Source: a virus (taxonomy: Duplodnaviria; Caudoviricetes). From it: DNA of 64,000 nucleotides. The notes under the pieces are model-generated. The model was not told the origin of the DNA and did not search any database. It saw only the letters and a program-made list of their open reading frames with translations. Positions 1 through 64,000 of this stretch are shown piece after piece. The stretch's first letter is position 1, and each line of letters opens with the position of its first letter. The position numbers were made by a program, and so were the translations under genes. Location of the stretch: IMG/VR virus record IMGVR_UViG_3300009540_000001, positions 1-64,000 of that record. The stretch is one strand, 5' to 3'.

Positions 1-1
1 C

Positions 2-496
2 GTCGGCGCTACCTATACCCCGCAAGGGCACGTATTTCTGAACCCTGTCGCGCGTGCCAAAGAGGACTGGACCGTCATCGCGTCGCACGAGGCGCTCGAG
101 CTCGCGATGAACCCGGAGCTCAATCTCTCGACCGTGAGAGAGGTTGACGGCGGGGTCGAAGCGTGGGCGCGGGAGGTCTGTGATCCTGTGCAAGGCAGCA
201 CGTACGAGGTTCACGGCGTAAAGCTGGCGAACTTCGTGTACCCCGAGTTCTTCATTCCGGGGTCCGACGGACCGTGGGACCACCTCCAACTCCTGAAGGG
301 CCCTTTCACGCTCCTCGAGACCGGGTATGCTTCGGTGCTGAAAGCTCAAGGTCCACTCGTCCAGCGCGACCTCTACCCGGAGTCAATCCATGCGTCGTCT
401 TCTCCCCCTCGTCCTTCTCCTCACCCTCTCGCTCGGGTCCTCGGGGTGCGCGTGGTACGCGCGCTTCAAGACGGATCCGATCGCGGCGATTGCTGA
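2..496 (+). CDS. 5'-truncated hypothetical protein, zincin-like (SHEALE...EVCDPV...NFVYP)
   Basis: The frame is open from the window start (VGATYTPQGHVF...WTVIASHEALELAMNPE); HExxE-type motif followed by EVCDP. Confidence 0.55.
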   Translation, partial: VGATYTPQGHVFLNPVARAKEDWTVIASHEALELAMNPELNLSTVREVDGGVEAWAREVCDPVQGSTYEVHGVKLANFVYPEFFIPGSDGPWDHLQLLKGPFTLLETGYASVLKAQGPLVQRDLYPESIHASSSPPRPSPHPLARVLGVRVVRALQDGSDRGDC

Positions 497-848
497 GGGC
501 GGCCAGTACATCACGACGGCGCTGAACATGGCGCGCGGGGCGTTCGAGATCTACGCCGCGACGTCGGGCGACCCGAACATCTCCACGGTGCGCACGACCT
601 TCAACGAGGTCGCGGGCTCGGTCGATCGCGGCCTGCTCGTCGCGTACGACGGCCTGCGCGTCGCTGCGCGCGTGCGCAACGGCAACCCGGACGTGACGGA
701 GCTCCTGCGCGACGCGCAGCAGGGCATCGGGCATGTGCACGAGTTCCTCGCGGGCTTGCCCGGCGCTGGCCCGGGGCGCGCGGTGGCCCCGTCGATGCGC
801 GATGCGCTCGCGGCGACGGCGGCGGCGGCGCGACCTGTCGCGCGCTGA
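390..848 (+). CDS. predicted lipoprotein
   Basis: MRR, then a hydrophobic stretch, then lipobox-like SSGC; followed by a terminator. Confidence 0.65.
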   Translation: MRRLLPLVLLLTLSLGSSGCAWYARFKTDPIAAIAEGGQYITTALNMARGAFEIYAATSGDPNISTVRTTFNEVAGSVDRGLLVAYDGLRVAARVRNGNPDVTELLRDAQQGIGHVHEFLAGLPGAGPGRAVAPSMRDALAATAAAARPVAR

Positions 849-860
849 GTCGAAGGCAAA

Positions 861-900
861 CGAAAAATAGAGAAGGCGGGGGAGTTACCTCCCCCGCCCT
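861..900. terminator. intrinsic terminator between convergent genes
   Basis: Perfect 10-bp stem ggcgggggag/ctcccccgcc (875-898); the A-rich flank gives a U-tract on the minus strand. Confidence 0.75.
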
Positions 901-905
901 CGGCC

Positions 906-1136
906 TTAGCGGAGACCGCGTACTTCTCGAACGACGTCTCGCGCGAGACGCCCTGCGGCGAGGGCCTTCGCGAATACGACAGGCCAGTTGATGCCGCTCT
1001 GGTCGATCATGGCCTTGTCTTCAGGGGACAAGGCCTCGAACGCGGCCTTCACCGCCGATGCGGTCTGCGGGTTCTCGACCCCGTTGGTGACGTGGTCGGA
1101 GATGCTCTTCGAGAGCGTGGGAAAAAGAACGTCCAT
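906..1136 (-). CDS. hypothetical protein (76 aa)
   Basis: ORF with SD AAGGGAG upstream and phage-like codon usage. Confidence 0.65.
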   Translation of the reverse strand: MDVLFPTLSKSISDHVTNGVENPQTASAVKAAFEALSPEDKAMIDQSGINWPVVFAKALAAGRLARDVVREVRGLR

Positions 1137-1165
1137 GGTGGACTCCCTTTGCCGTGAGTACCCAG

Positions 1166-1196
1166 GCCCCCTACGCGCACGGCGCGCGTAGGGGGC
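1166..1196. other. 13-bp intergenic hairpin
   Basis: gccccctacgcgc-acggc-gcgcgtagggggc. Confidence 0.6.
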
Positions 1197-1226
1197 TCTG
1201 CGGCGTAGCCCTCCCGGGTGGAGGAA

Positions 1227-2168
1227 CTACGCAGCAGGCTGGGTGGCCGCTTGGGCGGCCTGTGCTGCGGCCTTCGCCGCACGACGCGCATCACCGACAG
1301 CCTTCGCCGCCGCGTCCGCCTTCGCCTTCGCGACGGCGAACTCCGCGCGCGCCGCCTTCTCAGCGGCCTCCGCCGCCGCCACCGGGTCCGCCGGCGCGGT
1401 CGGCTGCGCGGGCGTCTCGGTCGGCGCCGTCGCCGCCGGGATCTCGGTCGGCGCCGTCGCCGCCTGCGCCTCGGGCGCCTCGGTCGGCGCCTGGAACGCG
1501 GTCATGAGCGAGGCGACCGCCCCGCCGACGAGGCTCGACGCCGCCGAGGCCGAGGCCTCGACCGACGCCGCCGACGCTGCCATCGCGGTCGTCGCGTTGG
1601 CCGTCCTCGTGGCCTCGCCGGCCAACTCGTTCAACGGGGCGGCCACCCCGTTGACCGCACCGACGAGCTCGGTGCGGAAGCCGTTCACGGCGCCGACCAG
1701 CTCCTCACGGAGCTTGGCGATCTCGTTGTTGTGGGCCTTCGAGATCTCGCCAAGCTGCGCCCGGCTCACGGCCCGATCGAAGTACTTCAGCGTCTCGGCG
1801 CGCGCCGAGAGCTTGGTGCTCTCCCAGCTCCACCACGTGCAGCCGGCCAGGGAGTCGTGGTGCCGGCGGAACACGTCCGCCAAGCGCACGGCGCGCTCGA
1901 CCGATTCCTCGGTCATGTCGGGCGTGAACGAGGCGAGGAAGGCCGAGTGGCACAGGGCCAAGGCCCTCGCCCTGCGGCCGATCAGCGGGTCGAGGCCCGG
2001 GAGCACCATCTCGGTGCTCATCCGGGAGACGAGCTTGCTGGCGAGCGCCAGCAACTTCTCATCGTCAACTTCACCGCGCAAGCTCGGGACCCCGTCGCGG
2101 AGCAGGATCGCCGCATCCGTGCTGTTGCTGGTCACGGTCATCGAATCAGTCGTCGTCGTCGTGGTCAT
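1227..2168 (-). CDS. Ala-rich hypothetical protein
   Basis: Start reassigned to the ATG at 2168, behind SD AAGGAG and the conserved leader motif. Confidence 0.7.
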   Translation of the reverse strand: MTTTTTTDSMTVTSNSTDAAILLRDGVPSLRGEVDDEKLLALASKLVSRMSTEMVLPGLDPLIGRRARALALCHSAFLASFTPDMTEESVERAVRLADVFRRHHDSLAGCTWWSWESTKLSARAETLKYFDRAVSRAQLGEISKAHNNEIAKLREELVGAVNGFRTELVGAVNGVAAPLNELAGEATRTANATTAMAASAASVEASASAASSLVGGAVASLMTAFQAPTEAPEAQAATAPTEIPAATAPTETPAQPTAPADPVAAAEAAEKAARAEFAVAKAKADAAAKAVGDARRAAKAAAQAAQAATQPAA

Positions 2169-2183
2169 GGTAGACTCCTTCCA

Positions 2184-2220
2184 CGTTCTTTTATATTCCG
2201 GCACGTTGGTACGCCGGCGT
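2184..2220 (-). promoter_or_regulatory. conserved leader hairpin + A-rich tail, copy 1
   Basis: CCGGC-GTACCAACGT-GCCGG-AATATAAAAGAACG directly upstream of the SD. Confidence 0.75.
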
Positions 2221-2258
2221 TGTCGAAGGCGAGTCATAGGCCTTATTGCCTACATCTT

Positions 2259-2287
2259 CTTATACCCCCGGGGACCCCCCCTTTTCG
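2259..2287 (-). promoter_or_regulatory. phage promoter CGAAAA-N17-TATAAG
   Basis: Same architecture as 5 other sites. Confidence 0.7.
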
Positions 2288-2328
2288 GATACCCCCCCCC
2301 CCTCCCCAGGGACCCCCCCCTACCCCCC
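2265..2328 (-). repeat. cluster of G-homopolymer tracts (G4-G11)
   Basis: Several C-runs on the plus strand. Confidence 0.8.
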
Positions 2329-2901
2329 TGTACGCGGTAAAGCCTGAATACGGGCCCGTACGGCCTCCGCCCCCTTGTCGTAGAACAGCTTCACCGCCGT
2401 GAGGATCTGGACGACCAGCTTCGGGTCCTCGGCCCACTCGTCCTCGTCCCAGTGGACGACGTCATACCCCTTCTTGTCCTTGATCGTGACTGAGGTCGCC
2501 CCGACCTCGAGACTGCCGTCGTTGGCCTCGAGTTCGTCCTCCTCGTCCTGCCACTTCTTGGACTCCCGAACGACGGGGGAGAGGCAGTTGCCGCAGACGT
2601 CCTCGTCTTCCTCGGTGTAGACGAGGGAGCCGCAGGTAGCGCACTTGATGTGCCGGATCGCGCACACCGTCTTCCGCTCTTCCTCGAGCAGGGCGTCGAA
2701 CTCCGACTCCCCCATCGCGGCCCGCGCCTCCCCGTACGCCTTCTCCGTACTGGGGCACTCGGTGGCCCCGATCAAGAGGTGCGCGGCCCAGACGAAGCAG
2801 TCCTCCTCCATGGCTGCGGTGATGTCGCAGGTGTTGTTGTGACACACCTGCGTCGGATGCTCCTCGTGGAGCGCTTCTCGCAAGGCGTTGAAATGGGCCA
2901 T
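2320..2901 (-). CDS. hypothetical protein with zinc ribbon (CATCG...CGNC)
   Basis: ORF; CxxC pairs. Confidence 0.65.
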   Translation of the reverse strand: MAHFNALREALHEEHPTQVCHNNTCDITAAMEEDCFVWAAHLLIGATECPSTEKAYGEARAAMGESEFDALLEEERKTVCAIRHIKCATCGSLVYTEEDEDVCGNCLSPVVRESKKWQDEEDELEANDGSLEVGATSVTIKDKKGYDVVHWDEDEWAEDPKLVVQILTAVKLFYDKGAEAVRARIQALPRTGG

Positions 2902-3092
2902 CAATCGTCCTCCACCTCTTCTTCGTAGCTGTAGGGCTCTGCGGAATCGCCGTCGAAGTCCCCGTAGCCGTCTCCCCAGCCGAGGCCACCGTAGCTACAG
3001 CCCCAGCCGGTGCCCGTACCGTTGCCTTCCCACATGGCGAGGGGGCTCTGTCCATCCCCGGAGATGAAGCTGTCCTCACCGCGCTCTCGCAT
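2901..3092 (-). CDS. small Gly/acidic hypothetical protein
   Basis: GxGxG repeats; stop overlaps the next start. Confidence 0.5.
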   Translation of the reverse strand: MRERGEDSFISGDGQSPLAMWEGNGTGTGWGCSYGGLGWGDGYGDFDGDSAEPYSYEEEVEDD

Positions 3093-3111
3093 CTGGCCTT
3101 ACCCTTCCCGC

Positions 3112-3558
3112 ATGAAGTCTTCTCCCTGGTGGTTCTCGTTCCTGGTGTCGAATCACGAGGTCATCCTGGGCCTCCTGGTTTATCCGCTGATCACCGCCAT
3201 GTTCACCGTGGCGTCGCGCAAGCGCACGCCCGAGCAGTGGGAGGCGTGGGCGCTGACGAAGCCGTTCCTCGCGTTCCTGCTCGAGTTCATGAAGGCCTCG
3301 GGCCTGAACCCGGTGGGCATGCTCAAGGCCGTTCGGAACTACTCGGCGCGCAAGGCCGGGCAGGTGCCCGAGGGCGCGATTCGTGCGAGCGGGCTCCCGG
3401 AGCCGCTGAAGGCGGCGCTCCTGAACCCCGCCCTGCACGCGGTCCTGACGGAAGCGGCTCGCCTGCACGCAGAGGCGCAGGCCAAGCCGCCGGCGCCGAT
3501 CGAGCCTACGCCCCCGGCTTCGACGGCTCCGGCCACGCCCCCCGACGCAGCCGGTTGA
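3112..3558 (+). CDS. membrane protein, holin-like
   Basis: N-terminal transmembrane segment and Pro-rich tail; ATG at 3112 preceded by a TACCCT -10-like box. Confidence 0.5.
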   Translation: MKSSPWWFSFLVSNHEVILGLLVYPLITAMFTVASRKRTPEQWEAWALTKPFLAFLLEFMKASGLNPVGMLKAVRNYSARKAGQVPEGAIRASGLPEPLKAALLNPALHAVLTEAARLHAEAQAKPPAPIEPTPPASTAPATPPDAAG

Positions 3559-4840
3559 TCACCGCCTCGGAGAGCACGTGGATGGCGTTCACGTGCTCGG
3601 CCGACCCGTCGCCGCCCTTGTCGTGGGCGAACTCGTGAACCAACACCATGACGGTCTTGCCGAAGTTCTGAAGGACTGCACGGGATAGGAGGACCTCTTC
3701 CCCCTTGTGCAGGCCCTCGACCGTGTCGGTGCCGAAGGAGACGACGATCGTACGCTGGGGGGCGTTCGGTACGTCGGGGATGATGAGCTGAAGCGCCTCG
3801 GCGAGGTGCGTCAGCTCTTTGCCGTTCAGGTCCTCCGCTGCCCAGCGCGTCTTCACGCTCTCGGAGTGGCCCTTGATCACGCTCGAGGGGTCTTGCATGC
3901 GCTGCCGAAGCAGCGCGACGAGGCGGTGCGGCAGCGGCACGGCCACGTGCCCGATGTGCCCGAGGTCCATGCCCTCGGACGTCCCGGTGACGGGGACGGC
4001 CTGCTCGCCGTACTCGTCCTTGAACAGGTTCACCAGCGTGTCGACGAGCTTCGGGGGCATGGTGTACGCGAACACCCCCTCCTCGGACGACTGGTTCTTC
4101 AGCGCCTTGTACATGCGTTGTTGCATGGCCGCGTCGTCGCGCGCGCTGACCTCGCTCCACATCTCGGCGATGGCGGTGTCGAGGGTCCAGGAGTTCGGGA
4201 TGCGACGGTCGCGCCCGGTGTCGAGGTTATAGAAGTTGTACCCGAAGTCGTACCCAGGCCTCTTCGTGACGTAGACGCCACGCACGAAGATTCGGCCCAT
4301 GAACTCCGGGTCATCGAGCAGCTCGCCAGCGGTGGTCTTGTGCACCGTGGAGGCTGGGTGCAGGCGCAGGAACCACGTCCGCATCTCGTCCCACAGCGCC
4401 TCGGGGACGCCCTCGATCGAGACCTCGACGTCGTTGGCGGCCCGCGACGCCTTGGTGATGTTGATCACCAGGCAGTTCATGTCGTTACCGTCGCGCTCGA
4501 GCGTCGCCTTCCAGGTCTCGTCCGTCCCGTTCTTGATCGTGACGTCCATGCGCTCGCGCGCGAGCACGAGGAGGGCAAGCTTGAGCCCCTCGCCGTACTG
4601 CCCGATGACGCGGGAGTCGTGGCGCTTCGAAGACTCGCCGAAGTAAAGAGAAGAGACGGAGAGCTTCGTCCCTTGATTCTTCAGAACCAGCCGCTCTTTG
4701 CCCGAGTCGTACGCGGCGCTGAATGACGCCCCGTGCTCGATCTCGGCGTCGAGGCCGTTCGCCACGATCTCGCGGATCGCGTGGGCGACGGTCCACTCGG
4801 GGATGTAGTTGTCGGTGATCGGATACTTGTGCTTCGCCAC
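3506..4840 (-). CDS. GHKL-type ATPase fused to C-terminal HExxH zincin-like domain
   Basis: AIREIVANGLDA (N-box), GQYGEGLKLA (G-box), LVHEFAH...H. Confidence 0.75.
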   Translation of the reverse strand: MAKHKYPITDNYIPEWTVAHAIREIVANGLDAEIEHGASFSAAYDSGKERLVLKNQGTKLSVSSLYFGESSKRHDSRVIGQYGEGLKLALLVLARERMDVTIKNGTDETWKATLERDGNDMNCLVINITKASRAANDVEVSIEGVPEALWDEMRTWFLRLHPASTVHKTTAGELLDDPEFMGRIFVRGVYVTKRPGYDFGYNFYNLDTGRDRRIPNSWTLDTAIAEMWSEVSARDDAAMQQRMYKALKNQSSEEGVFAYTMPPKLVDTLVNLFKDEYGEQAVPVTGTSEGMDLGHIGHVAVPLPHRLVALLRQRMQDPSSVIKGHSESVKTRWAAEDLNGKELTHLAEALQLIIPDVPNAPQRTIVVSFGTDTVEGLHKGEEVLLSRAVLQNFGKTVMVLVHEFAHDKGGDGSAEHVNAIHVLSEAVINRLRRGAWPEPSKPGA

Positions 4841-4908
4841 GAAAAATAATGCTCCTGCCGCTGCGAAATGCTTCGGCAGAGCTCATACCCGCGAATGGCT
4901 CGGATTTC

Positions 4909-5304
4909 TCAGGGCGAGGGCATCGCCCGCGTACGCCGTAAAGATCGCGCCGTCGCGAGCACGTACGCGCGCGTCACGCGTCGTCGGGAGAGGCAGCTTC
5001 CGCTTTCGTAGCGTCGGAAGGCGCCGTCTTCAGAGTGACACGATGCCAAGCTATGGGCCCAAGAGGTGTAAGCCAGGTCTTCGTGGGAACGCGCGCTACG
5101 GCGTACTCGGGGGAGACCGTAGGGTCGTCGCGCGTGCAGGTGCACGCCGTCCTCATGCACGCGCAGGACGACGAGCACACAGGCAGCGTCGGCATTCTCA
5201 GACGCCTCCGCGTACGCCGCGATCCGCCCGGCGATCTCGAGGCGCTCCTCGGGTGCAGTACGGGGCTGGAGCATCGCCAGGAGGGTCAGGACGTACGCCA
5301 GCAT
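4909..5304 (-). CDS. small exported protein, possibly lysozyme/transglycosylase-like
   Basis: Signal-like MLAYVLTLLAML; ...VHEDG...YG...RRYESG pattern; start reassigned to 5304. Confidence 0.4.
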   Translation of the reverse strand: MLAYVLTLLAMLQPRTAPEERLEIAGRIAAYAEASENADAACVLVVLRVHEDGVHLHARRPYGLPRVRRSARSHEDLAYTSWAHSLASCHSEDGAFRRYESGSCLSRRRVTRAYVLATARSLRRTRAMPSP

Positions 5305-5653
5305 TCTTACCGAGGATGGAGGGTGGGACCGTGGGAGAAGAGGCCTTGTAGTGGATGTACCCGGGGCGTGGCGTGACCTCGACGTCGCCCATCTCGGGCC
5401 CGAGGAACGCCGCGCAGATCCCGGGCGCCGCCTCCGCCAGCTTCGCGTCGTTGGGGCGGTGCCGTAGGTACAGACACAGCCTTCCGTCCACGATCTCCGA
5501 AGACGCCTCCATGCCGCACTCGAGCGGGGAGTAGGCGCGCGCGGAGTGAAACTCTTCCCCCTCGGCGCGCGCCTTGGCGGCGGCGTGCCACAGCGACCAG
5601 GCACGCTCGAGCAGGAACAGGGTCTCGGGGTGGGTGAGCTGCGGCGCGGGCAT
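5198..5653 (-). CDS. hypothetical protein
   Basis: ORF in a run of tightly packed minus-strand genes. Confidence 0.55.
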   Translation of the reverse strand: MPAPQLTHPETLFLLERAWSLWHAAAKARAEGEEFHSARAYSPLECGMEASSEIVDGRLCLYLRHRPNDAKLAEAAPGICAAFLGPEMGDVEVTPRPGYIHYKASSPTVPPSILGKNAGVRPDPPGDAPAPYCTRGAPRDRRADRGVRGGV

Positions 5654-5657
5654 GGCT

Positions 5658-6086
5658 TTACCGCGTGGGCTTCGCGGGGGCCGCTGCGGTGGGCAGGCTC
5701 TTGCGGACCTTCTGGTAGTACTCGAACGCGGCCTGCCGTACCTCGTTGATCTCCTCCGGAGACAAGGGGACGTCGTCGGCGTTGAGGACGTTCAGCGCCG
5801 TCAGCTCCATCATGAACACCCCCGCGCGCGGCCCGAGGTTGCCCTCCTGGCACAGGAGCGAAAAGAAACGCACGAGGCGTTGCGTGGGGTCGAGCGCGGC
5901 CTGGTAGTTGTCCGTCAGCGGCGCCATCTCTTTGAGCCCGAACGGGTCGCTCGGGTCGCGCTCGCGTTCGACCGAGGTCTCCGCGAACGCTCCGACGTTC
6001 AGGTTCTTGTAGGTCTCAGCGAGCTCGTCCGCTTTGCGGTCGGCGCCAGGGACGTAGAGCAAGGGGGCTGCGGTGGGGGGCTTCAT
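5658..6086 (-). CDS. hypothetical protein
   Basis: ORF, codon usage. Confidence 0.65.
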   Translation of the reverse strand: MKPPTAAPLLYVPGADRKADELAETYKNLNVGAFAETSVERERDPSDPFGLKEMAPLTDNYQAALDPTQRLVRFFSLLCQEGNLGPRAGVFMMELTALNVLNADDVPLSPEEINEVRQAAFEYYQKVRKSLPTAAAPAKPTR

Positions 6087-6087
6087 C

Positions 6088-6336
6088 TCACTTCACCATC
6101 ACGAGCGAGCAGCGCGCCTGCACCGAGGCACCTGCCACGATGTACGGCTTGCTGCGGTCCGTCCCAGCCGGAACCTGCTTCGCGCCCTCGGGCAGCGTCA
6201 TGCCGTCCGGCACCGGGTTCGGGTACTCGGACCGCGCGACACACCAGCCGAGCCAGGAGTCCTTCTCCCCCTTGGGGGTGAACTTCTTCTGGGCGTCGTA
6301 ATGCGCGCACTTGGCGCAGGGCGTCTTGTTCTGCAT
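6088..6336 (-). CDS. small Cys-containing protein
   Basis: CAKCAHY...WC...C. Confidence 0.65.
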   Translation of the reverse strand: MQNKTPCAKCAHYDAQKKFTPKGEKDSWLGWCVARSEYPNPVPDGMTLPEGAKQVPAGTDRSKPYIVAGASVQARCSLVMVK

Positions 6337-6348
6337 GGGCCGATCTTC

Positions 6349-6831
6349 TCAGACGTCCCTGACGATTTCCACTCCGTACTTCACCATCACGTCGGCCTGC
6401 TTCGGGGACTCGTGTCGGTAGAACGTCAGCGCCGTCGCCAACCGGTCTACGGACATCTTCAGCGCGAGCGCCGCGTTCGACGAAGAAGCCGCCGCGTACA
6501 GCTTCAGAGGGCCGAACTCGAGCGGTGAGCAAGGGCCAAGGATGTCGCCCTCGACATAGGAGAGCTTCAGGCGGCGCAGGTGCGGCGAAAGCCCGGGTCG
6601 GGCTTCGGCCAGGAACTCCCCGAGGATGTGCCCAGCCGCCTTCTCGGTGTCCGCAGGGTCCTTGAACTTTCCGGGGACGGTGACGAGGACGCTGTACCGC
6701 TGCCCTCGAACCGAGACCGAGGTCTTGCCCGCGCGGATCTTCGCGCGCAGCTGCTCGGCGACGCTCATCTCCTCGGCGGGCTTCTTGAGACCCCAGGGGC
6801 TCAGGATCCCCGATGCTTTGCTGTCCGCCAT
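6349..6831 (-). CDS. hypothetical protein
   Basis: Start MADSK at 6831, coupled to the upstream stop. Confidence 0.65.
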   Translation of the reverse strand: MADSKASGILSPWGLKKPAEEMSVAEQLRAKIRAGKTSVSVRGQRYSVLVTVPGKFKDPADTEKAAGHILGEFLAEARPGLSPHLRRLKLSYVEGDILGPCSPLEFGPLKLYAAASSSNAALALKMSVDRLATALTFYRHESPKQADVMVKYGVEIVRDV

Positions 6832-7286
6832 CACCCGCTCACGAGGATGAGGTTCCGGGCCCCCATCAGCTTCGGGTCCGCGCAGTCCGCGTGCGCGCAC
6901 TCGTACCCCTCAGTGCACCGAATCGCCGGAGCGCTGTGCAGCGGGTCGAGCGCGACGCCCTCTACGCGGTAAAGAAGGAGGAGCCGATCTTCACGCACGA
7001 ACGTCTTCGTGCAGCGGAGACACTGGTACTCGGGCGCGGCGGCAGGCACGGGCGGGGGGTCTCCGAGCTTGAGAGTGTGGCGCGCGACGCGCAGGGCCTC
7101 GGGCAAAGAGATCTGAGGATTCGCGCAGTCGAAATGCACGGCCTCGGGCTGATCCTGCACGAACGTCCGCCCGCCCTCAACCCCCGTCGCGACACGTACT
7201 TGCAGGATCGCGTCGCCTTGCTTCAGCAAGGCTCGGCACCTGCGGCACGTGTGGACGGGGGTGAGGTCGGAGACGTCGGGGAACAC
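6831..7286 (-). CDS. protein with duplicated CxxC...HxxC zinc-finger unit
   Basis: CRRC..HFDCANP and CLRC..HADCADP. Confidence 0.65.
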   Translation of the reverse strand: MFPDVSDLTPVHTCRRCRALLKQGDAILQVRVATGVEGGRTFVQDQPEAVHFDCANPQISLPEALRVARHTLKLGDPPPVPAAAPEYQCLRCTKTFVREDRLLLLYRVEGVALDPLHSAPAIRCTEGYECAHADCADPKLMGARNLILVSG

Positions 7287-7304
7287 GGGAAGAGGGTACC
7301 CCGA

Positions 7305-7739
7305 CTACCCCTTCGCCGCCAGTAGCGCGTCGAGCTTCTTGCGGAACGTCTCCTCCACGCCTTTGAGCATGTCGTCGCGCTCCGTCGTCAGCGCCTTGAG
7401 CTTGTCGCGCAGCGCCTCTCCGTCCTTGCCCAAGATCAGCATCTTCGGCTTGAAGGTGTGGTCGCCGTACCCCTCGACCTTGACGACGCCGGAGGCATAG
7501 CCCTTCACGACCTTGCCCCCTATGAGGTAGGGGTAGCTGTCGTAGCCCCAGAAGGCCCAGAGGCCGCCGAGTGCCTCGGCGTCGATCTCTTTACTCGGTG
7601 CAGACGGCGGCGCGTGCTCGCGCGCGATCCGCGCTTCACGAATCTTCGCCTCGGCTTGGGCCAAGCGGGACCGAGCAGCCTGAATCTCTTGCTCTTGCTC
7701 TTGCTCTTCTTCGAAGATCCTTCGTTTCGAGTCGCTCAT
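7305..7739 (-). CDS. hypothetical coiled-coil protein
   Basis: ORF coupled to the DinG stop (ATGA). Confidence 0.65.
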   Translation of the reverse strand: MSDSKRRIFEEEQEQEQEIQAARSRLAQAEAKIREARIAREHAPPSAPSKEIDAEALGGLWAFWGYDSYPYLIGGKVVKGYASGVVKVEGYGDHTFKPKMLILGKDGEALRDKLKALTTERDDMLKGVEETFRKKLDALLAAKG

Positions 7740-9808
7740 TTCGAACTCCCTTGAGCTTCGCTCAGCTGCTGTTCGTACATGCCCGCCAACCCGCCCAGGA
7801 ACGCCAAGGCCTTGCTCTTGTCGCTCGTCGTCGGCATCGGCAGCGCCGTTCGCACCTTGTGAGAGTACCCCTTCGTGTTCGAGTAGGCCCGCTTGTCGAG
7901 GACCGCAACAACACCCATGTCAGTCTCCGAACGAATCAGGCGCCCTGCCCCTTGCTTTAGGTCGAAGATTGCTTCGTTGAGGTCGAAGTCCGCCCAGGTT
8001 TGCATCGACGCGCGGTTCGGGTCGAAGCCCGCCTCGATCAAGCGGTCTGCGACTTGCTGCTTGCGCGCCTTCAGGAGCACGTCCCCGAAGTTCGGGAACG
8101 GCAGGCGCGGGATGATGACGAGCCGGCAGACGAGCCCGGGCAGATCGACGCCTTCCCAGAAGGTCTTCACGCCGAAAAGAACGGGGTTGGGCGTCTTCAG
8201 GAACCACTCGATCAAGGGCTCGGGCGGCCCGTTCTGGAGGCCCATGTTGTACGGCAGGGGCATGTGGTTGGTGCGCAGGGCGCTGTGCAGCTTGTTCATG
8301 TCGTCGTACGACGCGCACAGCACCAGCGCGCCGCCCTTCGACGCGACGAGCAGTTCGTGGATCTCAGCGGCCTGCTTGTCGAAGTACGAGTCGCTGCGGT
8401 CCGAGGGGTCCGGGGAAGTAGCCGAGATGTACGCGCACGACGTCGCCTTGTAGTTGAACGTCGCGGGCAGGATCACAGCCTCCTTGAGCTGCCTGGGGTG
8501 AAAGCCGAACTCCCGGGCCATGTATTCGAAGGAGTTGTTCGTCGACAGCGTCGCCGACGTGATGACCACCTTCTTCAGCCCGAGCAGCGGCGGGGCGATC
8601 AGCGGTCCGATCTCGAGCGGCGTCACGACGACCTCGGGCACCGACCCGCGCCCCTTGGTCTCGATGTACACGAGGTACTCGACGTCTCCGCCGCTCAGGA
8701 TCTGTCCCTCCTCATCTCGCTCGACGTGACGGCCCAGCGCGATCTGCGCCAGCTTCTTCACCTTGTCGACCATGGCCGCACCCGCCTTGAGCTTCGCCTT
8801 GGCGCGCGCTACGTCGTAGTCCCCGCTCTCGAAGGTCTGCTCCTCCTCGAGCAAGCCCTTGCCCTCCATCTTCTGCCGGGCGCGCCCGATTACCTCGTAA
8901 AGATCCTCGAAGTAGGGCGCGACGTTGTCGGACATGGGCAGCGCCTGCGACGTCTGGGGGATCCGCTGGAAGATCTCCCCGTAGATGCGGTCGACGACCT
9001 CGGGCAGCTCGTACTCCGAGCCGTCCAAGAGCCTGCGCATCGCCTCGGGCTGCTTGTGATGCAGGCGCAGGGAGTACGCATCCCGAAAGAACTTGGGCGC
9101 CTGATGCGCTTCGTCGATGACGAGCGCGTCGTACGCGCCGAGGAGCTTGCCGCCGCCCATGGCGAGGTCGTGGGCCAAGAGGGCGTGGTTCACGACGAGG
9201 ACCTTCGCCGACATGGCCTTGTCCTTCGCGTGGGTGTACCCGCAGTTCGCCTCCGCGTGCGGGCAGGACTTCCGCACGCACTCGCTCACGCGCATGAGTG
9301 CTTCGATCTGGTAGGGCACGGGGCGCGGGACGTCGGAGAGGTCGCCCGTCTCCGACTGCGCGAACCACTCGAGGAACGTCGCGCGCTCGATCGCGGCCCA
9401 GCGTTCGAACTGCTCGTTGTCGTTGAGCTCGTCGACGCGCAGCTGGCAGCCGTAGTTACCCTTGCCCTTGAGCAGGGCGTGCGCGGGGACGACGGCGAGC
9501 GTGCTCTGGAGCTTCTCGCGCAGGAACGGGAAGTCCTTCTCGTTCAGCTGTTTCTGAAGCGTCTTCTTCGCGGTGGAGATCACCACGCGCAGCCCGCTCA
9601 AGTACGCGGGCAGACCGTACGCGAGGCTCTTGCCGGTGCCCGTCGGGGCCTCGACCATGACGACGTTGGAGGCCTCGGGGGTCCCGGCGAAGACGGTCTC
9701 GACGATCTGCGCCATCGAGACCTGTGCGGGGCGGACGGAGCGGGCGATGCCGTGCGCCGTCGAGGAGAGGAGTTTGGAGGCGCGGAGCGTGGTGGCGATG
9801 TTAGCCAT
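7736..9808 (-). CDS. dinG: DinG/YoaA-family Fe-S helicase
   Basis: EAPTGTGKS, KGKGNYGC, Fe-S cysteines, VVNHALL, IDEAH, TSATL, FWEGVD, QGAGRLIR. Confidence 0.92.
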   Translation of the reverse strand: MANIATTLRASKLLSSTAHGIARSVRPAQVSMAQIVETVFAGTPEASNVVMVEAPTGTGKSLAYGLPAYLSGLRVVISTAKKTLQKQLNEKDFPFLREKLQSTLAVVPAHALLKGKGNYGCQLRVDELNDNEQFERWAAIERATFLEWFAQSETGDLSDVPRPVPYQIEALMRVSECVRKSCPHAEANCGYTHAKDKAMSAKVLVVNHALLAHDLAMGGGKLLGAYDALVIDEAHQAPKFFRDAYSLRLHHKQPEAMRRLLDGSEYELPEVVDRIYGEIFQRIPQTSQALPMSDNVAPYFEDLYEVIGRARQKMEGKGLLEEEQTFESGDYDVARAKAKLKAGAAMVDKVKKLAQIALGRHVERDEEGQILSGGDVEYLVYIETKGRGSVPEVVVTPLEIGPLIAPPLLGLKKVVITSATLSTNNSFEYMAREFGFHPRQLKEAVILPATFNYKATSCAYISATSPDPSDRSDSYFDKQAAEIHELLVASKGGALVLCASYDDMNKLHSALRTNHMPLPYNMGLQNGPPEPLIEWFLKTPNPVLFGVKTFWEGVDLPGLVCRLVIIPRLPFPNFGDVLLKARKQQVADRLIEAGFDPNRASMQTWADFDLNEAIFDLKQGAGRLIRSETDMGVVAVLDKRAYSNTKGYSHKVRTALPMPTTSDKSKALAFLGGLAGMYEQQLSEAQGSSK

Positions 9809-9889
9809 CTTGGGCCTGTGCTTTCTTTCTTGCAGCTAACGGGTATGCTAGCGGCGCTACTCATACCACAAGTACTGGGAGATTCTGAA

Positions 9890-10600
9890 ATGGCTGACAA
9901 ACCTCTCGTTCGTCCTGGCGAGTACGCCGTAAAGCCGTCGATGACGGGCCTGCCGGATCCGTCGACGGCGCTGCCGCTGCCGGGGATCGACATGTCCCAA
10001 CCCGAGCCTCCGGCGCAAGCCCAGCCCCTCGACCCCTCCAAGCCCGCCGACCGCCTCGCCCTCGAGCTGCTCGCGCAAGGCAACGGCGCGGTCACCGTCG
10101 CAGACGCGCTGAAGAAGGCGAACGACTGGTTGGCGCTCACGCCGGCCGAGCGATGGGAGAAGAACATCTCCGAGGCAAAGCTGACGCCGGAAGAGGCGGA
10201 GGCGATCCTCACGACGGTGCTCGAGAAGGGGTACTGGGAGAAGACGTACACGCTGTATCGGGGCAAGCTGAAGCTCGTGCTTCGTTCGAGGGACTTCTCC
10301 TCGAACCAGCGCGTCGCGGCGGCGCGCGACGACCTTCGGACGAACGACCAAGCCGTCATGCAGCAGACGACGCTGCGCGTGCAGCTGGCTTGTTCCCTCG
10401 TCAGCTACAACGACAAGGAGCAGCCCTTCGCGAGGTCCGATGCGCCTCGGTCCGAGCACGCCGACGCGTACAACCGCAGGCTTCAGTTCTGCGACCAGGT
10501 CATTCAGGGGCCGGTGACGGACGCGGTCTACAAGTGCCTCATGGACTTCGACCAGAAGACCTACGCGGCGCTCAGCGAAGGTGCCGACGACGGTTTCTGA
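9890..10600 (+). CDS. hypothetical protein, candidate tail assembly chaperone
   Basis: ATG at 9890 behind SD GGGAG; ends GGT TTC TGA; lies upstream of the tape measure gene. Confidence 0.5.
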   Translation: MADKPLVRPGEYAVKPSMTGLPDPSTALPLPGIDMSQPEPPAQAQPLDPSKPADRLALELLAQGNGAVTVADALKKANDWLALTPAERWEKNISEAKLTPEEAEAILTTVLEKGYWEKTYTLYRGKLKLVLRSRDFSSNQRVAAARDDLRTNDQAVMQQTTLRVQLACSLVSYNDKEQPFARSDAPRSEHADAYNRRLQFCDQVIQGPVTDAVYKCLMDFDQKTYAALSEGADDGF

Positions 10601-10614
10601 GTCGCCCGTCCGGT

Positions 10615-11007
10615 ATGATCCGGGCAAGGGCGATGGCCGCCGGCGTCGCTCTGCCCCGGGCGGGTTCTTTCAACGACGCGGTGCTACAGGCGATGCTCTC
10701 GCGCGAGCAGAACCTGAGATTCACGGAAGTCTCGCTGCTGACGCGCATGTTGGAGCGCGTGGTAGGGGAGCTCTACGAGCTGACGACGAAGCCCGACGTC
10801 ATCGACGTACGCCGTAAAGCGTTGTCCGACGACGTGGGCCGGAACCTGAAGGTCTACGAGTCGGAGCTCTACCAAGATCGCTACGCCGCGTCGTACGTAC
10901 GCGAAGAGCGCGAGCGTACTCGGGCGGAGCAGCAGGCAGCGTTCGCGGCCAAAGAAAAGCAGGCGGAGTTGCTCGAGAAGGTCAGGAAGTTCGGGGACGA
11001 CGGGTGA
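10615..11007 (+). CDS. hypothetical protein, candidate frameshift extension of the preceding gene
   Basis: The -1 frame is open across the upstream stop. Confidence 0.5.
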   Translation: MIRARAMAAGVALPRAGSFNDAVLQAMLSREQNLRFTEVSLLTRMLERVVGELYELTTKPDVIDVRRKALSDDVGRNLKVYESELYQDRYAASYVREERERTRAEQQAAFAAKEKQAELLEKVRKFGDDG

Positions 11008-11255
11008 CAGCCCTCCTCTTCTTGGCGGTCTTCACTCTCACCTTCTCCATGGACCTCTTCTACGTCCACTACCTACGCTCGGTCGCGAAAGACCGCCCCG
11101 CCCGCGCAGCGTTCTTCAGCTGCCTCACGCACTTGAACGGCGTCATCAACATCAGCGCCGTCATGCACGACCGCAGGTATCTCGCGGCGATTCTGCTGGG
11201 TGCGTGGTGGGGGACGTACTACAGCGTGTGGCGTTCGAGGAAGACTGCGGGCTAA
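11004..11255 (+). CDS. small membrane protein
   Basis: Three hydrophobic segments; GTGA coupling. Confidence 0.65.
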   Translation: MTALLFLAVFTLTFSMDLFYVHYLRSVAKDRPARAAFFSCLTHLNGVINISAVMHDRRYLAAILLGAWWGTYYSVWRSRKTAG

Positions 11256-11298
11256 AGAGACCGCGCCCCGAGCCTTGCGGCCCGGGGCGCTGTCTCTC
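11252..11298 (-). terminator. intrinsic terminator
   Basis: GC stem with GCAA loop followed by TCTCTTTAGC. Confidence 0.7.
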
Positions 11299-12446
11299 TA
11301 GGCGCTCGCCCGTACGTGCCGCGCGCGGCGCGACCCCCAGGGCCGGAACCCCTCGGGCACGGCCGACGCCTCCGCCGCGCGCTCCGGGGCGCGCGGTGCG
11401 AACACGCGGTCGAGTTCGGCGTCAGCCTTCTCGGCGAGCGCGCGCGCTGCCGCGCACGCGGCGTCGTACGCGTCTCGGAGCGCGCTGACGTTGTGCGCGC
11501 GCTGGGCGACCTGCTTGGCCTCCCAGTACGCGTCCCACACCTCTTGCTCGCCCACGCCCTCGTGGTCGACGTGGCGCGCGGCGTACGCCACTTCGACCCG
11601 GTCTCGGGCCGCGCGCTCAGCCTGCTCGGCCGCGTACATGACGTCGCAGGCGGCCTTGAAGGCCTCCGGCGCGTTGTACGCAGCGTAGGCCACCATGTAA
11701 GCCGCGTGCGCGGCCTCCTTGGCGGCGTCCGCCGTCTTCCACGCAGCGGAGGCGTCGACGCACGCCGCCTCACGCGCGGCCTGTCGCCGCTCCCGCGCGT
11801 CCCGCGCCGCCTCGAACGCGGGCGTCGTGGCGACGACCGCCGCGTCCGCGTCGACCGCGTCGTGCGCCGCCGCCAACGCGTCGGCGTGCGGCGCGACGAG
11901 CGCCACGCCTTGCTCCGCCGCGCGCTGGAGGAGCGGGGGCATGGCGCGGCGGACGACCTCCGCGCCCTCCTTGCCCGCGACCGCCGCCGTCGCCGCCGCC
12001 GCCGTCGCCCAGTGGCGGCTGCGGGCGGTCTCGGGCACGAAGGCGACGGAGACGGCGCCCCCGTCGGTGATCCGGACCTCGACGCACTCGACGTCCCCCT
12101 TGCGGGTGACCACGAGGCGCACGGCGCCCGACGGCGACACCGACCACTCGAGACGACCCGTGGCGGTCGTGTGGACGAGGCAACCGTGTCGGTCGACCAC
12201 CGGCGCGACCCCGCCCATGTCGTCTTCGCTCGCGGCGGCGAAGAGCGCCGCGACGCACTCCCCGATGCTACCTGCGGGCGGCTTCTCGCCCGCCCACCAG
12301 TGCCCGTGCGCACGGGCCAGCGCGTGGGCCGCGCGCCACTGCCGGGGCGTGGGGCGGTAAGCTGAGATGGCCTCGCGGACGCGGTCTTCAAGGCCGGAGT
12401 CTTCGGACGCAAGGCAGAGAATCGCAAGGCATTCGTTGTTGTTCAT
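11298..12446 (-). CDS. Ala-rich hypothetical protein
   Basis: Start MNNNECL at 12446, behind leader motif copy 2. Confidence 0.7.
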   Translation of the reverse strand: MNNNECLAILCLASEDSGLEDRVREAISAYRPTPRQWRAAHALARAHGHWWAGEKPPAGSIGECVAALFAAASEDDMGGVAPVVDRHGCLVHTTATGRLEWSVSPSGAVRLVVTRKGDVECVEVRITDGGAVSVAFVPETARSRHWATAAAATAAVAGKEGAEVVRRAMPPLLQRAAEQGVALVAPHADALAAAHDAVDADAAVVATTPAFEAARDARERRQAAREAACVDASAAWKTADAAKEAAHAAYMVAYAAYNAPEAFKAACDVMYAAEQAERAARDRVEVAYAARHVDHEGVGEQEVWDAYWEAKQVAQRAHNVSALRDAYDAACAAARALAEKADAELDRVFAPRAPERAAEASAVPEGFRPWGSRRARHVRASA

Positions 12447-12458
12447 GGCTCTGTCCCC

Positions 12459-12495
12459 CGTTCTTTTATATCCCGGCACGTAGGAACGCCGGTGT
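12459..12495 (-). promoter_or_regulatory. leader hairpin + A-rich tail, copy 2
   Basis: CCGGC-GTTCCTACGT-GCCGG-GATATAAAAGAACG. Confidence 0.75.
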
Positions 12496-12522
12496 GAGAG
12501 AAGTCCTAGAAGGCTACATACC

Positions 12523-12551
12523 CTTATACCCTCCCCCAAGGTACCTTTTAG
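12523..12551 (-). promoter_or_regulatory. promoter CTAAAA-N17-TATAAG
   Basis: Repeated architecture. Confidence 0.7.
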
Positions 12552-12600
12552 GCTAAAGAGAAGGCACCCCGGACCTCGCGGCCCGGGCCTTCTCTTTAGC
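12552..12600. terminator. intrinsic terminator, probably bidirectional
   Basis: gctaaagagaaggc...gccttctctttagc inverted repeat. Confidence 0.7.
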
Positions 12601-12871
12601 TGTTCCGTAGTGCTCTAAGGGAGGCTGCGAGCCTCCCCAAGTTGAGGTTGTCCTTCCGGTCTTCATAGGCCTGGCGCCAGGTGGCCTCCGCGCAGGCTCG
12701 GGCCTGCGCGTCTTCCGCCCTCGCCGCCTCCCCGAGCGCCCTCTGCGCCTCTACTAGGCGGTCGTCCGCATCCAGCTCGCGAATGCGGCGCCGGAGCGCG
12801 CCGTGCGTGTAGGGGTTCTCCGGGGTCGAGGTCGAGGCGAACACAATGCAAGGCTTGTATGCGATGTTCAT
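12596..12871 (-). CDS. hypothetical protein
   Basis: SD AGGAG; has its own promoter. Confidence 0.65.
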   Translation of the reverse strand: MNIAYKPCIVFASTSTPENPYTHGALRRRIRELDADDRLVEAQRALGEAARAEDAQARACAEATWRQAYEDRKDNLNLGRLAASLRALRNS

Positions 12872-12908
12872 TGTCCTACTCCTTTAATGAGCCGTTTCTA
12901 CCCACTTC

Positions 12909-12938
12909 CTTATACCCTCCCCTCCCCCTACCTTTTTG
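12909..12938 (-). promoter_or_regulatory. promoter CAAAAA-N18-TATAAG
   Basis: Repeated architecture. Confidence 0.6.
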
Positions 12939-12940
12939 CT

Positions 12941-13648
12941 ATGCCCCGCCGCCCCATCCTCCCCCCCGCCCACGCCGCCTTCCTGAAACGCGCCTTCGAG
13001 CTCGACGAGCTCTCCAAGCGCATCCCGGAGGCGTCCCTCGGCGATAAGCCGGGGACCGTGCAGTTCAAGACCCCGAGCGGGCACACGGTGACCACGCCGT
13101 ACGACGCGCAGACGGTGACCCATCAGGTCAAGCGCCTGGGGGGTGTCGACCCGTACTACGCGAAGCTCAAGGCCACGCTCGAGGAGCAGGGGCGGCGTAC
13201 GGACCGGGGCGTCGAGCGGGACCGGACGCGCGCGGTCGAAGACCGCAGGTCCAGCAACATGGTCGGCGGCGGTACGCTCGGCGGCCTGGCGGGCGCCGGT
13301 CTCGGCGCGCTCGCTGGTCACTTCGCGGGCGGGCACGGGGGCGTCGGCGCTCTGGCCGGCGGCCTCGCGGGGGCGCTCGGCGGCGGGTACCTCGGGCACA
13401 ACGCCCACGTCGATCGTCAGAGCGGTCCGACGTCGCGGCGCATCAACGAGATCGAGGACCTGTACCAAGAGCCTGAGCACGTCAAAGAGACGCGCAGGAA
13501 CTTGGAGAACGTCAGGTCCGAGTTGGCGGCTGAGCGGTTCCAGCGACAGATGGACCGACACTTCGACCGGTGGGACCGGTATGACCGGTACGACAGCCGG
13601 TATCGGTACCCGGGGGACTTTGGGTATCGCAGCCCGCTGTTCTACTGA
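12941..13648 (+). CDS. glycine-zipper protein, possibly virion or membrane associated
   Basis: GGTLGGLAGAGLGALAG...GALAGGLAGALGGG; start reassigned to MPRRP. Confidence 0.65.
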   Translation: MPRRPILPPAHAAFLKRAFELDELSKRIPEASLGDKPGTVQFKTPSGHTVTTPYDAQTVTHQVKRLGGVDPYYAKLKATLEEQGRRTDRGVERDRTRAVEDRRSSNMVGGGTLGGLAGAGLGALAGHFAGGHGGVGALAGGLAGALGGGYLGHNAHVDRQSGPTSRRINEIEDLYQEPEHVKETRRNLENVRSELAAERFQRQMDRHFDRWDRYDRYDSRYRYPGDFGYRSPLFY

Positions 13649-13660
13649 GCCTTACGGCGT

Positions 13661-13712
13661 AAAGAAAAGAAGCCCGTACGCAGACGCCCCGTAAGGCGCC
13701 TGCGTACGAGCT
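13661..13712 (-). terminator. long-stem terminator
   Basis: GCTCGTACGCAGGCGCC/GGCGTCTGCGTACGGGC (G-U wobbles on the minus strand) followed by TTCTTTTCTTT. Confidence 0.75.
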
Positions 13713-13940
13713 CCCGCGCACAAGGCTCTGCGTCACGCCAGCTGTCGCGCCGCCACCCTCTACCGTACAGGGGAGTCGTACGCCGGCCGAGCCTCGAGCT
13801 GGTCCGGGAGAGCATCCGCGAACCCGGACACACAGCTCGAGGCGAGGTCGGACGGCCCCATTGTGAACGACGCGACATCGTTCGGGGCCATTGGGAATGC
13901 CCTCACCCAGGGACAGCTGGGAGGGTGAGGGCTGATGGGA
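13713..13940 (-). ncRNA. candidate structured ncRNA with long-range loop pairing
   Basis: Three strong hairpins; the loop of the first hairpin is complementary over 9 nt to a 3' segment. Confidence 0.6.
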
Positions 13941-13942
13941 GA

Positions 13943-14524
13943 TCAGTCGGCTACGACGCACCAGGCGTCGTCGTAGGCCTTCGCGTCACGGGCTTTCGCC
14001 CGGGCGTCCTCGAGCGTCCAAGTCTCGGCCTCGCGGTTCCCGCCCGCGAGGTTCGATACGAGGCGATAGGGTGCGAGCGCCGGGGCGGGCCCGGCGAACG
14101 CGAGGACCGCCACCACCACGTGGGTGGAGCCGACCTCCGTGAGCTCCCCGAGTTCGACCAAGTCGACCTCCGGGTCGTTACGGTACGCCTGCATCGTGTA
14201 CACGACGACTGCGACGCCGGCGACGGGCGCGGCGTGCTCCCGCTTCAGGAACGCCTCGCAGCGCCCCCGGTGCACGCGCACCACGTACGCCTCGGGGGCG
14301 GCCGAGCGCGGGCCGACGCCAGCGCTGACGAGGCCGATGCCCCCGGCGAGGGGTAGGAAGTACTGCCCCGGAACCTTGTCCGGGGTCTTGACGTCCGCCT
14401 CGTGTGCTCGGACCTGTTCCTCGAGCTTATCGAGGAAGGCGTCCCAGTCGAGAACTTTCGTCCCCACCGAGCGGACGTCAAAGGCCGAGCAGACCTTCGA
14501 AATCCCGAACTTCACGTTGTCCAT
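13943..14524 (-). CDS. conserved-looking hypothetical protein (weak DUF3228-like pattern)
   Basis: VVVYT..Y..DP, HVVVAVLA, P..PYRLVSNLAGGN, Y...W..VAD; strong SD GGAGGAG. Confidence 0.65.
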   Translation of the reverse strand: MDNVKFGISKVCSAFDVRSVGTKVLDWDAFLDKLEEQVRAHEADVKTPDKVPGQYFLPLAGGIGLVSAGVGPRSAAPEAYVVRVHRGRCEAFLKREHAAPVAGVAVVVYTMQAYRNDPEVDLVELGELTEVGSTHVVVAVLAFAGPAPALAPYRLVSNLAGGNREAETWTLEDARAKARDAKAYDDAWCVVAD

Positions 14525-14538
14525 TGTCCTGTCTCCTC

Positions 14539-14642
14539 CTCCGTTGTTTTCTATCCCGCCACGTAGGTACGGCGGTGTTCGAGGCGTTAAAGAAGGCGAG
14601 CGCTCCGTTGTTTTCTATACCGCCACGTAGCTACGGCGGTGT
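14539..14642 (-). repeat. two tandem 40-bp copies (3 and 4) of the leader hairpin motif
   Basis: 14539-14578 and 14603-14642, 2 mismatches, 24-nt spacer. Confidence 0.85.
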
Positions 14643-14648
14643 GGGAGG

Positions 14649-14846
14649 CTAGAGCTCCCAGTCGGGCTCCAACCCGAACACGCGGGCGAGTCGGTTCTGG
14701 GCGGCGGGGTGTGGGACCGACGTCCCAGCCTCCCACCGGCACACGGTCCGAACGCTGACCTCGAGCTTCCGGGCGAGCATCTCTTGCGAGAGCCCGCACT
14801 GGACACGAGCGTGGCGAAGGGCATTGAAGTCTGTGTTGGTCTTCAC
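14649..14846 (-). CDS. XRE/Cro-family helix-turn-helix regulator
   Basis: LRHARVQCGLSQEMLARKLEVSVRTVCRWEAG..P. Confidence 0.88.
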   Translation of the reverse strand: MKTNTDFNALRHARVQCGLSQEMLARKLEVSVRTVCRWEAGTSVPHPAAQNRLARVFGLEPDWEL

Positions 14847-14851
14847 ATATC

Positions 14852-14880
14852 CTTATACCCTCCCCCAACCTCCCATTTAC
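14852..14880 (-). promoter_or_regulatory. promoter GTAAAT-N17-TATAAG, likely leaderless
   Basis: GTG start 5 nt after the -10 box; the -35 box overlaps a TAC-N3-GTAAAG site. Confidence 0.7.
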
Positions 14881-14915
14881 GACGTAAAGAAACGCCGGGC
14901 TTTCGCCCGACGTCC

Positions 14916-15680
14916 CTACCCACGGGCGGCCCGCGCTTTCGCGAGCTTCGCCGGGGCGGTCTGGCGCAGCAGCCGCGCCGCGAGCTCTGGGCTTGCGCCC
15001 AGCTGGATCGCGACGCGAACGCCGCGAGAGACGCGTTTGTAGTACGCGTCCTGCTTGACGCCCGAGGGCGGCGTCGTTCGGCCTTCGAACTTGCATTCGA
15101 AGGCTGCGATGAGCTGCGCGTAGCGAAGCGTCTCGCCCGGGCCCTCGAGCAGGACCAAGGCGATCATCTCTCGGCGCAGGGCGCTCTCGGCGCAACGCGA
15201 CTGCGCTGCGTCGACGCCCCGAAGGGCGGTCGCGATGGCGTCAATCGCTGCTTCGCGCCGGCGTCGCCACGCCGAGATTTGCGCGAACCTGACAACCTGG
15301 TTCGCGTATCCCCAGGGGCGGCGCGCGGCCTGCGCGCGCTCAACGACGTCTCCCGCTTTCGCGGGAGACTTAACTGCCAGGAGGTAGGCGAATAGCCTTC
15401 GCGCCTGGGCGGGTCTCTCGGCCCCGGGGGTGATCCACCCCAGGCCGGAGAGGGAACGCACGTTGCCGTGCGTCCGATGCTCGCGGCGCAGGATACGCCG
15501 CGCTTGGCACATGGTCGTGCCAGGCACAGCCGCCGCGACGGCGGCTGCGCTCAGAGGGTCGCGCGCAGCGCTGATCAGCGCGCGCACGGCGAGCGTTCGC
15601 TCGCTGGGCTCACCTGCTTTCGCAGGTGCCTCCTTGGCCGGGAAGGCGAAGGAGGATGCAACACCTGGTAGGGTGCTCAC
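14916..15680 (-). CDS. basic Ala/Arg-rich hypothetical protein, possibly DNA binding
   Basis: ORF bounded by its own promoter and a terminator-like hairpin. Confidence 0.55.
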   Translation of the reverse strand: MSTLPGVASSFAFPAKEAPAKAGEPSERTLAVRALISAARDPLSAAAVAAAVPGTTMCQARRILRREHRTHGNVRSLSGLGWITPGAERPAQARRLFAYLLAVKSPAKAGDVVERAQAARRPWGYANQVVRFAQISAWRRRREAAIDAIATALRGVDAAQSRCAESALRREMIALVLLEGPGETLRYAQLIAAFECKFEGRTTPPSGVKQDAYYKRVSRGVRVAIQLGASPELAARLLRQTAPAKLAKARAARG

Positions 15681-15685
15681 ATATC

Positions 15686-15714
15686 CTTATACCCTCCCCG
15701 GCTAAGCCCTTTCG
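15686..15714 (-). promoter_or_regulatory. promoter CGAAAG-N17-TATAAG, likely leaderless
   Basis: Repeated architecture. Confidence 0.7.
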
Positions 15715-15723
15715 GATTACCAG

Positions 15724-15768
15724 GTAAAGAGAACGCCGTCCGGAGCCTTGCGGCTCCGGGGGCGTTCC
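15724..15768 (-). terminator. intrinsic terminator
   Basis: ccggagcc-GCAA-ggctccgg stem followed by TTCTCTTTAC. Confidence 0.7.
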
Positions 15769-15776
15769 CTGGCGAG

Positions 15777-16136
15777 CTAGTTCGCGAAGGCGGGCTGGGC
15801 TTGCGCCAGCATCGCGTCCTCGAGGATCGCCTCTCGAACGAGGTCCTGGAGCCCGGCCGGCTGGAACATCTCGGACCCGTGAGACTTCCACATGGCGACC
15901 TCGGCCACGCCGAAGACGCCATAGACCACCAAGGCTCCGACGGGGCCCGCGACGATCTTCGCGGTCATCACGCACGCCGCCATCGGCAGCTGCGTGGCGG
16001 CGCCCCCGACGAACGCGGCCCCCGCCATCGCGGTCTTGGGCGCGTAGCCCTCTTGCCGCAGGTACCCGTAGGTCTTGCGGGCCACGGTCACGAGCAAGGC
16101 CGAACGACGCGCAACAAGGCTCTTCACAATGTTCAT
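15777..16136 (-). CDS. small membrane protein
   Basis: Hydrophobic central region; behind leader copy 5. Confidence 0.65.
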   Translation of the reverse strand: MNIVKSLVARRSALLVTVARKTYGYLRQEGYAPKTAMAGAAFVGGAATQLPMAACVMTAKIVAGPVGALVVYGVFGVAEVAMWKSHGSEMFQPAGLQDLVREAILEDAMLAQAQPAFAN

Positions 16137-16148
16137 GGCTCAGTCCCC

Positions 16149-16185
16149 CGTTCTTTTATATTCCGGCACGTAGGAACGCCGGTGT
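16149..16185 (-). promoter_or_regulatory. leader hairpin + A-rich tail, copy 5
   Basis: CCGGC-GTTCCTACGT-GCCGG-AATATAAAAGAACG. Confidence 0.75.
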
Positions 16186-16212
16186 GGTGTAAGCACCGTT
16201 TGCCTACATCTT

Positions 16213-16241
16213 CTTATACCCGCTCTAGGGGGTTGTTTTAG
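16213..16241 (-). promoter_or_regulatory. promoter CTAAAA-N17-TATAAG
   Basis: Repeated architecture. Confidence 0.7.
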
Positions 16242-16522
16242 ACTCCCCCCCGGGCCGCCCGGGTCTTGCGCTCCATCTCGTTCCGCTCCTCCCTGTGGGG
16301 GTCGCAGTACGGCCCCCTCGCAGGCGCTCCACAGCGCAAGCAGAGCTTGGAAGCCTTCCGGCGCAGGCGTAGGGCTGCGGCGGATACCCGCTGGGTGTGA
16401 CGGCAGGGCTCGCAACGGGTGTACCCGTTTACGAAGGGGCGGTCTCCGCAGTCACCGCACAGGCCCTGCGCGATACGCCGGGCACGGAACAGACGCATGT
16501 ACTGCGTGGGTGTCATAGGCAT
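16238..16522 (-). CDS. small basic protein with two zinc-finger units
   Basis: CGDCG..CEPC and CLRCG..CDPH; SD GGAGG before MPMTP. Confidence 0.65.
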   Translation of the reverse strand: MPMTPTQYMRLFRARRIAQGLCGDCGDRPFVNGYTRCEPCRHTQRVSAAALRLRRKASKLCLRCGAPARGPYCDPHREERNEMERKTRAARGGV

Positions 16523-16585
16523 CCTCCAAGGCCTTCTACCCATTCTCGCGGGCTCTTTTCGGCGCGCTTCGCTATCCTTCCCCTC

Positions 16586-19500
16586 ATGCCTCCTCCCGGC
16601 GATCCGATGTCCCCGTACACCTCCATGCAGCAGCAGGCCGGGCTCCTCCCGAACATGCCGCAGCTACCCCAGGTGATCTTCCCGGGGCAGATCACGGCCA
16701 TGCTCGCCCAAGGCGGCCCAGGCGCTGCCATGGGGGCCATGGGAGCGAACCAGTTCCCCGGGCAGATGTACCAGACCATGACCGGCGCCCCGCAGATGTA
16801 CCAGGGGCCCACCGGGATCATGCAGGCGCAGATGGCCGCCGCGCCCTTCAACCCCTATCCAGGGCCGAACCCCTATGCGGGTATGTCGGGCGGTGCCGTG
16901 GGCGGTTCCCCCTCGCCCTTTACCGCGTACGCTCCGGCTCCTCCTCCGGCATACGGCGGCTTTCAGGGCCAGGGGGCCATTCCCTTCGCCCCGGCGCAAG
17001 CGGCAGGGGCCTTCAACACCCCGTACTCCCACGGGCTCGACCAGCTCCAGGCGCAGAACGACCGTGCCTTCTCCATGCGCCAGACCTTCGGCGGCGTCGC
17101 GGCGCACATGGGCGCGGACATCGGCGGCGGCATGGCCGGCGCGGCTCTCGGCTCGCGCTTCGGGAAGTTCGGGGCCATCGCTGGCGCCGCTGCGGGCTTC
17201 CTCGGCATGGAGTTCAGCGGGGGCGGGCAGTTCGCGCAGAACGCGTACATGGAGAACGTCGCCGCGCCCTCGATTCAGCGTCGCGGCATGGCCGGCATGA
17301 TCGAGCACGCTTCGCACGCCTTCGTGCCGTACGGCGCGAGCTCGCACGCTTCGGGGAGCGGGTTCTCGCACCACGCCTCTGAGCAAGCGGCCTCGGGGCT
17401 GATGGCGATGGGCAACTCGGCATCGTTTCAGCGCGAGACGTTCGGGAAGTTCAACAACGCCGACATCGGGCGCATCACGCAGAGCGCCTCGCACGAGGGC
17501 CTGATGCAGGGGGTGCAGGACCCCTCGCAGATGGTGGGCCGCGTGCGCGAGATCGCGAAGAGCCTCGGGGCCTTCATGGAGCTCGCGAAGGAGCCGGACA
17601 TTCAGCGCGCCTTGTCGACGATGGGCTCCCTCCGCTCGAGCGGCTTGAACCTCGGGGAGACGATGGGCGCCGTCACGCACGGTCGCGCCTTCGCCCGCAT
17701 GGCCGGCATGTCGTTCCAGCAGATGGCCGAGACCGGCGGCGCCATGGGCTCCTCGACCTTCCAGTCGATGGGGCTCACGCAGGGCCTGGGTCTTCGCACG
17801 GGCATGATGCACATGGGGCAGGCAGCGGCGAGCCAGAACGCAGGCGTGCTGAACCCGCAGATGATGAACCTTGTCGGAGGTGCGCAAGGCCTCGCGAACT
17901 CCAACAATATGTTCTCCGCCGGCATGCTTCAGATGCCGATGATGGCCCCCGGCGCCATGAGCGGCGCGGGCGGCATCTCGGTCAATGCGATGAACGGCAT
18001 GATGAACGGGTCGACCAACCTGTTCGGCATGACGGGCAGAGGGGCGAACGTCCTGAGCGGCATGGCAGCGCGCGGCGGCGTCGAGTCCCTCGGCATGGCG
18101 ATCGGCATGCAGCCGATCCTGCAAGACACCATGGGCCGCATGATGCAGGCCGACGGACCCTTCACGCAGCGCAACACCGAAGACCGGCAGATCATGAATC
18201 TGTCGCGCCAGCTCGGCATGCGCGGGTCGGCAGGCTTCATGACCGCAGGGCAGGCCATGGGCCTGTCGCCCTCCGCCGCCCTGGCTCGAGCGCAGGAGAT
18301 GGGGTCGGGCTCGTACTGGAGCGGGCAGCGTCAGCAGATCGAGACGCGGCGGCGCGAGGGTCGCGAGGAGGAATATCGAAGGTGGGATGCGGAGGCGCCG
18401 ACGTTTGGGGAGAGTGCGATGCGCCACTCTGGGTTGGGAGAAGTCACGGATAACGCGCGGCGCCGCATCGAAGACACAACCCACCACATCAGCCACGCGC
18501 TCACAGGCGACCACTACAACGGGTACGCACCCGTCAGTGACGAGGACAGAAGGAACGACAACCGCACGCTGCGCTCGGCGTCGTTCCAGACCGCGATGAA
18601 CCGGTTCTCGGCGCGTGGGAACGAGATCGAGAACGAGCGCGAGCGTAGTCCGCTTGGGCGGACCGTGCGGCACATGAGCCGCGCTTGGGACCTGGATAGG
18701 GCCGCAGGAAACTCGGCGCTGCTCCGGCCCTTTGGGATGATGGCAAACTCCCTAGAGTCGGAAGACTCTCTACGCGACCAGGTGCGTGACTACCGCGAAG
18801 GCGCGTCGCTTACTGGGATGTCGCTGTCCACCACGAGTCGAGAACGACAGCAACTCGGGAGCCAGTCCGCGTCTTTGTTTGGTGCAGGCGCCGCAGGGCA
18901 GCGGGCTATGCAGGAGTTCGGTCAAGCGCAAGCCCAGCTCATGGGGCAAGGACACATGGAGCAGACCGGCGGCGTTGGCTTTGCGATGAACGCTATTGGG
19001 CGTGCGGGCGTGATGGGTCTTACGGGAGGAATGATCGACCCAGGCAACGTCTTCGCGGGCTCGGGCGGTACACGCGGATCGGACCAGCGGGAAGCGTATC
19101 TGCGAATCGCGACGACCACTGGGGGCCTTTCTAACCAGGAGGCCGCGCGTAACTGGGACGCGCATTCCCGCAGCGTGACGCAGTCCGCGAGCCTTGCGCG
19201 GCACGACTCGATGACGCCCGAAGAGGAGCAGCGAGCGAGAGACGCGGCGCGCAGTGGCCCCGGCGGGGGCCGACAAGGCGGCTTCGAACAAGCTACGCGG
19301 GAGAGCGAGCGCGCAGGCGTCACCACCTTGATGGGCAGCGGCGCGTCGATGGAGGCCGGGGAGCGCGTATCTCGACAGCTGCGGAGTATCAACGGTGTGG
19401 GTAGCACGGACGCACAACGGCAACGCTCTCGCGAGTACATTGCGGCGCGCGCGCAGCTCGTCGCCGTCTCGCGCAATAGCAACTCGGAAGAGGCGCGGCT

Positions 19501-20317
19501 GCGGGCGCGCCAGCAACTCGCGAAGTTCGACGAAGACATGCCGACGTCGGGCCCGGAGGCCTTCAGCGAGGATCAGGTACGGCAGATGCGCGAGTCCGCC
19601 AGCGCGCTAGGCTCGGGGCTTCAGGGAGACGCGCTTCGCGACGCCGAGCGCATTCATCGCCGACATGGTCGCGCCTCCGGGTCGCAGCTGCGCGCAGGCT
19701 TTCGTGTGGGCGAAGAGCAGATCAATCAGGCGCGGCTGGCGCGTACCGTATCAGGCGGCGCCGAAGTGTTGGGTTCCCGGGGCGGCGTGCTCGGTGACAT
19801 GTTCCATGACATGCACGGGGACAACTACAACGCGGGGACAATGGAGACCCGCATTCGGGACATGTCTGACAGCCAGATCTCGCAACTGCGACAGCAGGGA
19901 CAAGGCTCGATGGCCGACGCGTTCATGCGCGTGCGCAACAGCGCACGCGGGGACACGGAAGCCATGGGCGGCGTGAGCGCGGCGCTTTCCAAGGCCGGTG
20001 AGCGCCGCGACCGCATCCGTACGGAAGTGGAGGAGGGCTACGGCGGAATCGGAAAGATCATGAACCGATTCACCCACAGTCGCATCTCTGACACCGTCGC
20101 CGACTTGGTAGGGCGCACGACTCTGATGGACTCCGACGCCGAGCGTCAAGAGTCGCGCACCAACGAAGCTCAGGCCGCTGCCCAAGGTGCAGGCCTCGGA
20201 GGCGGCAACGACCAGCTCGTTGCAGCGAGCCGTAGTCTTGAGGAAGCGTCGCGGATGCTGCGGGACACCGTGCAAGGGCGCGGGCTCGATGGGCTCGTGA
20301 GGACGCCGGGAGCGTAA
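16586..20317 (+). CDS. tape measure protein (probable)
   Basis: About 1240 aa, Gly/Ala/Met/Gln-rich, helical; first gene of the tail module; start reassigned to ATG 16586. Confidence 0.7.
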   Translation: MPPPGDPMSPYTSMQQQAGLLPNMPQLPQVIFPGQITAMLAQGGPGAAMGAMGANQFPGQMYQTMTGAPQMYQGPTGIMQAQMAAAPFNPYPGPNPYAGMSGGAVGGSPSPFTAYAPAPPPAYGGFQGQGAIPFAPAQAAGAFNTPYSHGLDQLQAQNDRAFSMRQTFGGVAAHMGADIGGGMAGAALGSRFGKFGAIAGAAAGFLGMEFSGGGQFAQNAYMENVAAPSIQRRGMAGMIEHASHAFVPYGASSHASGSGFSHHASEQAASGLMAMGNSASFQRETFGKFNNADIGRITQSASHEGLMQGVQDPSQMVGRVREIAKSLGAFMELAKEPDIQRALSTMGSLRSSGLNLGETMGAVTHGRAFARMAGMSFQQMAETGGAMGSSTFQSMGLTQGLGLRTGMMHMGQAAASQNAGVLNPQMMNLVGGAQGLANSNNMFSAGMLQMPMMAPGAMSGAGGISVNAMNGMMNGSTNLFGMTGRGANVLSGMAARGGVESLGMAIGMQPILQDTMGRMMQADGPFTQRNTEDRQIMNLSRQLGMRGSAGFMTAGQAMGLSPSAALARAQEMGSGSYWSGQRQQIETRRREGREEEYRRWDAEAPTFGESAMRHSGLGEVTDNARRRIEDTTHHISHALTGDHYNGYAPVSDEDRRNDNRTLRSASFQTAMNRFSARGNEIENERERSPLGRTVRHMSRAWDLDRAAGNSALLRPFGMMANSLESEDSLRDQVRDYREGASLTGMSLSTTSRERQQLGSQSASLFGAGAAGQRAMQEFGQAQAQLMGQGHMEQTGGVGFAMNAIGRAGVMGLTGGMIDPGNVFAGSGGTRGSDQREAYLRIATTTGGLSNQEAARNWDAHSRSVTQSASLARHDSMTPEEEQRARDAARSGPGGGRQGGFEQATRESERAGVTTLMGSGASMEAGERVSRQLRSINGVGSTDAQRQRSREYIAARAQLVAVSRNSNSEEARLRARQQLAKFDEDMPTSGPEAFSEDQVRQMRESASALGSGLQGDALRDAERIHRRHGRASGSQLRAGFRVGEEQINQARLARTVSGGAEVLGSRGGVLGDMFHDMHGDNYNAGTMETRIRDMSDSQISQLRQQGQGSMADAFMRVRNSARGDTEAMGGVSAALSKAGERRDRIRTEVEEGYGGIGKIMNRFTHSRISDTVADLVGRTTLMDSDAERQESRTNEAQAAAQGAGLGGGNDQLVAASRSLEEASRMLRDTVQGRGLDGLVRTPGA

Positions 20318-20320
20318 CGA

Positions 20321-20527
20321 ATGATCGACCGCGAAGAAATCCCAGGCACCGCCATCGACGTGCTCGACGTCACCGTCAACAACGCGCTCATCAACTTTCG
20401 CCGGGACCAGCTGCCGAACCCGCAGCTGCTCAGCCTGTGGCGCTTGGCGAAGGTCGTCACGTTCGAGCTCGGCCCGATGACCGTGTTCACCGAAAACGCG
20501 GACCCCTCCTCGGGCTTTACGGAGTAA
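20321..20527 (+). CDS. small hypothetical protein
   Basis: Fills the gap in the operon. Confidence 0.6.
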   Translation: MIDREEIPGTAIDVLDVTVNNALINFRRDQLPNPQLLSLWRLAKVVTFELGPMTVFTENADPSSGFTE

Positions 20528-20534
20528 TCCAGTC

Positions 20535-21836
20535 ATGGTCTACGCTCCTGGTAGGGATCGGGCTCCTCCCGACGACGACAACCAACCCTTTCGGAACTCA
20601 GCGGCGTACGTCCCTGGCCAGGGCGCGGGCGGCGTTCACGCTGGGTACATCCAGGGGATGACGCCGAAGTACGCCCTGAACGCAGGGCTACGAAGCGACC
20701 GGTACCGAAACACGCTGGCGCGGCTGTTCATCCGCGTCGACTCCGAAGAGATGGCGCTGTTCAAGGCGTCCATCAACGACACGCACGTCCGCAGCCAGCT
20801 GGCGGAGCGCATCGCAGGGGATCCGGTCACGCGGCAGGAGGAGCGGATCACGGCGGCGGGGAACGTCACGCAGACCGTCACGCGCCACGCGAACTCGGGC
20901 GGGACGAACGGCTACCTCGACTTCTTCATCCAGCAGGCGAGCATGCCGCTGCAAGAGAAGTTCGACGTCAAGGAGACCCTGGCGGACAACTACACCGCTG
21001 AGTTCTTCGGGCAGCAGCCCCCGATGTGGTCGTACTCCGGCTGGCTCATGAACACGGTGCAGGACGATCAGGCGACGAACTTCCTGCGCCTGTACCTCTC
21101 GGTGATGCGCGGGACGCAGCTCGCGCGCCGACAGAAGATCATCGCGCTCAAGGTCGACACGATGATCGTGAGCGGCGCGATGGTGAACTTGAACATGACG
21201 CTGACGTCGAACGCGGAGATCTACATCCCGTTCTCGTTCAGCCTCTTGGTCAAGCGCATCAACTTCGTCAACTACACCCAAGGCTGGACGCCGACGCGAG
21301 CGACGAGCCGCTTCGCCGCCGACCCGCACGACATTCCGTACGACGGGCGGCCTGCGTCCGAAGGGTCGTTGCGTAACCTGGTGGCGTCCATGGGGGAAGA
21401 CGTCGTGCAGCTCGGTCCCAACGGGGAAGTTACCTCGGACCCGAGGACGCGGAGGGCGCCGCCGAGGCCGGATGCGCTGTCGCCGGCGCCGACGCCGGTA
21501 GCGGAGACGGACGAGGAAAACAGCGTGTTTGAGACTGCGTTGCTCGCGGCGGGAGGGGTGGCTGCGCCGTTCCTCCCCGGGGGCAGTGGCCGCCTTGCGC
21601 TGGGCGTCACGCTTGGAGCTCCCGTCGCTATCGCAACAGGCATCGGTCTGGGCGGCCTCGTCGCCGCCGACGCCGTCGGCCTGCCCGGCGCGGGGCGCAT
21701 CTTGGCGCGCATCGACGACGCGATCTCGCCCACCGCGCCGCCCCGTCCCCCGGCGCCGCCAGCGGCGACGCCTGAGACGCAGAACCCGCCGCATCCGACC
21801 ACGCCGATCCCCCTGAGCACCCCCCATACACCATGA
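20535..21836 (+). CDS. baseplate hub / tail tube initiator-like protein
   Basis: Follows the TMP; beta-rich QEKF...ETLADNY..FFGQQP...YSG.L pattern. Confidence 0.5.
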   Translation: MVYAPGRDRAPPDDDNQPFRNSAAYVPGQGAGGVHAGYIQGMTPKYALNAGLRSDRYRNTLARLFIRVDSEEMALFKASINDTHVRSQLAERIAGDPVTRQEERITAAGNVTQTVTRHANSGGTNGYLDFFIQQASMPLQEKFDVKETLADNYTAEFFGQQPPMWSYSGWLMNTVQDDQATNFLRLYLSVMRGTQLARRQKIIALKVDTMIVSGAMVNLNMTLTSNAEIYIPFSFSLLVKRINFVNYTQGWTPTRATSRFAADPHDIPYDGRPASEGSLRNLVASMGEDVVQLGPNGEVTSDPRTRRAPPRPDALSPAPTPVAETDEENSVFETALLAAGGVAAPFLPGGSGRLALGVTLGAPVAIATGIGLGGLVAADAVGLPGAGRILARIDDAISPTAPPRPPAPPAATPETQNPPHPTTPIPLSTPHTP

Positions 21837-22936
21837 TCTCAAGCTTCGTCCCCCTCACCAACACCCTGCTCGCCCCCTCCGACTCGTTCACCGTCGAGAT
21901 CTCCGCGATCGACGAGGGCGCGACGGTGCGGCACCTGAAGGTGGACGTCAACGCCGCCCTCGTCTTCGAGTACTCCGACGGCATCCTGTACGCCGACCCG
22001 GCGTACACGATCGTGGTCACGGCGCTCGCGACGTCGCTCTCCGTGAAGTTCACGCTCGTGGCGCTCCCGGTCTACGGAACGCTCGCAGGCGTCGACATCT
22101 CGTACGCCGACTCCCTGACCCCGATCGTGTACGACGCCTCCAACTACGCCTACGGCGCCGTCACGCTGCGCGCGCAGTACCCCGCGCCGGAGCAGGGCGG
22201 CGTAGGGCCGAATCCGCCACTCACGCTCGTGGTCGAACCCGCCGCGCCCTTCACGTTCACCGACGCGTCGTTTCTCGTCGATGGCACCGAGGCGATTCAG
22301 GTCGGCGCCCCCGCACGCCCAGGTTTCTCGGGCCGGGCAGAGATCACCCCGTCGCTCATCGTCGTGGACGTCTTCTCGAGACGCCACTTCAACCGGAACT
22401 CGAGGATCCTGCTTCAGGCGTCGCTCGCCGTCACGCAGGACGCCGGTGTGACGATCTACTACGCGCCGGTCGCCTGGAGCTTCCACACGAACCTGCCCGT
22501 GACTCCGCTGCGGAACCCGGGCCTCGCACGAACGACCGTAGACCGGCCACACGTCTCGGCGGCCTTCGAGATGTTTCGGCGTGGCCTCGCAGGGTCGCTA
22601 CGCGCGACGTCCTCGAGCGCCGCCTTCTCGGTGCTGCTCTATTACGCCGTAAAGAACTCAGGCCTCGCTTCGATGCGCGCGACGCTCCCGTCCGCTCGAG
22701 ATCTTGAGCAAGAGAAGCTCCTGCCTTCCGACCAGGTCTCCGCCGTGTTCGTGTACGACCGTCTGGCGTCGCTCGAGCCGTTCTGGAAGCCCCTGCTCGA
22801 CGAGCTCGTACGCTCCGGTGCGGTGCAGCCAGAGCGGGCGACGCTGCTGGACCGGGCGTGGGTGAGCCGAAACGCGACGGACGCGGTGGGCGCCGCGAGC
22901 GCCGCGATCCTGTACGGACAGGCGGCCATTCTGTAG
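21833..22936 (+). CDS. virion structural protein (hypothetical)
   Basis: ATGA coupling; Ig-like beta-rich N-terminus. Confidence 0.55.
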   Translation: MISSFVPLTNTLLAPSDSFTVEISAIDEGATVRHLKVDVNAALVFEYSDGILYADPAYTIVVTALATSLSVKFTLVALPVYGTLAGVDISYADSLTPIVYDASNYAYGAVTLRAQYPAPEQGGVGPNPPLTLVVEPAAPFTFTDASFLVDGTEAIQVGAPARPGFSGRAEITPSLIVVDVFSRRHFNRNSRILLQASLAVTQDAGVTIYYAPVAWSFHTNLPVTPLRNPGLARTTVDRPHVSAAFEMFRRGLAGSLRATSSSAAFSVLLYYAVKNSGLASMRATLPSARDLEQEKLLPSDQVSAVFVYDRLASLEPFWKPLLDELVRSGAVQPERATLLDRAWVSRNATDAVGAASAAILYGQAAIL

Positions 22937-22970
22937 ACGGCGTGGTCGCCCGGTAGTTATCCTACCGGAC

Positions 22971-25900
22971 ATGCCCTTCGACCCCTCGGCCACGCGCTCC
23001 GGCTCAGTTTTCTCGGACAACCCGAACTACGCCGGGGCCTGGCTCGTCTACGTCAACGGCGTAGAGACGCCGACGATCGGCTTCGAAGTTGACTACGGTG
23101 TCTGGCAGATCCCGTCGTTCCGCATCCACCTGATTCCGGACATCCTCATCCAGCGCATCGGGCAAGAGGACCGCGTCCCGGTTCAGATCTTCTACCTGGA
23201 CCCGTGGGCGACGGACGAGCCGACCTTTCGGCTGCTCGTCGACGGCGAGATCGTCGGATGGAGCTACTCGAGCGCGACCGGGCAGCGCTCCATTGCCTTC
23301 AGCTGCCTCGCGCACATTCACCTCTTCCAGCAGCTGTACTTCTTCTACATGACGACGGTCGACGACATCGTCGGCAGCCACGACCCGTCCGTCCTCGCCT
23401 CGGCGGTCGCGGTCCCGGGGCTCCTCTACCCCTACAGCTTGTTTCACCAGGGCCTGCTCTCGACGAAGTCGCAAGTCCTGGAAGTCGACACGACGACGCC
23501 GGACACGCGGGACGTCCCGGAAGACGCGCAGCCGATCAAGGCGCCGTACGAGCTGGTCACGAACGTGATCAAGGGGATCATCTCGGAGAACGTGCCGGCG
23601 AACCGCCGTGCCGTACCGATGGTGAACTTCTTCGCGCGGCACACGCGCAAGGTGCGCTTCCACAACCGCTGGGTGCGCCTGCCGATGCTCGAGGACCCCG
23701 AGGCCCTCGAGGATCGCAAGGGCGTCTTCCCCATCTTCGCGGCGGCGCGCAACGACCAAGCGATGCTCGCGATGCAGCGTCAGGTCGCGTCGCAGATGGG
23801 CTCCTCCGGGCCTGTGTGGAACCTCTTCGAGCAGATCTTGAAGATGGTCCACATGGAGATCGCGATGATCCCCAACCCGGCCTGCGTGCAGGTCGCGCTC
23901 GCCGACCTCGCGCCGGGGCAGCCGCAGGAAGGCAAGATCATCAAGCTCTTGCCCGACAAGGCGAACGAGGTCACGACGCGACGCGGCGTTGATCCGGCGG
24001 CGATTCGTCAGCGCGCCGTGAGGCTCACCACGGAAGTCGCGAACATGATCGCAGGGCGTCAGCCCATCAAGATCGAGACACTGAGAGAAGCTGGATTCAC
24101 GCAAGTCCCCTCGATCTCCGAGGTCTCGATCAGCGTCATCTACAACAAGCTCTTTCAAACGGCGAACAACGCCGCGACCGTCGCGGGCGTCGAAGAAGAG
24201 TCGACCGTCGACCCCATGAAGCCGATCCGCCTCGCGCAGCACTTCGTGAAGCCGCCCTTCACGTTCGGCGAGGTCCCGGTCTGCAACGTCCTCTTGCCGT
24301 CGCAGGTCGACAGTTGGACGTACGACGAGTCGTACATCACGCAGCCGACGCGCATCTACGTGAACGACGCCGTCATGACTCGGCTCCTCAGAGCGCAGGG
24401 CGCCAACCGCGAGCTCATGCTGCACGCGCTCACCGTGGGCTTCCCCGAAGAAGCCGACGCGCTGATGCACCACAAGGTCGCGTCGAGCGCGGCGAACCCG
24501 GCCGGGGACGTCGCCACCGGCGGCGCGGAGTCGGGGCGCAACCTGCTGCTCTGGCCCGAGGAGTTCTACAAGGGCCCCGTGACGGCGCGCGCGGAGCTGC
24601 CGTCGTGGTTCCAGTTCATGCGGCAGTTCGCGAACGCGAATCCGCCGGAGCCGCAGACGCCCGAACAGATCGAGGCAGCAGCGCTCGCGGCGATGGCGCG
24701 CACAGCAGGGCAGCTGCGCACCGCCGCGAACCTTGCCGCAGCGGCAACGGACGCAGCGGACGCGGCGGCAGTCGCGGCGTCTGCGCGCGCGACAGCGGCG
24801 AACCCGCCGGACCCGGCGCTCACGGCAGCTGCGACAGCGGCAGCAGCAGCGGCAGTCACAGCGCACACCAACGCGACCAACGCCGAAGAAGCCGCGCGGA
24901 CAGCGGAAGCGGCGCTCGCGACGCGAAGGTCGCGTGCGACGCCGACGCAGCCGGCCGCGCCGCAACCGCCGAGCGTGACGGGGATGGCGACGCCGACGCG
25001 CATTCCGGGGTCGCCGTTGGCCTCGGCGCCGCTGAACATTGTGCAACCACCTCCGACGGTGTTCGATGTCGCGGCGGCGGCGGCGGCGGCGAGGCGCAAC
25101 AGCATTCAAGGGAGACCGCAGTCGCGGGCGGACTGGCCCTTCCGATGGATTCCAGACGCGGAGACGGAAAGGCGGGCACTCGCGCAGAACGTGCGCGCGC
25201 AGCAAAACTTCGCGCGATGGGAGGGCCCCCCCGAGCCGCGTAACCTTCGCCCCTCTCCGGGGATCGAGCGCCTCGCGTCGCACATCGCGAGTCGATTTCC
25301 GGCCGCACGTTTCGAACTCTTGCGGACCGGATTGACCCGAGAGCAGGTGAAGCGCGTAATCGCGTACGGGCGTGGTTCGAGTGTCGCCCGGGTGGGTACG
25401 AGTCGTGGGCGCGACGCGCACGAAGCTGGCGTCGCGGCCGACTTCATGATCCCCACGGTGAATCACCGTCCAGACCTGGTAATCGGGAACCCTGTCGCGA
25501 ACTACCTCATTGCGAACGCGGAGATCTTCGGCGTTCAGCGCGTTGTTTGGGCTCGTACGGTGTGGGAAGCCGCAGGGCTAGGGCCCAGAGGCCGCGTGAC
25601 ACTTGCGTGGGATAACCGGGATCTCACAGGGCCCGAGGCGGAGAGACGGGACCACGCCAACCACATCCACGTCGAGCTCAACCAAGAGGGTGCGAACCTC
25701 CTCGCGCCGTTCTTCCGCAACGGTGCCCCCCTGTCTCCGAACGTGCAGAGCCGCTTGACGACGGTTCGCTACGCGCTCGGCCGTGTAGCCTCGGGATCGG
25801 GCCCGGTGGCTTTACCGGGTATAGTCACCCCCAACCCGCCCAACACCCCTGCGGGTCCGGCGCCCACCACCGGGCACACCGCAACGACCAGCCAAGCGGG

Positions 25901-27047
25901 CACCGCTGCGCAGGGCGATGCGTTCTCCGACCTGTTTCGCCTGTACGCGCAGCAGGAGTACCTGAAGCAGCGGTACGACAAGCGCAACGGTGCGGCGAAC
26001 CTCCGCTTCAACCCGTACCTGCTCCCGGGCTTCCCGGTGATGATCTTCGACAAGATGACTTCCCGCATGCACTGCGTCGGGAGTCTTCAGACGATCCATC
26101 ACTCTGGCTTCGCCTCGAGCGGCGGCTCGAGCATGTCGACGCAGATTCAGGTCTCGTACTGCCGCACGATCCACGAGTTCATCAACGACGTGCGCAACGA
26201 CGCGAACCGCTTCTCAGGGCGCGTTACGTCTGCCCCGGCAGAGATCATTCGAGAGATCCGCGTCGTCATCCAAGACCAGGACAACGCGGACAAGTTCTTC
26301 AGCCGCTTGCTCTACGGTGCAACGCCGGAGCGCCCGCGTCGTTCGGGCGGGTTGCCGGCGGTGTTCAAGTGGGATGCGGTCCTCGGGTACGCGCGCGGCG
26401 CGCAGATCGACCCGATCCGGATCAACGGCGCGTCGGTCTCGGAAGTCGAAGCCGCGCAGCAAGCTATCGAAGACGCCGCGCGCCTCTCGAGGACCGAAGG
26501 GGAAGAGGAACCGGCGAATCCGGCGGAGCCCCCGAACCGCCGCGTCGAGCACAACCTCAACCCCAACGAAGAGCTCTCGCCGAACCCTGGTCTCATCTAC
26601 TCGGACGCGTTCGACAACCGACACCTGGCCATGCAACTCGCCGCGCGCCCCGTGTGCACGCTCGAGCAGTACATTCGCTTCTGGCACGGGGGCAAGACGC
26701 TGACGGCGTTGATCAACTCCGGGGATGTCGAAGAGCCGCGCCTCGACTTCGCGTACCAGAAGGTCGACACGCTCGACATCGTGGGGCGCTCGACGAACGG
26801 GCAAAACATCTCGGGGACGGTGACGCGCGCGACGGCGATCTACTTCGGCCGCATCTTCAAGCTGCGCCCGGGGCCCGGGCGCGAGCCCGGCGAGGCGGAG
26901 CGCGGGTACACCGACCCTCCCGCCATCGCTCCTGCGGCCCAGCCCTCGGGCGTGCCGGCCGACTACCCTCAGACGAGAGCAGACTGGGACACCGTCCTCG
27001 TCGCGTATCGGAACAAGATCCGTAACCGAGTAGGACCGAGCACGTGA
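22971..27047 (+). CDS. baseplate hub protein with inserted Zn peptidoglycan peptidase domain
   Basis: Hub-like N and C regions; insert with DAHEAGVAADF...RVVW...DHANHIHVE (HxxxxxxD...HxH). Confidence 0.65.
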   Translation: MPFDPSATRSGSVFSDNPNYAGAWLVYVNGVETPTIGFEVDYGVWQIPSFRIHLIPDILIQRIGQEDRVPVQIFYLDPWATDEPTFRLLVDGEIVGWSYSSATGQRSIAFSCLAHIHLFQQLYFFYMTTVDDIVGSHDPSVLASAVAVPGLLYPYSLFHQGLLSTKSQVLEVDTTTPDTRDVPEDAQPIKAPYELVTNVIKGIISENVPANRRAVPMVNFFARHTRKVRFHNRWVRLPMLEDPEALEDRKGVFPIFAAARNDQAMLAMQRQVASQMGSSGPVWNLFEQILKMVHMEIAMIPNPACVQVALADLAPGQPQEGKIIKLLPDKANEVTTRRGVDPAAIRQRAVRLTTEVANMIAGRQPIKIETLREAGFTQVPSISEVSISVIYNKLFQTANNAATVAGVEEESTVDPMKPIRLAQHFVKPPFTFGEVPVCNVLLPSQVDSWTYDESYITQPTRIYVNDAVMTRLLRAQGANRELMLHALTVGFPEEADALMHHKVASSAANPAGDVATGGAESGRNLLLWPEEFYKGPVTARAELPSWFQFMRQFANANPPEPQTPEQIEAAALAAMARTAGQLRTAANLAAAATDAADAAAVAASARATAANPPDPALTAAATAAAAAAVTAHTNATNAEEAARTAEAALATRRSRATPTQPAAPQPPSVTGMATPTRIPGSPLASAPLNIVQPPPTVFDVAAAAAAARRNSIQGRPQSRADWPFRWIPDAETERRALAQNVRAQQNFARWEGPPEPRNLRPSPGIERLASHIASRFPAARFELLRTGLTREQVKRVIAYGRGSSVARVGTSRGRDAHEAGVAADFMIPTVNHRPDLVIGNPVANYLIANAEIFGVQRVVWARTVWEAAGLGPRGRVTLAWDNRDLTGPEAERRDHANHIHVELNQEGANLLAPFFRNGAPLSPNVQSRLTTVRYALGRVASGSGPVALPGIVTPNPPNTPAGPAPTTGHTATTSQAGTAAQGDAFSDLFRLYAQQEYLKQRYDKRNGAANLRFNPYLLPGFPVMIFDKMTSRMHCVGSLQTIHHSGFASSGGSSMSTQIQVSYCRTIHEFINDVRNDANRFSGRVTSAPAEIIREIRVVIQDQDNADKFFSRLLYGATPERPRRSGGLPAVFKWDAVLGYARGAQIDPIRINGASVSEVEAAQQAIEDAARLSRTEGEEEPANPAEPPNRRVEHNLNPNEELSPNPGLIYSDAFDNRHLAMQLAARPVCTLEQYIRFWHGGKTLTALINSGDVEEPRLDFAYQKVDTLDIVGRSTNGQNISGTVTRATAIYFGRIFKLRPGPGREPGEAERGYTDPPAIAPAAQPSGVPADYPQTRADWDTVLVAYRNKIRNRVGPST

Positions 27048-27745
27048 CAGCTGAGCTCAAGGATCGGGATCAGGTCCTCTGGAAGGCGTGGAAAGCGTCC
27101 AACACCCAGCCGGACCTGATGGCGCTGCACAAGCAGATGACGCCGGTGATTCGGCGCGAGACGCAGCGGTGGTCGGGCATTGTTCCCGCTACATTTTTGC
27201 AAAATGAAGCGAACAAGCTCGCGATCAAGGCGTTCCAGACCTACGACCCGGCGCACGGGACGGCGCTGTCGACGCACCTGGTAAACCACCTCCAGAAGCT
27301 GTCGCGCACGGCGTACGAACGGCAGTCGAGCGTCGGCGTCCCCGAGCAGAAGCGGCTGACGTTCAACACGTACCAGCGGGTGAAGTCGCAGCTCGAGGAT
27401 GTGCACGGGCGCCCGCCCACGCACAACGAGATCGCCGACCACATGTGCATCGCTCCGAAGCATCTCCAGTCGATCGTCGACCTCGTGGGCAAGCGCGAGT
27501 TCATGGAGTCGGGCGAGGGCCCGGCGTTCGCGCAGCACATGGACGACCCCGAGCTCATTCACCTCGCGTGGCACGACATGACGCCGATTCAACGGCAAGT
27601 CTTCGAGATGCGCACGGGGTACAACAACACCAAGGTCCACACGGGTGCGGAGATCATGCGCGTGACAGGTCAGAGCCAGGGGCAACTGTCGTACACCCTC
27701 GGAGGCATCAAGACGCTGCTCGAACGCGCGCAGTCTCTCAGGTAA
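27044..27745 (+). CDS. phage sigma-70 family sigma factor (FliA/WhiG-like)
   Basis: AIKAFQTYDPAHGTALSTH (region 2), GRPPTHNEIADHM (region 3), MTPIQRQVFEMRTG (region 4). Confidence 0.8.
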   Translation: MTAELKDRDQVLWKAWKASNTQPDLMALHKQMTPVIRRETQRWSGIVPATFLQNEANKLAIKAFQTYDPAHGTALSTHLVNHLQKLSRTAYERQSSVGVPEQKRLTFNTYQRVKSQLEDVHGRPPTHNEIADHMCIAPKHLQSIVDLVGKREFMESGEGPAFAQHMDDPELIHLAWHDMTPIQRQVFEMRTGYNNTKVHTGAEIMRVTGQSQGQLSYTLGGIKTLLERAQSLR

Positions 27746-27754
27746 GCTCCCCGG

Positions 27755-28981
27755 ATGCCGGATCCGACGCCCTTCGAGACCGCCTCCGCCGCCCTCACCC
27801 GCCTCGCCAACGCCCGCCGCACGCGCGTCACGGAGTACGCGAACCTCGCCGTGCGTCCGGGCGACTCGGTTGCGCCGCGACGGCTCATCAGCGACGTGGG
27901 CTTCCTTGCGGACTCGGCCTTCGGCTACGTGAACGCGCACAACGCGCACATCACCGCGCCCGAGGACGATGCCCCGCGACCGATCTCGCACATCGCCCTC
28001 GTGCCGTACGGGGTAAAGACGGACCGCGACCGCCTGCGCTCTCGCCGAACCTCGGACCGTCTCGTGAGTACGCGCCGAGGCGACCGGACCGCGCCGGGCG
28101 TGTGCACGTTGCCGAGCAACCCAACGTACGTCACGCCAGCGTACATCGACGCAGACACCTATACCGTTGGCAAGACGGACCGGGCGGTCCGCAACATGGC
28201 GACTCGTTTGCCGGGGCCCGCCCTTCACGCCCTTATCGACCGCCAGGGCGGCGTCGTCATCGGCCCCGCTATCGACTTCAGGACCATGGCAGTCCCCGAG
28301 CTCGAGGCGACGGCAGTGTTCATCGGACTCGAAGGCGCGCTCGCGATGCCAATCGGCGAGTTTCGGGCACGGTCGGGGCAGGACATCTTCGAGCTGCCGT
28401 ACACGGGCGTGCAGCTCATCGCGCTCGCGACGCTCGTCAACAAGCTGCTCACCGCGTTGCCAGGCGTCCCGCGCGTCTTCAGCCGATCGAACCCCGGGAT
28501 CAACGTCTTCGGCCCCTCGAACTTCTCCTCGGGGCGGTGGCGGGACTCTTCGATCTCCCCCTTCCAGTACGATGCGACGGACGATGCCCCGTTCCTCGCC
28601 CTCGTCAACGCACAAGGCTCCTACGACCTGGCCACCGAGATCTTCCGGCCCCTCGACGCCCCGCGCGCCGTAACCGGTCGCCGCGAAGTTCAGACCGCGA
28701 TCGGGCGCGTGGATACCGCCGGCGCACGGTCGCTCATCATGGGGGCCTACGTCGACATCGCCGCACCCGAGCGCTCCTTGGACATGATCGCGCAGACGCG
28801 CGAGCAGATCTTCGCGCACCGGCGAATGGTGTCGCATCAAGACGCGGACGAGGCGGGCTCGAGCTCCGGGCACGCAACGGCCGGAGAAGTGCTCAATCGC
28901 GTGCAGCCCGAGACGCAGAACGTGGGGCCCCACGTCTACAATTATGCGACGGGACGATGGGGTGATGACGGAGTGTACTGA
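27755..28981 (+). CDS. tail protein with degenerate N-acetylmuramoyl-L-alanine amidase-like domain
   Basis: ALHALIDRQG, FIGLEG, YTGVQLIALATLV match the amidase_2 fold; Zn-ligand His residues not seen. Confidence 0.5.
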   Translation: MPDPTPFETASAALTRLANARRTRVTEYANLAVRPGDSVAPRRLISDVGFLADSAFGYVNAHNAHITAPEDDAPRPISHIALVPYGVKTDRDRLRSRRTSDRLVSTRRGDRTAPGVCTLPSNPTYVTPAYIDADTYTVGKTDRAVRNMATRLPGPALHALIDRQGGVVIGPAIDFRTMAVPELEATAVFIGLEGALAMPIGEFRARSGQDIFELPYTGVQLIALATLVNKLLTALPGVPRVFSRSNPGINVFGPSNFSSGRWRDSSISPFQYDATDDAPFLALVNAQGSYDLATEIFRPLDAPRAVTGRREVQTAIGRVDTAGARSLIMGAYVDIAAPERSLDMIAQTREQIFAHRRMVSHQDADEAGSSSGHATAGEVLNRVQPETQNVGPHVYNYATGRWGDDGVY

Positions 28982-28989
28982 GCAAGCAC

Positions 28990-29430
28990 ATGGCGACTGA
29001 CCTCCACATCCAACTCATCCTTCCGACCCAACAACGCTACGGCTCGAACTTCACCTACGGCCCGAAGGCTTTCGTCGCCGTCGCCGGGATGCAGAAGCTC
29101 GCCGACCAGTGGCTCAAGCTGTTCATGACGCCGAAGGGCTCGCACTCTTGGCGAAGGGCCGAAGGAACGCTCTTCCCGTACCTCGCGGGATCGAACGTCG
29201 TGGACCCGGCCTCGGTGCAGGTGTCCGTGCTCGAGTACATCGAGGACGCGAACACCCAGATGAAGTTCACGCAGGGGCGCATCTTGTCGCTGCCCGCCAA
29301 CGAGCGCTTCGCCTCCGCTGAGCTCGTGCAGTTCACACAGGTCGAGGAGCTGAGCTTCGACATCTGGGTCTTGATCTCGAACACGGCACGCGAGCGCCTT
29401 TCCGTACTTCTGCCGTACGTGGCCTACTAA
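28990..29430 (+). CDS. baseplate wedge protein, gp25-like
   Basis: GMQKLADQWLKLFMTPKGS......GT; position before the J-like gene. Confidence 0.7.
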   Translation: MATDLHIQLILPTQQRYGSNFTYGPKAFVAVAGMQKLADQWLKLFMTPKGSHSWRRAEGTLFPYLAGSNVVDPASVQVSVLEYIEDANTQMKFTQGRILSLPANERFASAELVQFTQVEELSFDIWVLISNTARERLSVLLPYVAY

Positions 29431-29453
29431 CCTCTCTTACGCGGTAAAGACGA

Positions 29454-31511
29454 ATGGCCGACTACGACATCAACACCCAAGACGTGGAGAGCTCGGCGCA
29501 GCTCATCCGCGACGTCCTCCTGTCGGAGAAGCCGGAGCGGGACTACTCGGAAGGGTCCGTCGCGGGCGACATCGTCGTGGACGGGCACGCTGTGCCGTTC
29601 GCCGTGCTGCGCAACCTCATCTCGAAGGTGCAGGCGCGCCTCTCGCTCCGCGACCTCTCGAAGCTCGCGGACGACGAGGCGGTCCGGGACGCGACCGACG
29701 CCATCCTCTCGAACCTCTTCGTCACACGCACGCGCGGGGCCTTCGCACGCGGCGCGGTGACGCTTCACTTCACGCAGCGCGTTGACTCGCTGATCCCCCG
29801 ACGCACGCGCTTCTTCAAGACCGCACAGTACGTCTTCTACCTCGACTCGACGCTCGACGTACTGATCACCGCAGCCTCACTTCGCCCCAACGTGGACGCC
29901 TCGGGCGCCGTGGTCGACTACACCACGACGGTGAATATCGTCGCCGCGAACATCGGCGTCGCGTACAACCTCGACGCGGGGCGGTTCACGGCGGTCGACA
30001 ACATCTCGTCGTTCCTCGCGTACGCGGAGAACACCTCGCGCCTCCAGTTCGGCCTCGATCAGCAGTCCTCGGCGGACGCCGTGGCGACGGCCGAGACGGC
30101 GATGTCGCTGCGCGCGATGGTCAACGCGCGGTCGAACAACGCGGTGCTGCGCGGCGTGGACTCGAGCCTCGAGTCGGTGCTGACCGTCGGCTACGGCGAC
30201 CCGGAGATGCAGCGCGACCTCGCGGTTGACCCGGCGTCGGCCGTGGCGCTGCACGTGGGCGGGCACGTCGACATCTACTTGCGCACCGAGACGCAAGAGG
30301 TCGTCGAGCGCCGCACGATCAACGGACTCACCGTACGGCCCGACGGACTCGTCTCGGTCCTGCGCGACGTCAACCCCCCGCTCGGGTCGTTCATCACGGC
30401 GGGCGTAGTCCCGGGAGACGTGCTCGTCCTACGTGCGATTGTCGGGGTGTCCGACGTCTTCTTCGAGTTCATGGTCCGTGAGGTCCTCGCGAACGAACTG
30501 ACGATCTCCTCGCGCATCCCGTTCCGGGTCGCGACGGATGAGTTTGCGACGACGCCGGCGCTGACGTACTCGGTCGGGGACAACTACCCGACCTTCGACG
30601 ACAAGGTCGTGCGCGGTCCGACGACGGACGCGACGACCTCCCGCCGCTTCAAGCGCTTCAACAGCGTCTGCCTTCCGGGTCAGCCCGTGTACCGCGTAAA
30701 GACCGTGGAGATCATCGACCCGATCTCGGCGCTCGATCCGTACCGCGACCCCGAGACGGGGCTGCTGCTCTTCACGGAGCGCACGAACGGGCCCACCCTG
30801 GTCGCACCGGCCCCCGGGGACGCCCTCCCGTACTTCCTCGAAGCGTTGAACCCAAACTACACGCAGACGGCCAAGGCCGTTACGGCGCTCGAGGTGGGTT
30901 GGCCCGGCTTCGACTTCTCCGGCATGACGCTCGAGATCACGTACGAGACGCTCTCCGGCTTCAACACGCTGGCTTCGTACGTCGTCGACGACTTTCAGCG
31001 CACGTGCGGGGCGAACCCCGTCGCCAAGGGCTTTCACCCCGTCTACCTGTCTACGACGGTGACGTACCGCGCGCGTGTCATCCCGCGCAACGCCTCGGAG
31101 ATCTGGTCGGTCGCCGCGCAGCCCTACGCCGTCAACGAGACTGCGATTCGAGACGCCGTGCTCGCAGCGATCAACGACGCGACGCAGGGCGTCGTCCCCG
31201 ACGCCGGGGCCCTCGCCACAGCGGCGCAAGACGCGGACTCCAACGTCGCGGCGATCTACCCGATGACGATCTTGTACGAGTTGCTCGCGCCCGACGGCAA
31301 GGTGTACCAGTACTCGACGCCCGACGTCGTCACGCTCTTCCCCAACGACCTCACAGGTGCGAAGCTCCTGAACCCGACCGAAGTCGGCCTGCCCGCGACG
31401 GACTACCAGGTCTCTCTGGCACGGCAGCTGACGTTGCTCGGGGTCAGCGACCGGACCGTGCGGTACCTGGCGGTTGCGGACGACGTCGTTCTCGAGAAGC
31501 GTGGAGTCTAG
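29454..31511 (+). CDS. baseplate J / gp47-like wedge protein
   Basis: DAILSNLFVTR..G.FARG.V, A...G..YN, GGHVDIY. Confidence 0.75.
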   Translation: MADYDINTQDVESSAQLIRDVLLSEKPERDYSEGSVAGDIVVDGHAVPFAVLRNLISKVQARLSLRDLSKLADDEAVRDATDAILSNLFVTRTRGAFARGAVTLHFTQRVDSLIPRRTRFFKTAQYVFYLDSTLDVLITAASLRPNVDASGAVVDYTTTVNIVAANIGVAYNLDAGRFTAVDNISSFLAYAENTSRLQFGLDQQSSADAVATAETAMSLRAMVNARSNNAVLRGVDSSLESVLTVGYGDPEMQRDLAVDPASAVALHVGGHVDIYLRTETQEVVERRTINGLTVRPDGLVSVLRDVNPPLGSFITAGVVPGDVLVLRAIVGVSDVFFEFMVREVLANELTISSRIPFRVATDEFATTPALTYSVGDNYPTFDDKVVRGPTTDATTSRRFKRFNSVCLPGQPVYRVKTVEIIDPISALDPYRDPETGLLLFTERTNGPTLVAPAPGDALPYFLEALNPNYTQTAKAVTALEVGWPGFDFSGMTLEITYETLSGFNTLASYVVDDFQRTCGANPVAKGFHPVYLSTTVTYRARVIPRNASEIWSVAAQPYAVNETAIRDAVLAAINDATQGVVPDAGALATAAQDADSNVAAIYPMTILYELLAPDGKVYQYSTPDVVTLFPNDLTGAKLLNPTEVGLPATDYQVSLARQLTLLGVSDRTVRYLAVADDVVLEKRGV

Positions 31512-31513
31512 CG

Positions 31514-34500
31514 ATGTCGACGGTTGATCAGCCCGGGCGGTCCTTCGCGGACGCGCTCTCCGCTTTCTGGCCCTCGTTCTTCCGGGACTACCAGGAGGTC
31601 CGAGGGTACTACGAAGGCGCACGGATCAACTACGGGCAGCTGTATCTCGAGCTCCTCCAGTCGATCCTCGGCACGTCTCTGAAGGAGATGCCGCTGTACG
31701 ACAGGCGGTACTTCAAGCTCCTCGAGATTCGGCGAGATCAGAGCTTCTATCAAGAGGGCGCGGCGCCCGAGGACGATCGCTACGTGTACGGCGCGGACAG
31801 CGAGGTTCTCGCCGGCGCCGCGCGCGTCGCGAACCGCGTCCTGCGGCCGACCAAGGTCCTGTACGACAACTCGGATTACCAGGTAAAGAACGGCGCGATC
31901 GGCTTTCGCGAGGACTACTTCGCGACCCCGGTGCCGGGCTTCCCGATCAACTACCGCGACGTCGTCCACCCTGTGCGCTTTCGCACGCCGCTCAACGCGC
32001 TCGAGGCGAAGGTCGGTGACACGTTCCGTCTGCGGGTGCTCGGCATGGGGAACGCGATCACGGCCCGGGTGGTCGGGGTGGAGGACAAAGACCTCTTCCT
32101 GAACCCCTCGCGCCCCGAGTTCTTCCAGGACTTCTCGGTGCGCCCGACGCAGTTCTCCGTCGTCCGCCGCCCCTTCAACGACCGCGTCGTAGGCGAACCT
32201 GTGCCCGCGCACCCGGGCCTGACGGCGGCGTACAAAGCCGACACCATTACCGGGACGAACGACGTCGACTTCACCTTGAACTTCGAGTTCCTGGGGACGT
32301 GGGCGGCGACGACGGCGTACACGATCGGAGACCTGGTCAACGTCGGCGCCTTCACGCTGTACCGCGCGCGTCGCAGCCACTTCTCGGGCGTCGTATTCGA
32401 CCCGACGCAGTGGGACGCCGTCGTCGGGATGTACCTCTACGTCATCTCCGACAACCCGGCGAACGACGGGTACTACAAGATCATCGCGGACGCCGCCTTG
32501 GGTCGCGTCACCCTCGATCGCCCCTTCGTCTTTGGCGCCGTCACGGGCATCGCGGCCACGACGATGGTCTCGTACTCGGGGCTCTACACGGCGGGGGCGA
32601 AACCCGTCATGACGCTCGACCGCACGGTCCTCACGCCCGGCACCGTCCGCGTCACGGCGCGCCGCGCGCACCCGGTCGCCGTTCCTGTCGTTCGGCCTGC
32701 GGGGGAGGTCGTCGTCGAAGGCGTCGACTACCGCGTGGACTACGAGAACGGGACGCTCGAGATGCTGACGGGATGGCTCCCGGTGCAGCTCGCGCGCGCG
32801 GACTACCAGTGGCAGCGGCTCGTCGATTCGCAGTCGTTCACCCCCGCAGGCGTGTGGACGACGCTCACGCCGTACGCCGTCGGGGACGTCGTGACGGTGA
32901 GCGGCGTCGCGTACGTGTGCATCACGGCGGACCCGGGCAGCGTCTCGTTCGACGCGTCCCTCTACGCGAAGTACGCCGCGCCCTTCGCGAAGGACGTCCA
33001 GCGCGTCGAACCCACGCTCGGCATGTGGCTCGTCGACGCACTGGTCGACCACGACGCCCTGTTCGCGAACTTCGGCTTCATGCTCGACTTCAAGAAGCCG
33101 ACGAACGAGCAGTACCGGACGTTCCTGCGCGGCGTCTCGCAGCTGTTCCTCCTGGGCCCCGCGCTCGGGCGGTTCGAGAGCGCGCTGAACTCGATGGCCG
33201 GGTACCCGGTCGTGCAAGAGGACGACGAGCTCTTGCTCGCGTACGACGACGGCGTACACGCCTCGGGCGTCGCGGGCGCCGTGACCGACTCGGTCATCGG
33301 CATCGGCGGCTCCCTCGACGGCGTGGGGTACTTCACCGCGCCCACGGCGGGGTTCCTCTCGACGGACGTCGGGGCGGCTTTGCGCGTGCGCGAGGGCCTG
33401 CTCTTTACGACGTACACCGTCGTCGCGGTCTTGAACTCGACGCTCGCCCGCGTGACGCCCCCGCCGCCGCTCGTGGTGGACCTTCAGTGGCAGTACGAGC
33501 ACGTCGCGATCAACCGGCGCTTCGCGACCGACGAGTACCTCTTCACCGACGCGGACGTCGGGGCGCTGCTCACGCTGCCCTTCGGCACGTTCCCCATCGC
33601 GGCGATCGAGGCGTCGAACGCGGTCACCCTCGACGCACCCTTCGGCTTTCGCGACGCGACGGGCCTCGCGTGGTCCCTCTCGAGGACGGGCCGGCAGACG
33701 GTGACGACGTCGCGCGCGACGTACGAGCTGCCCCTCGGCGTTCTGATGCGCGCGCCGATCATCGACCCGGCCAGCGTGGGGACGCTTCGGCTGAAGGCGT
33801 TCGAACCGTTCTCGGACGCCTTTCAGGTGGTCGACTACGTGGAAGATCCCACGTGGTGGCACAACGTCTCGATCCCCGAGGAGGTGCTCCAGCAGATCGT
33901 GGAGGCGGGCGGCCGAAGGCACGTCACCCCGCGCCTGATCGAGCACGTCTACGGCGCTCTCGACACGGCGGTCTACGGCGACGTGGGCGTCGCGTACGGC
34001 GTCGATGACGAGGGCGAGCCCGGGGTGCAACGCGCGGGGCAGGCGATCTGGTTCGGCGGCGACTCGCTGGTGCTGAACTTCGCGGCGGGCGTGCCGACCG
34101 CGAGGATCAACGACGTCGGACAACACCTGAGCATCCGCTCGCCGGGGTTCGAAGGGTTCTTCCCCGTACGCACCGTGGCGATGGACGGCGTGACGATCCA
34201 GCTCGATCGCTTCCCGCCGCCGGAGTCCGTGGGCCGCGTTCCCCCGCTCTCGGTCGACGTCGAGCTGCCGCCGCTGCTCTATCGGCACACCGTCGCGTTC
34301 GTGATGATGGACCGGTTTCTGAAGTATCACGCCGTGCGCGTGCGCATCGACAAGAGCGCGAAGGTGCCGTCGGCCTTCGTGAGTGATGTGACGCGCCTGC
34401 TCAAAGAAGCAAAGCCGGCACACACCTACATCTACTTCGACAGCTTTACGGAGTTCCGGGACATCGTGCGGCTGGTCGAGACGTTCTCGGTGACGTTTGG

Positions 34501-34993
34501 CCCGCTTTACGACGAGCGCATCCGCATGGTGTATGCGTCGCTCGTATACGGCCCGCCGGCGCTGCCGAGGTACAACGACGCGTACCGGTACACGGTCGAC
34601 ACGCAGAGCTTCTCGGGCGTCCCGGGCGTCTACGCGATCGTGCACGCGCTCCCGGTAGGGGACGTCGAGTCGAACCTGGTCAAGTTCCGTTTCGACCCGG
34701 CGATCTTTCTCTCGACCGTCCCGCCGCGCCGCCCCGAAGAGGGGTTGGACTACCTGGTGAACACCGCGACGAACACCGTGGCGATTCTCTCGCCGGACTT
34801 CCCGGTTGGGCCGAACCTCAGCCACTTCTTGTACTGCGTGCGACGCATCCGTCTCGTTGGCGACCCGCTCGACCCGACGGAGACGCATCTGGTCTACGGC
34901 GGCGCCGACCCGACGACGCGCCGCGCCCCGGGACAACTCGCGTACGAGATGGGCTTCCTCGATCGCGCGGTTCAGATTACCCTTGGCCCGTGA
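31514..34993 (+). CDS. large baseplate/tail protein with two CBM5/12-like repeats
   Basis: ATG at 31514; WAATTAYTIGDLV and WTTLTPYAVGDVV; EAKPAHT motif typical of wedge proteins. Confidence 0.65.
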   Translation: MSTVDQPGRSFADALSAFWPSFFRDYQEVRGYYEGARINYGQLYLELLQSILGTSLKEMPLYDRRYFKLLEIRRDQSFYQEGAAPEDDRYVYGADSEVLAGAARVANRVLRPTKVLYDNSDYQVKNGAIGFREDYFATPVPGFPINYRDVVHPVRFRTPLNALEAKVGDTFRLRVLGMGNAITARVVGVEDKDLFLNPSRPEFFQDFSVRPTQFSVVRRPFNDRVVGEPVPAHPGLTAAYKADTITGTNDVDFTLNFEFLGTWAATTAYTIGDLVNVGAFTLYRARRSHFSGVVFDPTQWDAVVGMYLYVISDNPANDGYYKIIADAALGRVTLDRPFVFGAVTGIAATTMVSYSGLYTAGAKPVMTLDRTVLTPGTVRVTARRAHPVAVPVVRPAGEVVVEGVDYRVDYENGTLEMLTGWLPVQLARADYQWQRLVDSQSFTPAGVWTTLTPYAVGDVVTVSGVAYVCITADPGSVSFDASLYAKYAAPFAKDVQRVEPTLGMWLVDALVDHDALFANFGFMLDFKKPTNEQYRTFLRGVSQLFLLGPALGRFESALNSMAGYPVVQEDDELLLAYDDGVHASGVAGAVTDSVIGIGGSLDGVGYFTAPTAGFLSTDVGAALRVREGLLFTTYTVVAVLNSTLARVTPPPPLVVDLQWQYEHVAINRRFATDEYLFTDADVGALLTLPFGTFPIAAIEASNAVTLDAPFGFRDATGLAWSLSRTGRQTVTTSRATYELPLGVLMRAPIIDPASVGTLRLKAFEPFSDAFQVVDYVEDPTWWHNVSIPEEVLQQIVEAGGRRHVTPRLIEHVYGALDTAVYGDVGVAYGVDDEGEPGVQRAGQAIWFGGDSLVLNFAAGVPTARINDVGQHLSIRSPGFEGFFPVRTVAMDGVTIQLDRFPPPESVGRVPPLSVDVELPPLLYRHTVAFVMMDRFLKYHAVRVRIDKSAKVPSAFVSDVTRLLKEAKPAHTYIYFDSFTEFRDIVRLVETFSVTFGPLYDERIRMVYASLVYGPPALPRYNDAYRYTVDTQSFSGVPGVYAIVHALPVGDVESNLVKFRFDPAIFLSTVPPRRPEEGLDYLVNTATNTVAILSPDFPVGPNLSHFLYCVRRIRLVGDPLDPTETHLVYGGADPTTRRAPGQLAYEMGFLDRAVQITLGP

Positions 34994-35496
34994 CAGGCCC
35001 TAAGTCTCCGAATGTCATCCGATCCTCTCTGCGCCTGCGCGGAGACTTGCAGATCGACGTCCGCTACGCCGACGGCTCTCGCCCCAAGCGCACGTACGCG
35101 ATCCGCAACACCATCGTCTATGACGGGCTGAACTCCCCGCTGTACTTGTGGACACAGGACACGGGGAGTCCGACGGACTGGCAGATGACGAAGCTCGTCG
35201 CCGGGACGAACGGGATTCCTCCGACTGTGGGGGATGTTGGTCTCGGCGCTCCTCTGCTGGCCCCGACTGACCAGATGCCCCTCACGGTCGCGAACCGCAG
35301 CGTCGTGCCCGCGCTCGGGGAGCTCGTGCTCACGGCGGGGCTGTCGCTGACTCAGGGGAACGTCGTGCTTCCCTTGCAGGAGGTCGGCATCTTCATGGGC
35401 AACGGCCAGCTCTTCGCGCGGCAGATCCATCCGTCGATCGCCAAGAACGGCGCGATCACCGTCACGTACACGTGGCGCATCGCCGTCACCTCCTGA
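34990..35496 (+). CDS. tail collar/fibre-associated protein
   Basis: NTIVYDG...QGN...LQEVGIF....LFAR....I.K......YTWRI. Confidence 0.65.
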   Translation: MTGPKSPNVIRSSLRLRGDLQIDVRYADGSRPKRTYAIRNTIVYDGLNSPLYLWTQDTGSPTDWQMTKLVAGTNGIPPTVGDVGLGAPLLAPTDQMPLTVANRSVVPALGELVLTAGLSLTQGNVVLPLQEVGIFMGNGQLFARQIHPSIAKNGAITVTYTWRIAVTS

Positions 35497-35546
35497 CGCC
35501 TTCCTCCTCCCTGACGTCCCTTACGCCGTAAAGGTCTCGCACTCAC

Positions 35547-38324
35547 ATGCCGAACGCCGACGAGAACGTCTCCTTCAAGCAGGGCTCGGACACCGGGCAG
35601 AGCGACGCCCCCTCGATCCAGCCGATTCAGGCGGGCGAGAAGGTGTGGATCGACACGGACAACCGCCCGCTCGAGAACCTCCGCCGTCGCACGGAGATCC
35701 TGCGACGCGAGGCGGAGGACCAGCGGTACTTGTCGGACTACGACCGCGCGTTGCTGCTGCGGTCTGATGCGGTGTTCACACTGACGCAACCGGTGTTCGG
35801 ACAGTACGCGCTGACGATGACTGGGGGCACCTTGAACGTCCACCCCGCACTCTCGCCCAGGGATTCCACGGGACCTGGGCGTCCGACGGGCGGACGCATT
35901 TTCGTCACCATTCCGGGGGCGTTTCTCCCCTTTTCCGGGACGCTGCTCGTCAACGACCTGACGCTCACGGCGGATTACACGGTTACGGGCCAACGCGGCT
36001 ACTCGGATACCGACGACTTCGCAGTCGCGGACACCTTCTCGATCGGTGCGAACCGAATCACGGTCGACCTGATTGCTGACCCGACGCTGGTGCAAAACGT
36101 CGTGACCTTCGGGATCACGCAGACGCCAAAGACGAAGATCACGATCCGCCACGGCACGAACGGCGGAGCGACGTCGCTCAACACACTGATTGCCGCAATC
36201 AACGCCGACCTCACGTCTCAGGGCAGCTACGGCGTCGCGAACTACCTGCGCGCGTCAACGACGTCGCCGGGGACGATGGCGCCGACAGACTTTACAAACG
36301 GTGTGCTTCAGGGGTCCTACGACTCCGAGGTGCATACCGTCACGCCGGCCCAAGTCGTTCTGTTCTTCTCAACGCCCGATAACTACCTGCGCGAAGGCGA
36401 AGGCCTCGCCATTGGCTATCCCAAGGGCCTCGTCGAACCGGCGGTGCCCCCGGGCGTGCCGCCGTACGGACGAGGCGGTGGTCGTCGTCAATCCACCACG
36501 CACTACCCGGTAGACCGCATCGGCGGCGCGGTCTCCAACACGACGCCGCTCGTCGGAACGAACCTCTTCAACACGGCGCGCGAGCCGGAGAAGATCCCGT
36601 ACGCCATCCCCCTCGGCATGCTGGTCGGCGGGTGCTTCGTCTTCATCGACGGCACCAAGCTCGCCGTGGGCGGCTCGGTGAGCCTCGGCGGCGCTTCGAC
36701 AGTGCTCGCGTCGCTGGGCAGCACGACGTTCGGGTCGTCGGGCTCGAGCCTCGTCGGGTATGACGGCTCGGGGCTGTGGAACAATGACTCGGGCGCCCCG
36801 ACGTCGATTCCCGCCGGGACGGTGAACGACGCGCTCGACGCGATCGTGGCGGACTTGGCGGCGGAAACGGCGACGGCGAGCGGCGCGCGGCGCGTAGGGA
36901 GCGAGGGCTACGCCAGCACACACAGCGCTGGCAACCTGAAGCTCGACATCCCTGCCGGGTCCGTACGCAAAGCGATCGAGACGCTGTTGAACGCCCCCGC
37001 GTCTGCAACGCAGGCCGGCGGCGTCGCATACCGCGTGAGCGAGCGCGGGCACCAGATGCACGCCTACGGCGCCATCCAGAAAGACTTCGGGGAGGTCTCC
37101 CCGGTCGACATCTCGGCCGGCGGCGCACGCCTCATCGGCGCGCAGCTGGCGGCGCCGCCCTCGCCCGCCTATTCGGCGGGGCTCGACCGCGCAACGGCCA
37201 CCGCGTTCGAGCTGCTCGAGCCGCTGGGCTTCGACTTCGGCGGCAACGACGTCCTGAACATCCCCGAGACCATCGTGGGGGTGGACGCCTTCCCGAACAC
37301 GATGCGGCTGCTGCTCGCGTCGTACACGATCGCGCGCGCCACGGCGCTCGCGGCGGGTCTTCAGACCGCGATGCACAACCTCGACGGCGGAACGATCACC
37401 CGGATGCTGTATGCTCGCATCACGGGCGCCGGGGCGTACGACGGCTTGTACATCTTCGGAGGGTTCGAGACCGGTACCCCGTCCGTGGTGCTCCTGGCTC
37501 TCGATGGGACTCCACCGGACTTCACGGGCATCACGGGCGGCAGCCTTACGATCCTCCAAGGCATCACGCTCGGCTCGGACGAAGTGGGCCACCGGATGAA
37601 GCTGTTTCACTACGGCGACTCGTTGGTCCCGGTGATCGACGTCGCCTTCGCGGCGTCCCCGGCGGGCGGCTCGCTGCTTCTCCGTGTCATCGACGACAAC
37701 ACGTACCCGCTCGCGTCGTGTGAGCTGCGGTCGAACCTCGCCATCTGGACGAAGGGGGGTGTTGAGCGGCACACGGACAACATCCTCGCGGCGGGTGACA
37801 AGGTGTTGCTCGACGGCGTCGAGACCGCGTCGCCGGTCGACGCGACGGCGAATCACCACCACGGCGTCCCGTACACGCAGTGGAACCCGATCCCGCATGT
37901 GGACGTCGTGTGGGGTACCTCGGGTACCGCCATCGCGACCTTCACGGACTTGACGGACGCCAACGGCGAGACCTTTCAAGGCCCAACCGTTGCAGGCCAG
38001 TCCGTCAAAGCCTACCAGCTCGAGCTCACGATTCGGCACGCATTCACCGACGCGGATGCCGCTGGAACGATCTCTTCCTTCGTGCTCGGAGCTTCTCCGG
38101 GTGTAGTCTACGACGCGACGCCTTCGATCCAAACCACGATTGAGAGCGCGCGGAACTACAAGCCGGTGGCGGGGGCGGCTTACTTCGACAAGACGGTGCA
38201 CGTCATCGTCAACTGCGACGCGACGCGCAACATCTCGATGAAGGTGGCGTTCGACTCGCAAGTGAAACTCACCACGTCACTTGTGACTGCTCGCATCGTG
38301 GCCGCGATTACTGCCCACACCTGA
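35547..38324 (+). CDS. tail fibre / receptor-binding protein
   Basis: N-terminal NRPLENLRRRTE anchor; Gly/Thr-rich beta body; last gene of the module. Confidence 0.6.
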   Translation: MPNADENVSFKQGSDTGQSDAPSIQPIQAGEKVWIDTDNRPLENLRRRTEILRREAEDQRYLSDYDRALLLRSDAVFTLTQPVFGQYALTMTGGTLNVHPALSPRDSTGPGRPTGGRIFVTIPGAFLPFSGTLLVNDLTLTADYTVTGQRGYSDTDDFAVADTFSIGANRITVDLIADPTLVQNVVTFGITQTPKTKITIRHGTNGGATSLNTLIAAINADLTSQGSYGVANYLRASTTSPGTMAPTDFTNGVLQGSYDSEVHTVTPAQVVLFFSTPDNYLREGEGLAIGYPKGLVEPAVPPGVPPYGRGGGRRQSTTHYPVDRIGGAVSNTTPLVGTNLFNTAREPEKIPYAIPLGMLVGGCFVFIDGTKLAVGGSVSLGGASTVLASLGSTTFGSSGSSLVGYDGSGLWNNDSGAPTSIPAGTVNDALDAIVADLAAETATASGARRVGSEGYASTHSAGNLKLDIPAGSVRKAIETLLNAPASATQAGGVAYRVSERGHQMHAYGAIQKDFGEVSPVDISAGGARLIGAQLAAPPSPAYSAGLDRATATAFELLEPLGFDFGGNDVLNIPETIVGVDAFPNTMRLLLASYTIARATALAAGLQTAMHNLDGGTITRMLYARITGAGAYDGLYIFGGFETGTPSVVLLALDGTPPDFTGITGGSLTILQGITLGSDEVGHRMKLFHYGDSLVPVIDVAFAASPAGGSLLLRVIDDNTYPLASCELRSNLAIWTKGGVERHTDNILAAGDKVLLDGVETASPVDATANHHHGVPYTQWNPIPHVDVVWGTSGTAIATFTDLTDANGETFQGPTVAGQSVKAYQLELTIRHAFTDADAAGTISSFVLGASPGVVYDATPSIQTTIESARNYKPVAGAAYFDKTVHVIVNCDATRNISMKVAFDSQVKLTTSLVTARIVAAITAHT

Positions 38325-38344
38325 GTCTCGGACCCTTTAACGGC

Positions 38345-38387
38345 GAAAGGCCCGGCCGCTCCTCGGAGCGCCGGGCCTTTCTCTTTA
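38345..38387 (+). terminator. terminator of the tail operon, probably bidirectional
   Basis: gaaaggcccggc...gccgggcctttctcttt. Confidence 0.75.
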
Positions 38388-38413
38388 CGCCGTACGCGCC
38401 GCTGGCGCGCCGC

Positions 38414-41400
38414 TCACGTCACCGGCAGCTCGCACAAGCCGCCCGAGCAGAACTTGTCCTCGGAGTCGTGGACGTCCTCCTCGAGCACCAGGGGCTTGAC
38501 CGCCGCCTTGGCCGCGAGGTACTCGGCCTCCGAGCACGGGATGTACGGCGCTTGCGGGTACTGATGATCCCACAAGGGCAAGAACGACACGGACTTCCAC
38601 TTGCCCGTGTAGACGTTGAGCACCTTCTCGATGTCGTCGGCCTCGTCGGGCTTGAATGTCAGGGTTGCCGAGACCTGGTTGTCTGACCACCGCGCTTGCA
38701 GCGCCGTGAACAGCGCGCATTGCTCCCACAGGGTCACGTCGCGGGCGACGCGCTTGGCCTTCTCTTCCTTGCAGGGGAAGTAGGCGACGACGGTGCGGGG
38801 CGTCGTGAGGTCGGGCTCGACGCGGTAGCCCGCGTCCGCGATGGCGCGCGCCAGGGGCGACGCCGCTTCGATGCGGATCGTGCGCATGTAGAAGCGCGAG
38901 ATGGGCATCTTCATGCCGCCCTCGATGCCGAGCAGCAGGGGGATGGTGTTGTGGCTCTTCACGGCACCCGCGTAGAACCAGTGCGTATTTTCGACCTCGA
39001 CGTCGTAGGTGTCCATCTCGCCGAGGGCCTCGATCTTCTTCACCTTGCCGACGATGAGACTCTTGACATCCTCTTTGTCCCAGTTCCACCCCGTGAAACG
39101 GGGGTCGTTCTCGAGGCGCGTGAGCTTCGTGCTGTGCTGACGCAGTCGCGCGAAAGCGCTCTGGTCTACTTTTGTGCCAAGCGTCAAGTGATACATCTCG
39201 CGCTCGCCTTGAAACGATGCGCCGAGCATCTGGAGGGAACGCCCCAGGCCCAAGCCCACAGTCCAACCTACATGTTGAACGTGGGACGCGAATGCGCGGT
39301 CGGCCGTCGTCCAGATCGCCTTGCCCCCAGAGGCGCTCAGGGACGCGCACCCGTCCGAGTCCAACAGCCCCGCGAGGAACGCGAGAATATCTTCGCGGCT
39401 CGAAGTTCGCACCACCTCGGGGATCACGTCGATCTTGTCCCCGAAGTACTTCCAGACGCCGTTTCGGATCAGCCAGTGCCAGAGCATCTTCGACCCGACT
39501 TCGACCACGTGGTCGGTGCGCTCGGGCGCCGTTCGCTGCCGGCTCTCCGTCTCGACCCCGAACTGCTCGCGCAAGACCCTTGCTACTTTGTCGAGATTCA
39601 CCGTACTAGCGTCGGAGAAGCGCAGGCGGAACTGCGCGGGGGACTGCGCACCGTCGCCCCAGAGGTATCCGAGGAGCCACGCGATATCTGGATTCATCTC
39701 GGAGGGTTGCGCGATCCTCGCCGCGTCGTTCCGCATCTTGATCGCAACGGAGTTTACGCGGTGCAGAGCCGCGTGCGTCTCCTTTTGGTACGTACCCAGT
39801 GCGACTTCGAGGATGTCGCCTTCTTGGAGTTCGTCCGTGCGGCGCCACTCGTTCACCACCGGGTAACGGTCTTTCCGCGCCCGGTCCTCACGGCTCGTGA
39901 CGAACCACTGGTGGTTCGGCGTCGATTCGATTTCGAGGCCGTAGCTCAGCGTTACGCGCAGGACCTGGGCTTTACCGTTCACGTACGTCTTCGCGAGCCG
40001 CGACTTCTGGCCTGCGCCCTGCACCGCGTTCGCACCGGTCTTGATCTCGGCCCACTGCATGTCTTCGGGGTGATCGCGGAGCATTTCTTCGAGGGTCAAG
40101 ATTCCCTGGTCAGTGGTCGTGAGCGCGTACCACGGGCGGCAGCCGCCCGGCTTCACGCTCGTCACCTTGATCGACCGCCCGACTCCCATCCACCCCGAGT
40201 AGTCTTCGTCGAGTTCTTTGATGTACGCGTAGCTCTCGCCCCACCAGCGCGTGCACTGACGCAGGCCCAGGTTCTCGTACATCTCCCAGATGCCCGCCAT
40301 GCTGAGCCCGATGCGCCGGTTGCGGGCGATCACCGCGTTCGTGGTCGGGTTGTGCGTGGGGATGCACGTCACGACCTTGGCGAAGAGATAGGCGTACTTC
40401 AGCGTCAGCTTGTACTCGTCGAGCGACTTGTGCCGAGTCGGGAAGGTCTCGACGAGGTTGCACAACTCAGCATCCCAGAGGGTCTGCTCCGAGCACGGAT
40501 TGGTCCCGATCGCCTTCGCATCCGACGTGTTCTTCGCGTCCGACAGGCGCCCGTAGTTCCGCATGACCTCCGGCCACGCGTACCCCGGCTCGCCGTTCGA
40601 AACCGTCTGCTTGGCGAGCTCGGTGTAGTCCTGGTCGATCCCGCACATCACCGTGTTGTTCGAGGCCCAGCGGTACTTGCGCAGCGGGTGCGCCTGCACG
40701 CGGTTCTCGAGCTGCTGCCACGCGGGCAGCGTCTTCAAGAGCGCCTTCTGTGCCTTCACGTACCCGCGAATGTCTCGCTCGACGGGTAGCACTTCCGGGT
40801 CCAGGGCCGAGCGACCCTGGATCGACGCCCGCGCCTCGGTGATCTGCTTCTCGAGCGTGGCCCACTCCTCGTTGCCGCGCGCGATGGCGCGCTGCTCGGT
40901 GTCCAGCGCGATCAAGGCGCTCGGATCCTTCAGCGCCAAGAAGGCCTCGTCGTCGGGGCTCCCCAGCGCGATCTCTGCTGAGCGCCGCACGTTGCCCGCG
41001 ACGACACAGCGCCCGATCCTGTTCTGGATGTCGACGATCACCGTCGAGGTGATGACCTTGCCCTGAACATCCGCCAAGATGAGCTCTACGCCGTAAAGCA
41101 GCTCCTTGAGCGGGCCCTCACCGCTCGCGGTCCCGCCGAACGTGTGGATGGGCGCGCCCTCGGGGCGGATCTGGGAGAAGTCCCAGGAGGGGATAGACCC
41201 TTTGCCCACGAAGGCGTTGAGCAACCTCTCGAGAGCCCCGCACCACCCCTCCCGCGAGTCGGGGATGACGTGCGCCACGTCTTCGTAGACCGGGGTCTGA
41301 ATCCGAATCTTGCCCGCGCCCTGGGTGTCGAAGCCCATGCCGACGCCCAACATGCTGTAGTCCATGAGCATGACGAAGGGCGCGGCGAACTCGAGGTCGA

Positions 41401-41875
41401 TGTTGGCCGTGCCGACCATGCCGCAGTTGAAGAGGCAGGCCCCGCCCTTCTTCTCGACGGCTTCGGAGCCCATCATCCCCAACCCGCGTCCCGGCGGGAG
41501 AAACTTGCCCTCCCACATCAACCGGAACATCACGCGCATCTTCTCTTGCGCCTCGGCCTCGTCCCAGCGCTGACCGCTCTGGCGAACCTGCTGGCGCAGC
41601 ACCGAGAAGGTGCCTTCGGTCACGCGCCGCAGCGCCTCCCAGAACTCCTCGGTCGACGTCGCCCCGTGCCGGACTCCGAACTGCTCGCGGCACGTGCGCT
41701 GCGCGGCGGTGAGGCGCCGCGCGTACGTGCGCTTGAAGGTGACATATCCCAAGGGTCCCCAGTCGGGCTGCTGTCCCGCGAACTCCCGCAAGAAGTCGTT
41801 GTGGAGTCTCTCTCGGTTGCGCGCTTCGATACGGAACACGAACTCGGCATCCGAGGCGGCATCATACGGCATCAT
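38414..41875 (-). CDS. nrdJ: class II (B12-dependent) ribonucleotide reductase, intein-containing
   Basis: TFKRTYAR, PPGRGL, LFNC, VVAGNVRRSAEI, TNPCSEQ, LCNLVE, RRIGLS, SVKPGG|TIPL, C-terminal CSGGLC. Confidence 0.93.
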   Translation of the reverse strand: MMPYDAASDAEFVFRIEARNRERLHNDFLREFAGQQPDWGPLGYVTFKRTYARRLTAAQRTCREQFGVRHGATSTEEFWEALRRVTEGTFSVLRQQVRQSGQRWDEAEAQEKMRVMFRLMWEGKFLPPGRGLGMMGSEAVEKKGGACLFNCGMVGTANIDLEFAAPFVMLMDYSMLGVGMGFDTQGAGKIRIQTPVYEDVAHVIPDSREGWCGALERLLNAFVGKGSIPSWDFSQIRPEGAPIHTFGGTASGEGPLKELLYGVELILADVQGKVITSTVIVDIQNRIGRCVVAGNVRRSAEIALGSPDDEAFLALKDPSALIALDTEQRAIARGNEEWATLEKQITEARASIQGRSALDPEVLPVERDIRGYVKAQKALLKTLPAWQQLENRVQAHPLRKYRWASNNTVMCGIDQDYTELAKQTVSNGEPGYAWPEVMRNYGRLSDAKNTSDAKAIGTNPCSEQTLWDAELCNLVETFPTRHKSLDEYKLTLKYAYLFAKVVTCIPTHNPTTNAVIARNRRIGLSMAGIWEMYENLGLRQCTRWWGESYAYIKELDEDYSGWMGVGRSIKVTSVKPGGCRPWYALTTTDQGILTLEEMLRDHPEDMQWAEIKTGANAVQGAGQKSRLAKTYVNGKAQVLRVTLSYGLEIESTPNHQWFVTSREDRARKDRYPVVNEWRRTDELQEGDILEVALGTYQKETHAALHRVNSVAIKMRNDAARIAQPSEMNPDIAWLLGYLWGDGAQSPAQFRLRFSDASTVNLDKVARVLREQFGVETESRQRTAPERTDHVVEVGSKMLWHWLIRNGVWKYFGDKIDVIPEVVRTSSREDILAFLAGLLDSDGCASLSASGGKAIWTTADRAFASHVQHVGWTVGLGLGRSLQMLGASFQGEREMYHLTLGTKVDQSAFARLRQHSTKLTRLENDPRFTGWNWDKEDVKSLIVGKVKKIEALGEMDTYDVEVENTHWFYAGAVKSHNTIPLLLGIEGGMKMPISRFYMRTIRIEAASPLARAIADAGYRVEPDLTTPRTVVAYFPCKEEKAKRVARDVTLWEQCALFTALQARWSDNQVSATLTFKPDEADDIEKVLNVYTGKWKSVSFLPLWDHQYPQAPYIPCSEAEYLAAKAAVKPLVLEEDVHDSEDKFCSGGLCELPVT
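38948..40141 (-). mobile_element. intein (398 aa) with LAGLIDADG homing endonuclease
   Basis: Starts CRPWYAL, ends KSHN followed by T; LLGYLWGDG and FLAGLLDSDG. Confidence 0.92.
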
Positions 41876-41885
41876 TCACTCCTGG

Positions 41886-42461
41886 TCAGACGTTCAAGGG
41901 CGACTTCGAACGAGTCTTACGACCCCGCGCAGCGGGTGCAGAGGCGGGGGGCTCAAAGCGTAGGGCGGCGATGACCTCTGCCGCCGCGCGGGTCGGTGGG
42001 CGTATGTCGAGCGTCAGGTGACGAGCGATCTGCGCGAGGACGTAGGCGTCCGCGATGTTGTCGTTATCCGTCGAGAACCCGTAGCGGCTCTTTACGGCGT
42101 TCATGACGTCTTGCTTCGTGGCCCCGGAGCTCGCGATGTACTTCTTGAGCTGGAGGGGGGCGACGATGAGGGGCTCGAGACCGGTGCCGACGTAGAGCCG
42201 GTGCTTGGCGATGCCCGAAGCCTCGCCGAGGTCGAACTCCCGATGCTCGCTGCCGAGCGAGGGCCCTTCCATGGCCGCGCCGCCGTACACCACGTTCGGA
42301 AGGTGGGCGTCGTACCACGCCGCCAGCGTGTGCAGCCGCCGCGCGCCACGGCACCGCGCGACTACCTTTAGAGCCGCAGCTACGACGAGGACGCCGTCCA
42401 CGTCGATGATGACAAGTCCCGGCTCATTCAGGGATTGATCAATCCCCACGAAGTGCAGCAT
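41886..42461 (-). CDS. ruvC: RuvC-like Holliday junction resolvase
   Basis: VGIDQSL, AMEG, LGEASG, P.QLKK, DNIADAYVLA. Confidence 0.85.
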   Translation of the reverse strand: MLHFVGIDQSLNEPGLVIIDVDGVLVVAAALKVVARCRGARRLHTLAAWYDAHLPNVVYGGAAMEGPSLGSEHREFDLGEASGIAKHRLYVGTGLEPLIVAPLQLKKYIASSGATKQDVMNAVKSRYGFSTDNDNIADAYVLAQIARHLTLDIRPPTRAAAEVIAALRFEPPASAPAARGRKTRSKSPLNV

Positions 42462-43374
42462 GACGACTCCCGTAACGGTCCGAATCCAGCAACAAGGCTA
42501 CGTCCGAAGCACGGGCTATCAGGCGACGCAGTGGGCCGTCACGGTCCCTGTGAACGTCCCGCCCTCGGACCCACCCATCGCAACGGACCCTCTGTCGTTC
42601 GCGCCGCTGTACGTGATGCGGAACGCGGGCGGGTATGACGTCTTCGAGCGCATCGCAACCTTGGTGGATCTCGAGGCCATTCCGAACGCGGAGTTGTCGT
42701 ACTTCGAGCCACGCGGCGCCGGCGGCGGGGACTTGCTCTCCCTCGCACTCGCGGGAGATGTGCTGCGCATTGTCACACCCCCTGCCCACTGGATCCAAAC
42801 CCAACCCCCGTACGACTCGAATGACTTCATCATCTCACAAGTTGGGATAAGAGTCCAAGGTTCCAGCGCAAAGTGCTTCATCGGGGGACTGATCCAGCTC
42901 CCTGGGTACACGTTCACCCAAGAGGATGTGGGACGCTGGGTCACGCTGAGCGGTTTTACCTCATCGGGTAACAATGGCAAGTTTCAGATCCTGGCGCAGG
43001 TGGGCTCTTCCGCACGGGTGAGTACGGCCTTCGTCTCGAACGAGACCGGGGGCTCCTACGCGTTTCAGTGGATCGAAGTCGAAGATTCCTTCCCTGGTCT
43101 CGAGCCCCGTTACTTCCCCACGCGCGCGTCGGGCCTCGCCTGGCATCTGCGTCGCAGCGGCGCACACATCACGCTTGGCGAGAACGGCGCGTCGACGCGC
43201 AACACGACGAACGCCCTCGCCCGCAGCGTGCGCTGCACCGTGCTCTCGCCGTCGAACGACGCCGCCGAGAAGCTGTTCCTCGTCAGCCGCCAGCAAGTGG
43301 CGGCGTTGCAGCGCGCGGCGAGCATCAACAACACGGCGTTCACCGTGCTGATCACCTACACCGTGGGGCCCTGA
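42460..43374 (+). CDS. probable virion structural protein
   Basis: Beta-rich; first gene of a plus-strand operon leading to the terminase. Confidence 0.55.
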   Translation: MTTPVTVRIQQQGYVRSTGYQATQWAVTVPVNVPPSDPPIATDPLSFAPLYVMRNAGGYDVFERIATLVDLEAIPNAELSYFEPRGAGGGDLLSLALAGDVLRIVTPPAHWIQTQPPYDSNDFIISQVGIRVQGSSAKCFIGGLIQLPGYTFTQEDVGRWVTLSGFTSSGNNGKFQILAQVGSSARVSTAFVSNETGGSYAFQWIEVEDSFPGLEPRYFPTRASGLAWHLRRSGAHITLGENGASTRNTTNALARSVRCTVLSPSNDAAEKLFLVSRQQVAALQRAASINNTAFTVLITYTVGP

Positions 43375-43377
43375 ACG

Positions 43378-43761
43378 ATGTCAGCTACCACCTGGGCGGT
43401 TCTCACCGTCAACGAGTACCCCACGCCGCCCACCTACCGGGTCGTCCTCACGATCACGGCGTCGGGCGGTATCGACAAGAACCTCTTCGTCGTCGACGTC
43501 GAAACGGAGACGTACCAGAACGTCGCCCTCTCTCGCGACCTCGTCGTCTACCCGACGACGAAGGCCGAGGCGCTGGACCAGGGCCTCGGGTTTTACCGCG
43601 TAAGCCAGACGGAGAAGACCTGGGACCGGCAGTCGACTGCGGCGGCGTTCGTCGCGTTCGTTCGGGAGCGCGTGGCTTCCGTCCTGACGGATTGGGAGAG
43701 CGACACCGCAGTAGCCTTCGGTGGTGAGAGCACGTATCTGGTAACCTCGGCAGACACATGA
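43378..43761 (+). CDS. probable virion protein
   Basis: ORF; shares a KNLFVV motif with the next gene. Confidence 0.6.
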   Translation: MSATTWAVLTVNEYPTPPTYRVVLTITASGGIDKNLFVVDVETETYQNVALSRDLVVYPTTKAEALDQGLGFYRVSQTEKTWDRQSTAAAFVAFVRERVASVLTDWESDTAVAFGGESTYLVTSADT

Positions 43762-44744
43762 GCACCATCCCCGTCGTCGAGCAGACCCGCCGCGCGCTTC
43801 CCCTCGTCGCAGGCACGATCAAGTTCGAGGTCACGTCCATCGTGACGGACTCGGGCGATCTGCCGTTCAAGAACCTGTTCGTCGTCACGATCACGGACCC
43901 GGGCGACGTGAAGGACGACGTGCTCGCGCGCGTCGCTACGCCGTACGACATTCGGCAAGCCGACCCGACGGCGCCGAAGTACGTGAAGGTCGTCTCGACG
44001 GACCTGATTCGAATCGCCGGGGACGAGTTCGCGCGCATCGCCAGCATTGACGAGCTGACGGGGCTGCCGCGCGACCGCACGACGGCGATCCGGCAGAACA
44101 AGACCGAGTACCTGACGAGCGTGATCACGCTCCAGTACGACACGCTGACGACGGCGGACGCGGCGTACAAGCAGGTGATCTCGAGGCTCTCCTCGCTCGT
44201 CACCGAGTGGCGGCAGTTCTACGGGGCGTTTGTGACGTCGCCGACTGCGACGATCACGCTGCCGCAGGCCGGCGCGAGCGTCGAAGCGGAGCGTACCGCC
44301 GTGTACGTCACCGCCCGCGACGCGCGCATCGCCGCAGACGCCGCTCGGGACGCAGCCCAGGTCGCGAAGGACGACTGCATCCGCGACTGCGCGCTCGACC
44401 GGGCCATCTTCGACTTCTTGATCGAAGACGTTACGACGCTCGAGACCGCGAGGGACGTCGTCATCGCGCTCACGGAGACTGGGTCGACGAACGTCAAGGA
44501 CTTCGTGTTGGGCCTCGGGGCCTTTACCGCCGATCAGCGCACCTACAAGATTCTCCTCGAGAAGCGACTCGCCTTGGGCGCTGCCTACAATGCGCGGGTC
44601 GTCGCGTGCGATGCCCGCTGTACGGCCCTCGGCTTGGCGCTCGCGACCGCGACTGCCACCGCCGCTGCCGCTGCCGATACGGAGCGCGCGGCGCTGGCGA
44701 GCGTGTACGAGGTGTGCCCGACGTTTGATCCGGAGAGTGTGTAG
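43758..44744 (+). CDS. probable virion protein with coiled-coil C-terminus
   Basis: ATGA coupling. Confidence 0.6.
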   Translation: MSTIPVVEQTRRALPLVAGTIKFEVTSIVTDSGDLPFKNLFVVTITDPGDVKDDVLARVATPYDIRQADPTAPKYVKVVSTDLIRIAGDEFARIASIDELTGLPRDRTTAIRQNKTEYLTSVITLQYDTLTTADAAYKQVISRLSSLVTEWRQFYGAFVTSPTATITLPQAGASVEAERTAVYVTARDARIAADAARDAAQVAKDDCIRDCALDRAIFDFLIEDVTTLETARDVVIALTETGSTNVKDFVLGLGAFTADQRTYKILLEKRLALGAAYNARVVACDARCTALGLALATATATAAAAADTERAALASVYEVCPTFDPESV

Positions 44745-44774
44745 CGCCTCGAGACGTCGTATGCTTCTCGTACG

Positions 44775-45791
44775 ATGTCGCATGACCTCTACCACGACCC
44801 GGGCCACGTTCTGATCCGCTCGCTGCTCGAGCTCTGCCCGGGGGCCAAGGGCCTCGTCAAGGGCGCCGAGTTCGAGGACACCGCAGACGCGATCCCCGAG
44901 CACGCCTTCGCCTGGGCCGGGCCGAAGCTTTACCCCGTACACTCGCCGGCGCACGCCGTCGTCTCGTACCTGTACGCGAAGCACGCCTCGGCGATGACGA
45001 AGACCGCTTCGCTCATGCCGCGCGCGGTGCTCGACGAGATCGAGGAGGCCCTCGACGTGTACGGCGTGGACCGGGCGCAGCTCGCGCCTGTCATCGCCAA
45101 GGTCGCCGCGCTCGAGCCGGAGGAGTGCCTCTTCCCCGAGCGGCAGGAGTACCCGGTGCGCAACGCCGAGGAGGTTAAGCTCGCCGAGCAGGCCCTCCTC
45201 GCGCAGATGGACCGGATGGTGCCGCAAACGCGCTTCCGCGTGTTCAACAAGCTCGCGGCCCTCGCGGAGCAGCACGGCGTCACCCTCGACGACTGCTCGA
45301 CCCAGTGGGCCGGCGAGACGGAGACGGACCGCAAGCGGCTGGGAGAAGCGCTGGCGGAGCGCGCGAAGCTCTCCAAGACGGCGGCGGCCCGCTCGGCGTA
45401 CGAGACGCTGGCGACCGTGGCGTTCACCGACCGCTACGGCTTCCAGGTGCCCGAGAAGCGCGCGGCGCTGGCCCTGAAACTCGCGGAGCTCGACAAGGCC
45501 GCGAACATCACCCGGCTCGTGCCCGACGCATTTCGCACCGTGTACAACACCACGGTGAAGACCGGTTCCGCCACGCTCGACCTGTGCGGCTCGCGCGTCG
45601 ACCCCGACCACCTCGGGCGGCTCCCGGCGTCGTTCTACTCGGACGCCCTCGGCAAGGACTGCCTCGCCGAAGTGGCGCCGGGCGGCGTCGTGGACGGCGC
45701 GAAGGTCGCGGAGGTCGTGGCGACGCTCCCGGCGGACATGAAGGCGGACTTCGCGCGGCAGTTGAAGGCGGCGGGCGTCCAAGTCGTCTAA
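44775..45791 (+). CDS. hypothetical protein rich in KxA motifs, possibly head-associated
   Basis: KTAS, KVAA, KLAE, KLAA, KTAA. Confidence 0.6.
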   Translation: MSHDLYHDPGHVLIRSLLELCPGAKGLVKGAEFEDTADAIPEHAFAWAGPKLYPVHSPAHAVVSYLYAKHASAMTKTASLMPRAVLDEIEEALDVYGVDRAQLAPVIAKVAALEPEECLFPERQEYPVRNAEEVKLAEQALLAQMDRMVPQTRFRVFNKLAALAEQHGVTLDDCSTQWAGETETDRKRLGEALAERAKLSKTAAARSAYETLATVAFTDRYGFQVPEKRAALALKLAELDKAANITRLVPDAFRTVYNTTVKTGSATLDLCGSRVDPDHLGRLPASFYSDALGKDCLAEVAPGGVVDGAKVAEVVATLPADMKADFARQLKAAGVQVV

Positions 45792-45800
45792 GCTCGGCGG

Positions 45801-46484
45801 ATGAACTCTCTGTCGGAAATGCTGGGCGACGCGGACCTCGAACTCTCCGTCGCCTGGACCGCCGCGCAGCTCTTGCTCGGCCCCACGCTCCCTGCGTGGG
45901 AGGTCGAGACGATCAAGATCGAGCTCGAGCGTCGGAAGATCCCGACGACCGACCGCTTGATGGCGAAGCTGCTCGCGGCGCAAACGGCGACCGAGACGCG
46001 GGAGTGGGCGACGGACCACGACGTGTTCTTCGCGTTCGCCCTGGCGTGCGACGGGATCGGGGCGAACCCCGAGGCGATCCACCACCCGACGCCGGAGCAG
46101 CTCGCTTGGGCTGTGAAAGAGCTGGAAGCTCTTACAGGCCAACGCATTACCGACGACCACGGCTTCGACCCCGACACCGTCGACCCGGCGGTCGCCGTGG
46201 TCCTCTTGGACGAGGGCCTGTGCGTCTCCCCGATCGAGCTGCACTTCGCGCAAGACGTCCTCGAGAAGATCACGCGGGGCCCCGATACGCTCGCGGCGAA
46301 GGCCTACGCTGCGTTTGCGAAGCTCAAGGACTACCCCGACGAGACTTTACGCCGTACACTCGCTTCAGACCCCACGAGCGACGTCGACGTCCAGGTCCAC
46401 CGACTGATCGAGTGCCAGCTGTACGTCGAGGAGCGCGTCGTGCGGCGAGCACGACAACATGCGGTCCTCAACAGCTTCGTCTGA
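45801..46484 (+). CDS. hypothetical protein
   Basis: ORF directly upstream of the terminase. Confidence 0.65.
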   Translation: MNSLSEMLGDADLELSVAWTAAQLLLGPTLPAWEVETIKIELERRKIPTTDRLMAKLLAAQTATETREWATDHDVFFAFALACDGIGANPEAIHHPTPEQLAWAVKELEALTGQRITDDHGFDPDTVDPAVAVVLLDEGLCVSPIELHFAQDVLEKITRGPDTLAAKAYAAFAKLKDYPDETLRRTLASDPTSDVDVQVHRLIECQLYVEERVVRRARQHAVLNSFV

Positions 46485-48636
46485 CGAAGTCATAGCGTCC
46501 CTCACCCGCTCCGGCTACGCCGAGCGCCTGCTGCACTGGGAAGGTCGTCCCTTCGGGTTGAACGACTACCCGATGTTTCGGGCGATCTACGACGCCTCCC
46601 CGAAGCGTCTGCTCCTGAAGACCTGTCGACAGGTCGGCAAGAGCATGACGCTCGCGTCGTTCTCCTTGTCGGAGAGCGTGGCCATCCCGCACTTCAAGAC
46701 GTTCTTCATCGCTCCGACGAAGGAGCAGACGCAGACGTTCTCGACGGCGAGGATCGGGAAGTTCATCGCGTTCTCCCCGCTGATCCGCGACATCTTCATC
46801 AGCCCCTCGGCGCCGAACCGCGTCTTGGCTAGGCATTTCGCACACGGTTCGCAGATCGTCTTCAGTTACGCGTCCGACGACGCAGATCGCTGCCGTGGGC
46901 AGTCGTGTGATCGGTTGTGCTTCGATGATAAAGCAGAAGTACTGACACGTACGGGGTGGGTCAGTGTAAAAGAGCTTGGACTAGATGACGAAGTCGCCGA
47001 CGTCAACGATCGGGGCGTCATAGAGTGGTCGCGGCCGACGGAGGTCTTTCACAAGCGGCACACGGGAGGAATGGTTCGGTTCTCACACACGGGCATCGAC
47101 TTACGCGTTACGGAAGACCACTGGATGTGGGCGCAGCCCCTCAAAGAGTATGAGACATTTCTTTTCGTACGCGCTAAGCAACTCGTAGAGCGCGATTTCA
47201 ACTTCATCCAGGTTCACGAGGACTTCGCCCAAGAAGTCATCTCATTCAACGCGCGGCATGTGTCGCAAGAACAAGTGCGCGACGAGGCCGTACACTGTTT
47301 TACAGTGGCGAACCATCGCCCGGTGATGCGCGGGGGCCCAGGACAAAAGGCCATCATCACGTCGCAGTGTATCGACGAGGTGCAAGACATGCTCCTCGAC
47401 GTCGTCCGCCCCGTCGTCGTCGAGTGCCTGCGCGCTTCGAAGTACTCCTACGAGACCTACTGCGGAACCCCCAAGACGTTCGAGAACGGCATCGAGGCGA
47501 TGTGGGCCGGCTCTTCGCAATGCGAGTGGGTCATCAAGTGCCCGAGCTGCGGCAAGTCCTCGATCCTGCTCTCCGAGAAGCAGTGCGGGCGCTACGGCCC
47601 CGTGTGCCTCGGGTGTCAGGCCTACCTGAACCCGCGTCTCGGGAACTGGGTGGACATGAACCGTCGCCCGCCCGACTCCGACGGCATCGTCACGCAGACC
47701 AAGGGCTTTCACATCTCGCGGCTCATGATGCCGCAGAACGTCCCCGCCGCGTGGCCCAAGGGCTCTACGGAGTGGACGAACGCGCTGATCAAGTGGCGTG
47801 AGGTGCTCTCCGCGCTCGACGGCCCTGACGCCTACCCAATCGCGACGTTTCGCAACGAGGTGCTCGGGGTCTCTGACTCGCAGGGGCGCCGTCTCGTGAC
47901 GCAGAACATGCTGCTCGAGGCCTGCGACGGGCCCCCCATCTGCCCGAAGCCCACGCGCGAGAACGTGAAGGGCGTCACGAAGATCGCGGCCGGCATCGAC
48001 TGGTCAGGCGGCGGCACGGCGATCACCGGCAGCGATGGCGCCGTCTCGATCAAGTCCCGCACGGTGCTGACGATCATCGGGAAGATGGGCATCGGCCGCA
48101 CGCGCCTGCTCTACTACAAGATGTTCCCAGGCACCTCACCCGTCGAAGAGTTCGAGGAGATGGCGGAAGCCTTGAGGTACTACGACGAGTGCACGCATTA
48201 CCAGATGTTCATCGGCGCTGACGCGGGCGAAGGGAACATGGGGACGGACCTTCTGCGACACCGGCTTCAGAACCCGATCCGGGTCGTGAAGTTTCGGTAC
48301 TCGGGTACGTCGGCCGGCTACATCTCGTGGAACAAGAAGGGGAAGTTTTACACGGTAAACCGTACGCAGGCGATCGACTCGCTGATGACGGCGCTGATCC
48401 GCAAAGAGTTCCAGTTCCCGAAGGAGCCGGACACGATCATGGCCGTGCCCTTCAAGGACATCCTCGCGGAGTACGAAGAGATCATCGGCGAGACCGGCAT
48501 CGGGCGGAAGGTCTGGCGTCACGCGCCGACGCAGCCCGACGACTTCCTGCACGCGCTGAACTTCGCGCGAATCGCCCTGCAAATTGCCAACAAAGAAGTG
48601 GATCTGACGGCGAGCATCGAGTCGGACGACGACTGA
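46459..48636 (+). CDS. terL: terminase large subunit (lambda gpA-like), intein-containing
   Basis: KTCRQVGKS (Walker A), DRL|CIDEVQD (Walker B), GTPK, CPSCG..CLGC, GFHISRL, AGIDW, PDDFLHA. Confidence 0.88.
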   Translation: MRSSTASSDEVIASLTRSGYAERLLHWEGRPFGLNDYPMFRAIYDASPKRLLLKTCRQVGKSMTLASFSLSESVAIPHFKTFFIAPTKEQTQTFSTARIGKFIAFSPLIRDIFISPSAPNRVLARHFAHGSQIVFSYASDDADRCRGQSCDRLCFDDKAEVLTRTGWVSVKELGLDDEVADVNDRGVIEWSRPTEVFHKRHTGGMVRFSHTGIDLRVTEDHWMWAQPLKEYETFLFVRAKQLVERDFNFIQVHEDFAQEVISFNARHVSQEQVRDEAVHCFTVANHRPVMRGGPGQKAIITSQCIDEVQDMLLDVVRPVVVECLRASKYSYETYCGTPKTFENGIEAMWAGSSQCEWVIKCPSCGKSSILLSEKQCGRYGPVCLGCQAYLNPRLGNWVDMNRRPPDSDGIVTQTKGFHISRLMMPQNVPAAWPKGSTEWTNALIKWREVLSALDGPDAYPIATFRNEVLGVSDSQGRRLVTQNMLLEACDGPPICPKPTRENVKGVTKIAAGIDWSGGGTAITGSDGAVSIKSRTVLTIIGKMGIGRTRLLYYKMFPGTSPVEEFEEMAEALRYYDECTHYQMFIGADAGEGNMGTDLLRHRLQNPIRVVKFRYSGTSAGYISWNKKGKFYTVNRTQAIDSLMTALIRKEFQFPKEPDTIMAVPFKDILAEYEEIIGETGIGRKVWRHAPTQPDDFLHALNFARIALQIANKEVDLTASIESDDD
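46918..47367 (+). mobile_element. mini-intein (150 aa) ending in Gln
   Basis: CFDDKAEVLTRTGW, LRVTEDH (block B), VHCFTV (block F), ITSQ followed by C. Confidence 0.88.
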
Positions 48637-48642
48637 CTCGGG

Positions 48643-48684
48643 GCTAAAGAAAACGGGGCGGTGTGTCTCTCGACACACCGCCCG
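48643..48684 (-). terminator. terminator between convergent genes
   Basis: gggcggtgtgtc/gacacaccgccc stem followed by TTTTCTTTAGC on the minus strand. Confidence 0.75.
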
Positions 48685-48691
48685 GGTGGGA

Positions 48692-49330
48692 CTACCGACC
48701 CTCTTGTGCGCCGCTATTCGGCGCGGGCACCAGCTTCCGCAGCGCGCGCCGCGTGATCCGGTACCCCGCCAGCACGTCGCCAGCGGCCCGGTGCGTCGGA
48801 ATCGCCTCGTAGCCCTCGTACTTCACCAGCGCGGCGTACACGTCGCTCAGGCCCCACTTGGTGAGCCCGTACTGGAGGGCGATGGCGATCGAGTAGCTCT
48901 GGATGTCACAGAACCGCCGGGCCCAGGGCTCGGCGTTCACGATGCCGTGGTACTTGAACTCCGCCATGGCGAAGCCCTTGTCGAAGGGGACGTTCTGCGT
49001 CGCGAGCGACGCGTAACGGCACACCTCCCAGATCTGACGCCACACAGCGGCGGCGTCGGCGCTGTCCATCTCGGGGGCGTCTGCCCACGACGCGACGTTG
49101 GCCTTGTAGCCGTTGATGGCGAGGGCCTCCTCCTGGGCGTCTATCAGGCAGGACTCGTTGGGCTTGATCTTGAACGACTGGATCACCGGCGTGTCCGCCC
49201 ACAGGTGCGGGTTCGTCGCGAGGTCGATACGCGCCGCCGCGATCTCGATCACGCGGTGCTTGTGGGGCTCGAGGCCCGTGGTCTCGACGTCGATGAACGC
49301 GAGGTCGGGCAGCTTAGAGATGTTTGCCAT
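48692..49330 (-). CDS. DnaQ-like DEDDh 3'-5' exonuclease
   Basis: FIDVETTGL, QNVPFD, HRAAGDV. Confidence 0.9.
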   Translation of the reverse strand: MANISKLPDLAFIDVETTGLEPHKHRVIEIAAARIDLATNPHLWADTPVIQSFKIKPNESCLIDAQEEALAINGYKANVASWADAPEMDSADAAAVWRQIWEVCRYASLATQNVPFDKGFAMAEFKYHGIVNAEPWARRFCDIQSYSIAIALQYGLTKWGLSDVYAALVKYEGYEAIPTHRAAGDVLAGYRITRRALRKLVPAPNSGAQEGR

Positions 49331-49371
49331 GTCTGTATCTTACCCCAAGCTGCCCGACGGTGTCTAGGAGC

Positions 49372-49935
49372 CTATGCCTCGGGCTTTAGGCACAGTGCGC
49401 GCACGTACAGCTGATTCGGGTAGACGACGCGGAACGTAGACGCCCGCATCGGGTCTGGCGGCGTAAGATGCGGCGTGGGATGTGCGTTGTAAGTCCCGGG
49501 GGCCAAAGTCCAAACCGTGTCGAACTTCAGCGCATCCCGACCGACCGTGAGGGTGATCCGGCGCGTACGCGGTAAAGTCTCCACACTCCGCATCACGCAG
49601 GGGTAATAACCACCCCAAAAGTCCCGCTCGTCTTGGATGAAAAACACGGTTTCCGTCGCCAGTAAGGCCCCGACCTCAAGCGCGGGGGCGATTCCTTCGT
49701 CCATGGCTTCGCTCTGGAACACGCCTAAAGACTCGTCCGGCCGTCGGTGGTTCGTCTCGATCCACGGGATTTCGAGAAGCAGACGGCGTAGGTCTTTTGG
49801 CGTGCGACGCGGATAGTAACCGCCAGCGTTGTTAGGCGTCGCGAGTCGCTTCAACAGCAAGTCCAAGTAGTCCTTACGCGTGAGCGAGACAGCGTCTCGA
49901 ACTACCTGCGAGGGGCTACTTCTTCGTTCCATCAT
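49372..49935 (-). CDS. hypothetical protein
   Basis: ORF coupled to the polymerase stop; lower GC. Confidence 0.55.
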   Translation of the reverse strand: MMERRSSPSQVVRDAVSLTRKDYLDLLLKRLATPNNAGGYYPRRTPKDLRRLLLEIPWIETNHRRPDESLGVFQSEAMDEGIAPALEVGALLATETVFFIQDERDFWGGYYPCVMRSVETLPRTRRITLTVGRDALKFDTVWTLAPGTYNAHPTPHLTPPDPMRASTFRVVYPNQLYVRALCLKPEA

Positions 49936-52900
49936 GGGGTGGTTCCTTTCGTCTTCTCCGGCATGTCGTGGCTATCCGGGTCTCGGAGGGCGTCGAACAC
50001 CTCCTCCTCCGTGAATCCCTCGAGCTCTGCGCGCGGCTCCGGCGGCGGCAGCCCCTGGCAGAACTTCTCTGCGCCGACGACGGAGCCGTAGCTCTCGCCG
50101 AGCTCGACGTCCCAGCGATACGGCGCTTTCAGCCAGGGATTTTCCTTGGCGACCTCCTTCGTGCCGACCTGTTGGAACAGGTCCACCATCTCGTGCGCGT
50201 ACCTACGCGGCACCTGGAAGCCGATCGAGTCGTGGACCGTCAAGAGCAGGCGGCCCTTGTAGTCGTGTTCGAGGATGCGCGCGATCTTGTACAAGACGCG
50301 CAGCACGATCGTCGAACTGGTCTCTTGGATCATGAAGTTCACGGCCTGTCGCTCAGACCGAGACTTCAAGGACTTCGGAGCGTACTTGCCGAGGCTGAAG
50401 CGCCGGCGACGTCCCGTGTAGCTCTCGACGAGCCCGAACATGCCCATCTCCCACGTCGTGTGCTCGACGAAGGTCGGGATGGTCGGGAACTCCGAGAAGA
50501 GCAGCTTCTGAATCTGCTCGGCGAGCTCGAGGTTGATGCCCGCGATGTCCGCGATCTTCTTGATGCCGGCGCCGTAAAGGATGCCGAACACCAGGCGTTT
50601 GATGTTGTCGCGTAGGGCCTTGAGCCGCTTGCCGTACGCTTTGTCTGCGAGCTTGTCGTCCTTGCCGAGGTAGAAATCCTCGTACGACCACGCGTGGTCG
50701 TCGTCGATCCCGGCTTTCGCGAGGGCGAGCTTGCGGTCGACCCCGGTGAGCCCGGCGGCGACGAGGTCAGGGTTCAGGCACCGCGAGGCGAAGAAGCAGT
50801 GCGCGTCGAGCCCCTCGATGAGCGCGGCGTTCAGCGCGTCGTCTCCCGAGTACCCGGCGAACACCGTGACCTCAGCGCCCTTGGCGTCCGCGTTGCCGAA
50901 GCACATGGACGGGTCATCGGGGATGAAGAGGTTCTTGCACTTCACGCCCTCGAAGACGATGTCGCCCGCGCTGTTTCGAATCAGCTCGCCGTAGGAGTTC
51001 TTCAACGCCCCGATCAGCCCCTTGGGGATGTTCTGGTTGTTGAAGCCGATCCCGCGAATGCCGCTCGAGCTCGAGAGGCGGCTCGTGGAGGTCCCGGTGA
51101 TGTTGTACCCGGGGTGCAACCGGCCATCGCCCCACATAGTGGAGAGCTTGCCGATATTGACGAAGAAGCTGTTGAGGGCCTTGTCGGCCTTCTTCAGCGA
51201 CATGAGCAAGTTCGCGAGCGGGCACTTGTACCGCTGCACGAGGTGCTTCAAGACGTCCGAGCCCGTCTGCACCGCGCCCTTCGCCGTGTAGTGCCCCGGG
51301 CGGTAGAACATGCGCCCGCCCCGGTAGAACACGGTCTTCGGGTTCTCCTCGGCGATCTGCGCTGCGAGTTCCGGGTCGGGGTGCTTGTACCCGTCTTCGA
51401 AGAGGTAGCTCACGAGCTTGCGCCCGCTGTTCACGTTGAACGACTCTCCGCACAGCTCGTAGACCTTTTGGGTCGTCGTGCCGACGGTGGTCTCGAGCGC
51501 TCGCGCGCCCCACTCTCGGTACTTCTGGTCGATCGTGATGCCCTGGTACTCGATCTTCGCCAGCTCCGTCTGGAGCTTTACGCCGTGCTCTTGCACGAGG
51601 TACTTCAGCGGGTTCGGGTTCGGGCACAGGACTTCGACGCGGCGCCCGGCGATCTCGCTGCCCGGAATGGCCGTGGCGATCTCCTTGCGGATCTGCTCCC
51701 TCCAGAGGTTGATCCGGTCGTTCTCCTCCGCCATGCGGATCGCTTGGCGAACCGCCGCGCGGCGGGTGACGTCGGCGTCCACAGCTGCGTAGAAGTACAT
51801 CTCGCTGAGCGAGACGTTCTCGAAGCCGCCCTTGATCTCCTGCTCGCGCTTGGCTTCCTTCTCGGCCTTGCCCGAGAACTCGCCGGACTTCTTCGCGTGC
51901 GCGAGCACACGGAGGTCAGCCCAGTCCGACGCCTTCTCGGGGTCCGCCGCCAGCTTCGCGATCTTCTTCTCGAGCGCCGCGAGTTGAAAGCTCGCGTTCT
52001 TGACGTACTTCCCTTTGACCGCGCGCTCGAGCGCCTCCGCTACCGCCGGGGGCAGCTTCATGACCTTTCCGACCTTGACCTCTACGGTCGTGAGGCCGGT
52101 CGTGTCCTGTTTCTCGAGCTCATCGTGCAGCCGATCCTCGTAGCCCGAGAGTTCCGGGAAGTCTTGCTTGGTCATGTACTTGAGGCTGTACAGACCCTTC
52201 TTGTCCTCCTCGAGCGTGTGTTCGGCGAGGTAGACGTCCCAGGCGATCTTGCCGACATCGCCGAGCGGCCACCCCTTCTTCCAGAACACCTTGAAGTCGT
52301 ACTTCGCGTTGAACCAGATGATCGGCTTGCCGCTTCGCAGCAACCAGCAGACCTCTTCGTACGCGGCCTGCGGGTCGTACGGCGTCTCCTTGTGCCACAA
52401 CGGAATCGTCGTGGCTTGCCCCTCGTCCCACGCGAACGACACCGCGACGAGCTGGAGCCCGTCCCAGTGCGGGTGCAGCGTGTTCGTCTCGGTGTCGCAG
52501 GTGATCTTCCAGTCCAGGTGCGACACCCCGGGCCGCGTGTACTCGTAGATGCGGCGCACGACAGCGCGCACTTCTTCGATCGTCTTCGGGTAGATGTAGT
52601 TCTTCTCGACCTCCGTGCGCGGCATCCGAAGGACTTCGGAGTTCGTCGCCAGGCGCATGGCGCGCTCGACGTCGGCGAGCAGGGAGGAGTACTTGCCGAC
52701 GGCGGCCCCGATCGCCTTGATCGACCGGGTGAAGATCACCGTGAGGATCGCGTCGCCGAACTGCACGTTCTGGTACACGCGCCCGAGCGCCTCCTTCTCC
52801 CCCTTCACCGGGATGCCGAGGGAGTGAAGCGCGTGGACGCCGCAGGCCAGCACCGTGAGCGTGGACTCAGGGTTGGTCGCCCTGCGCGTCGCCGCGATCC

Positions 52901-53324
52901 GGTTGAGCTCGACCTTCAAGGGGGTCGAGCACGCCGTGATCACAGCCTTGCTCGGAGAGTCGACGGCGCACTTTACGCCGTACACGTACCGGGTCGTGAG
53001 GAACTTGAACGCCGCGTTGCGCTTCTGTACCTCTTGAACCGCGTTCTTCAGGACCTTGCCGCCGTCCTCCTTGAACGAGTAGTGCTGCGTGTCGAACCCC
53101 GGAGTGGCCTTCCCTCCGACGAGGAAGACGCGGGGCGCCGTGGGGACGTCGCCCACGATGACGAGGTCAGCGGTGTTCGAGCCTTCGCCAGAGGGGAAGT
53201 AGTGCGAGCCTCGGTAGGCGGGGCACGCTTCGCAGGCGGGTCCGGCCTTGAGTGCGTTCTCGGGTTTCTCGCAGATTGCGCACTGGAACGCCGGCGGCGG
53301 TTGAGGCAGGGAGAGAGACGCCAT
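49932..53324 (-). CDS. polA: family A DNA polymerase with N-terminal UDG-like domain and 3'-5' exonuclease
   Basis: CDTET, FNAKYD, YAAVD; TSTSRLSSS, NNQNIP, DAKGAE, KRLVFGILYG, TVHDS. Confidence 0.9.
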   Translation of the reverse strand: MASLSLPQPPPAFQCAICEKPENALKAGPACEACPAYRGSHYFPSGEGSNTADLVIVGDVPTAPRVFLVGGKATPGFDTQHYSFKEDGGKVLKNAVQEVQKRNAAFKFLTTRYVYGVKCAVDSPSKAVITACSTPLKVELNRIAATRRATNPESTLTVLACGVHALHSLGIPVKGEKEALGRVYQNVQFGDAILTVIFTRSIKAIGAAVGKYSSLLADVERAMRLATNSEVLRMPRTEVEKNYIYPKTIEEVRAVVRRIYEYTRPGVSHLDWKITCDTETNTLHPHWDGLQLVAVSFAWDEGQATTIPLWHKETPYDPQAAYEEVCWLLRSGKPIIWFNAKYDFKVFWKKGWPLGDVGKIAWDVYLAEHTLEEDKKGLYSLKYMTKQDFPELSGYEDRLHDELEKQDTTGLTTVEVKVGKVMKLPPAVAEALERAVKGKYVKNASFQLAALEKKIAKLAADPEKASDWADLRVLAHAKKSGEFSGKAEKEAKREQEIKGGFENVSLSEMYFYAAVDADVTRRAAVRQAIRMAEENDRINLWREQIRKEIATAIPGSEIAGRRVEVLCPNPNPLKYLVQEHGVKLQTELAKIEYQGITIDQKYREWGARALETTVGTTTQKVYELCGESFNVNSGRKLVSYLFEDGYKHPDPELAAQIAEENPKTVFYRGGRMFYRPGHYTAKGAVQTGSDVLKHLVQRYKCPLANLLMSLKKADKALNSFFVNIGKLSTMWGDGRLHPGYNITGTSTSRLSSSSGIRGIGFNNQNIPKGLIGALKNSYGELIRNSAGDIVFEGVKCKNLFIPDDPSMCFGNADAKGAEVTVFAGYSGDDALNAALIEGLDAHCFFASRCLNPDLVAAGLTGVDRKLALAKAGIDDDHAWSYEDFYLGKDDKLADKAYGKRLKALRDNIKRLVFGILYGAGIKKIADIAGINLELAEQIQKLLFSEFPTIPTFVEHTTWEMGMFGLVESYTGRRRRFSLGKYAPKSLKSRSERQAVNFMIQETSSTIVLRVLYKIARILEHDYKGRLLLTVHDSIGFQVPRRYAHEMVDLFQQVGTKEVAKENPWLKAPYRWDVELGESYGSVVGAEKFCQGLPPPEPRAELEGFTEEEVFDALRDPDSHDMPEKTKGTTP

Positions 53325-53401
53325 GGGGACCTCGTGCGGCGTCGTCTGACGCCGCGAGTGGTGGGTGGGTATGGGGCATGTGTTCTGCGTGTTATTGGTT
53401 G

Positions 53402-56400
53402 TTAGAAGTTGTTGATGCTTCGCAGACCGGGCGGCCCATCCCCACGCGCGGGCCGCTCATGCTCTACGGGCCGCGCGACGGCGTGCTCGCGGAGGTCGAT
53501 GACGATGTCGTTCATGGTCAGCACCGAGATGTCCGTGCCGCCGCTGTGGATCGAGTAGCCGCGCAGCCAGTCGGTGACTGCCTTTACGTCGTACTGATGC
53601 TCGCGCAGCGCCGCGTGATGCTGATCAAGCTGGTACTTCAACAGCTGCGGGGACGCCTTGTTGAACGCCTCCGACCTGTGAAGGATGCCGTTCGGCGACA
53701 GCAGCGTGATCCAGTCGAAGACCATGTACCCGGTCTCCTCCTGGTAGAACACGCCGCAGAGCGACCCGTTCAGCGCAACCGCGCGCCCGTCCTTTGAGCC
53801 GAGTAGCGCCGCGACCGAGCTCACGCCCGAAGCCCCGACGCGCACGTTGTTCGTGCGGAAGATGGTGTCGAACAGCTGGTTCGCGAGCGTGTTCTTCGCG
53901 TTCGCCTGCAAGCGCGCCTTGCGGGACTCCGCGCACTTGTGCACGAAGGCTCGCCAGTCGCGACCGAGCATCGCCATCACGGCGCCGATCGCGTAGAAGT
54001 TGCGGAGGAACCGCGTGTCGACCGCGTACGAGAACGTCATCGAGGCGGAGGACAACTCCTTCTCGACGATGGCGTAGTGATCCATGTACTCCCGTTGGAA
54101 GCGGAAGGACCCGATGGCGAAGAGGCGCTTGATGCGGCGCATCTTCTCCTCCGGGATGGACTGATGGATGACCGACGCCGGGTCCTTCTTCCCCTCAACC
54201 TTCACGGTCTCGATCGTGTAGCGGCGCGACGCATCCTGCGCGTCGTGCGCGGGGAAGATCGACGACGTCGCGACGTTCGTGCGCACGCGCATCGTGCGCG
54301 TCTGCCCGTCCTGATCGCCGCGCGTGACGACCGCGCCGCCTGGGAAGATGACTTGCCGGAGCAGCTCGTTGACGTTCTGCACCTGCATGGTCTTCATGGT
54401 GTTCATCGCGAGATCGCGCGTGTGCTCGTCCAGGCACATCGCGACGGTCGAAGCGTTGAACCCCTGGTAGATGGACGCCGGGGAGTAGTTCAGCAACCCC
54501 TTCGCCCACGCGCACAGCTGGAGCTGCGGGTACTGCCCGCCGCAGTACAAGCTGAGCAGCGTCGACTTGCCCGACGACATCTGCCCGACGATCTCGATGT
54601 GCGTCGTCGAGGGGCAGTAGTGCGGCGAGCTGTACGTGAACAACGAGTACGCGACGTACTGCGCGTCGAGCTCCGTCGTGAGCGTAGACCAGCCGTCGCG
54701 CACGGCGACTTCGACGTCGTCGATCGCGCGGCCGAGCTCCTCGAGCGTGACCTCGTTGCCGTCCTTCAGATCCGCGACCGACTGAATCTCCGCGCAGAGC
54801 GCGGTCGAGTCCCGGCTGAAGATGTACTTGCCGTCCGAAGGCCCGTCGAGCTTGTGCCACTCGACGTGCCGCGCCCCGTCCGTCGCGAACGTCCCCTTGT
54901 ATACGTGCGGGCCGTTCACGACGTAGAAGAACTGCCCGAAGGCGACGTTCGGGTCGTCGATCAGGTGCGTGCCCTGCCCGAGGAAAGTGCACTCGCTCTT
55001 CGAAGGCACGCCCAGGTAGACCGACTGGAGCGCGATCTTCGCGTACATCGAGAGCACCTTTTGGAGCTCTCGGATGGGTTGACCCACGGGGGTCTGCGTC
55101 TGCGGCAGGAGCCACGCGGGGAGCCCGACGTTGTTGGCGACGAACTCGTGGACGTCGCCGACGACGTTCGACAGCGAGGTGAGAATGCCTTCGCCGTCTG
55201 ACATGCCGAACATGATGGTCCGGTCCGTCGCGCGGTGATGCAGGAAGAGCAAGCCTCCCCGCATCGTGTCCTCCTTGTAGAGGATGTGGAACTCGCGCTT
55301 GTAGAGGTCCACGAAGCGCGAGATGAACCCCGCCTCGTCGTCTTTACTGCGTACGATGAGGCCGCGCACGACGCTGGGGGTCACCCCCAACGCCGCACAG
55401 ATCTTGTCGATGTACTGCGACAGCTGCGCCGCGTCGCGCACGCACTCGCCGAACTTCACGGCGACTGCGGTCTTCTCCCGAGCCTCGTCGGGCGCGATGC
55501 CCGAGGACGCCTCGAGCGCGCGATCCAATGCCCACGCGTCGACCGGGACGAACGTGCGCGAAGCCTCGTCGATCACGAGGCGCTTGAACTGGTCGAAGCC
55601 TCCGAGCTGGATCACGTCGTCCGGGTCCTTGGGAGACCCGGGCGTCAAGCGATCGAGCTCAGCCCAGCCCATGAAGACCCGAGGCGAAATCTCCTGCGCC
55701 GTGAGCAAGCGCCCGCGCAGCCAGACGTCGCCTTTGCCGCGTGTCTCGCTCGGATGATCCGAGAGGATGTTCACCGAGTCGAACCCGGCGGTGCAGAGCT
55801 CGTCCAGCTCGTTGAAGGCGCCGTTCGAGCCGACGAACAGGTGGTTCGTCATCCCCCGGTCGAAGAGGCGTTCCTGGGCCGAGATGGTGTCGTTCTCGCC
55901 CTCCACGAGGTACAGGCGGATCGCCTGCCCCTCAGACGGCGTGAGGCCCCCCAGATGGGGGGCGTAGAGCCCGAAGTACCCCAGCGGTTCCTCCTCCGTG
56001 TAGCCGGGGAGCGTGAGGTAGTTGCCGTCCTTCTCGTCGTCGACGTCGGGGCGGCGAAGGCGAATGCGCGCGGGCGTGCGCATCGTGTGCCCGTTGAAGT
56101 AGGCGACGGTGTTCGTCCACTCCAGACCCACGGGCTCGAGAATGACCTTGGCCCGCGCCAGCACCTTCTCGCGGCGCTCCGGGGAGAGGTGCGTCAACTG
56201 GTAGCGGCGGTAGTCAGCGTCGGAGATCGCAACCAGGCGCTCCATGACGTACCGCTCGACGATGTGTCGGGGCGGGACGATTCCGTACGGCAGCTGCCCC
56301 ATGTACTCAGGCTTGTGCCCGCGTTGACGGAACAACCACTCGAGCACCGGGCCCGCCGCGTGCCGTGTGATCTCGTCGTAGTCCTTCGCGTCCTCTCCGT

Positions 56401-64000: not shown

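What the first reader, a model, noticed from the sequence alone, without database searches (positions are those of the whole stretch)
2184..16185. Five copies of a ~37-nt leader element (5-bp stem, 10-nt loop, A-rich tail) with covariation
SEEN (minus strand): 2184-2220 CCGGC GTACCAACGT GCCGG AATATAAAAGAACG; 12459-12495 and 16149-16185 CCGGC GTTCCTACGT GCCGG (G/A)ATATAAAAGAACG; 14542-14578 and 14606-14642 CCGCC GTA(C/G)CTACGT GGCGG (G/T)ATAGAAAACAACG. The stem shows a compensatory G-C to C-G swap, the loop is always 10 nt (GT...ACGT), and the tail ends in AACG immediately before the Shine-Dalgarno sequence of four unrelated genes. Loop CGU can pair with tail ACG, which would give an H-type pseudoknot with an A-rich L3 next to the RBS. 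KNOWN: that topology is used by small riboswitches such as preQ1-I, but the sequence matches no class I recognise. INFERENCE: an undescribed phage cis-regulatory RNA (ligand or protein sensing, translational enhancer, or nuclease block). A DNA hairpin promoter using the TATAAA/TAGAAA tail is an alternative.
Basis: partly seen in the sequence, partly recalled or inferred. Interest (0 to 1): 0.78.

Follow-up and report, generated by a model that had tools for sequence, protein, structure and literature searches.

The report
Repeated leader RNA element, phage early genes
An uncultured 172-kb phage has put five copies of a private 37-base hairpin with an A-rich tail between its own early promoter and the ribosome-binding sites of four unrelated early genes. 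It is most likely a small RNA knot that gates translation, but it occurs in no other sequence I could search, so its function is unproven.

Summary
There are five copies, all on the minus strand at the stated coordinates. Shuffles expect 0.00 copies, and a covariance model scores the five at 64-73 bits against 14 bits for the next best hit. The rest of the 172-kb genome holds no further copy.

New context: a second motif, "A", is a promoter conserved across the phage lineage. It has a -35-like box, a 17-nt spacer and a TAnAAG hexamer, and the transcript starts 6 nt after the hexamer. In relatives and here it often sits exactly on an ATG or GTG, giving leaderless mRNAs. Every copy of the element lies downstream of an A start site. 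Three sit in 71-85-nt leaders. Two sit just after a leaderless Cro-like HTH gene. Orthologous leaders in relatives are about 35-40 nt and lack the element.

The element does not score as an A-type or sigma-70 promoter. It reaches no Rfam family threshold, and preQ1-I gives no hit.

My reading, at about 0.5 confidence, is a phage-private 5'-leader RNA that gates ribosome binding. Rivals are a promoter/operator module and a processing, pausing or antitermination signal. No copy was found outside this genome.

The parts
16149..16185 (-). Element copy B5: AC + 5-bp stem + 10-nt loop + A-rich tail ending AACG. It lies at +26..+59 of the transcript predicted from promoter A (start ~16207).
12459..12495 (-). 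Element copy B2, near-identical to B5 through the SD and the first two codons. It lies at +26..+59 from the start at ~12517.
14606..14642 (-). Element copy B3. It lies 9 nt after the stop codon of the HTH gene and has no start codon behind it. It carries the loop G9 / downstream C38 compensatory change.
14542..14578 (-). Element copy B4, 64 nt downstream of B3, abutting the GGAGGAGGAG SD of the 193-aa gene.
2184..2220 (-). Element copy B1, at +37..+70 from the start at ~2253. The orthologous leaders in relatives lack it.
16207..16251 (-). Promoter A: -35-like box, 17-nt spacer, GGGTATAAG, predicted start at 16207. It is followed by a 5' stem-loop.
12517..12561 (-). Promoter A upstream of B2.
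2253..2297 (-). Promoter A upstream of B1. This is the best-scoring own site on the matrix built from relatives only (41.8 bits).
14846..14890 (-). Promoter A whose predicted +1 is the GTG of the HTH gene (leaderless). It drives the transcript that carries B3 and B4.
15680..15724 (-). Promoter A whose predicted +1 is the GTG of the 254-aa basic ORFan. This unit has no element B.
12903..12947 (-). Promoter A with a short SD-bearing leader for the 91-aa gene. This unit has no element B.
14649..14846 (-). 65-aa XRE/Cro-type HTH gene directly upstream of B3 and B4.
15777..16136 (-). 119-aa ORFan behind B5 (hydrophobic).
11298..12446 (-). 382-aa ORFan behind B2, followed by a terminator at 11263-11290.
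13943..14524 (-). 193-aa ORFan behind B4. A terminator lies at 13669-13714.
1227..2168 (-). 313-aa gene behind B1. It has orthologues in relatives, which have promoter A but no element B.
59191..59976 (+). Phage sigma-factor gene (Sigma70_r2, 36.6 bits), candidate reader of promoter A.

Best explanation
The element is a cis-acting RNA module in the leaders of early messages of this phage. Transcription starts at the lineage-specific promoter A (inferred). The message first forms a 5' stem-loop, then the element. A 5-6-bp G+C-rich hairpin (P1) forms. The 3' half of its loop (ACGU) plus a CCU-type anti-SD triplet can pair with the ACG that ends the tail and with the first purines of the Shine-Dalgarno sequence. 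The 11-nt A-rich linker is placed to lie along P1. The result is an H-type pseudoknot that covers the ribosome-binding site. This would gate or delay translation of four early ORFan genes relative to the leaderless immediate-early genes (the HTH gene and the 254-aa protein), which lack the element. What shifts the fold (a phage early protein, a metabolite or the ribosome itself) is unknown. Shown: the copies, their positions, the stem swap, the complementarity. Inferred: the start site, the folding, the effect on translation.
For: (1) All five copies lie downstream of predicted A start sites and in the same orientation. A matrix built only from 13 sites in relatives finds A at 16207, 15680, 14846, 12903, 12517 and 2253. 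Seven sites in relatives and three here have ATG or GTG exactly 6 nt after the hexamer, opening ORFs of 62-254 aa, which fixes the start site. (2) Orthologous A-driven leaders in relatives run about 35-40 nt from start to ATG and lack the element, whereas here they are 71-85 nt, so the element is an insert into a transcribed leader. (3) In all four gene-linked copies the tail ends 0-2 nt from the SD, although the SD-to-ATG distance varies by 12-17 nt. (4) For P1 plus the pseudoknot in the register i+j=47, 90% of cells pair, against 33-48% when the partner is slid. There is one compensatory pair in each helix. The S2 helices score -2.8 to -6.1 kcal/mol as duplexes including initiation, and P1 alone scores -8 to -9.7. 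(5) The core is 86% identical across copies while the flanks are unrelated. B2 and B5 keep the element, SD and start nearly identical although the spacer to promoter A has diverged. (6) The element is not an A-type promoter: it scores -5 to -28 where real sites score 27-61. It is not sigma-70-like either.
Against: There are only five copies, about three independent types, in one genome, so the covariation rests on two events and could be chance or gene conversion. Copy B3 has no start codon behind it, so gating of an adjacent RBS cannot be its whole role. The tail also fits TAKAAA + 5 nt + G, the core geometry of promoter A. The spacings (64 bp between B3 and B4, and A-to-element distances that differ by 11 bp) would suit a DNA-bound protein. 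Leader folds are not more stable than shuffles in 3 of 4 cases. No trans-acting factor or ligand was identified. There are no transcript data.
Confidence: 0.5

Rival explanations
1. A DNA-level promoter/operator module. The A/T-rich tail serves as a -10-like hexamer (TAKAAA) with the start at the G of AACG. The 5+5-bp inverted repeat at -14..-33 is the site of a phage activator or repressor, for example the adjacent Cro-like HTH or the basic 254-aa protein. This would give these genes a second, later promoter or a roadblock to promoter A.
For: The tail fits hexamer + 5 nt + purine, as in promoter A, and varies at the same third hexamer position (T/G) as A does among relatives. An XRE HTH gene ends 9 nt before the tandem pair. 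The B3-B4 spacing is 64 bp and the A-to-element distances are 45.5 and 56.5 bp, both compatible with helical phasing. A symmetric change in both arms is also what a dimer site would show.
Against: The matrix score is far below real A sites, even for the core alone (at most 2.6 against 17-34). It lacks the -35-like box and the conserved T at -1 / GT at +1. A sigma-70 scan finds no site in 1-17 kb. The half-site centres are 15 bp apart with a strongly conserved, asymmetric 10-bp centre, which is unlike operators of small HTH dimers (established knowledge). All five copies sit behind an A promoter, which a free-standing promoter class would not need. There are only five sites in 172 kb and none in relatives.
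Confidence: 0.2
2. An RNA signal that acts on the transcript or the polymerase rather than on the ribosome. Options are a processing or stability site (cleavage in the A/U-rich tail beside a hairpin), a hairpin-stabilised pause just before the SD, or a nut/put-like antitermination site that lets the polymerase read through the terminators ending each early unit.
For: The positions parallel lambda nutL (in the leader after the early promoter) and nutR (just after cro): three copies sit in leaders and two sit right after the Cro-like gene. Every early unit ends in an intrinsic terminator. B3 works without an adjacent start codon. The tail is among the few A/T-rich islands in a 66% G+C genome (32 in 172 kb).
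Against: No NusG-like or Q-type antiterminator gene was detected, and N-like proteins cannot be searched reliably. The loop is 10 nt, not the 5-nt boxB type. The tight abutment to the SD in all four gene-linked copies is not required by these models. No boxA-like partner motif is conserved in the flanks.
Confidence: 0.2
3. A CRISPR-repeat mimic (solitary repeat unit or RNA anti-CRISPR) carried on abundant early transcripts to soak up host Cas proteins.
For: There is a weak resemblance to the type I-F repeat model CRISPR-DR4: a CAC flank, a 5-bp stem and UAGAAA after the stem (14.5 bits, E 1.6, on a 141-nt search).
Against: The score is far below the family threshold of 35 bits. The loop is 5 nt too long. 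A scan of one genome for each of 185,579 species with the hairpin pattern gave only five single hits in coding DNA and no arrays.
Confidence: 0.03
4. A passively duplicated leader cassette with no function of its own beyond supplying an unstructured A-rich stretch before the SD (a translational enhancer or insulator hairpin).
For: B2/B5 and B3/B4 are near-identical pairs, and B2/B5 share the SD and first codons, as expected of duplication. A-rich leaders favour initiation in G+C-rich messages (established knowledge).
Against: 29 of 37 core positions are invariant across three contexts whose flanks are unrelated, including loop bases that an enhancer would not need. B3 is kept intact without a gene.
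Confidence: 0.07

Closest known systems
preQ1-I riboswitch (Rfam RF00522; review PMC11625349)
   Same: About 34 nt. A 5-bp P1, a loop of about 10 nt, an A-rich L3 tail and a short P2 formed between the loop and the 3' end that takes in the first SD bases. Located in a 5' leader.
   Different: No cmscan hit even at E <= 10. The base pair of letters before the 3' strand of P1 is GU, not the defining UC or AC with the specificity cytosine. L3 is 11 nt. There are no queuosine or 7-deazaguanine genes in the phage, and the genes controlled are ORFans.
SAM/SAH riboswitch (Rfam RF01727) and other SD-sequestering H-type pseudoknots (SAM-II, guanidine-III)
   Same: A hairpin whose loop pairs with the SD across an A/U-rich linker. 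This was the best, though weak, Rfam riboswitch match.
   Different: 14.4 and 9.6 bits against a threshold of 40. The conserved loop bases are not shared. There is no link to methyl-cycle genes.
Translational operator of phage T4 gene 32 (5' pseudoknot followed by an unstructured A/U-rich tract up to the RBS; from my own knowledge)
   Same: A phage message, with a small folded element followed by an A/U-rich single strand that ends at the ribosome-binding site. It is read by a phage protein to shut off translation.
   Different: There is one operator on one autoregulated gene in T4, whereas here five copies sit on four unrelated genes. No binding protein was identified. There is no sequence similarity.
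Lambda nutL/nutR sites (boxA + boxB; from my own knowledge)
   Same: Placement in the early leader and directly after the cro-type gene. A 5-bp-stem hairpin with A-rich sequence. Early units bounded by terminators.
   Different: The boxB loop is 5 nt. No boxA was found and no N, Q or NusG-like gene was found. nut sites need not touch an SD.
PeSL promoter/stem-loop cassettes of T4-type phages (PMC2839356, PMC4122927)
   Same: Early genes come as units bounded by a conserved terminator-plus-early-promoter composite. Here each unit has a hairpin with TTCTTTAC followed by promoter A.
   Different: PeSLs describe the promoter/terminator composite, which corresponds to motif A and its terminator, not the extra hairpin-plus-tail element next to the SD.

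Membership tests
preQ1-I riboswitch (RF00522) | Scores at or above the Rfam gathering threshold on the family covariance model | tested here: not met
   No hit at E <= 10 in 17 kb or in two short sub-windows searched with lax filters.
preQ1-I riboswitch (RF00522) | 3' strand of P1 preceded by UC (type I) or AC (types II and III), the cytosine that reads the ligand (PMC11625349) | tested here: not met
   All five copies have ...ACGU directly before the 3' strand, so the preceding two bases are GU.
preQ1-I riboswitch (RF00522) | H-type pseudoknot with a 5-bp P1, an A-rich L3 and a P2 reaching the SD | tested here: inconclusive
   The complementarity is present with one compensatory pair per helix. 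This is a prediction only.
preQ1-I riboswitch (RF00522) | Association with queuosine / 7-deazaguanine genes | tested here: not met
   There are no TGT or QueC matches in the genome. The downstream genes have no family.
SAM/SAH riboswitch (RF01727) | Score at or above the gathering threshold (40 bits) | tested here: not met
   14.4 and 9.6 bits.
Promoter A of this phage lineage | -35-like box, 17-nt spacer, GGGTAnAAG, T at -1 and purine at +1 | tested here: not met
   The matrix score of the element in every register is -5 to -28, against 27-61 for real sites. The core alone scores at most 2.6, against 17-34.
Sigma-70-type promoter | TTGACA-like and TATAAT-like hexamers 16-18 nt apart, with T at the last -10 position | tested here: not met
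   No site in 1-17 kb on either strand. The hexamer ends in A.
N4-type hairpin promoter for virion RNA polymerase | 5-7-bp stem with a 3-nt loop read by a single-subunit virion polymerase (from my own knowledge) | tested here: not met
   The loop is 10 nt in all copies. This lineage carries a multisubunit polymerase plus sigma (PMC10585845; the polymerase itself I did not test).
CRISPR repeat / RNA anti-CRISPR mimic | Close likeness to a repeat family that exists in arrays in prokaryote genomes | tested here: not met
   CRISPR-DR4 scores 14.5 bits against a threshold of 35. There are no arrays among the hits in 185,579 species genomes.
Lambda-type nut site | boxB hairpin with a 5-nt loop, a boxA, and an N-type protein | tested here: inconclusive
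   The placement fits. The loop size does not fit, and no conserved flank motif exists. No NusG or Q genes were found. N-like proteins are not searchable.
Operator of a small XRE/Cro dimer | Two half-sites about one helical turn apart, bound by the neighbouring HTH protein | not testable with these tools
   The arms are 15 bp centre to centre with an asymmetric conserved centre. Binding cannot be computed.

The most novel reading that the evidence does not exclude
A new class of small H-type pseudoknot switch, responsive to a metabolite or a protein, invented by one phage lineage and copied onto four early genes. It would time translation of host-takeover proteins on messages made by a polymerase that the virion brings with it.
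Probability: 0.18. Interest if true: 0.75.

Novelty: new member of a known kind. Interest (0 to 1): 0.45.

Why it matters
If the reading holds, this phage regulates a set of early genes after transcription with a 40-nt RNA module that it can paste in front of any ribosome-binding site. That would be a compact, portable translational gate of use to RNA biology and to synthetic control in G+C-rich hosts.

The by-product is more general. The work defines the promoter of a poorly known lineage of phages that encode, and probably package, a bacterial-type RNA polymerase with its own sigma factor. It shows that this promoter often starts messages exactly on the start codon.

The case is limited by the element being confined to one uncultured genome.

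Tried and rejected
- **Searches for the element elsewhere, all negative.** GenBank phages by megablast gave no match to the first 20 kb. Two IMG/VR pattern scans gave nothing or a stemless chance hit. A JGI metagenome scan with a stem-free pattern gave 12 hits, none with a complementary stem. A genome-contig scan gave five chance hits in coding DNA.
- **Covariance model on relatives.** The model run on 22 + 17 loci and on five whole genomes of relatives found nothing.
- **Closest relatives not reachable.** The helicase is 84%, 62% and 61% identical in P0002-P0004, which are Logan contigs.
- **Rfam.** Only sub-threshold noise appeared.
- **preQ1 idea.** Rejected on the consensus, on cmscan and on the absence of the pathway.
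- **ECF-sigma-type motif.** I read the element by eye for one; there is none.
- **Conserved upstream ORF through the element.** Rejected, because frames and stops differ among copies.
- **254-aa neighbour.** It has no homologue in 5.8 billion proteins, only weak atlas leads to sigma/wHTH clusters, and the AlphaFold model is useless (pLDDT 43).
- **Leader folds.** MFE folds also offer a helix between an upstream CU-rich tract and the SD in 4 of 5 copies. The z-scores are insignificant except for B1.
- **Own-versus-cross loop/SD duplex energies.** These favour the cognate partner for B3 and B2/B5 only.
Full report
**Setting**

The window is the first 64 kb of a 172,374-bp IMG/VR virus record with a 123-bp terminal repeat and about 66% G+C. 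It has no close relative among GenBank phages.

The finding lies in a minus-strand block (about 0.9-16.3 kb) of short genes, mostly without any family. The block also holds a DinG-type helicase and a 65-aa XRE/Cro-type HTH protein.

**Observation**

The five copies are real and at the stated places.
- Shuffles expect none.
- The whole genome has only these five.
- A covariance model scores them at 64-73 bits, with nothing above 14 bits elsewhere in the genome.

In the 47-column alignment, 29 positions are invariant. Two of these are the bases before the stem. Variable positions are stem pair 4 (G-C in three copies, C-G in two), loop positions 8, 9 and 11, and tail positions 21, 25 and 30.

Flanks are unrelated between the three sequence types: B1, B2/B5 and B3/B4. 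The four genes behind the copies are not similar to one another.

**A second motif gives the context**

About 45-56 nt upstream of three copies lies motif A. It consists of a -35-like box (C/G, T/G, AAA), 17 nt, then GGGTATAAG and a conserved T-G-T-A/G-G.

Relatives were found through an alignment of helicase homologues. Motif A is kept in them at 43-47% helicase identity and 60-69% G+C. It sits in front of the orthologue of the 2168 gene and elsewhere in their genomes.

In seven sites in relatives, an ATG lies exactly 6 nt after the hexamer and opens an ORF of 65-177 aa. Three own sites do the same with GTG or ATG. These include the HTH gene (14846), whose Pfam domain starts at residue 10 so no later start is possible, and the 254-aa gene (15680). 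This fixes the transcript start and shows that the lineage makes leaderless messages.

A matrix built from the sites in relatives alone recovers nine own sites, all on the minus strand. Six are in the early block, with starts at about 16207, 15680, 14846, 12903, 12517 and 2253.

Earlier notes of this scan say the phage encodes a bacterial-type polymerase and is a distant relative of Salmonella phage Arash. I did not test the polymerase. I did confirm a sigma gene at 59191-59976. I also read that Arash virions contain beta, beta' and a sigma factor (PMC10585845). Motif A is therefore most simply the early promoter of the phage's own holoenzyme. This is an inference.

**Where the element sits**

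| Copy | Position relative to the predicted A start | Leader length / note |
|---|---|---|
| B5 | +26..+59 | 71-nt leader |
| B2 | +26..+59 | 71-nt leader |
| B1 | +37..+70 | 85-nt leader |
| B3 | +208 | after the leaderless HTH ORF, no terminator in between |
| B4 | +272 | after the leaderless HTH ORF, no terminator in between |

Leaders of the same promoter in relatives consist of a 5' stem-loop (which covaries among phages), an SD and an ATG within about 35-40 nt, with nothing like the element. The element is thus an insertion into a transcribed leader and is private to this phage. Two complete genomes of relatives lack it.

Each early unit ends in an intrinsic terminator.

**Promoter test**

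On the A matrix the element scores -5 to -28 in its best register, where real sites score 27-61. For the core alone it scores at most 2.6, against 17-34. It lacks the -35-like box and the T(-1)/G-T start context. A sigma-70 scan finds no site in 1-17 kb.

The tail does fit TAKAAA + 5 nt + G, so a promoter of an unknown class cannot be excluded.

**RNA fold**

RNAfold predicts the hairpin in most contexts.

The same register continues into the SD:
- B4: CCU with AGG.
- B3: GCU with AGC. This is a change on both sides relative to B4.
- B2/B5: four further pairs.
- B1: instead gains A12-U35.

With both helices, 90% of cells pair, against 33-48% for slid partners. 7-12 of 500 shuffles reach the observed pairing or covariation score.

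P1 alone is worth -8 to -9.7 kcal/mol. The second helix scores -2.8 to -6.1 as a duplex including initiation. That makes it a marginal fold, as expected of a switch.

The geometry is that of a classical H-type pseudoknot with an A-rich third loop: L1 of 2-3 nt, no L2, and L3 of 11 nt, mostly A. This is the architecture of preQ1-I and of the SAM-II and SAM/SAH riboswitches.

**Known families**

Rfam scans gave no preQ1 hit, both on 17 kb and on two short stretches. The best matches were SAM/SAH at 14.4 bits (threshold 40), CRISPR-DR4 at 14.5 bits (threshold 35) and RAGATH-25 at 11.4 bits (threshold 49).

The preQ1-I consensus requires UC or AC before the 3' strand of P1 (PMC11625349). The element has GU there. 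The genome has no TGT or QueC.

A scan for CRISPR arrays with such a repeat was negative. No NusG-like or Q-type gene is present.

**Weighing the readings**

Four points favour an RNA that acts at the ribosome-binding site:
- Strict co-orientation and placement behind promoter A.
- Abutment to the SD.
- An asymmetric, conserved loop.
- Pairing into the SD.

Four points keep DNA-level and polymerase-level readings alive:
- Copy B3 has no start codon.
- The tail has a -10-like form.
- The spacings are compatible with helical phasing.
- There are no data outside one genome.

I put the leader-RNA/RBS-gate reading at about 0.5. I put the promoter/operator module at 0.2, a processing, pause or antitermination signal at 0.2, and the rest at 0.1.

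**Limits**

There are no transcript data and no host. The single metagenome scan has been used. The structure prediction of the neighbouring 254-aa protein failed.

Noticed in passing
window minus strand, starts ~16207, 15680, 14846, 12903, 12517, 2253; also genome ~117720, 146122, 153675, 131354; relatives L098-L114: A promoter conserved across the lineage: a -35-like box, 17 nt, GGGTAnAAG, and the start 6 nt later. It often sits exactly on ATG or GTG, giving leaderless messages. It was seen in five genomes of relatives with 60-69% G+C, so it is probably read by the phages' own polymerase and sigma.
   Followed up: yes
window 14866-14905, 15700-15760, 12552-12593 (minus strand): Each early unit ends in a hairpin followed by TTCTTTAC. 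That T-tract is the left half of the genome-wide CTTTAC-N3-GTA site noted by other readers. At the HTH promoter the palindrome TTTACGTCGTAAA overlaps the -35-like box, so the protein that reads this site could also repress early promoters.
   Followed up: partly
genome 137306-137413 and 137724-137831 (outside the window): An inverted repeat of about 108 bp at 86% identity with A/T-rich arms. It places nearly identical leaders in front of two divergent genes that both begin ATGTGT. It is one of the few A/T-rich spots in the genome.
   Followed up: partly
window 59191-59976 (+): A sigma-factor gene with a region 2 match (36.6 bits) but no detectable region 4.
   Followed up: partly
window 14916-15680 (-): A very basic 254-aa protein (42 K+R against 19 D+E) made from a leaderless promoter-A unit. 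It has no homologue in 5.8 billion proteins. Gene callers start it at residue 32.
   Followed up: partly
window 2250-2253, 12514-12517, 16204-16207 (minus strand): At the three promoter-A sites that carry the element, the predicted start region reads ATG-TAG, a start-stop pair one base before the predicted +1. At the leaderless sites it reads ATG-TGA overlapping the GTG start.
   Followed up: no

What the first reader, a model, noticed from the sequence alone, without database searches (positions are those of the whole stretch)
13713..13940. Candidate ~230-nt structured ncRNA with a 9-bp long-range loop pairing
SEEN: the region lies between the stop of gene 13943-14524 and a strong terminator, with no credible ORF. 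P1 is a perfect 10-bp stem, 13899-13908/13923-13932. P2 is 13854-13859/13884-13889 plus an inner 8-bp stem that needs a G-U pair on the minus strand. P3 is a perfect 11-bp stem, 13791-13801/13833-13843, plus an inner 7-bp stem, 13802-13808/13823-13829. The P1 loop (CCAGCUGUC, 13912-13920) is perfectly complementary to GACAGCUGG (13738-13746) about 170 nt downstream. Most other intergenic gaps in this genome are much shorter. INFERENCE: a folded functional RNA (ribozyme, protein scaffold, decoy or antitoxin-like RNA). I cannot assign it to tRNA, tmRNA, SRP, RNase P, 6S or a known riboswitch.
Basis: partly seen in the sequence, partly recalled or inferred. Interest (0 to 1): 0.75.

Follow-up and report, generated by a model that had tools for sequence, protein, structure and literature searches.

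The report
Conserved folded RNA after phage gene
A 290-base non-coding stretch behind a gene of an uncultivated 172-kb sludge phage folds into three strong hairpins, a loop-to-tail pairing and a terminator, and it changes about four to five times more slowly than neutral sites next to it, so it is probably a functional RNA of a family not yet described, with its function still unknown.

Summary
The minus strand folds far better than shuffles: z -6.2 for 294 nt and -7.0 for the P1-P3 core. It ranks third of 918 windows scanned in the first 90 kb.

Rfam and ARAGORN give nothing. Two related Logan phage contigs, L002 and L077, carry the same element behind the same gene.

- **Conservation.** Synonymous sites of the adjacent gene have diverged by dS 0.49. 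The P1-P3 core differs at only about 8% of sites, while the 10-nt spacer before P1 is scrambled.
- **Structure.** Changes avoid paired positions (Fisher p 0.01). One pair in P2 and three in the terminator are compensatory.
- **Long-range pairing.** The distal partner GACAGCUGGC survives as an exact island in an otherwise diverged stretch.
- **Rejected.** TGA readthrough is ruled out. A 43-codon ORF is not needed to explain the conservation.

Best reading: a transcribed, selected, structured 3'-UTR RNA domain with a pseudoknot, of no described family. There is no transcript evidence, effectively only two lineages, and no function shown.

The parts
13943..14524 (-). Upstream gene: a 193-aa protein of a wide, unnamed phage family. 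The element begins 10 nt after its TGA stop.
   Evidence: ORF with third-position GC above 0.9. It has 261 homologues and no Pfam, PHROG, NCBIfam or PADLOC family. The AF2 model has pLDDT 95.6, and the nearest solved fold is 2pd0/4fbd at Z 9.6.
13933..13942 (-). 10-nt spacer between the stop codon and P1. It is not conserved.
   Evidence: Only 3-4 of 10 positions are shared with L002/L077, whereas the next 35 nt are identical.
13899..13932 (-). P1 hairpin: 10-bp perfect stem and a 14-nt loop, UCCCAGCUGUCCCU. It is invariant in all four sequences.
   Evidence: helix 1: 10 of 10 pairs never vary. The loop is 95% unpaired in the ensemble.
13912..13920 (-). 5' strand of the long-range (pseudoknot) helix, CCAGCUGUC, inside the P1 loop.
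   Evidence: Exact complement of 13738-13746. Duplex energy is -17.4 kcal/mol. The 9-mer occurs once in the 172-kb genome and its complement twice.
13852..13891 (-). P2 hairpin: 6-8 bp outer stem, 5-nt bulge, 8-bp inner stem with a conserved U-G pair, 3-nt loop.
   Evidence: One compensatory A-U to G-C change lies in the inner stem. The loop and the bulge vary.
13787..13851 (-). P3 long irregular hairpin: 4-bp base, 11-bp and 7-bp perfect stems, variable apical part.
   Evidence: All three changes inside it lie in the apical loops. Only the outermost pair of the 11-bp stem is lost in L002/L077.
13776..13786 (-). Invariant single-stranded tail after P3 (GGCCGGCGUAC). No partner established.
   Evidence: Identical in the window, L002 and L077. 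Its candidate pairings with the terminator arm or with the post-terminator motif are not kept in relatives.
13747..13775 (-). Variable linker 1.
   Evidence: Saturated divergence and indels against L002/L077.
13737..13746 (-). 3' strand of the long-range helix, GACAGCUGG(C): an exact 10-nt island of conservation.
   Evidence: It is the longest shared word of the two distal segments. A shared word of 10 nt or more arose in 0.4% of shuffles. It is unchanged in run X5, where six changes lie at 13715-13733. Spacing to the loop is 165 nt in the window and 166 nt in relatives.
13716..13736 (-). Variable linker 2, between the island and the terminator.
   Evidence: Diverged in L002/L077. Five substitutions and one insertion in X5.
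13659..13714 (-). Intrinsic terminator of the minus-strand unit: 20-bp stem-loop at 13669-13714 plus U tract at 13659-13668.
   Evidence: Three compensatory pairs and two G-C/G-U changes across relatives, and every wobble pair is valid only on the minus strand.
13650..13664 (.). Palindromic CTTTAC-N3-GTAAGG site overlapping the end of the U tract. It is a dispersed motif of this phage.
Evidence: Conserved in L002/L077 with one change in the N3 spacer.
13760..13891 (-). 43-codon ORF overlapping P2-P3. It was called as a gene in the source record and is probably not protein-coding.
   Evidence: It stays open (42 codons) in L002, with dS 0.13-0.16 and dN/dS 0.6, similar to an alternative frame. 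The protein collection holds no homologue other than itself.
12803..13648 (+). Convergent neighbour, a glycine-zipper protein. It ends just past the terminator and is not part of the element.
   Evidence: It is largely deleted in L002, where the element is kept.

Best explanation
The 294-nt gap is the 3' untranslated part of the minus-strand unit that encodes the 193-aa protein. It is transcribed as one structured RNA domain: hairpins P1, P2 and P3, an invariant 11-nt tail, and a 9-bp pairing between the P1 loop and a site about 165 nt downstream. That pairing closes P2 and P3 into an H-type pseudoknot. About 22 nt further on comes a strong intrinsic terminator.

What I infer, without having shown it: the fold makes a compact, nuclease-resistant 3' domain. 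It either stays on the mRNA or survives as a stable RNA of about 290 nt, and it is read by a sequence-specific partner. The reason for a partner is that the stems are conserved in sequence, not only in pairing.

Shown here: the anatomy, the folding excess, the purifying selection, the structure-respecting pattern of substitutions, and the absence from known families. Inferred: transcription (a terminator works only if the polymerase has crossed the element), formation of the pseudoknot, and the function.
For: 1. **Folding.** z is -6.2 for the whole gap and -7.0 for the core. It ranks third of 918 windows after GC correction. The L002 copy folds on its own into the same architecture, z -6.0.
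2. **Selection.** The adjacent gene has dS 0.49 between the window and L002. The core shows 13 differences in about 155 nt. The 10-nt spacer before P1 and both distal linkers are scrambled.
3. **Structure.** In the core, 4 of 100 paired positions changed, against 8 of 46 unpaired ones (p 0.01). Two of those four form a compensatory pair. Over four sequences, 99.2% of cells pair, against 38-48% when the partners are slid by 1-3 columns.
4. **Contrast with the terminator.** The terminator stem shows what structure-only constraint looks like at this divergence: three compensatory and two wobble changes in 20 pairs. P1-P3 show one change in 42 pairs.
5. **Long-range pairing.** The chance of a 9-nt complement is 0.004. 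The island shared with relatives has a chance of 0.004 and is also kept in X5. Duplex energy is -17.4 kcal/mol, and the loop is 95% accessible.
6. **Strand.** The terminator has its U tract only on the minus strand, and its wobble pairs are valid only there. P2 keeps a U-G pair in all four sequences.
7. **Independence of flanks.** The element is kept in L002 although the convergent gene is largely deleted there. In run X4, sequence nearly identical to the window's P1-side end is followed upstream of 13939 by unrelated sequence (short low-depth contigs, a weak hint).
Against: - The tools gave no way to test for a transcript.
- There are effectively only two lineages: the window type and the L002/L077/L078 type. 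P1-P3 carry a single compensatory pair, and the pseudoknot helix carries none.
- The core folds equally well on the plus strand, so DNA-level or plus-strand roles are not excluded by energy.
- An open 43-codon frame with 81% GC at third positions and an SD-like GAGGG 9 nt upstream overlaps P2-P3.
- A 9-bp helix inside a 14-nt loop leaves only 2- and 3-nt connectors. This may be sterically strained, so perhaps only part of it forms (my own reasoning, not computed).
- Sequence identity of the core to L002, 87-91% in 100-nt windows, is high but not unique within the locus. Several coding stretches reach 90-98%.
Confidence: 0.5

Rival explanations
1. It is a 3'-UTR-derived trans-acting small RNA. 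The conserved island GACAGCUGGC, about 22 nt upstream of the terminator hairpin, is a seed. The terminator supplies the 3' end. The complementary P1 loop is an internal anti-seed or sponge, or P1-P3 are simply what remains after processing.
For: The pattern 'short exact island, variable linker, terminator kept by compensation, U tract' is the usual conservation signature of 3'-UTR sRNAs, from general knowledge. The island is 77% unpaired in L002 and 78% in L077.
Against: The only good complement in the phage genome is the P1 loop itself. This reading does not explain why the 160 nt of P1-P3 are even better conserved than the supposed seed. No processing site or internal promoter was found. In the window the island is only 35% unpaired.
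Confidence: 0.15
2. It is a plain stack of stabilising or insulating hairpins between two convergent units. These would block 3' exonucleases and stop polymerases arriving from either side. There would be no higher-order fold and no specific partner.
For: It lies between convergent genes. The hairpins fold on both strands. The plus-strand gene has no U-tract terminator of its own. Other intergenic spots of this phage are also strongly folded, for example 15580-15790 at z -5.7.
Against: None of P1-P3 is followed by a U tract on either strand. If pairing alone mattered, the stems should have drifted by compensation as the terminator did. They are nearly invariant, and so are the 14-nt P1 loop and its distal complement. 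The element persists in L002 without the convergent gene.
Confidence: 0.1
3. It is a DNA-level element. The inverted repeats would serve as protein-binding sites or extruded hairpins, for example at a replication origin or a recombination site. The two CAGCTG-centred 9-mers would be paired binding sites.
For: Both strands fold equally in the core. Both 9-mers contain the palindrome CAGCTG. Stem sequences are conserved beyond what pairing needs. A helicase gene lies 4 kb away.
Against: There are no iterons and no direct repeats of 9 nt or more. I saw no AT-rich stretch apart from the terminator's U tract. The three palindromes are unrelated to each other, and the 9-mer is not dispersed in the genome. 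The conserved U-G pair in P2 would be a mismatch in DNA. The element sits inside a transcription unit that ends in a minus-strand terminator.
Confidence: 0.08
4. It is a small protein gene of 43 aa, 13760-13891 on the minus strand. P1 would be a translational control hairpin that sequesters the SD-like GAGGG.
For: The ORF was called in the source record. It is open in L002 at 42 codons, with the ATG and GAGGG kept. Third-position GC is 81%. The conserved block ends about where the ORF ends.
Against: dS within the ORF is 0.13-0.16, against 0.49 next door, so constraint at the nucleotide level is needed in any case. dN/dS of 0.6 matches the 0.68 of an alternative frame. P1 lies outside the ORF and is the best-conserved part. 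An open frame of 43 codons at 67% GC has a chance of about 0.37 (my own estimate). The collection of 5.8 billion clusters holds no homologue. L002 and L077 have no gene call there.
Confidence: 0.07
5. There is no function. The block would be neutral sequence that looks conserved only because it was recently exchanged between the two phage lineages.
For: Phage genomes are mosaic. Identity to L002 ranges from 39% to 98% along the locus.
Against: Recombination breakpoints would have to fall exactly at the base of P1, after the P3 tail, and on both sides of the 10-nt island. Unconstrained spacers between them are saturated. The substitutions that did occur avoid paired positions.
Confidence: 0.05

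Closest known systems
3'-UTR-derived bacterial and prophage small RNAs that share the parent mRNA's intrinsic terminator
   Same: It lies directly behind a stop codon and ends in the gene's own terminator. It has a short exact conserved island upstream of a terminator hairpin that drifts by compensation.
   Different: Here the largest and best-conserved part is a 160-nt three-hairpin domain upstream of the island. The island's only clear complement lies inside that domain. No processing, chaperone or target is known.
P1/P7 c4 and P4 CI antisense RNAs (phage immunity RNAs whose loops pair with sites on the same transcript)
   Same: A hairpin loop is complementary to a short site on the same transcript, within a small regulatory operon.
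   Different: Rfam gave no match for the region. In the known systems, from general knowledge, the target sites control genes that lie further downstream. Here the site lies in front of a terminator with no gene behind it.
Lambda sib and T7 RNase III sites (3' hairpins that decide mRNA fate)
   Same: There are long, imperfect GC-rich hairpins at the 3' end of a phage message. P3 has about 22-25 bp, which is the size of an RNase III substrate.
   Different: Those are single hairpins with no conserved loop and no long-range pairing. No cleavage evidence exists here.
Exoribonuclease-resistant RNAs (xrRNA) of flaviviruses and plant viruses
   Same: It is a 3'-UTR domain in which an apical loop pairs with downstream sequence to close a multi-helix fold.
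   Different: No sequence or model match. The defining ring around the 5' end cannot be assessed from sequence. The bacterial nucleases involved would be different ones.
Intrinsic (Rho-independent) terminators
   Same: The last hairpin (13669-13714 plus the U tract) is a textbook example.
   Different: P1, P2 and P3 have no U tract on either strand, so they are not terminators of this type.

Membership tests
Any Rfam 15 family (4227 covariance models, including tRNA, tmRNA, RNase P, 6S, SRP, riboswitches, ribozymes, group I/II introns) | Covariance-model score at or above the family's gathering threshold | tested here: not met
   E-value mode up to 10 over 13400-14200. The best hits are miRNA-precursor models on the terminator hairpin (24 bits against a threshold of 78). 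Nothing fell on P1-P3. ARAGORN found no tRNA or tmRNA in the window.
Intrinsic terminator | GC-rich stem-loop followed at once by a U tract on the transcribed strand | tested here: met
   Met only by the hairpin at 13669-13714 on the minus strand. P1-P3 are followed by AUUCCC, GUCCGA and UCGGCC, so they do not meet it.
Type III toxin-antitoxin RNA antitoxin (ToxI-like) | Tandem direct repeats of the antitoxin unit | tested here: not met
   No direct repeat longer than 8 nt in 13600-14000.
Type III toxin-antitoxin RNA antitoxin (ToxI-like) | Adjacent endoribonuclease toxin of a known family | tested here: inconclusive
   The 193-aa protein has no PADLOC, Pfam or NCBIfam match. Structural resemblance to RelE/ParE-type toxins is only weak, Z 3-3.6. 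None of the 20 other family loci compared has the element.
Programmed TGA readthrough or SECIS-type recoding of the 193-aa gene | The in-frame extension behind the stop is kept in relatives | tested here: not met
   The window has an open in-frame extension of 61 codons. In L002/L077 a 1-nt insertion between P1 and P2 shifts the frame. Most listed family members are close to 190 aa.
Small protein-coding gene | Purifying selection on the protein (dN/dS well below that of other frames) and homologues elsewhere | tested here: inconclusive
   dN/dS is 0.6, against 0.68 in an alternative frame, with few substitutions. No homologue other than itself.
3'-UTR-derived sRNA | Shares the mRNA's terminator and has a conserved single-stranded seed upstream of it | tested here: met
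   Anatomy and the conservation island.
3'-UTR-derived sRNA | A discrete short RNA species made by processing or from an internal promoter, and a trans target | not testable with these tools
   No RNA run holds the stretch. No sigma-70-like promoter was found. The host is unknown.
H-type pseudoknot | Hairpin-loop nucleotides pair with a sequence outside the hairpin, and the pairing is supported by covariation or probing | tested here: inconclusive
   Complementarity is exact and conserved. The nine pairs never vary, so there is no covariation.

The most novel reading that the evidence does not exclude
The three hairpins and the loop-to-tail pseudoknot form a closed, knot-like fold that stalls a host exoribonuclease. 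Decay of the abundant 193-aa mRNA would then leave a stable non-coding RNA of about 290 nt. That RNA would in turn bind or titrate a host factor. This would be a phage counterpart of the flaviviral xrRNA/sfRNA strategy, or more generally a new phage RNA that works as an RNP or a decoy.
Probability: 0.07. Interest if true: 0.85.

Novelty: new variant of a known kind. Interest (0 to 1): 0.45.

Why it matters
Structured RNAs of large uncultivated phages are barely charted. This element has evidence beyond a good fold. It evolves at about a quarter to a fifth of the local neutral rate. Its substitutions respect the helices. Its long-range loop pairing is preserved as an island in scrambled sequence.

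If it proves to be a stable RNA with a specific partner, it would add a new phage RNA family and a tractable 230-nt fold with a pseudoknot for structural work. If it only stabilises its message, it is still a clean case of a sequence-constrained 3' UTR in a phage.

The limits are real. The host is unknown, there are only two lineages, and there are no expression data.

Tried and rejected
- **Pattern scans for more homologues.** All hits were chance matches without the flanking hairpin or any further similarity.
  - 16-mer and 19-mer in viral contigs.
  - 18-mer in JGI metagenome contigs: 27 hits.
  - Loop-N(140-170)-island pattern in 185,579 species genomes and in viral contigs: 17 and 2 hits.
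- **Phage GenBank records.** blastn found no match.
- **Protein-guided search.**
  - The single 193-aa protein and the 1306-aa neighbour found no relative in IMG/VR.
  - The family alignment gave 18 IMG/VR loci. I compared 16 of them, together with L003, L004, L038 and L039 from ENA/Logan, with the element by blastn. None matched.
  - The distant homologue of the convergent gene (L079/L080) has no gap at all.
- **Expression.** No RNA holder is listed for the stretch.
- **Relatives of a virus record.** They are not drawn by the genome search.
- **Other pairings.** Three were rejected because L002/L077 do not keep them: a distal mimic of the P1 3' arm (13749-13760), an anti-terminator pairing of 13776-13787 with 13698-13709, and pairing of the P3 tail with the post-terminator palindrome.
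- **Second genomic copy of GACAGCTGG.** The copy at 165665 lies inside overlapping open frames and has nothing telling around it.
- **ESM Atlas look-up of the 193-aa protein.** No usable lead.
- **Nested alternative fold.** A fold with the long-range helix formed and P1 opened costs only about 6 kcal/mol in both lineages. This is noted but not interpreted as a switch.
- **Covariance model.** None was built. With two lineages at about 92% identity it would add little over blastn.

Full report
**Setting.** The window is the first 64 kb of a 172,374-bp IMG/VR phage record with direct terminal repeats and about 66% GC. The same sequence is held by activated-sludge runs.

The finding lies in the 294-nt gap 13649-13942 between two convergent genes.
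- The 193-aa gene at 13943-14524 (-) has third-position GC above 0.9.
- The glycine-zipper gene at 12803-13648 (+) is the convergent neighbour.

ViennaRNA predicts the same picture on the minus strand.
- P1 has 10 bp and a 14-nt loop.
- P2 has 8 + 8 bp with a 5-nt bulge.
- P3 is a 65-nt irregular hairpin.
- The 3' end is a 20-bp terminator hairpin followed by UUUUCUUU.

Folding is well above chance.
- z is -6.2 for the whole gap and -7.0 for the 183-nt core.
- In a 294-nt sliding scan of the first 90 kb, regressed on GC, only 2 of 918 windows fold better on the minus strand.
- The plus strand of the core folds about as well. Energy therefore does not decide the strand.

**Known families.** Rfam 15 in E-value mode gave only sub-threshold miRNA-type hits on the terminator hairpin, and ARAGORN found nothing. 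There are no tandem or direct repeats, and the genome holds no second copy.

**Relatives.** The 193-aa protein belongs to a wide unnamed family with 261 hits. Its closest member, P0002 at 63% identity, lies on a syntenic Logan contig, L002. A near-identical protein, P0122, lies on L077 and L078. All three carry the element directly behind the gene (alignment A4).

None of the 20 other family loci that I compared by blastn has it. In the two whose gene calls I saw (L038, L039), the next gene follows within 12 nt. The element is therefore specific to one lineage and is not a partner of the protein family.

Nucleotide pattern scans of viral, metagenome and genome collections returned only chance matches.

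**Selection.** Between the window and L002 the locus is 77% identical on average. Synonymous sites in the last 72 codons of the adjacent gene have diverged by dS 0.49.

The pattern along the gap is sharp.
- The 10 nt between the stop codon and P1 are scrambled.
- The next 35 nt, all of P1, are identical.
- The whole P1-P3 core has 13 differences in about 155 nt.
- The 11-nt tail after P3 is identical.
- After that, identity collapses except for an exact 10-mer, GACAGCTGGC.

A recent recombination block cannot explain this without breakpoints at every structural boundary.

**Structure-aware pattern.** I used the window's own MFE structure, which does not depend on the relatives. In the core, 4 of 100 paired positions changed, against 8 of 46 unpaired ones (Fisher p 0.01). 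Two of the four form an A-U to G-C compensatory pair in P2, and the other two are terminal pairs.

Over the four sequences, 99.2% of cells form standard pairs, against 38-48% when the 3' partners are slid by 1-3 columns.

The terminator serves as an internal control for constraint on structure alone. It has three compensatory pairs and two G-C/G-U switches in 20 pairs, all valid only on the minus strand. P1-P3 show one change in 42 pairs. Their sequence, not just their pairing, is therefore under constraint.

**The long-range pairing.**
- A perfect complement of 9 nt or more between an unpaired core segment and the distal 65 nt arose in 0.4% of dinucleotide shuffles.
- The distal partner is exactly the island that survives in the diverged part. 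A shared word of 10 nt or more arose in 0.4% of shuffles.
- Run X5 has six changes at 13715-13733 and none in the island.
- Neither 9-mer is a dispersed motif of the genome.
- Duplex energy is -17.4 kcal/mol, the loop is 95% unpaired, and the loop-to-island spacing is 165 or 166 nt.
- The nine pairs never vary, so there is no covariation for or against the helix.

**Coding alternatives.** The in-frame extension behind the TGA is open in the window. It is shifted by a 1-nt insertion in L002/L077, so readthrough is rejected.

A 43-codon ORF at 13760-13891 (-) was called in the source record and stays open in L002. Three results argue against it.
- Its synonymous sites are 3-4 times less diverged than those next door: dS 0.13-0.16 against 0.49.
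- Its dN/dS of 0.6 equals that of another frame.
- It has no homologue other than itself.

P1, the most conserved part, lies outside this ORF. Constraint at the nucleotide level is therefore required in any case, and the ORF adds nothing.

**Strand and transcription.** These are inferred. The terminator works only on the minus strand, and it can act only if the polymerase has crossed P1-P3. So the element is part of the minus-strand transcript of the 193-aa gene. No RNA run holds the stretch, so this stays untested.

**Independence of the flanks.**
- L002 keeps the element although the convergent gene is mostly deleted there.
- In run X4, a contig identical to 13698-13848 and another with one difference over 13870-13939 are followed upstream of 13939 by unrelated sequence. 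These are short, low-depth contigs, so this is only a hint.

**The upstream protein.** The AF2 model is confident at pLDDT 95.6. Its only clear structural relative is the apicomplexan hypothetical protein 2pd0/4fbd, at Z 9.6. The paper PMC3892921 describes that protein as having no functional clues from standard methods. Resemblances to RelE/ParE-type RNases at Z 3-3.6 are too weak to use.

**Verdict.** This is a real, selected, structured non-coding element. It is most likely an RNA domain forming the 3' UTR of the 193-aa gene, with a probable pseudoknot. It belongs to no described family, and its function is open.

I put about 0.5 on a cis 3'-domain or stable RNA with a specific partner. The rest is spread over a seed-bearing 3'-UTR sRNA, a plain hairpin insulator, a DNA-level site, a small ORF and neutral mosaicism.

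Noticed in passing
L003:4600-5160 and L004:2380-2830: Behind a 54%-identical homologue of the 193-aa gene lies a different long non-coding stretch of 460-575 nt. It holds a hairpin, 3-5 tandem copies of a 15-nt unit (CTGAACGGGTAGCCM) and 2-3 copies of a unit of about 62 nt ending in GTTAGGGGTTGGGAGGG. Copy numbers differ between the two contigs.
   Followed up: no
window 15387-15778; also 981-1372 and 1471-1764: These are other windows with exceptional folding energy for their GC content. The gap 15580-15790 (-) has z -5.7 and holds a terminator ending in CUUUAC-N3-GUAA plus several further hairpins.
   Followed up: partly
window 13650-13664: The palindromic site CTTTAC-GCC-GTAAGG overlaps the end of the terminator U tract. 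L002 and L077 keep it, with a change only in the 3-nt spacer.
   Followed up: partly
L002:3389-3465 against window 12803-13648: In L002 the convergent glycine-zipper gene is almost wholly deleted. Only its last few codons and a 49-nt piece (about 90% identical to window 12902-12950) remain. L077 keeps a 236-aa version that is 70% identical.
   Followed up: partly
window 13943-14524 (-): The 193-aa protein belongs to a large unnamed family found in big phage contigs of 50-400 kb. Its confident model (pLDDT 95.6) resembles only the apicomplexan structural-genomics proteins 2pd0 and 4fbd (Z 9.6).
   Followed up: partly
whole genome G000: CTCGAG occurs 278 times against about 59 expected from base composition, and CAGCTG 89 times against 59. 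CTCGAG is part of the P3 stem.
   Followed up: no
window 14515-14588: The leader directly upstream of the 193-aa gene is 94.6% identical to L002 over 74 nt, inside an intergenic region that is otherwise only 39-68% identical.
   Followed up: no
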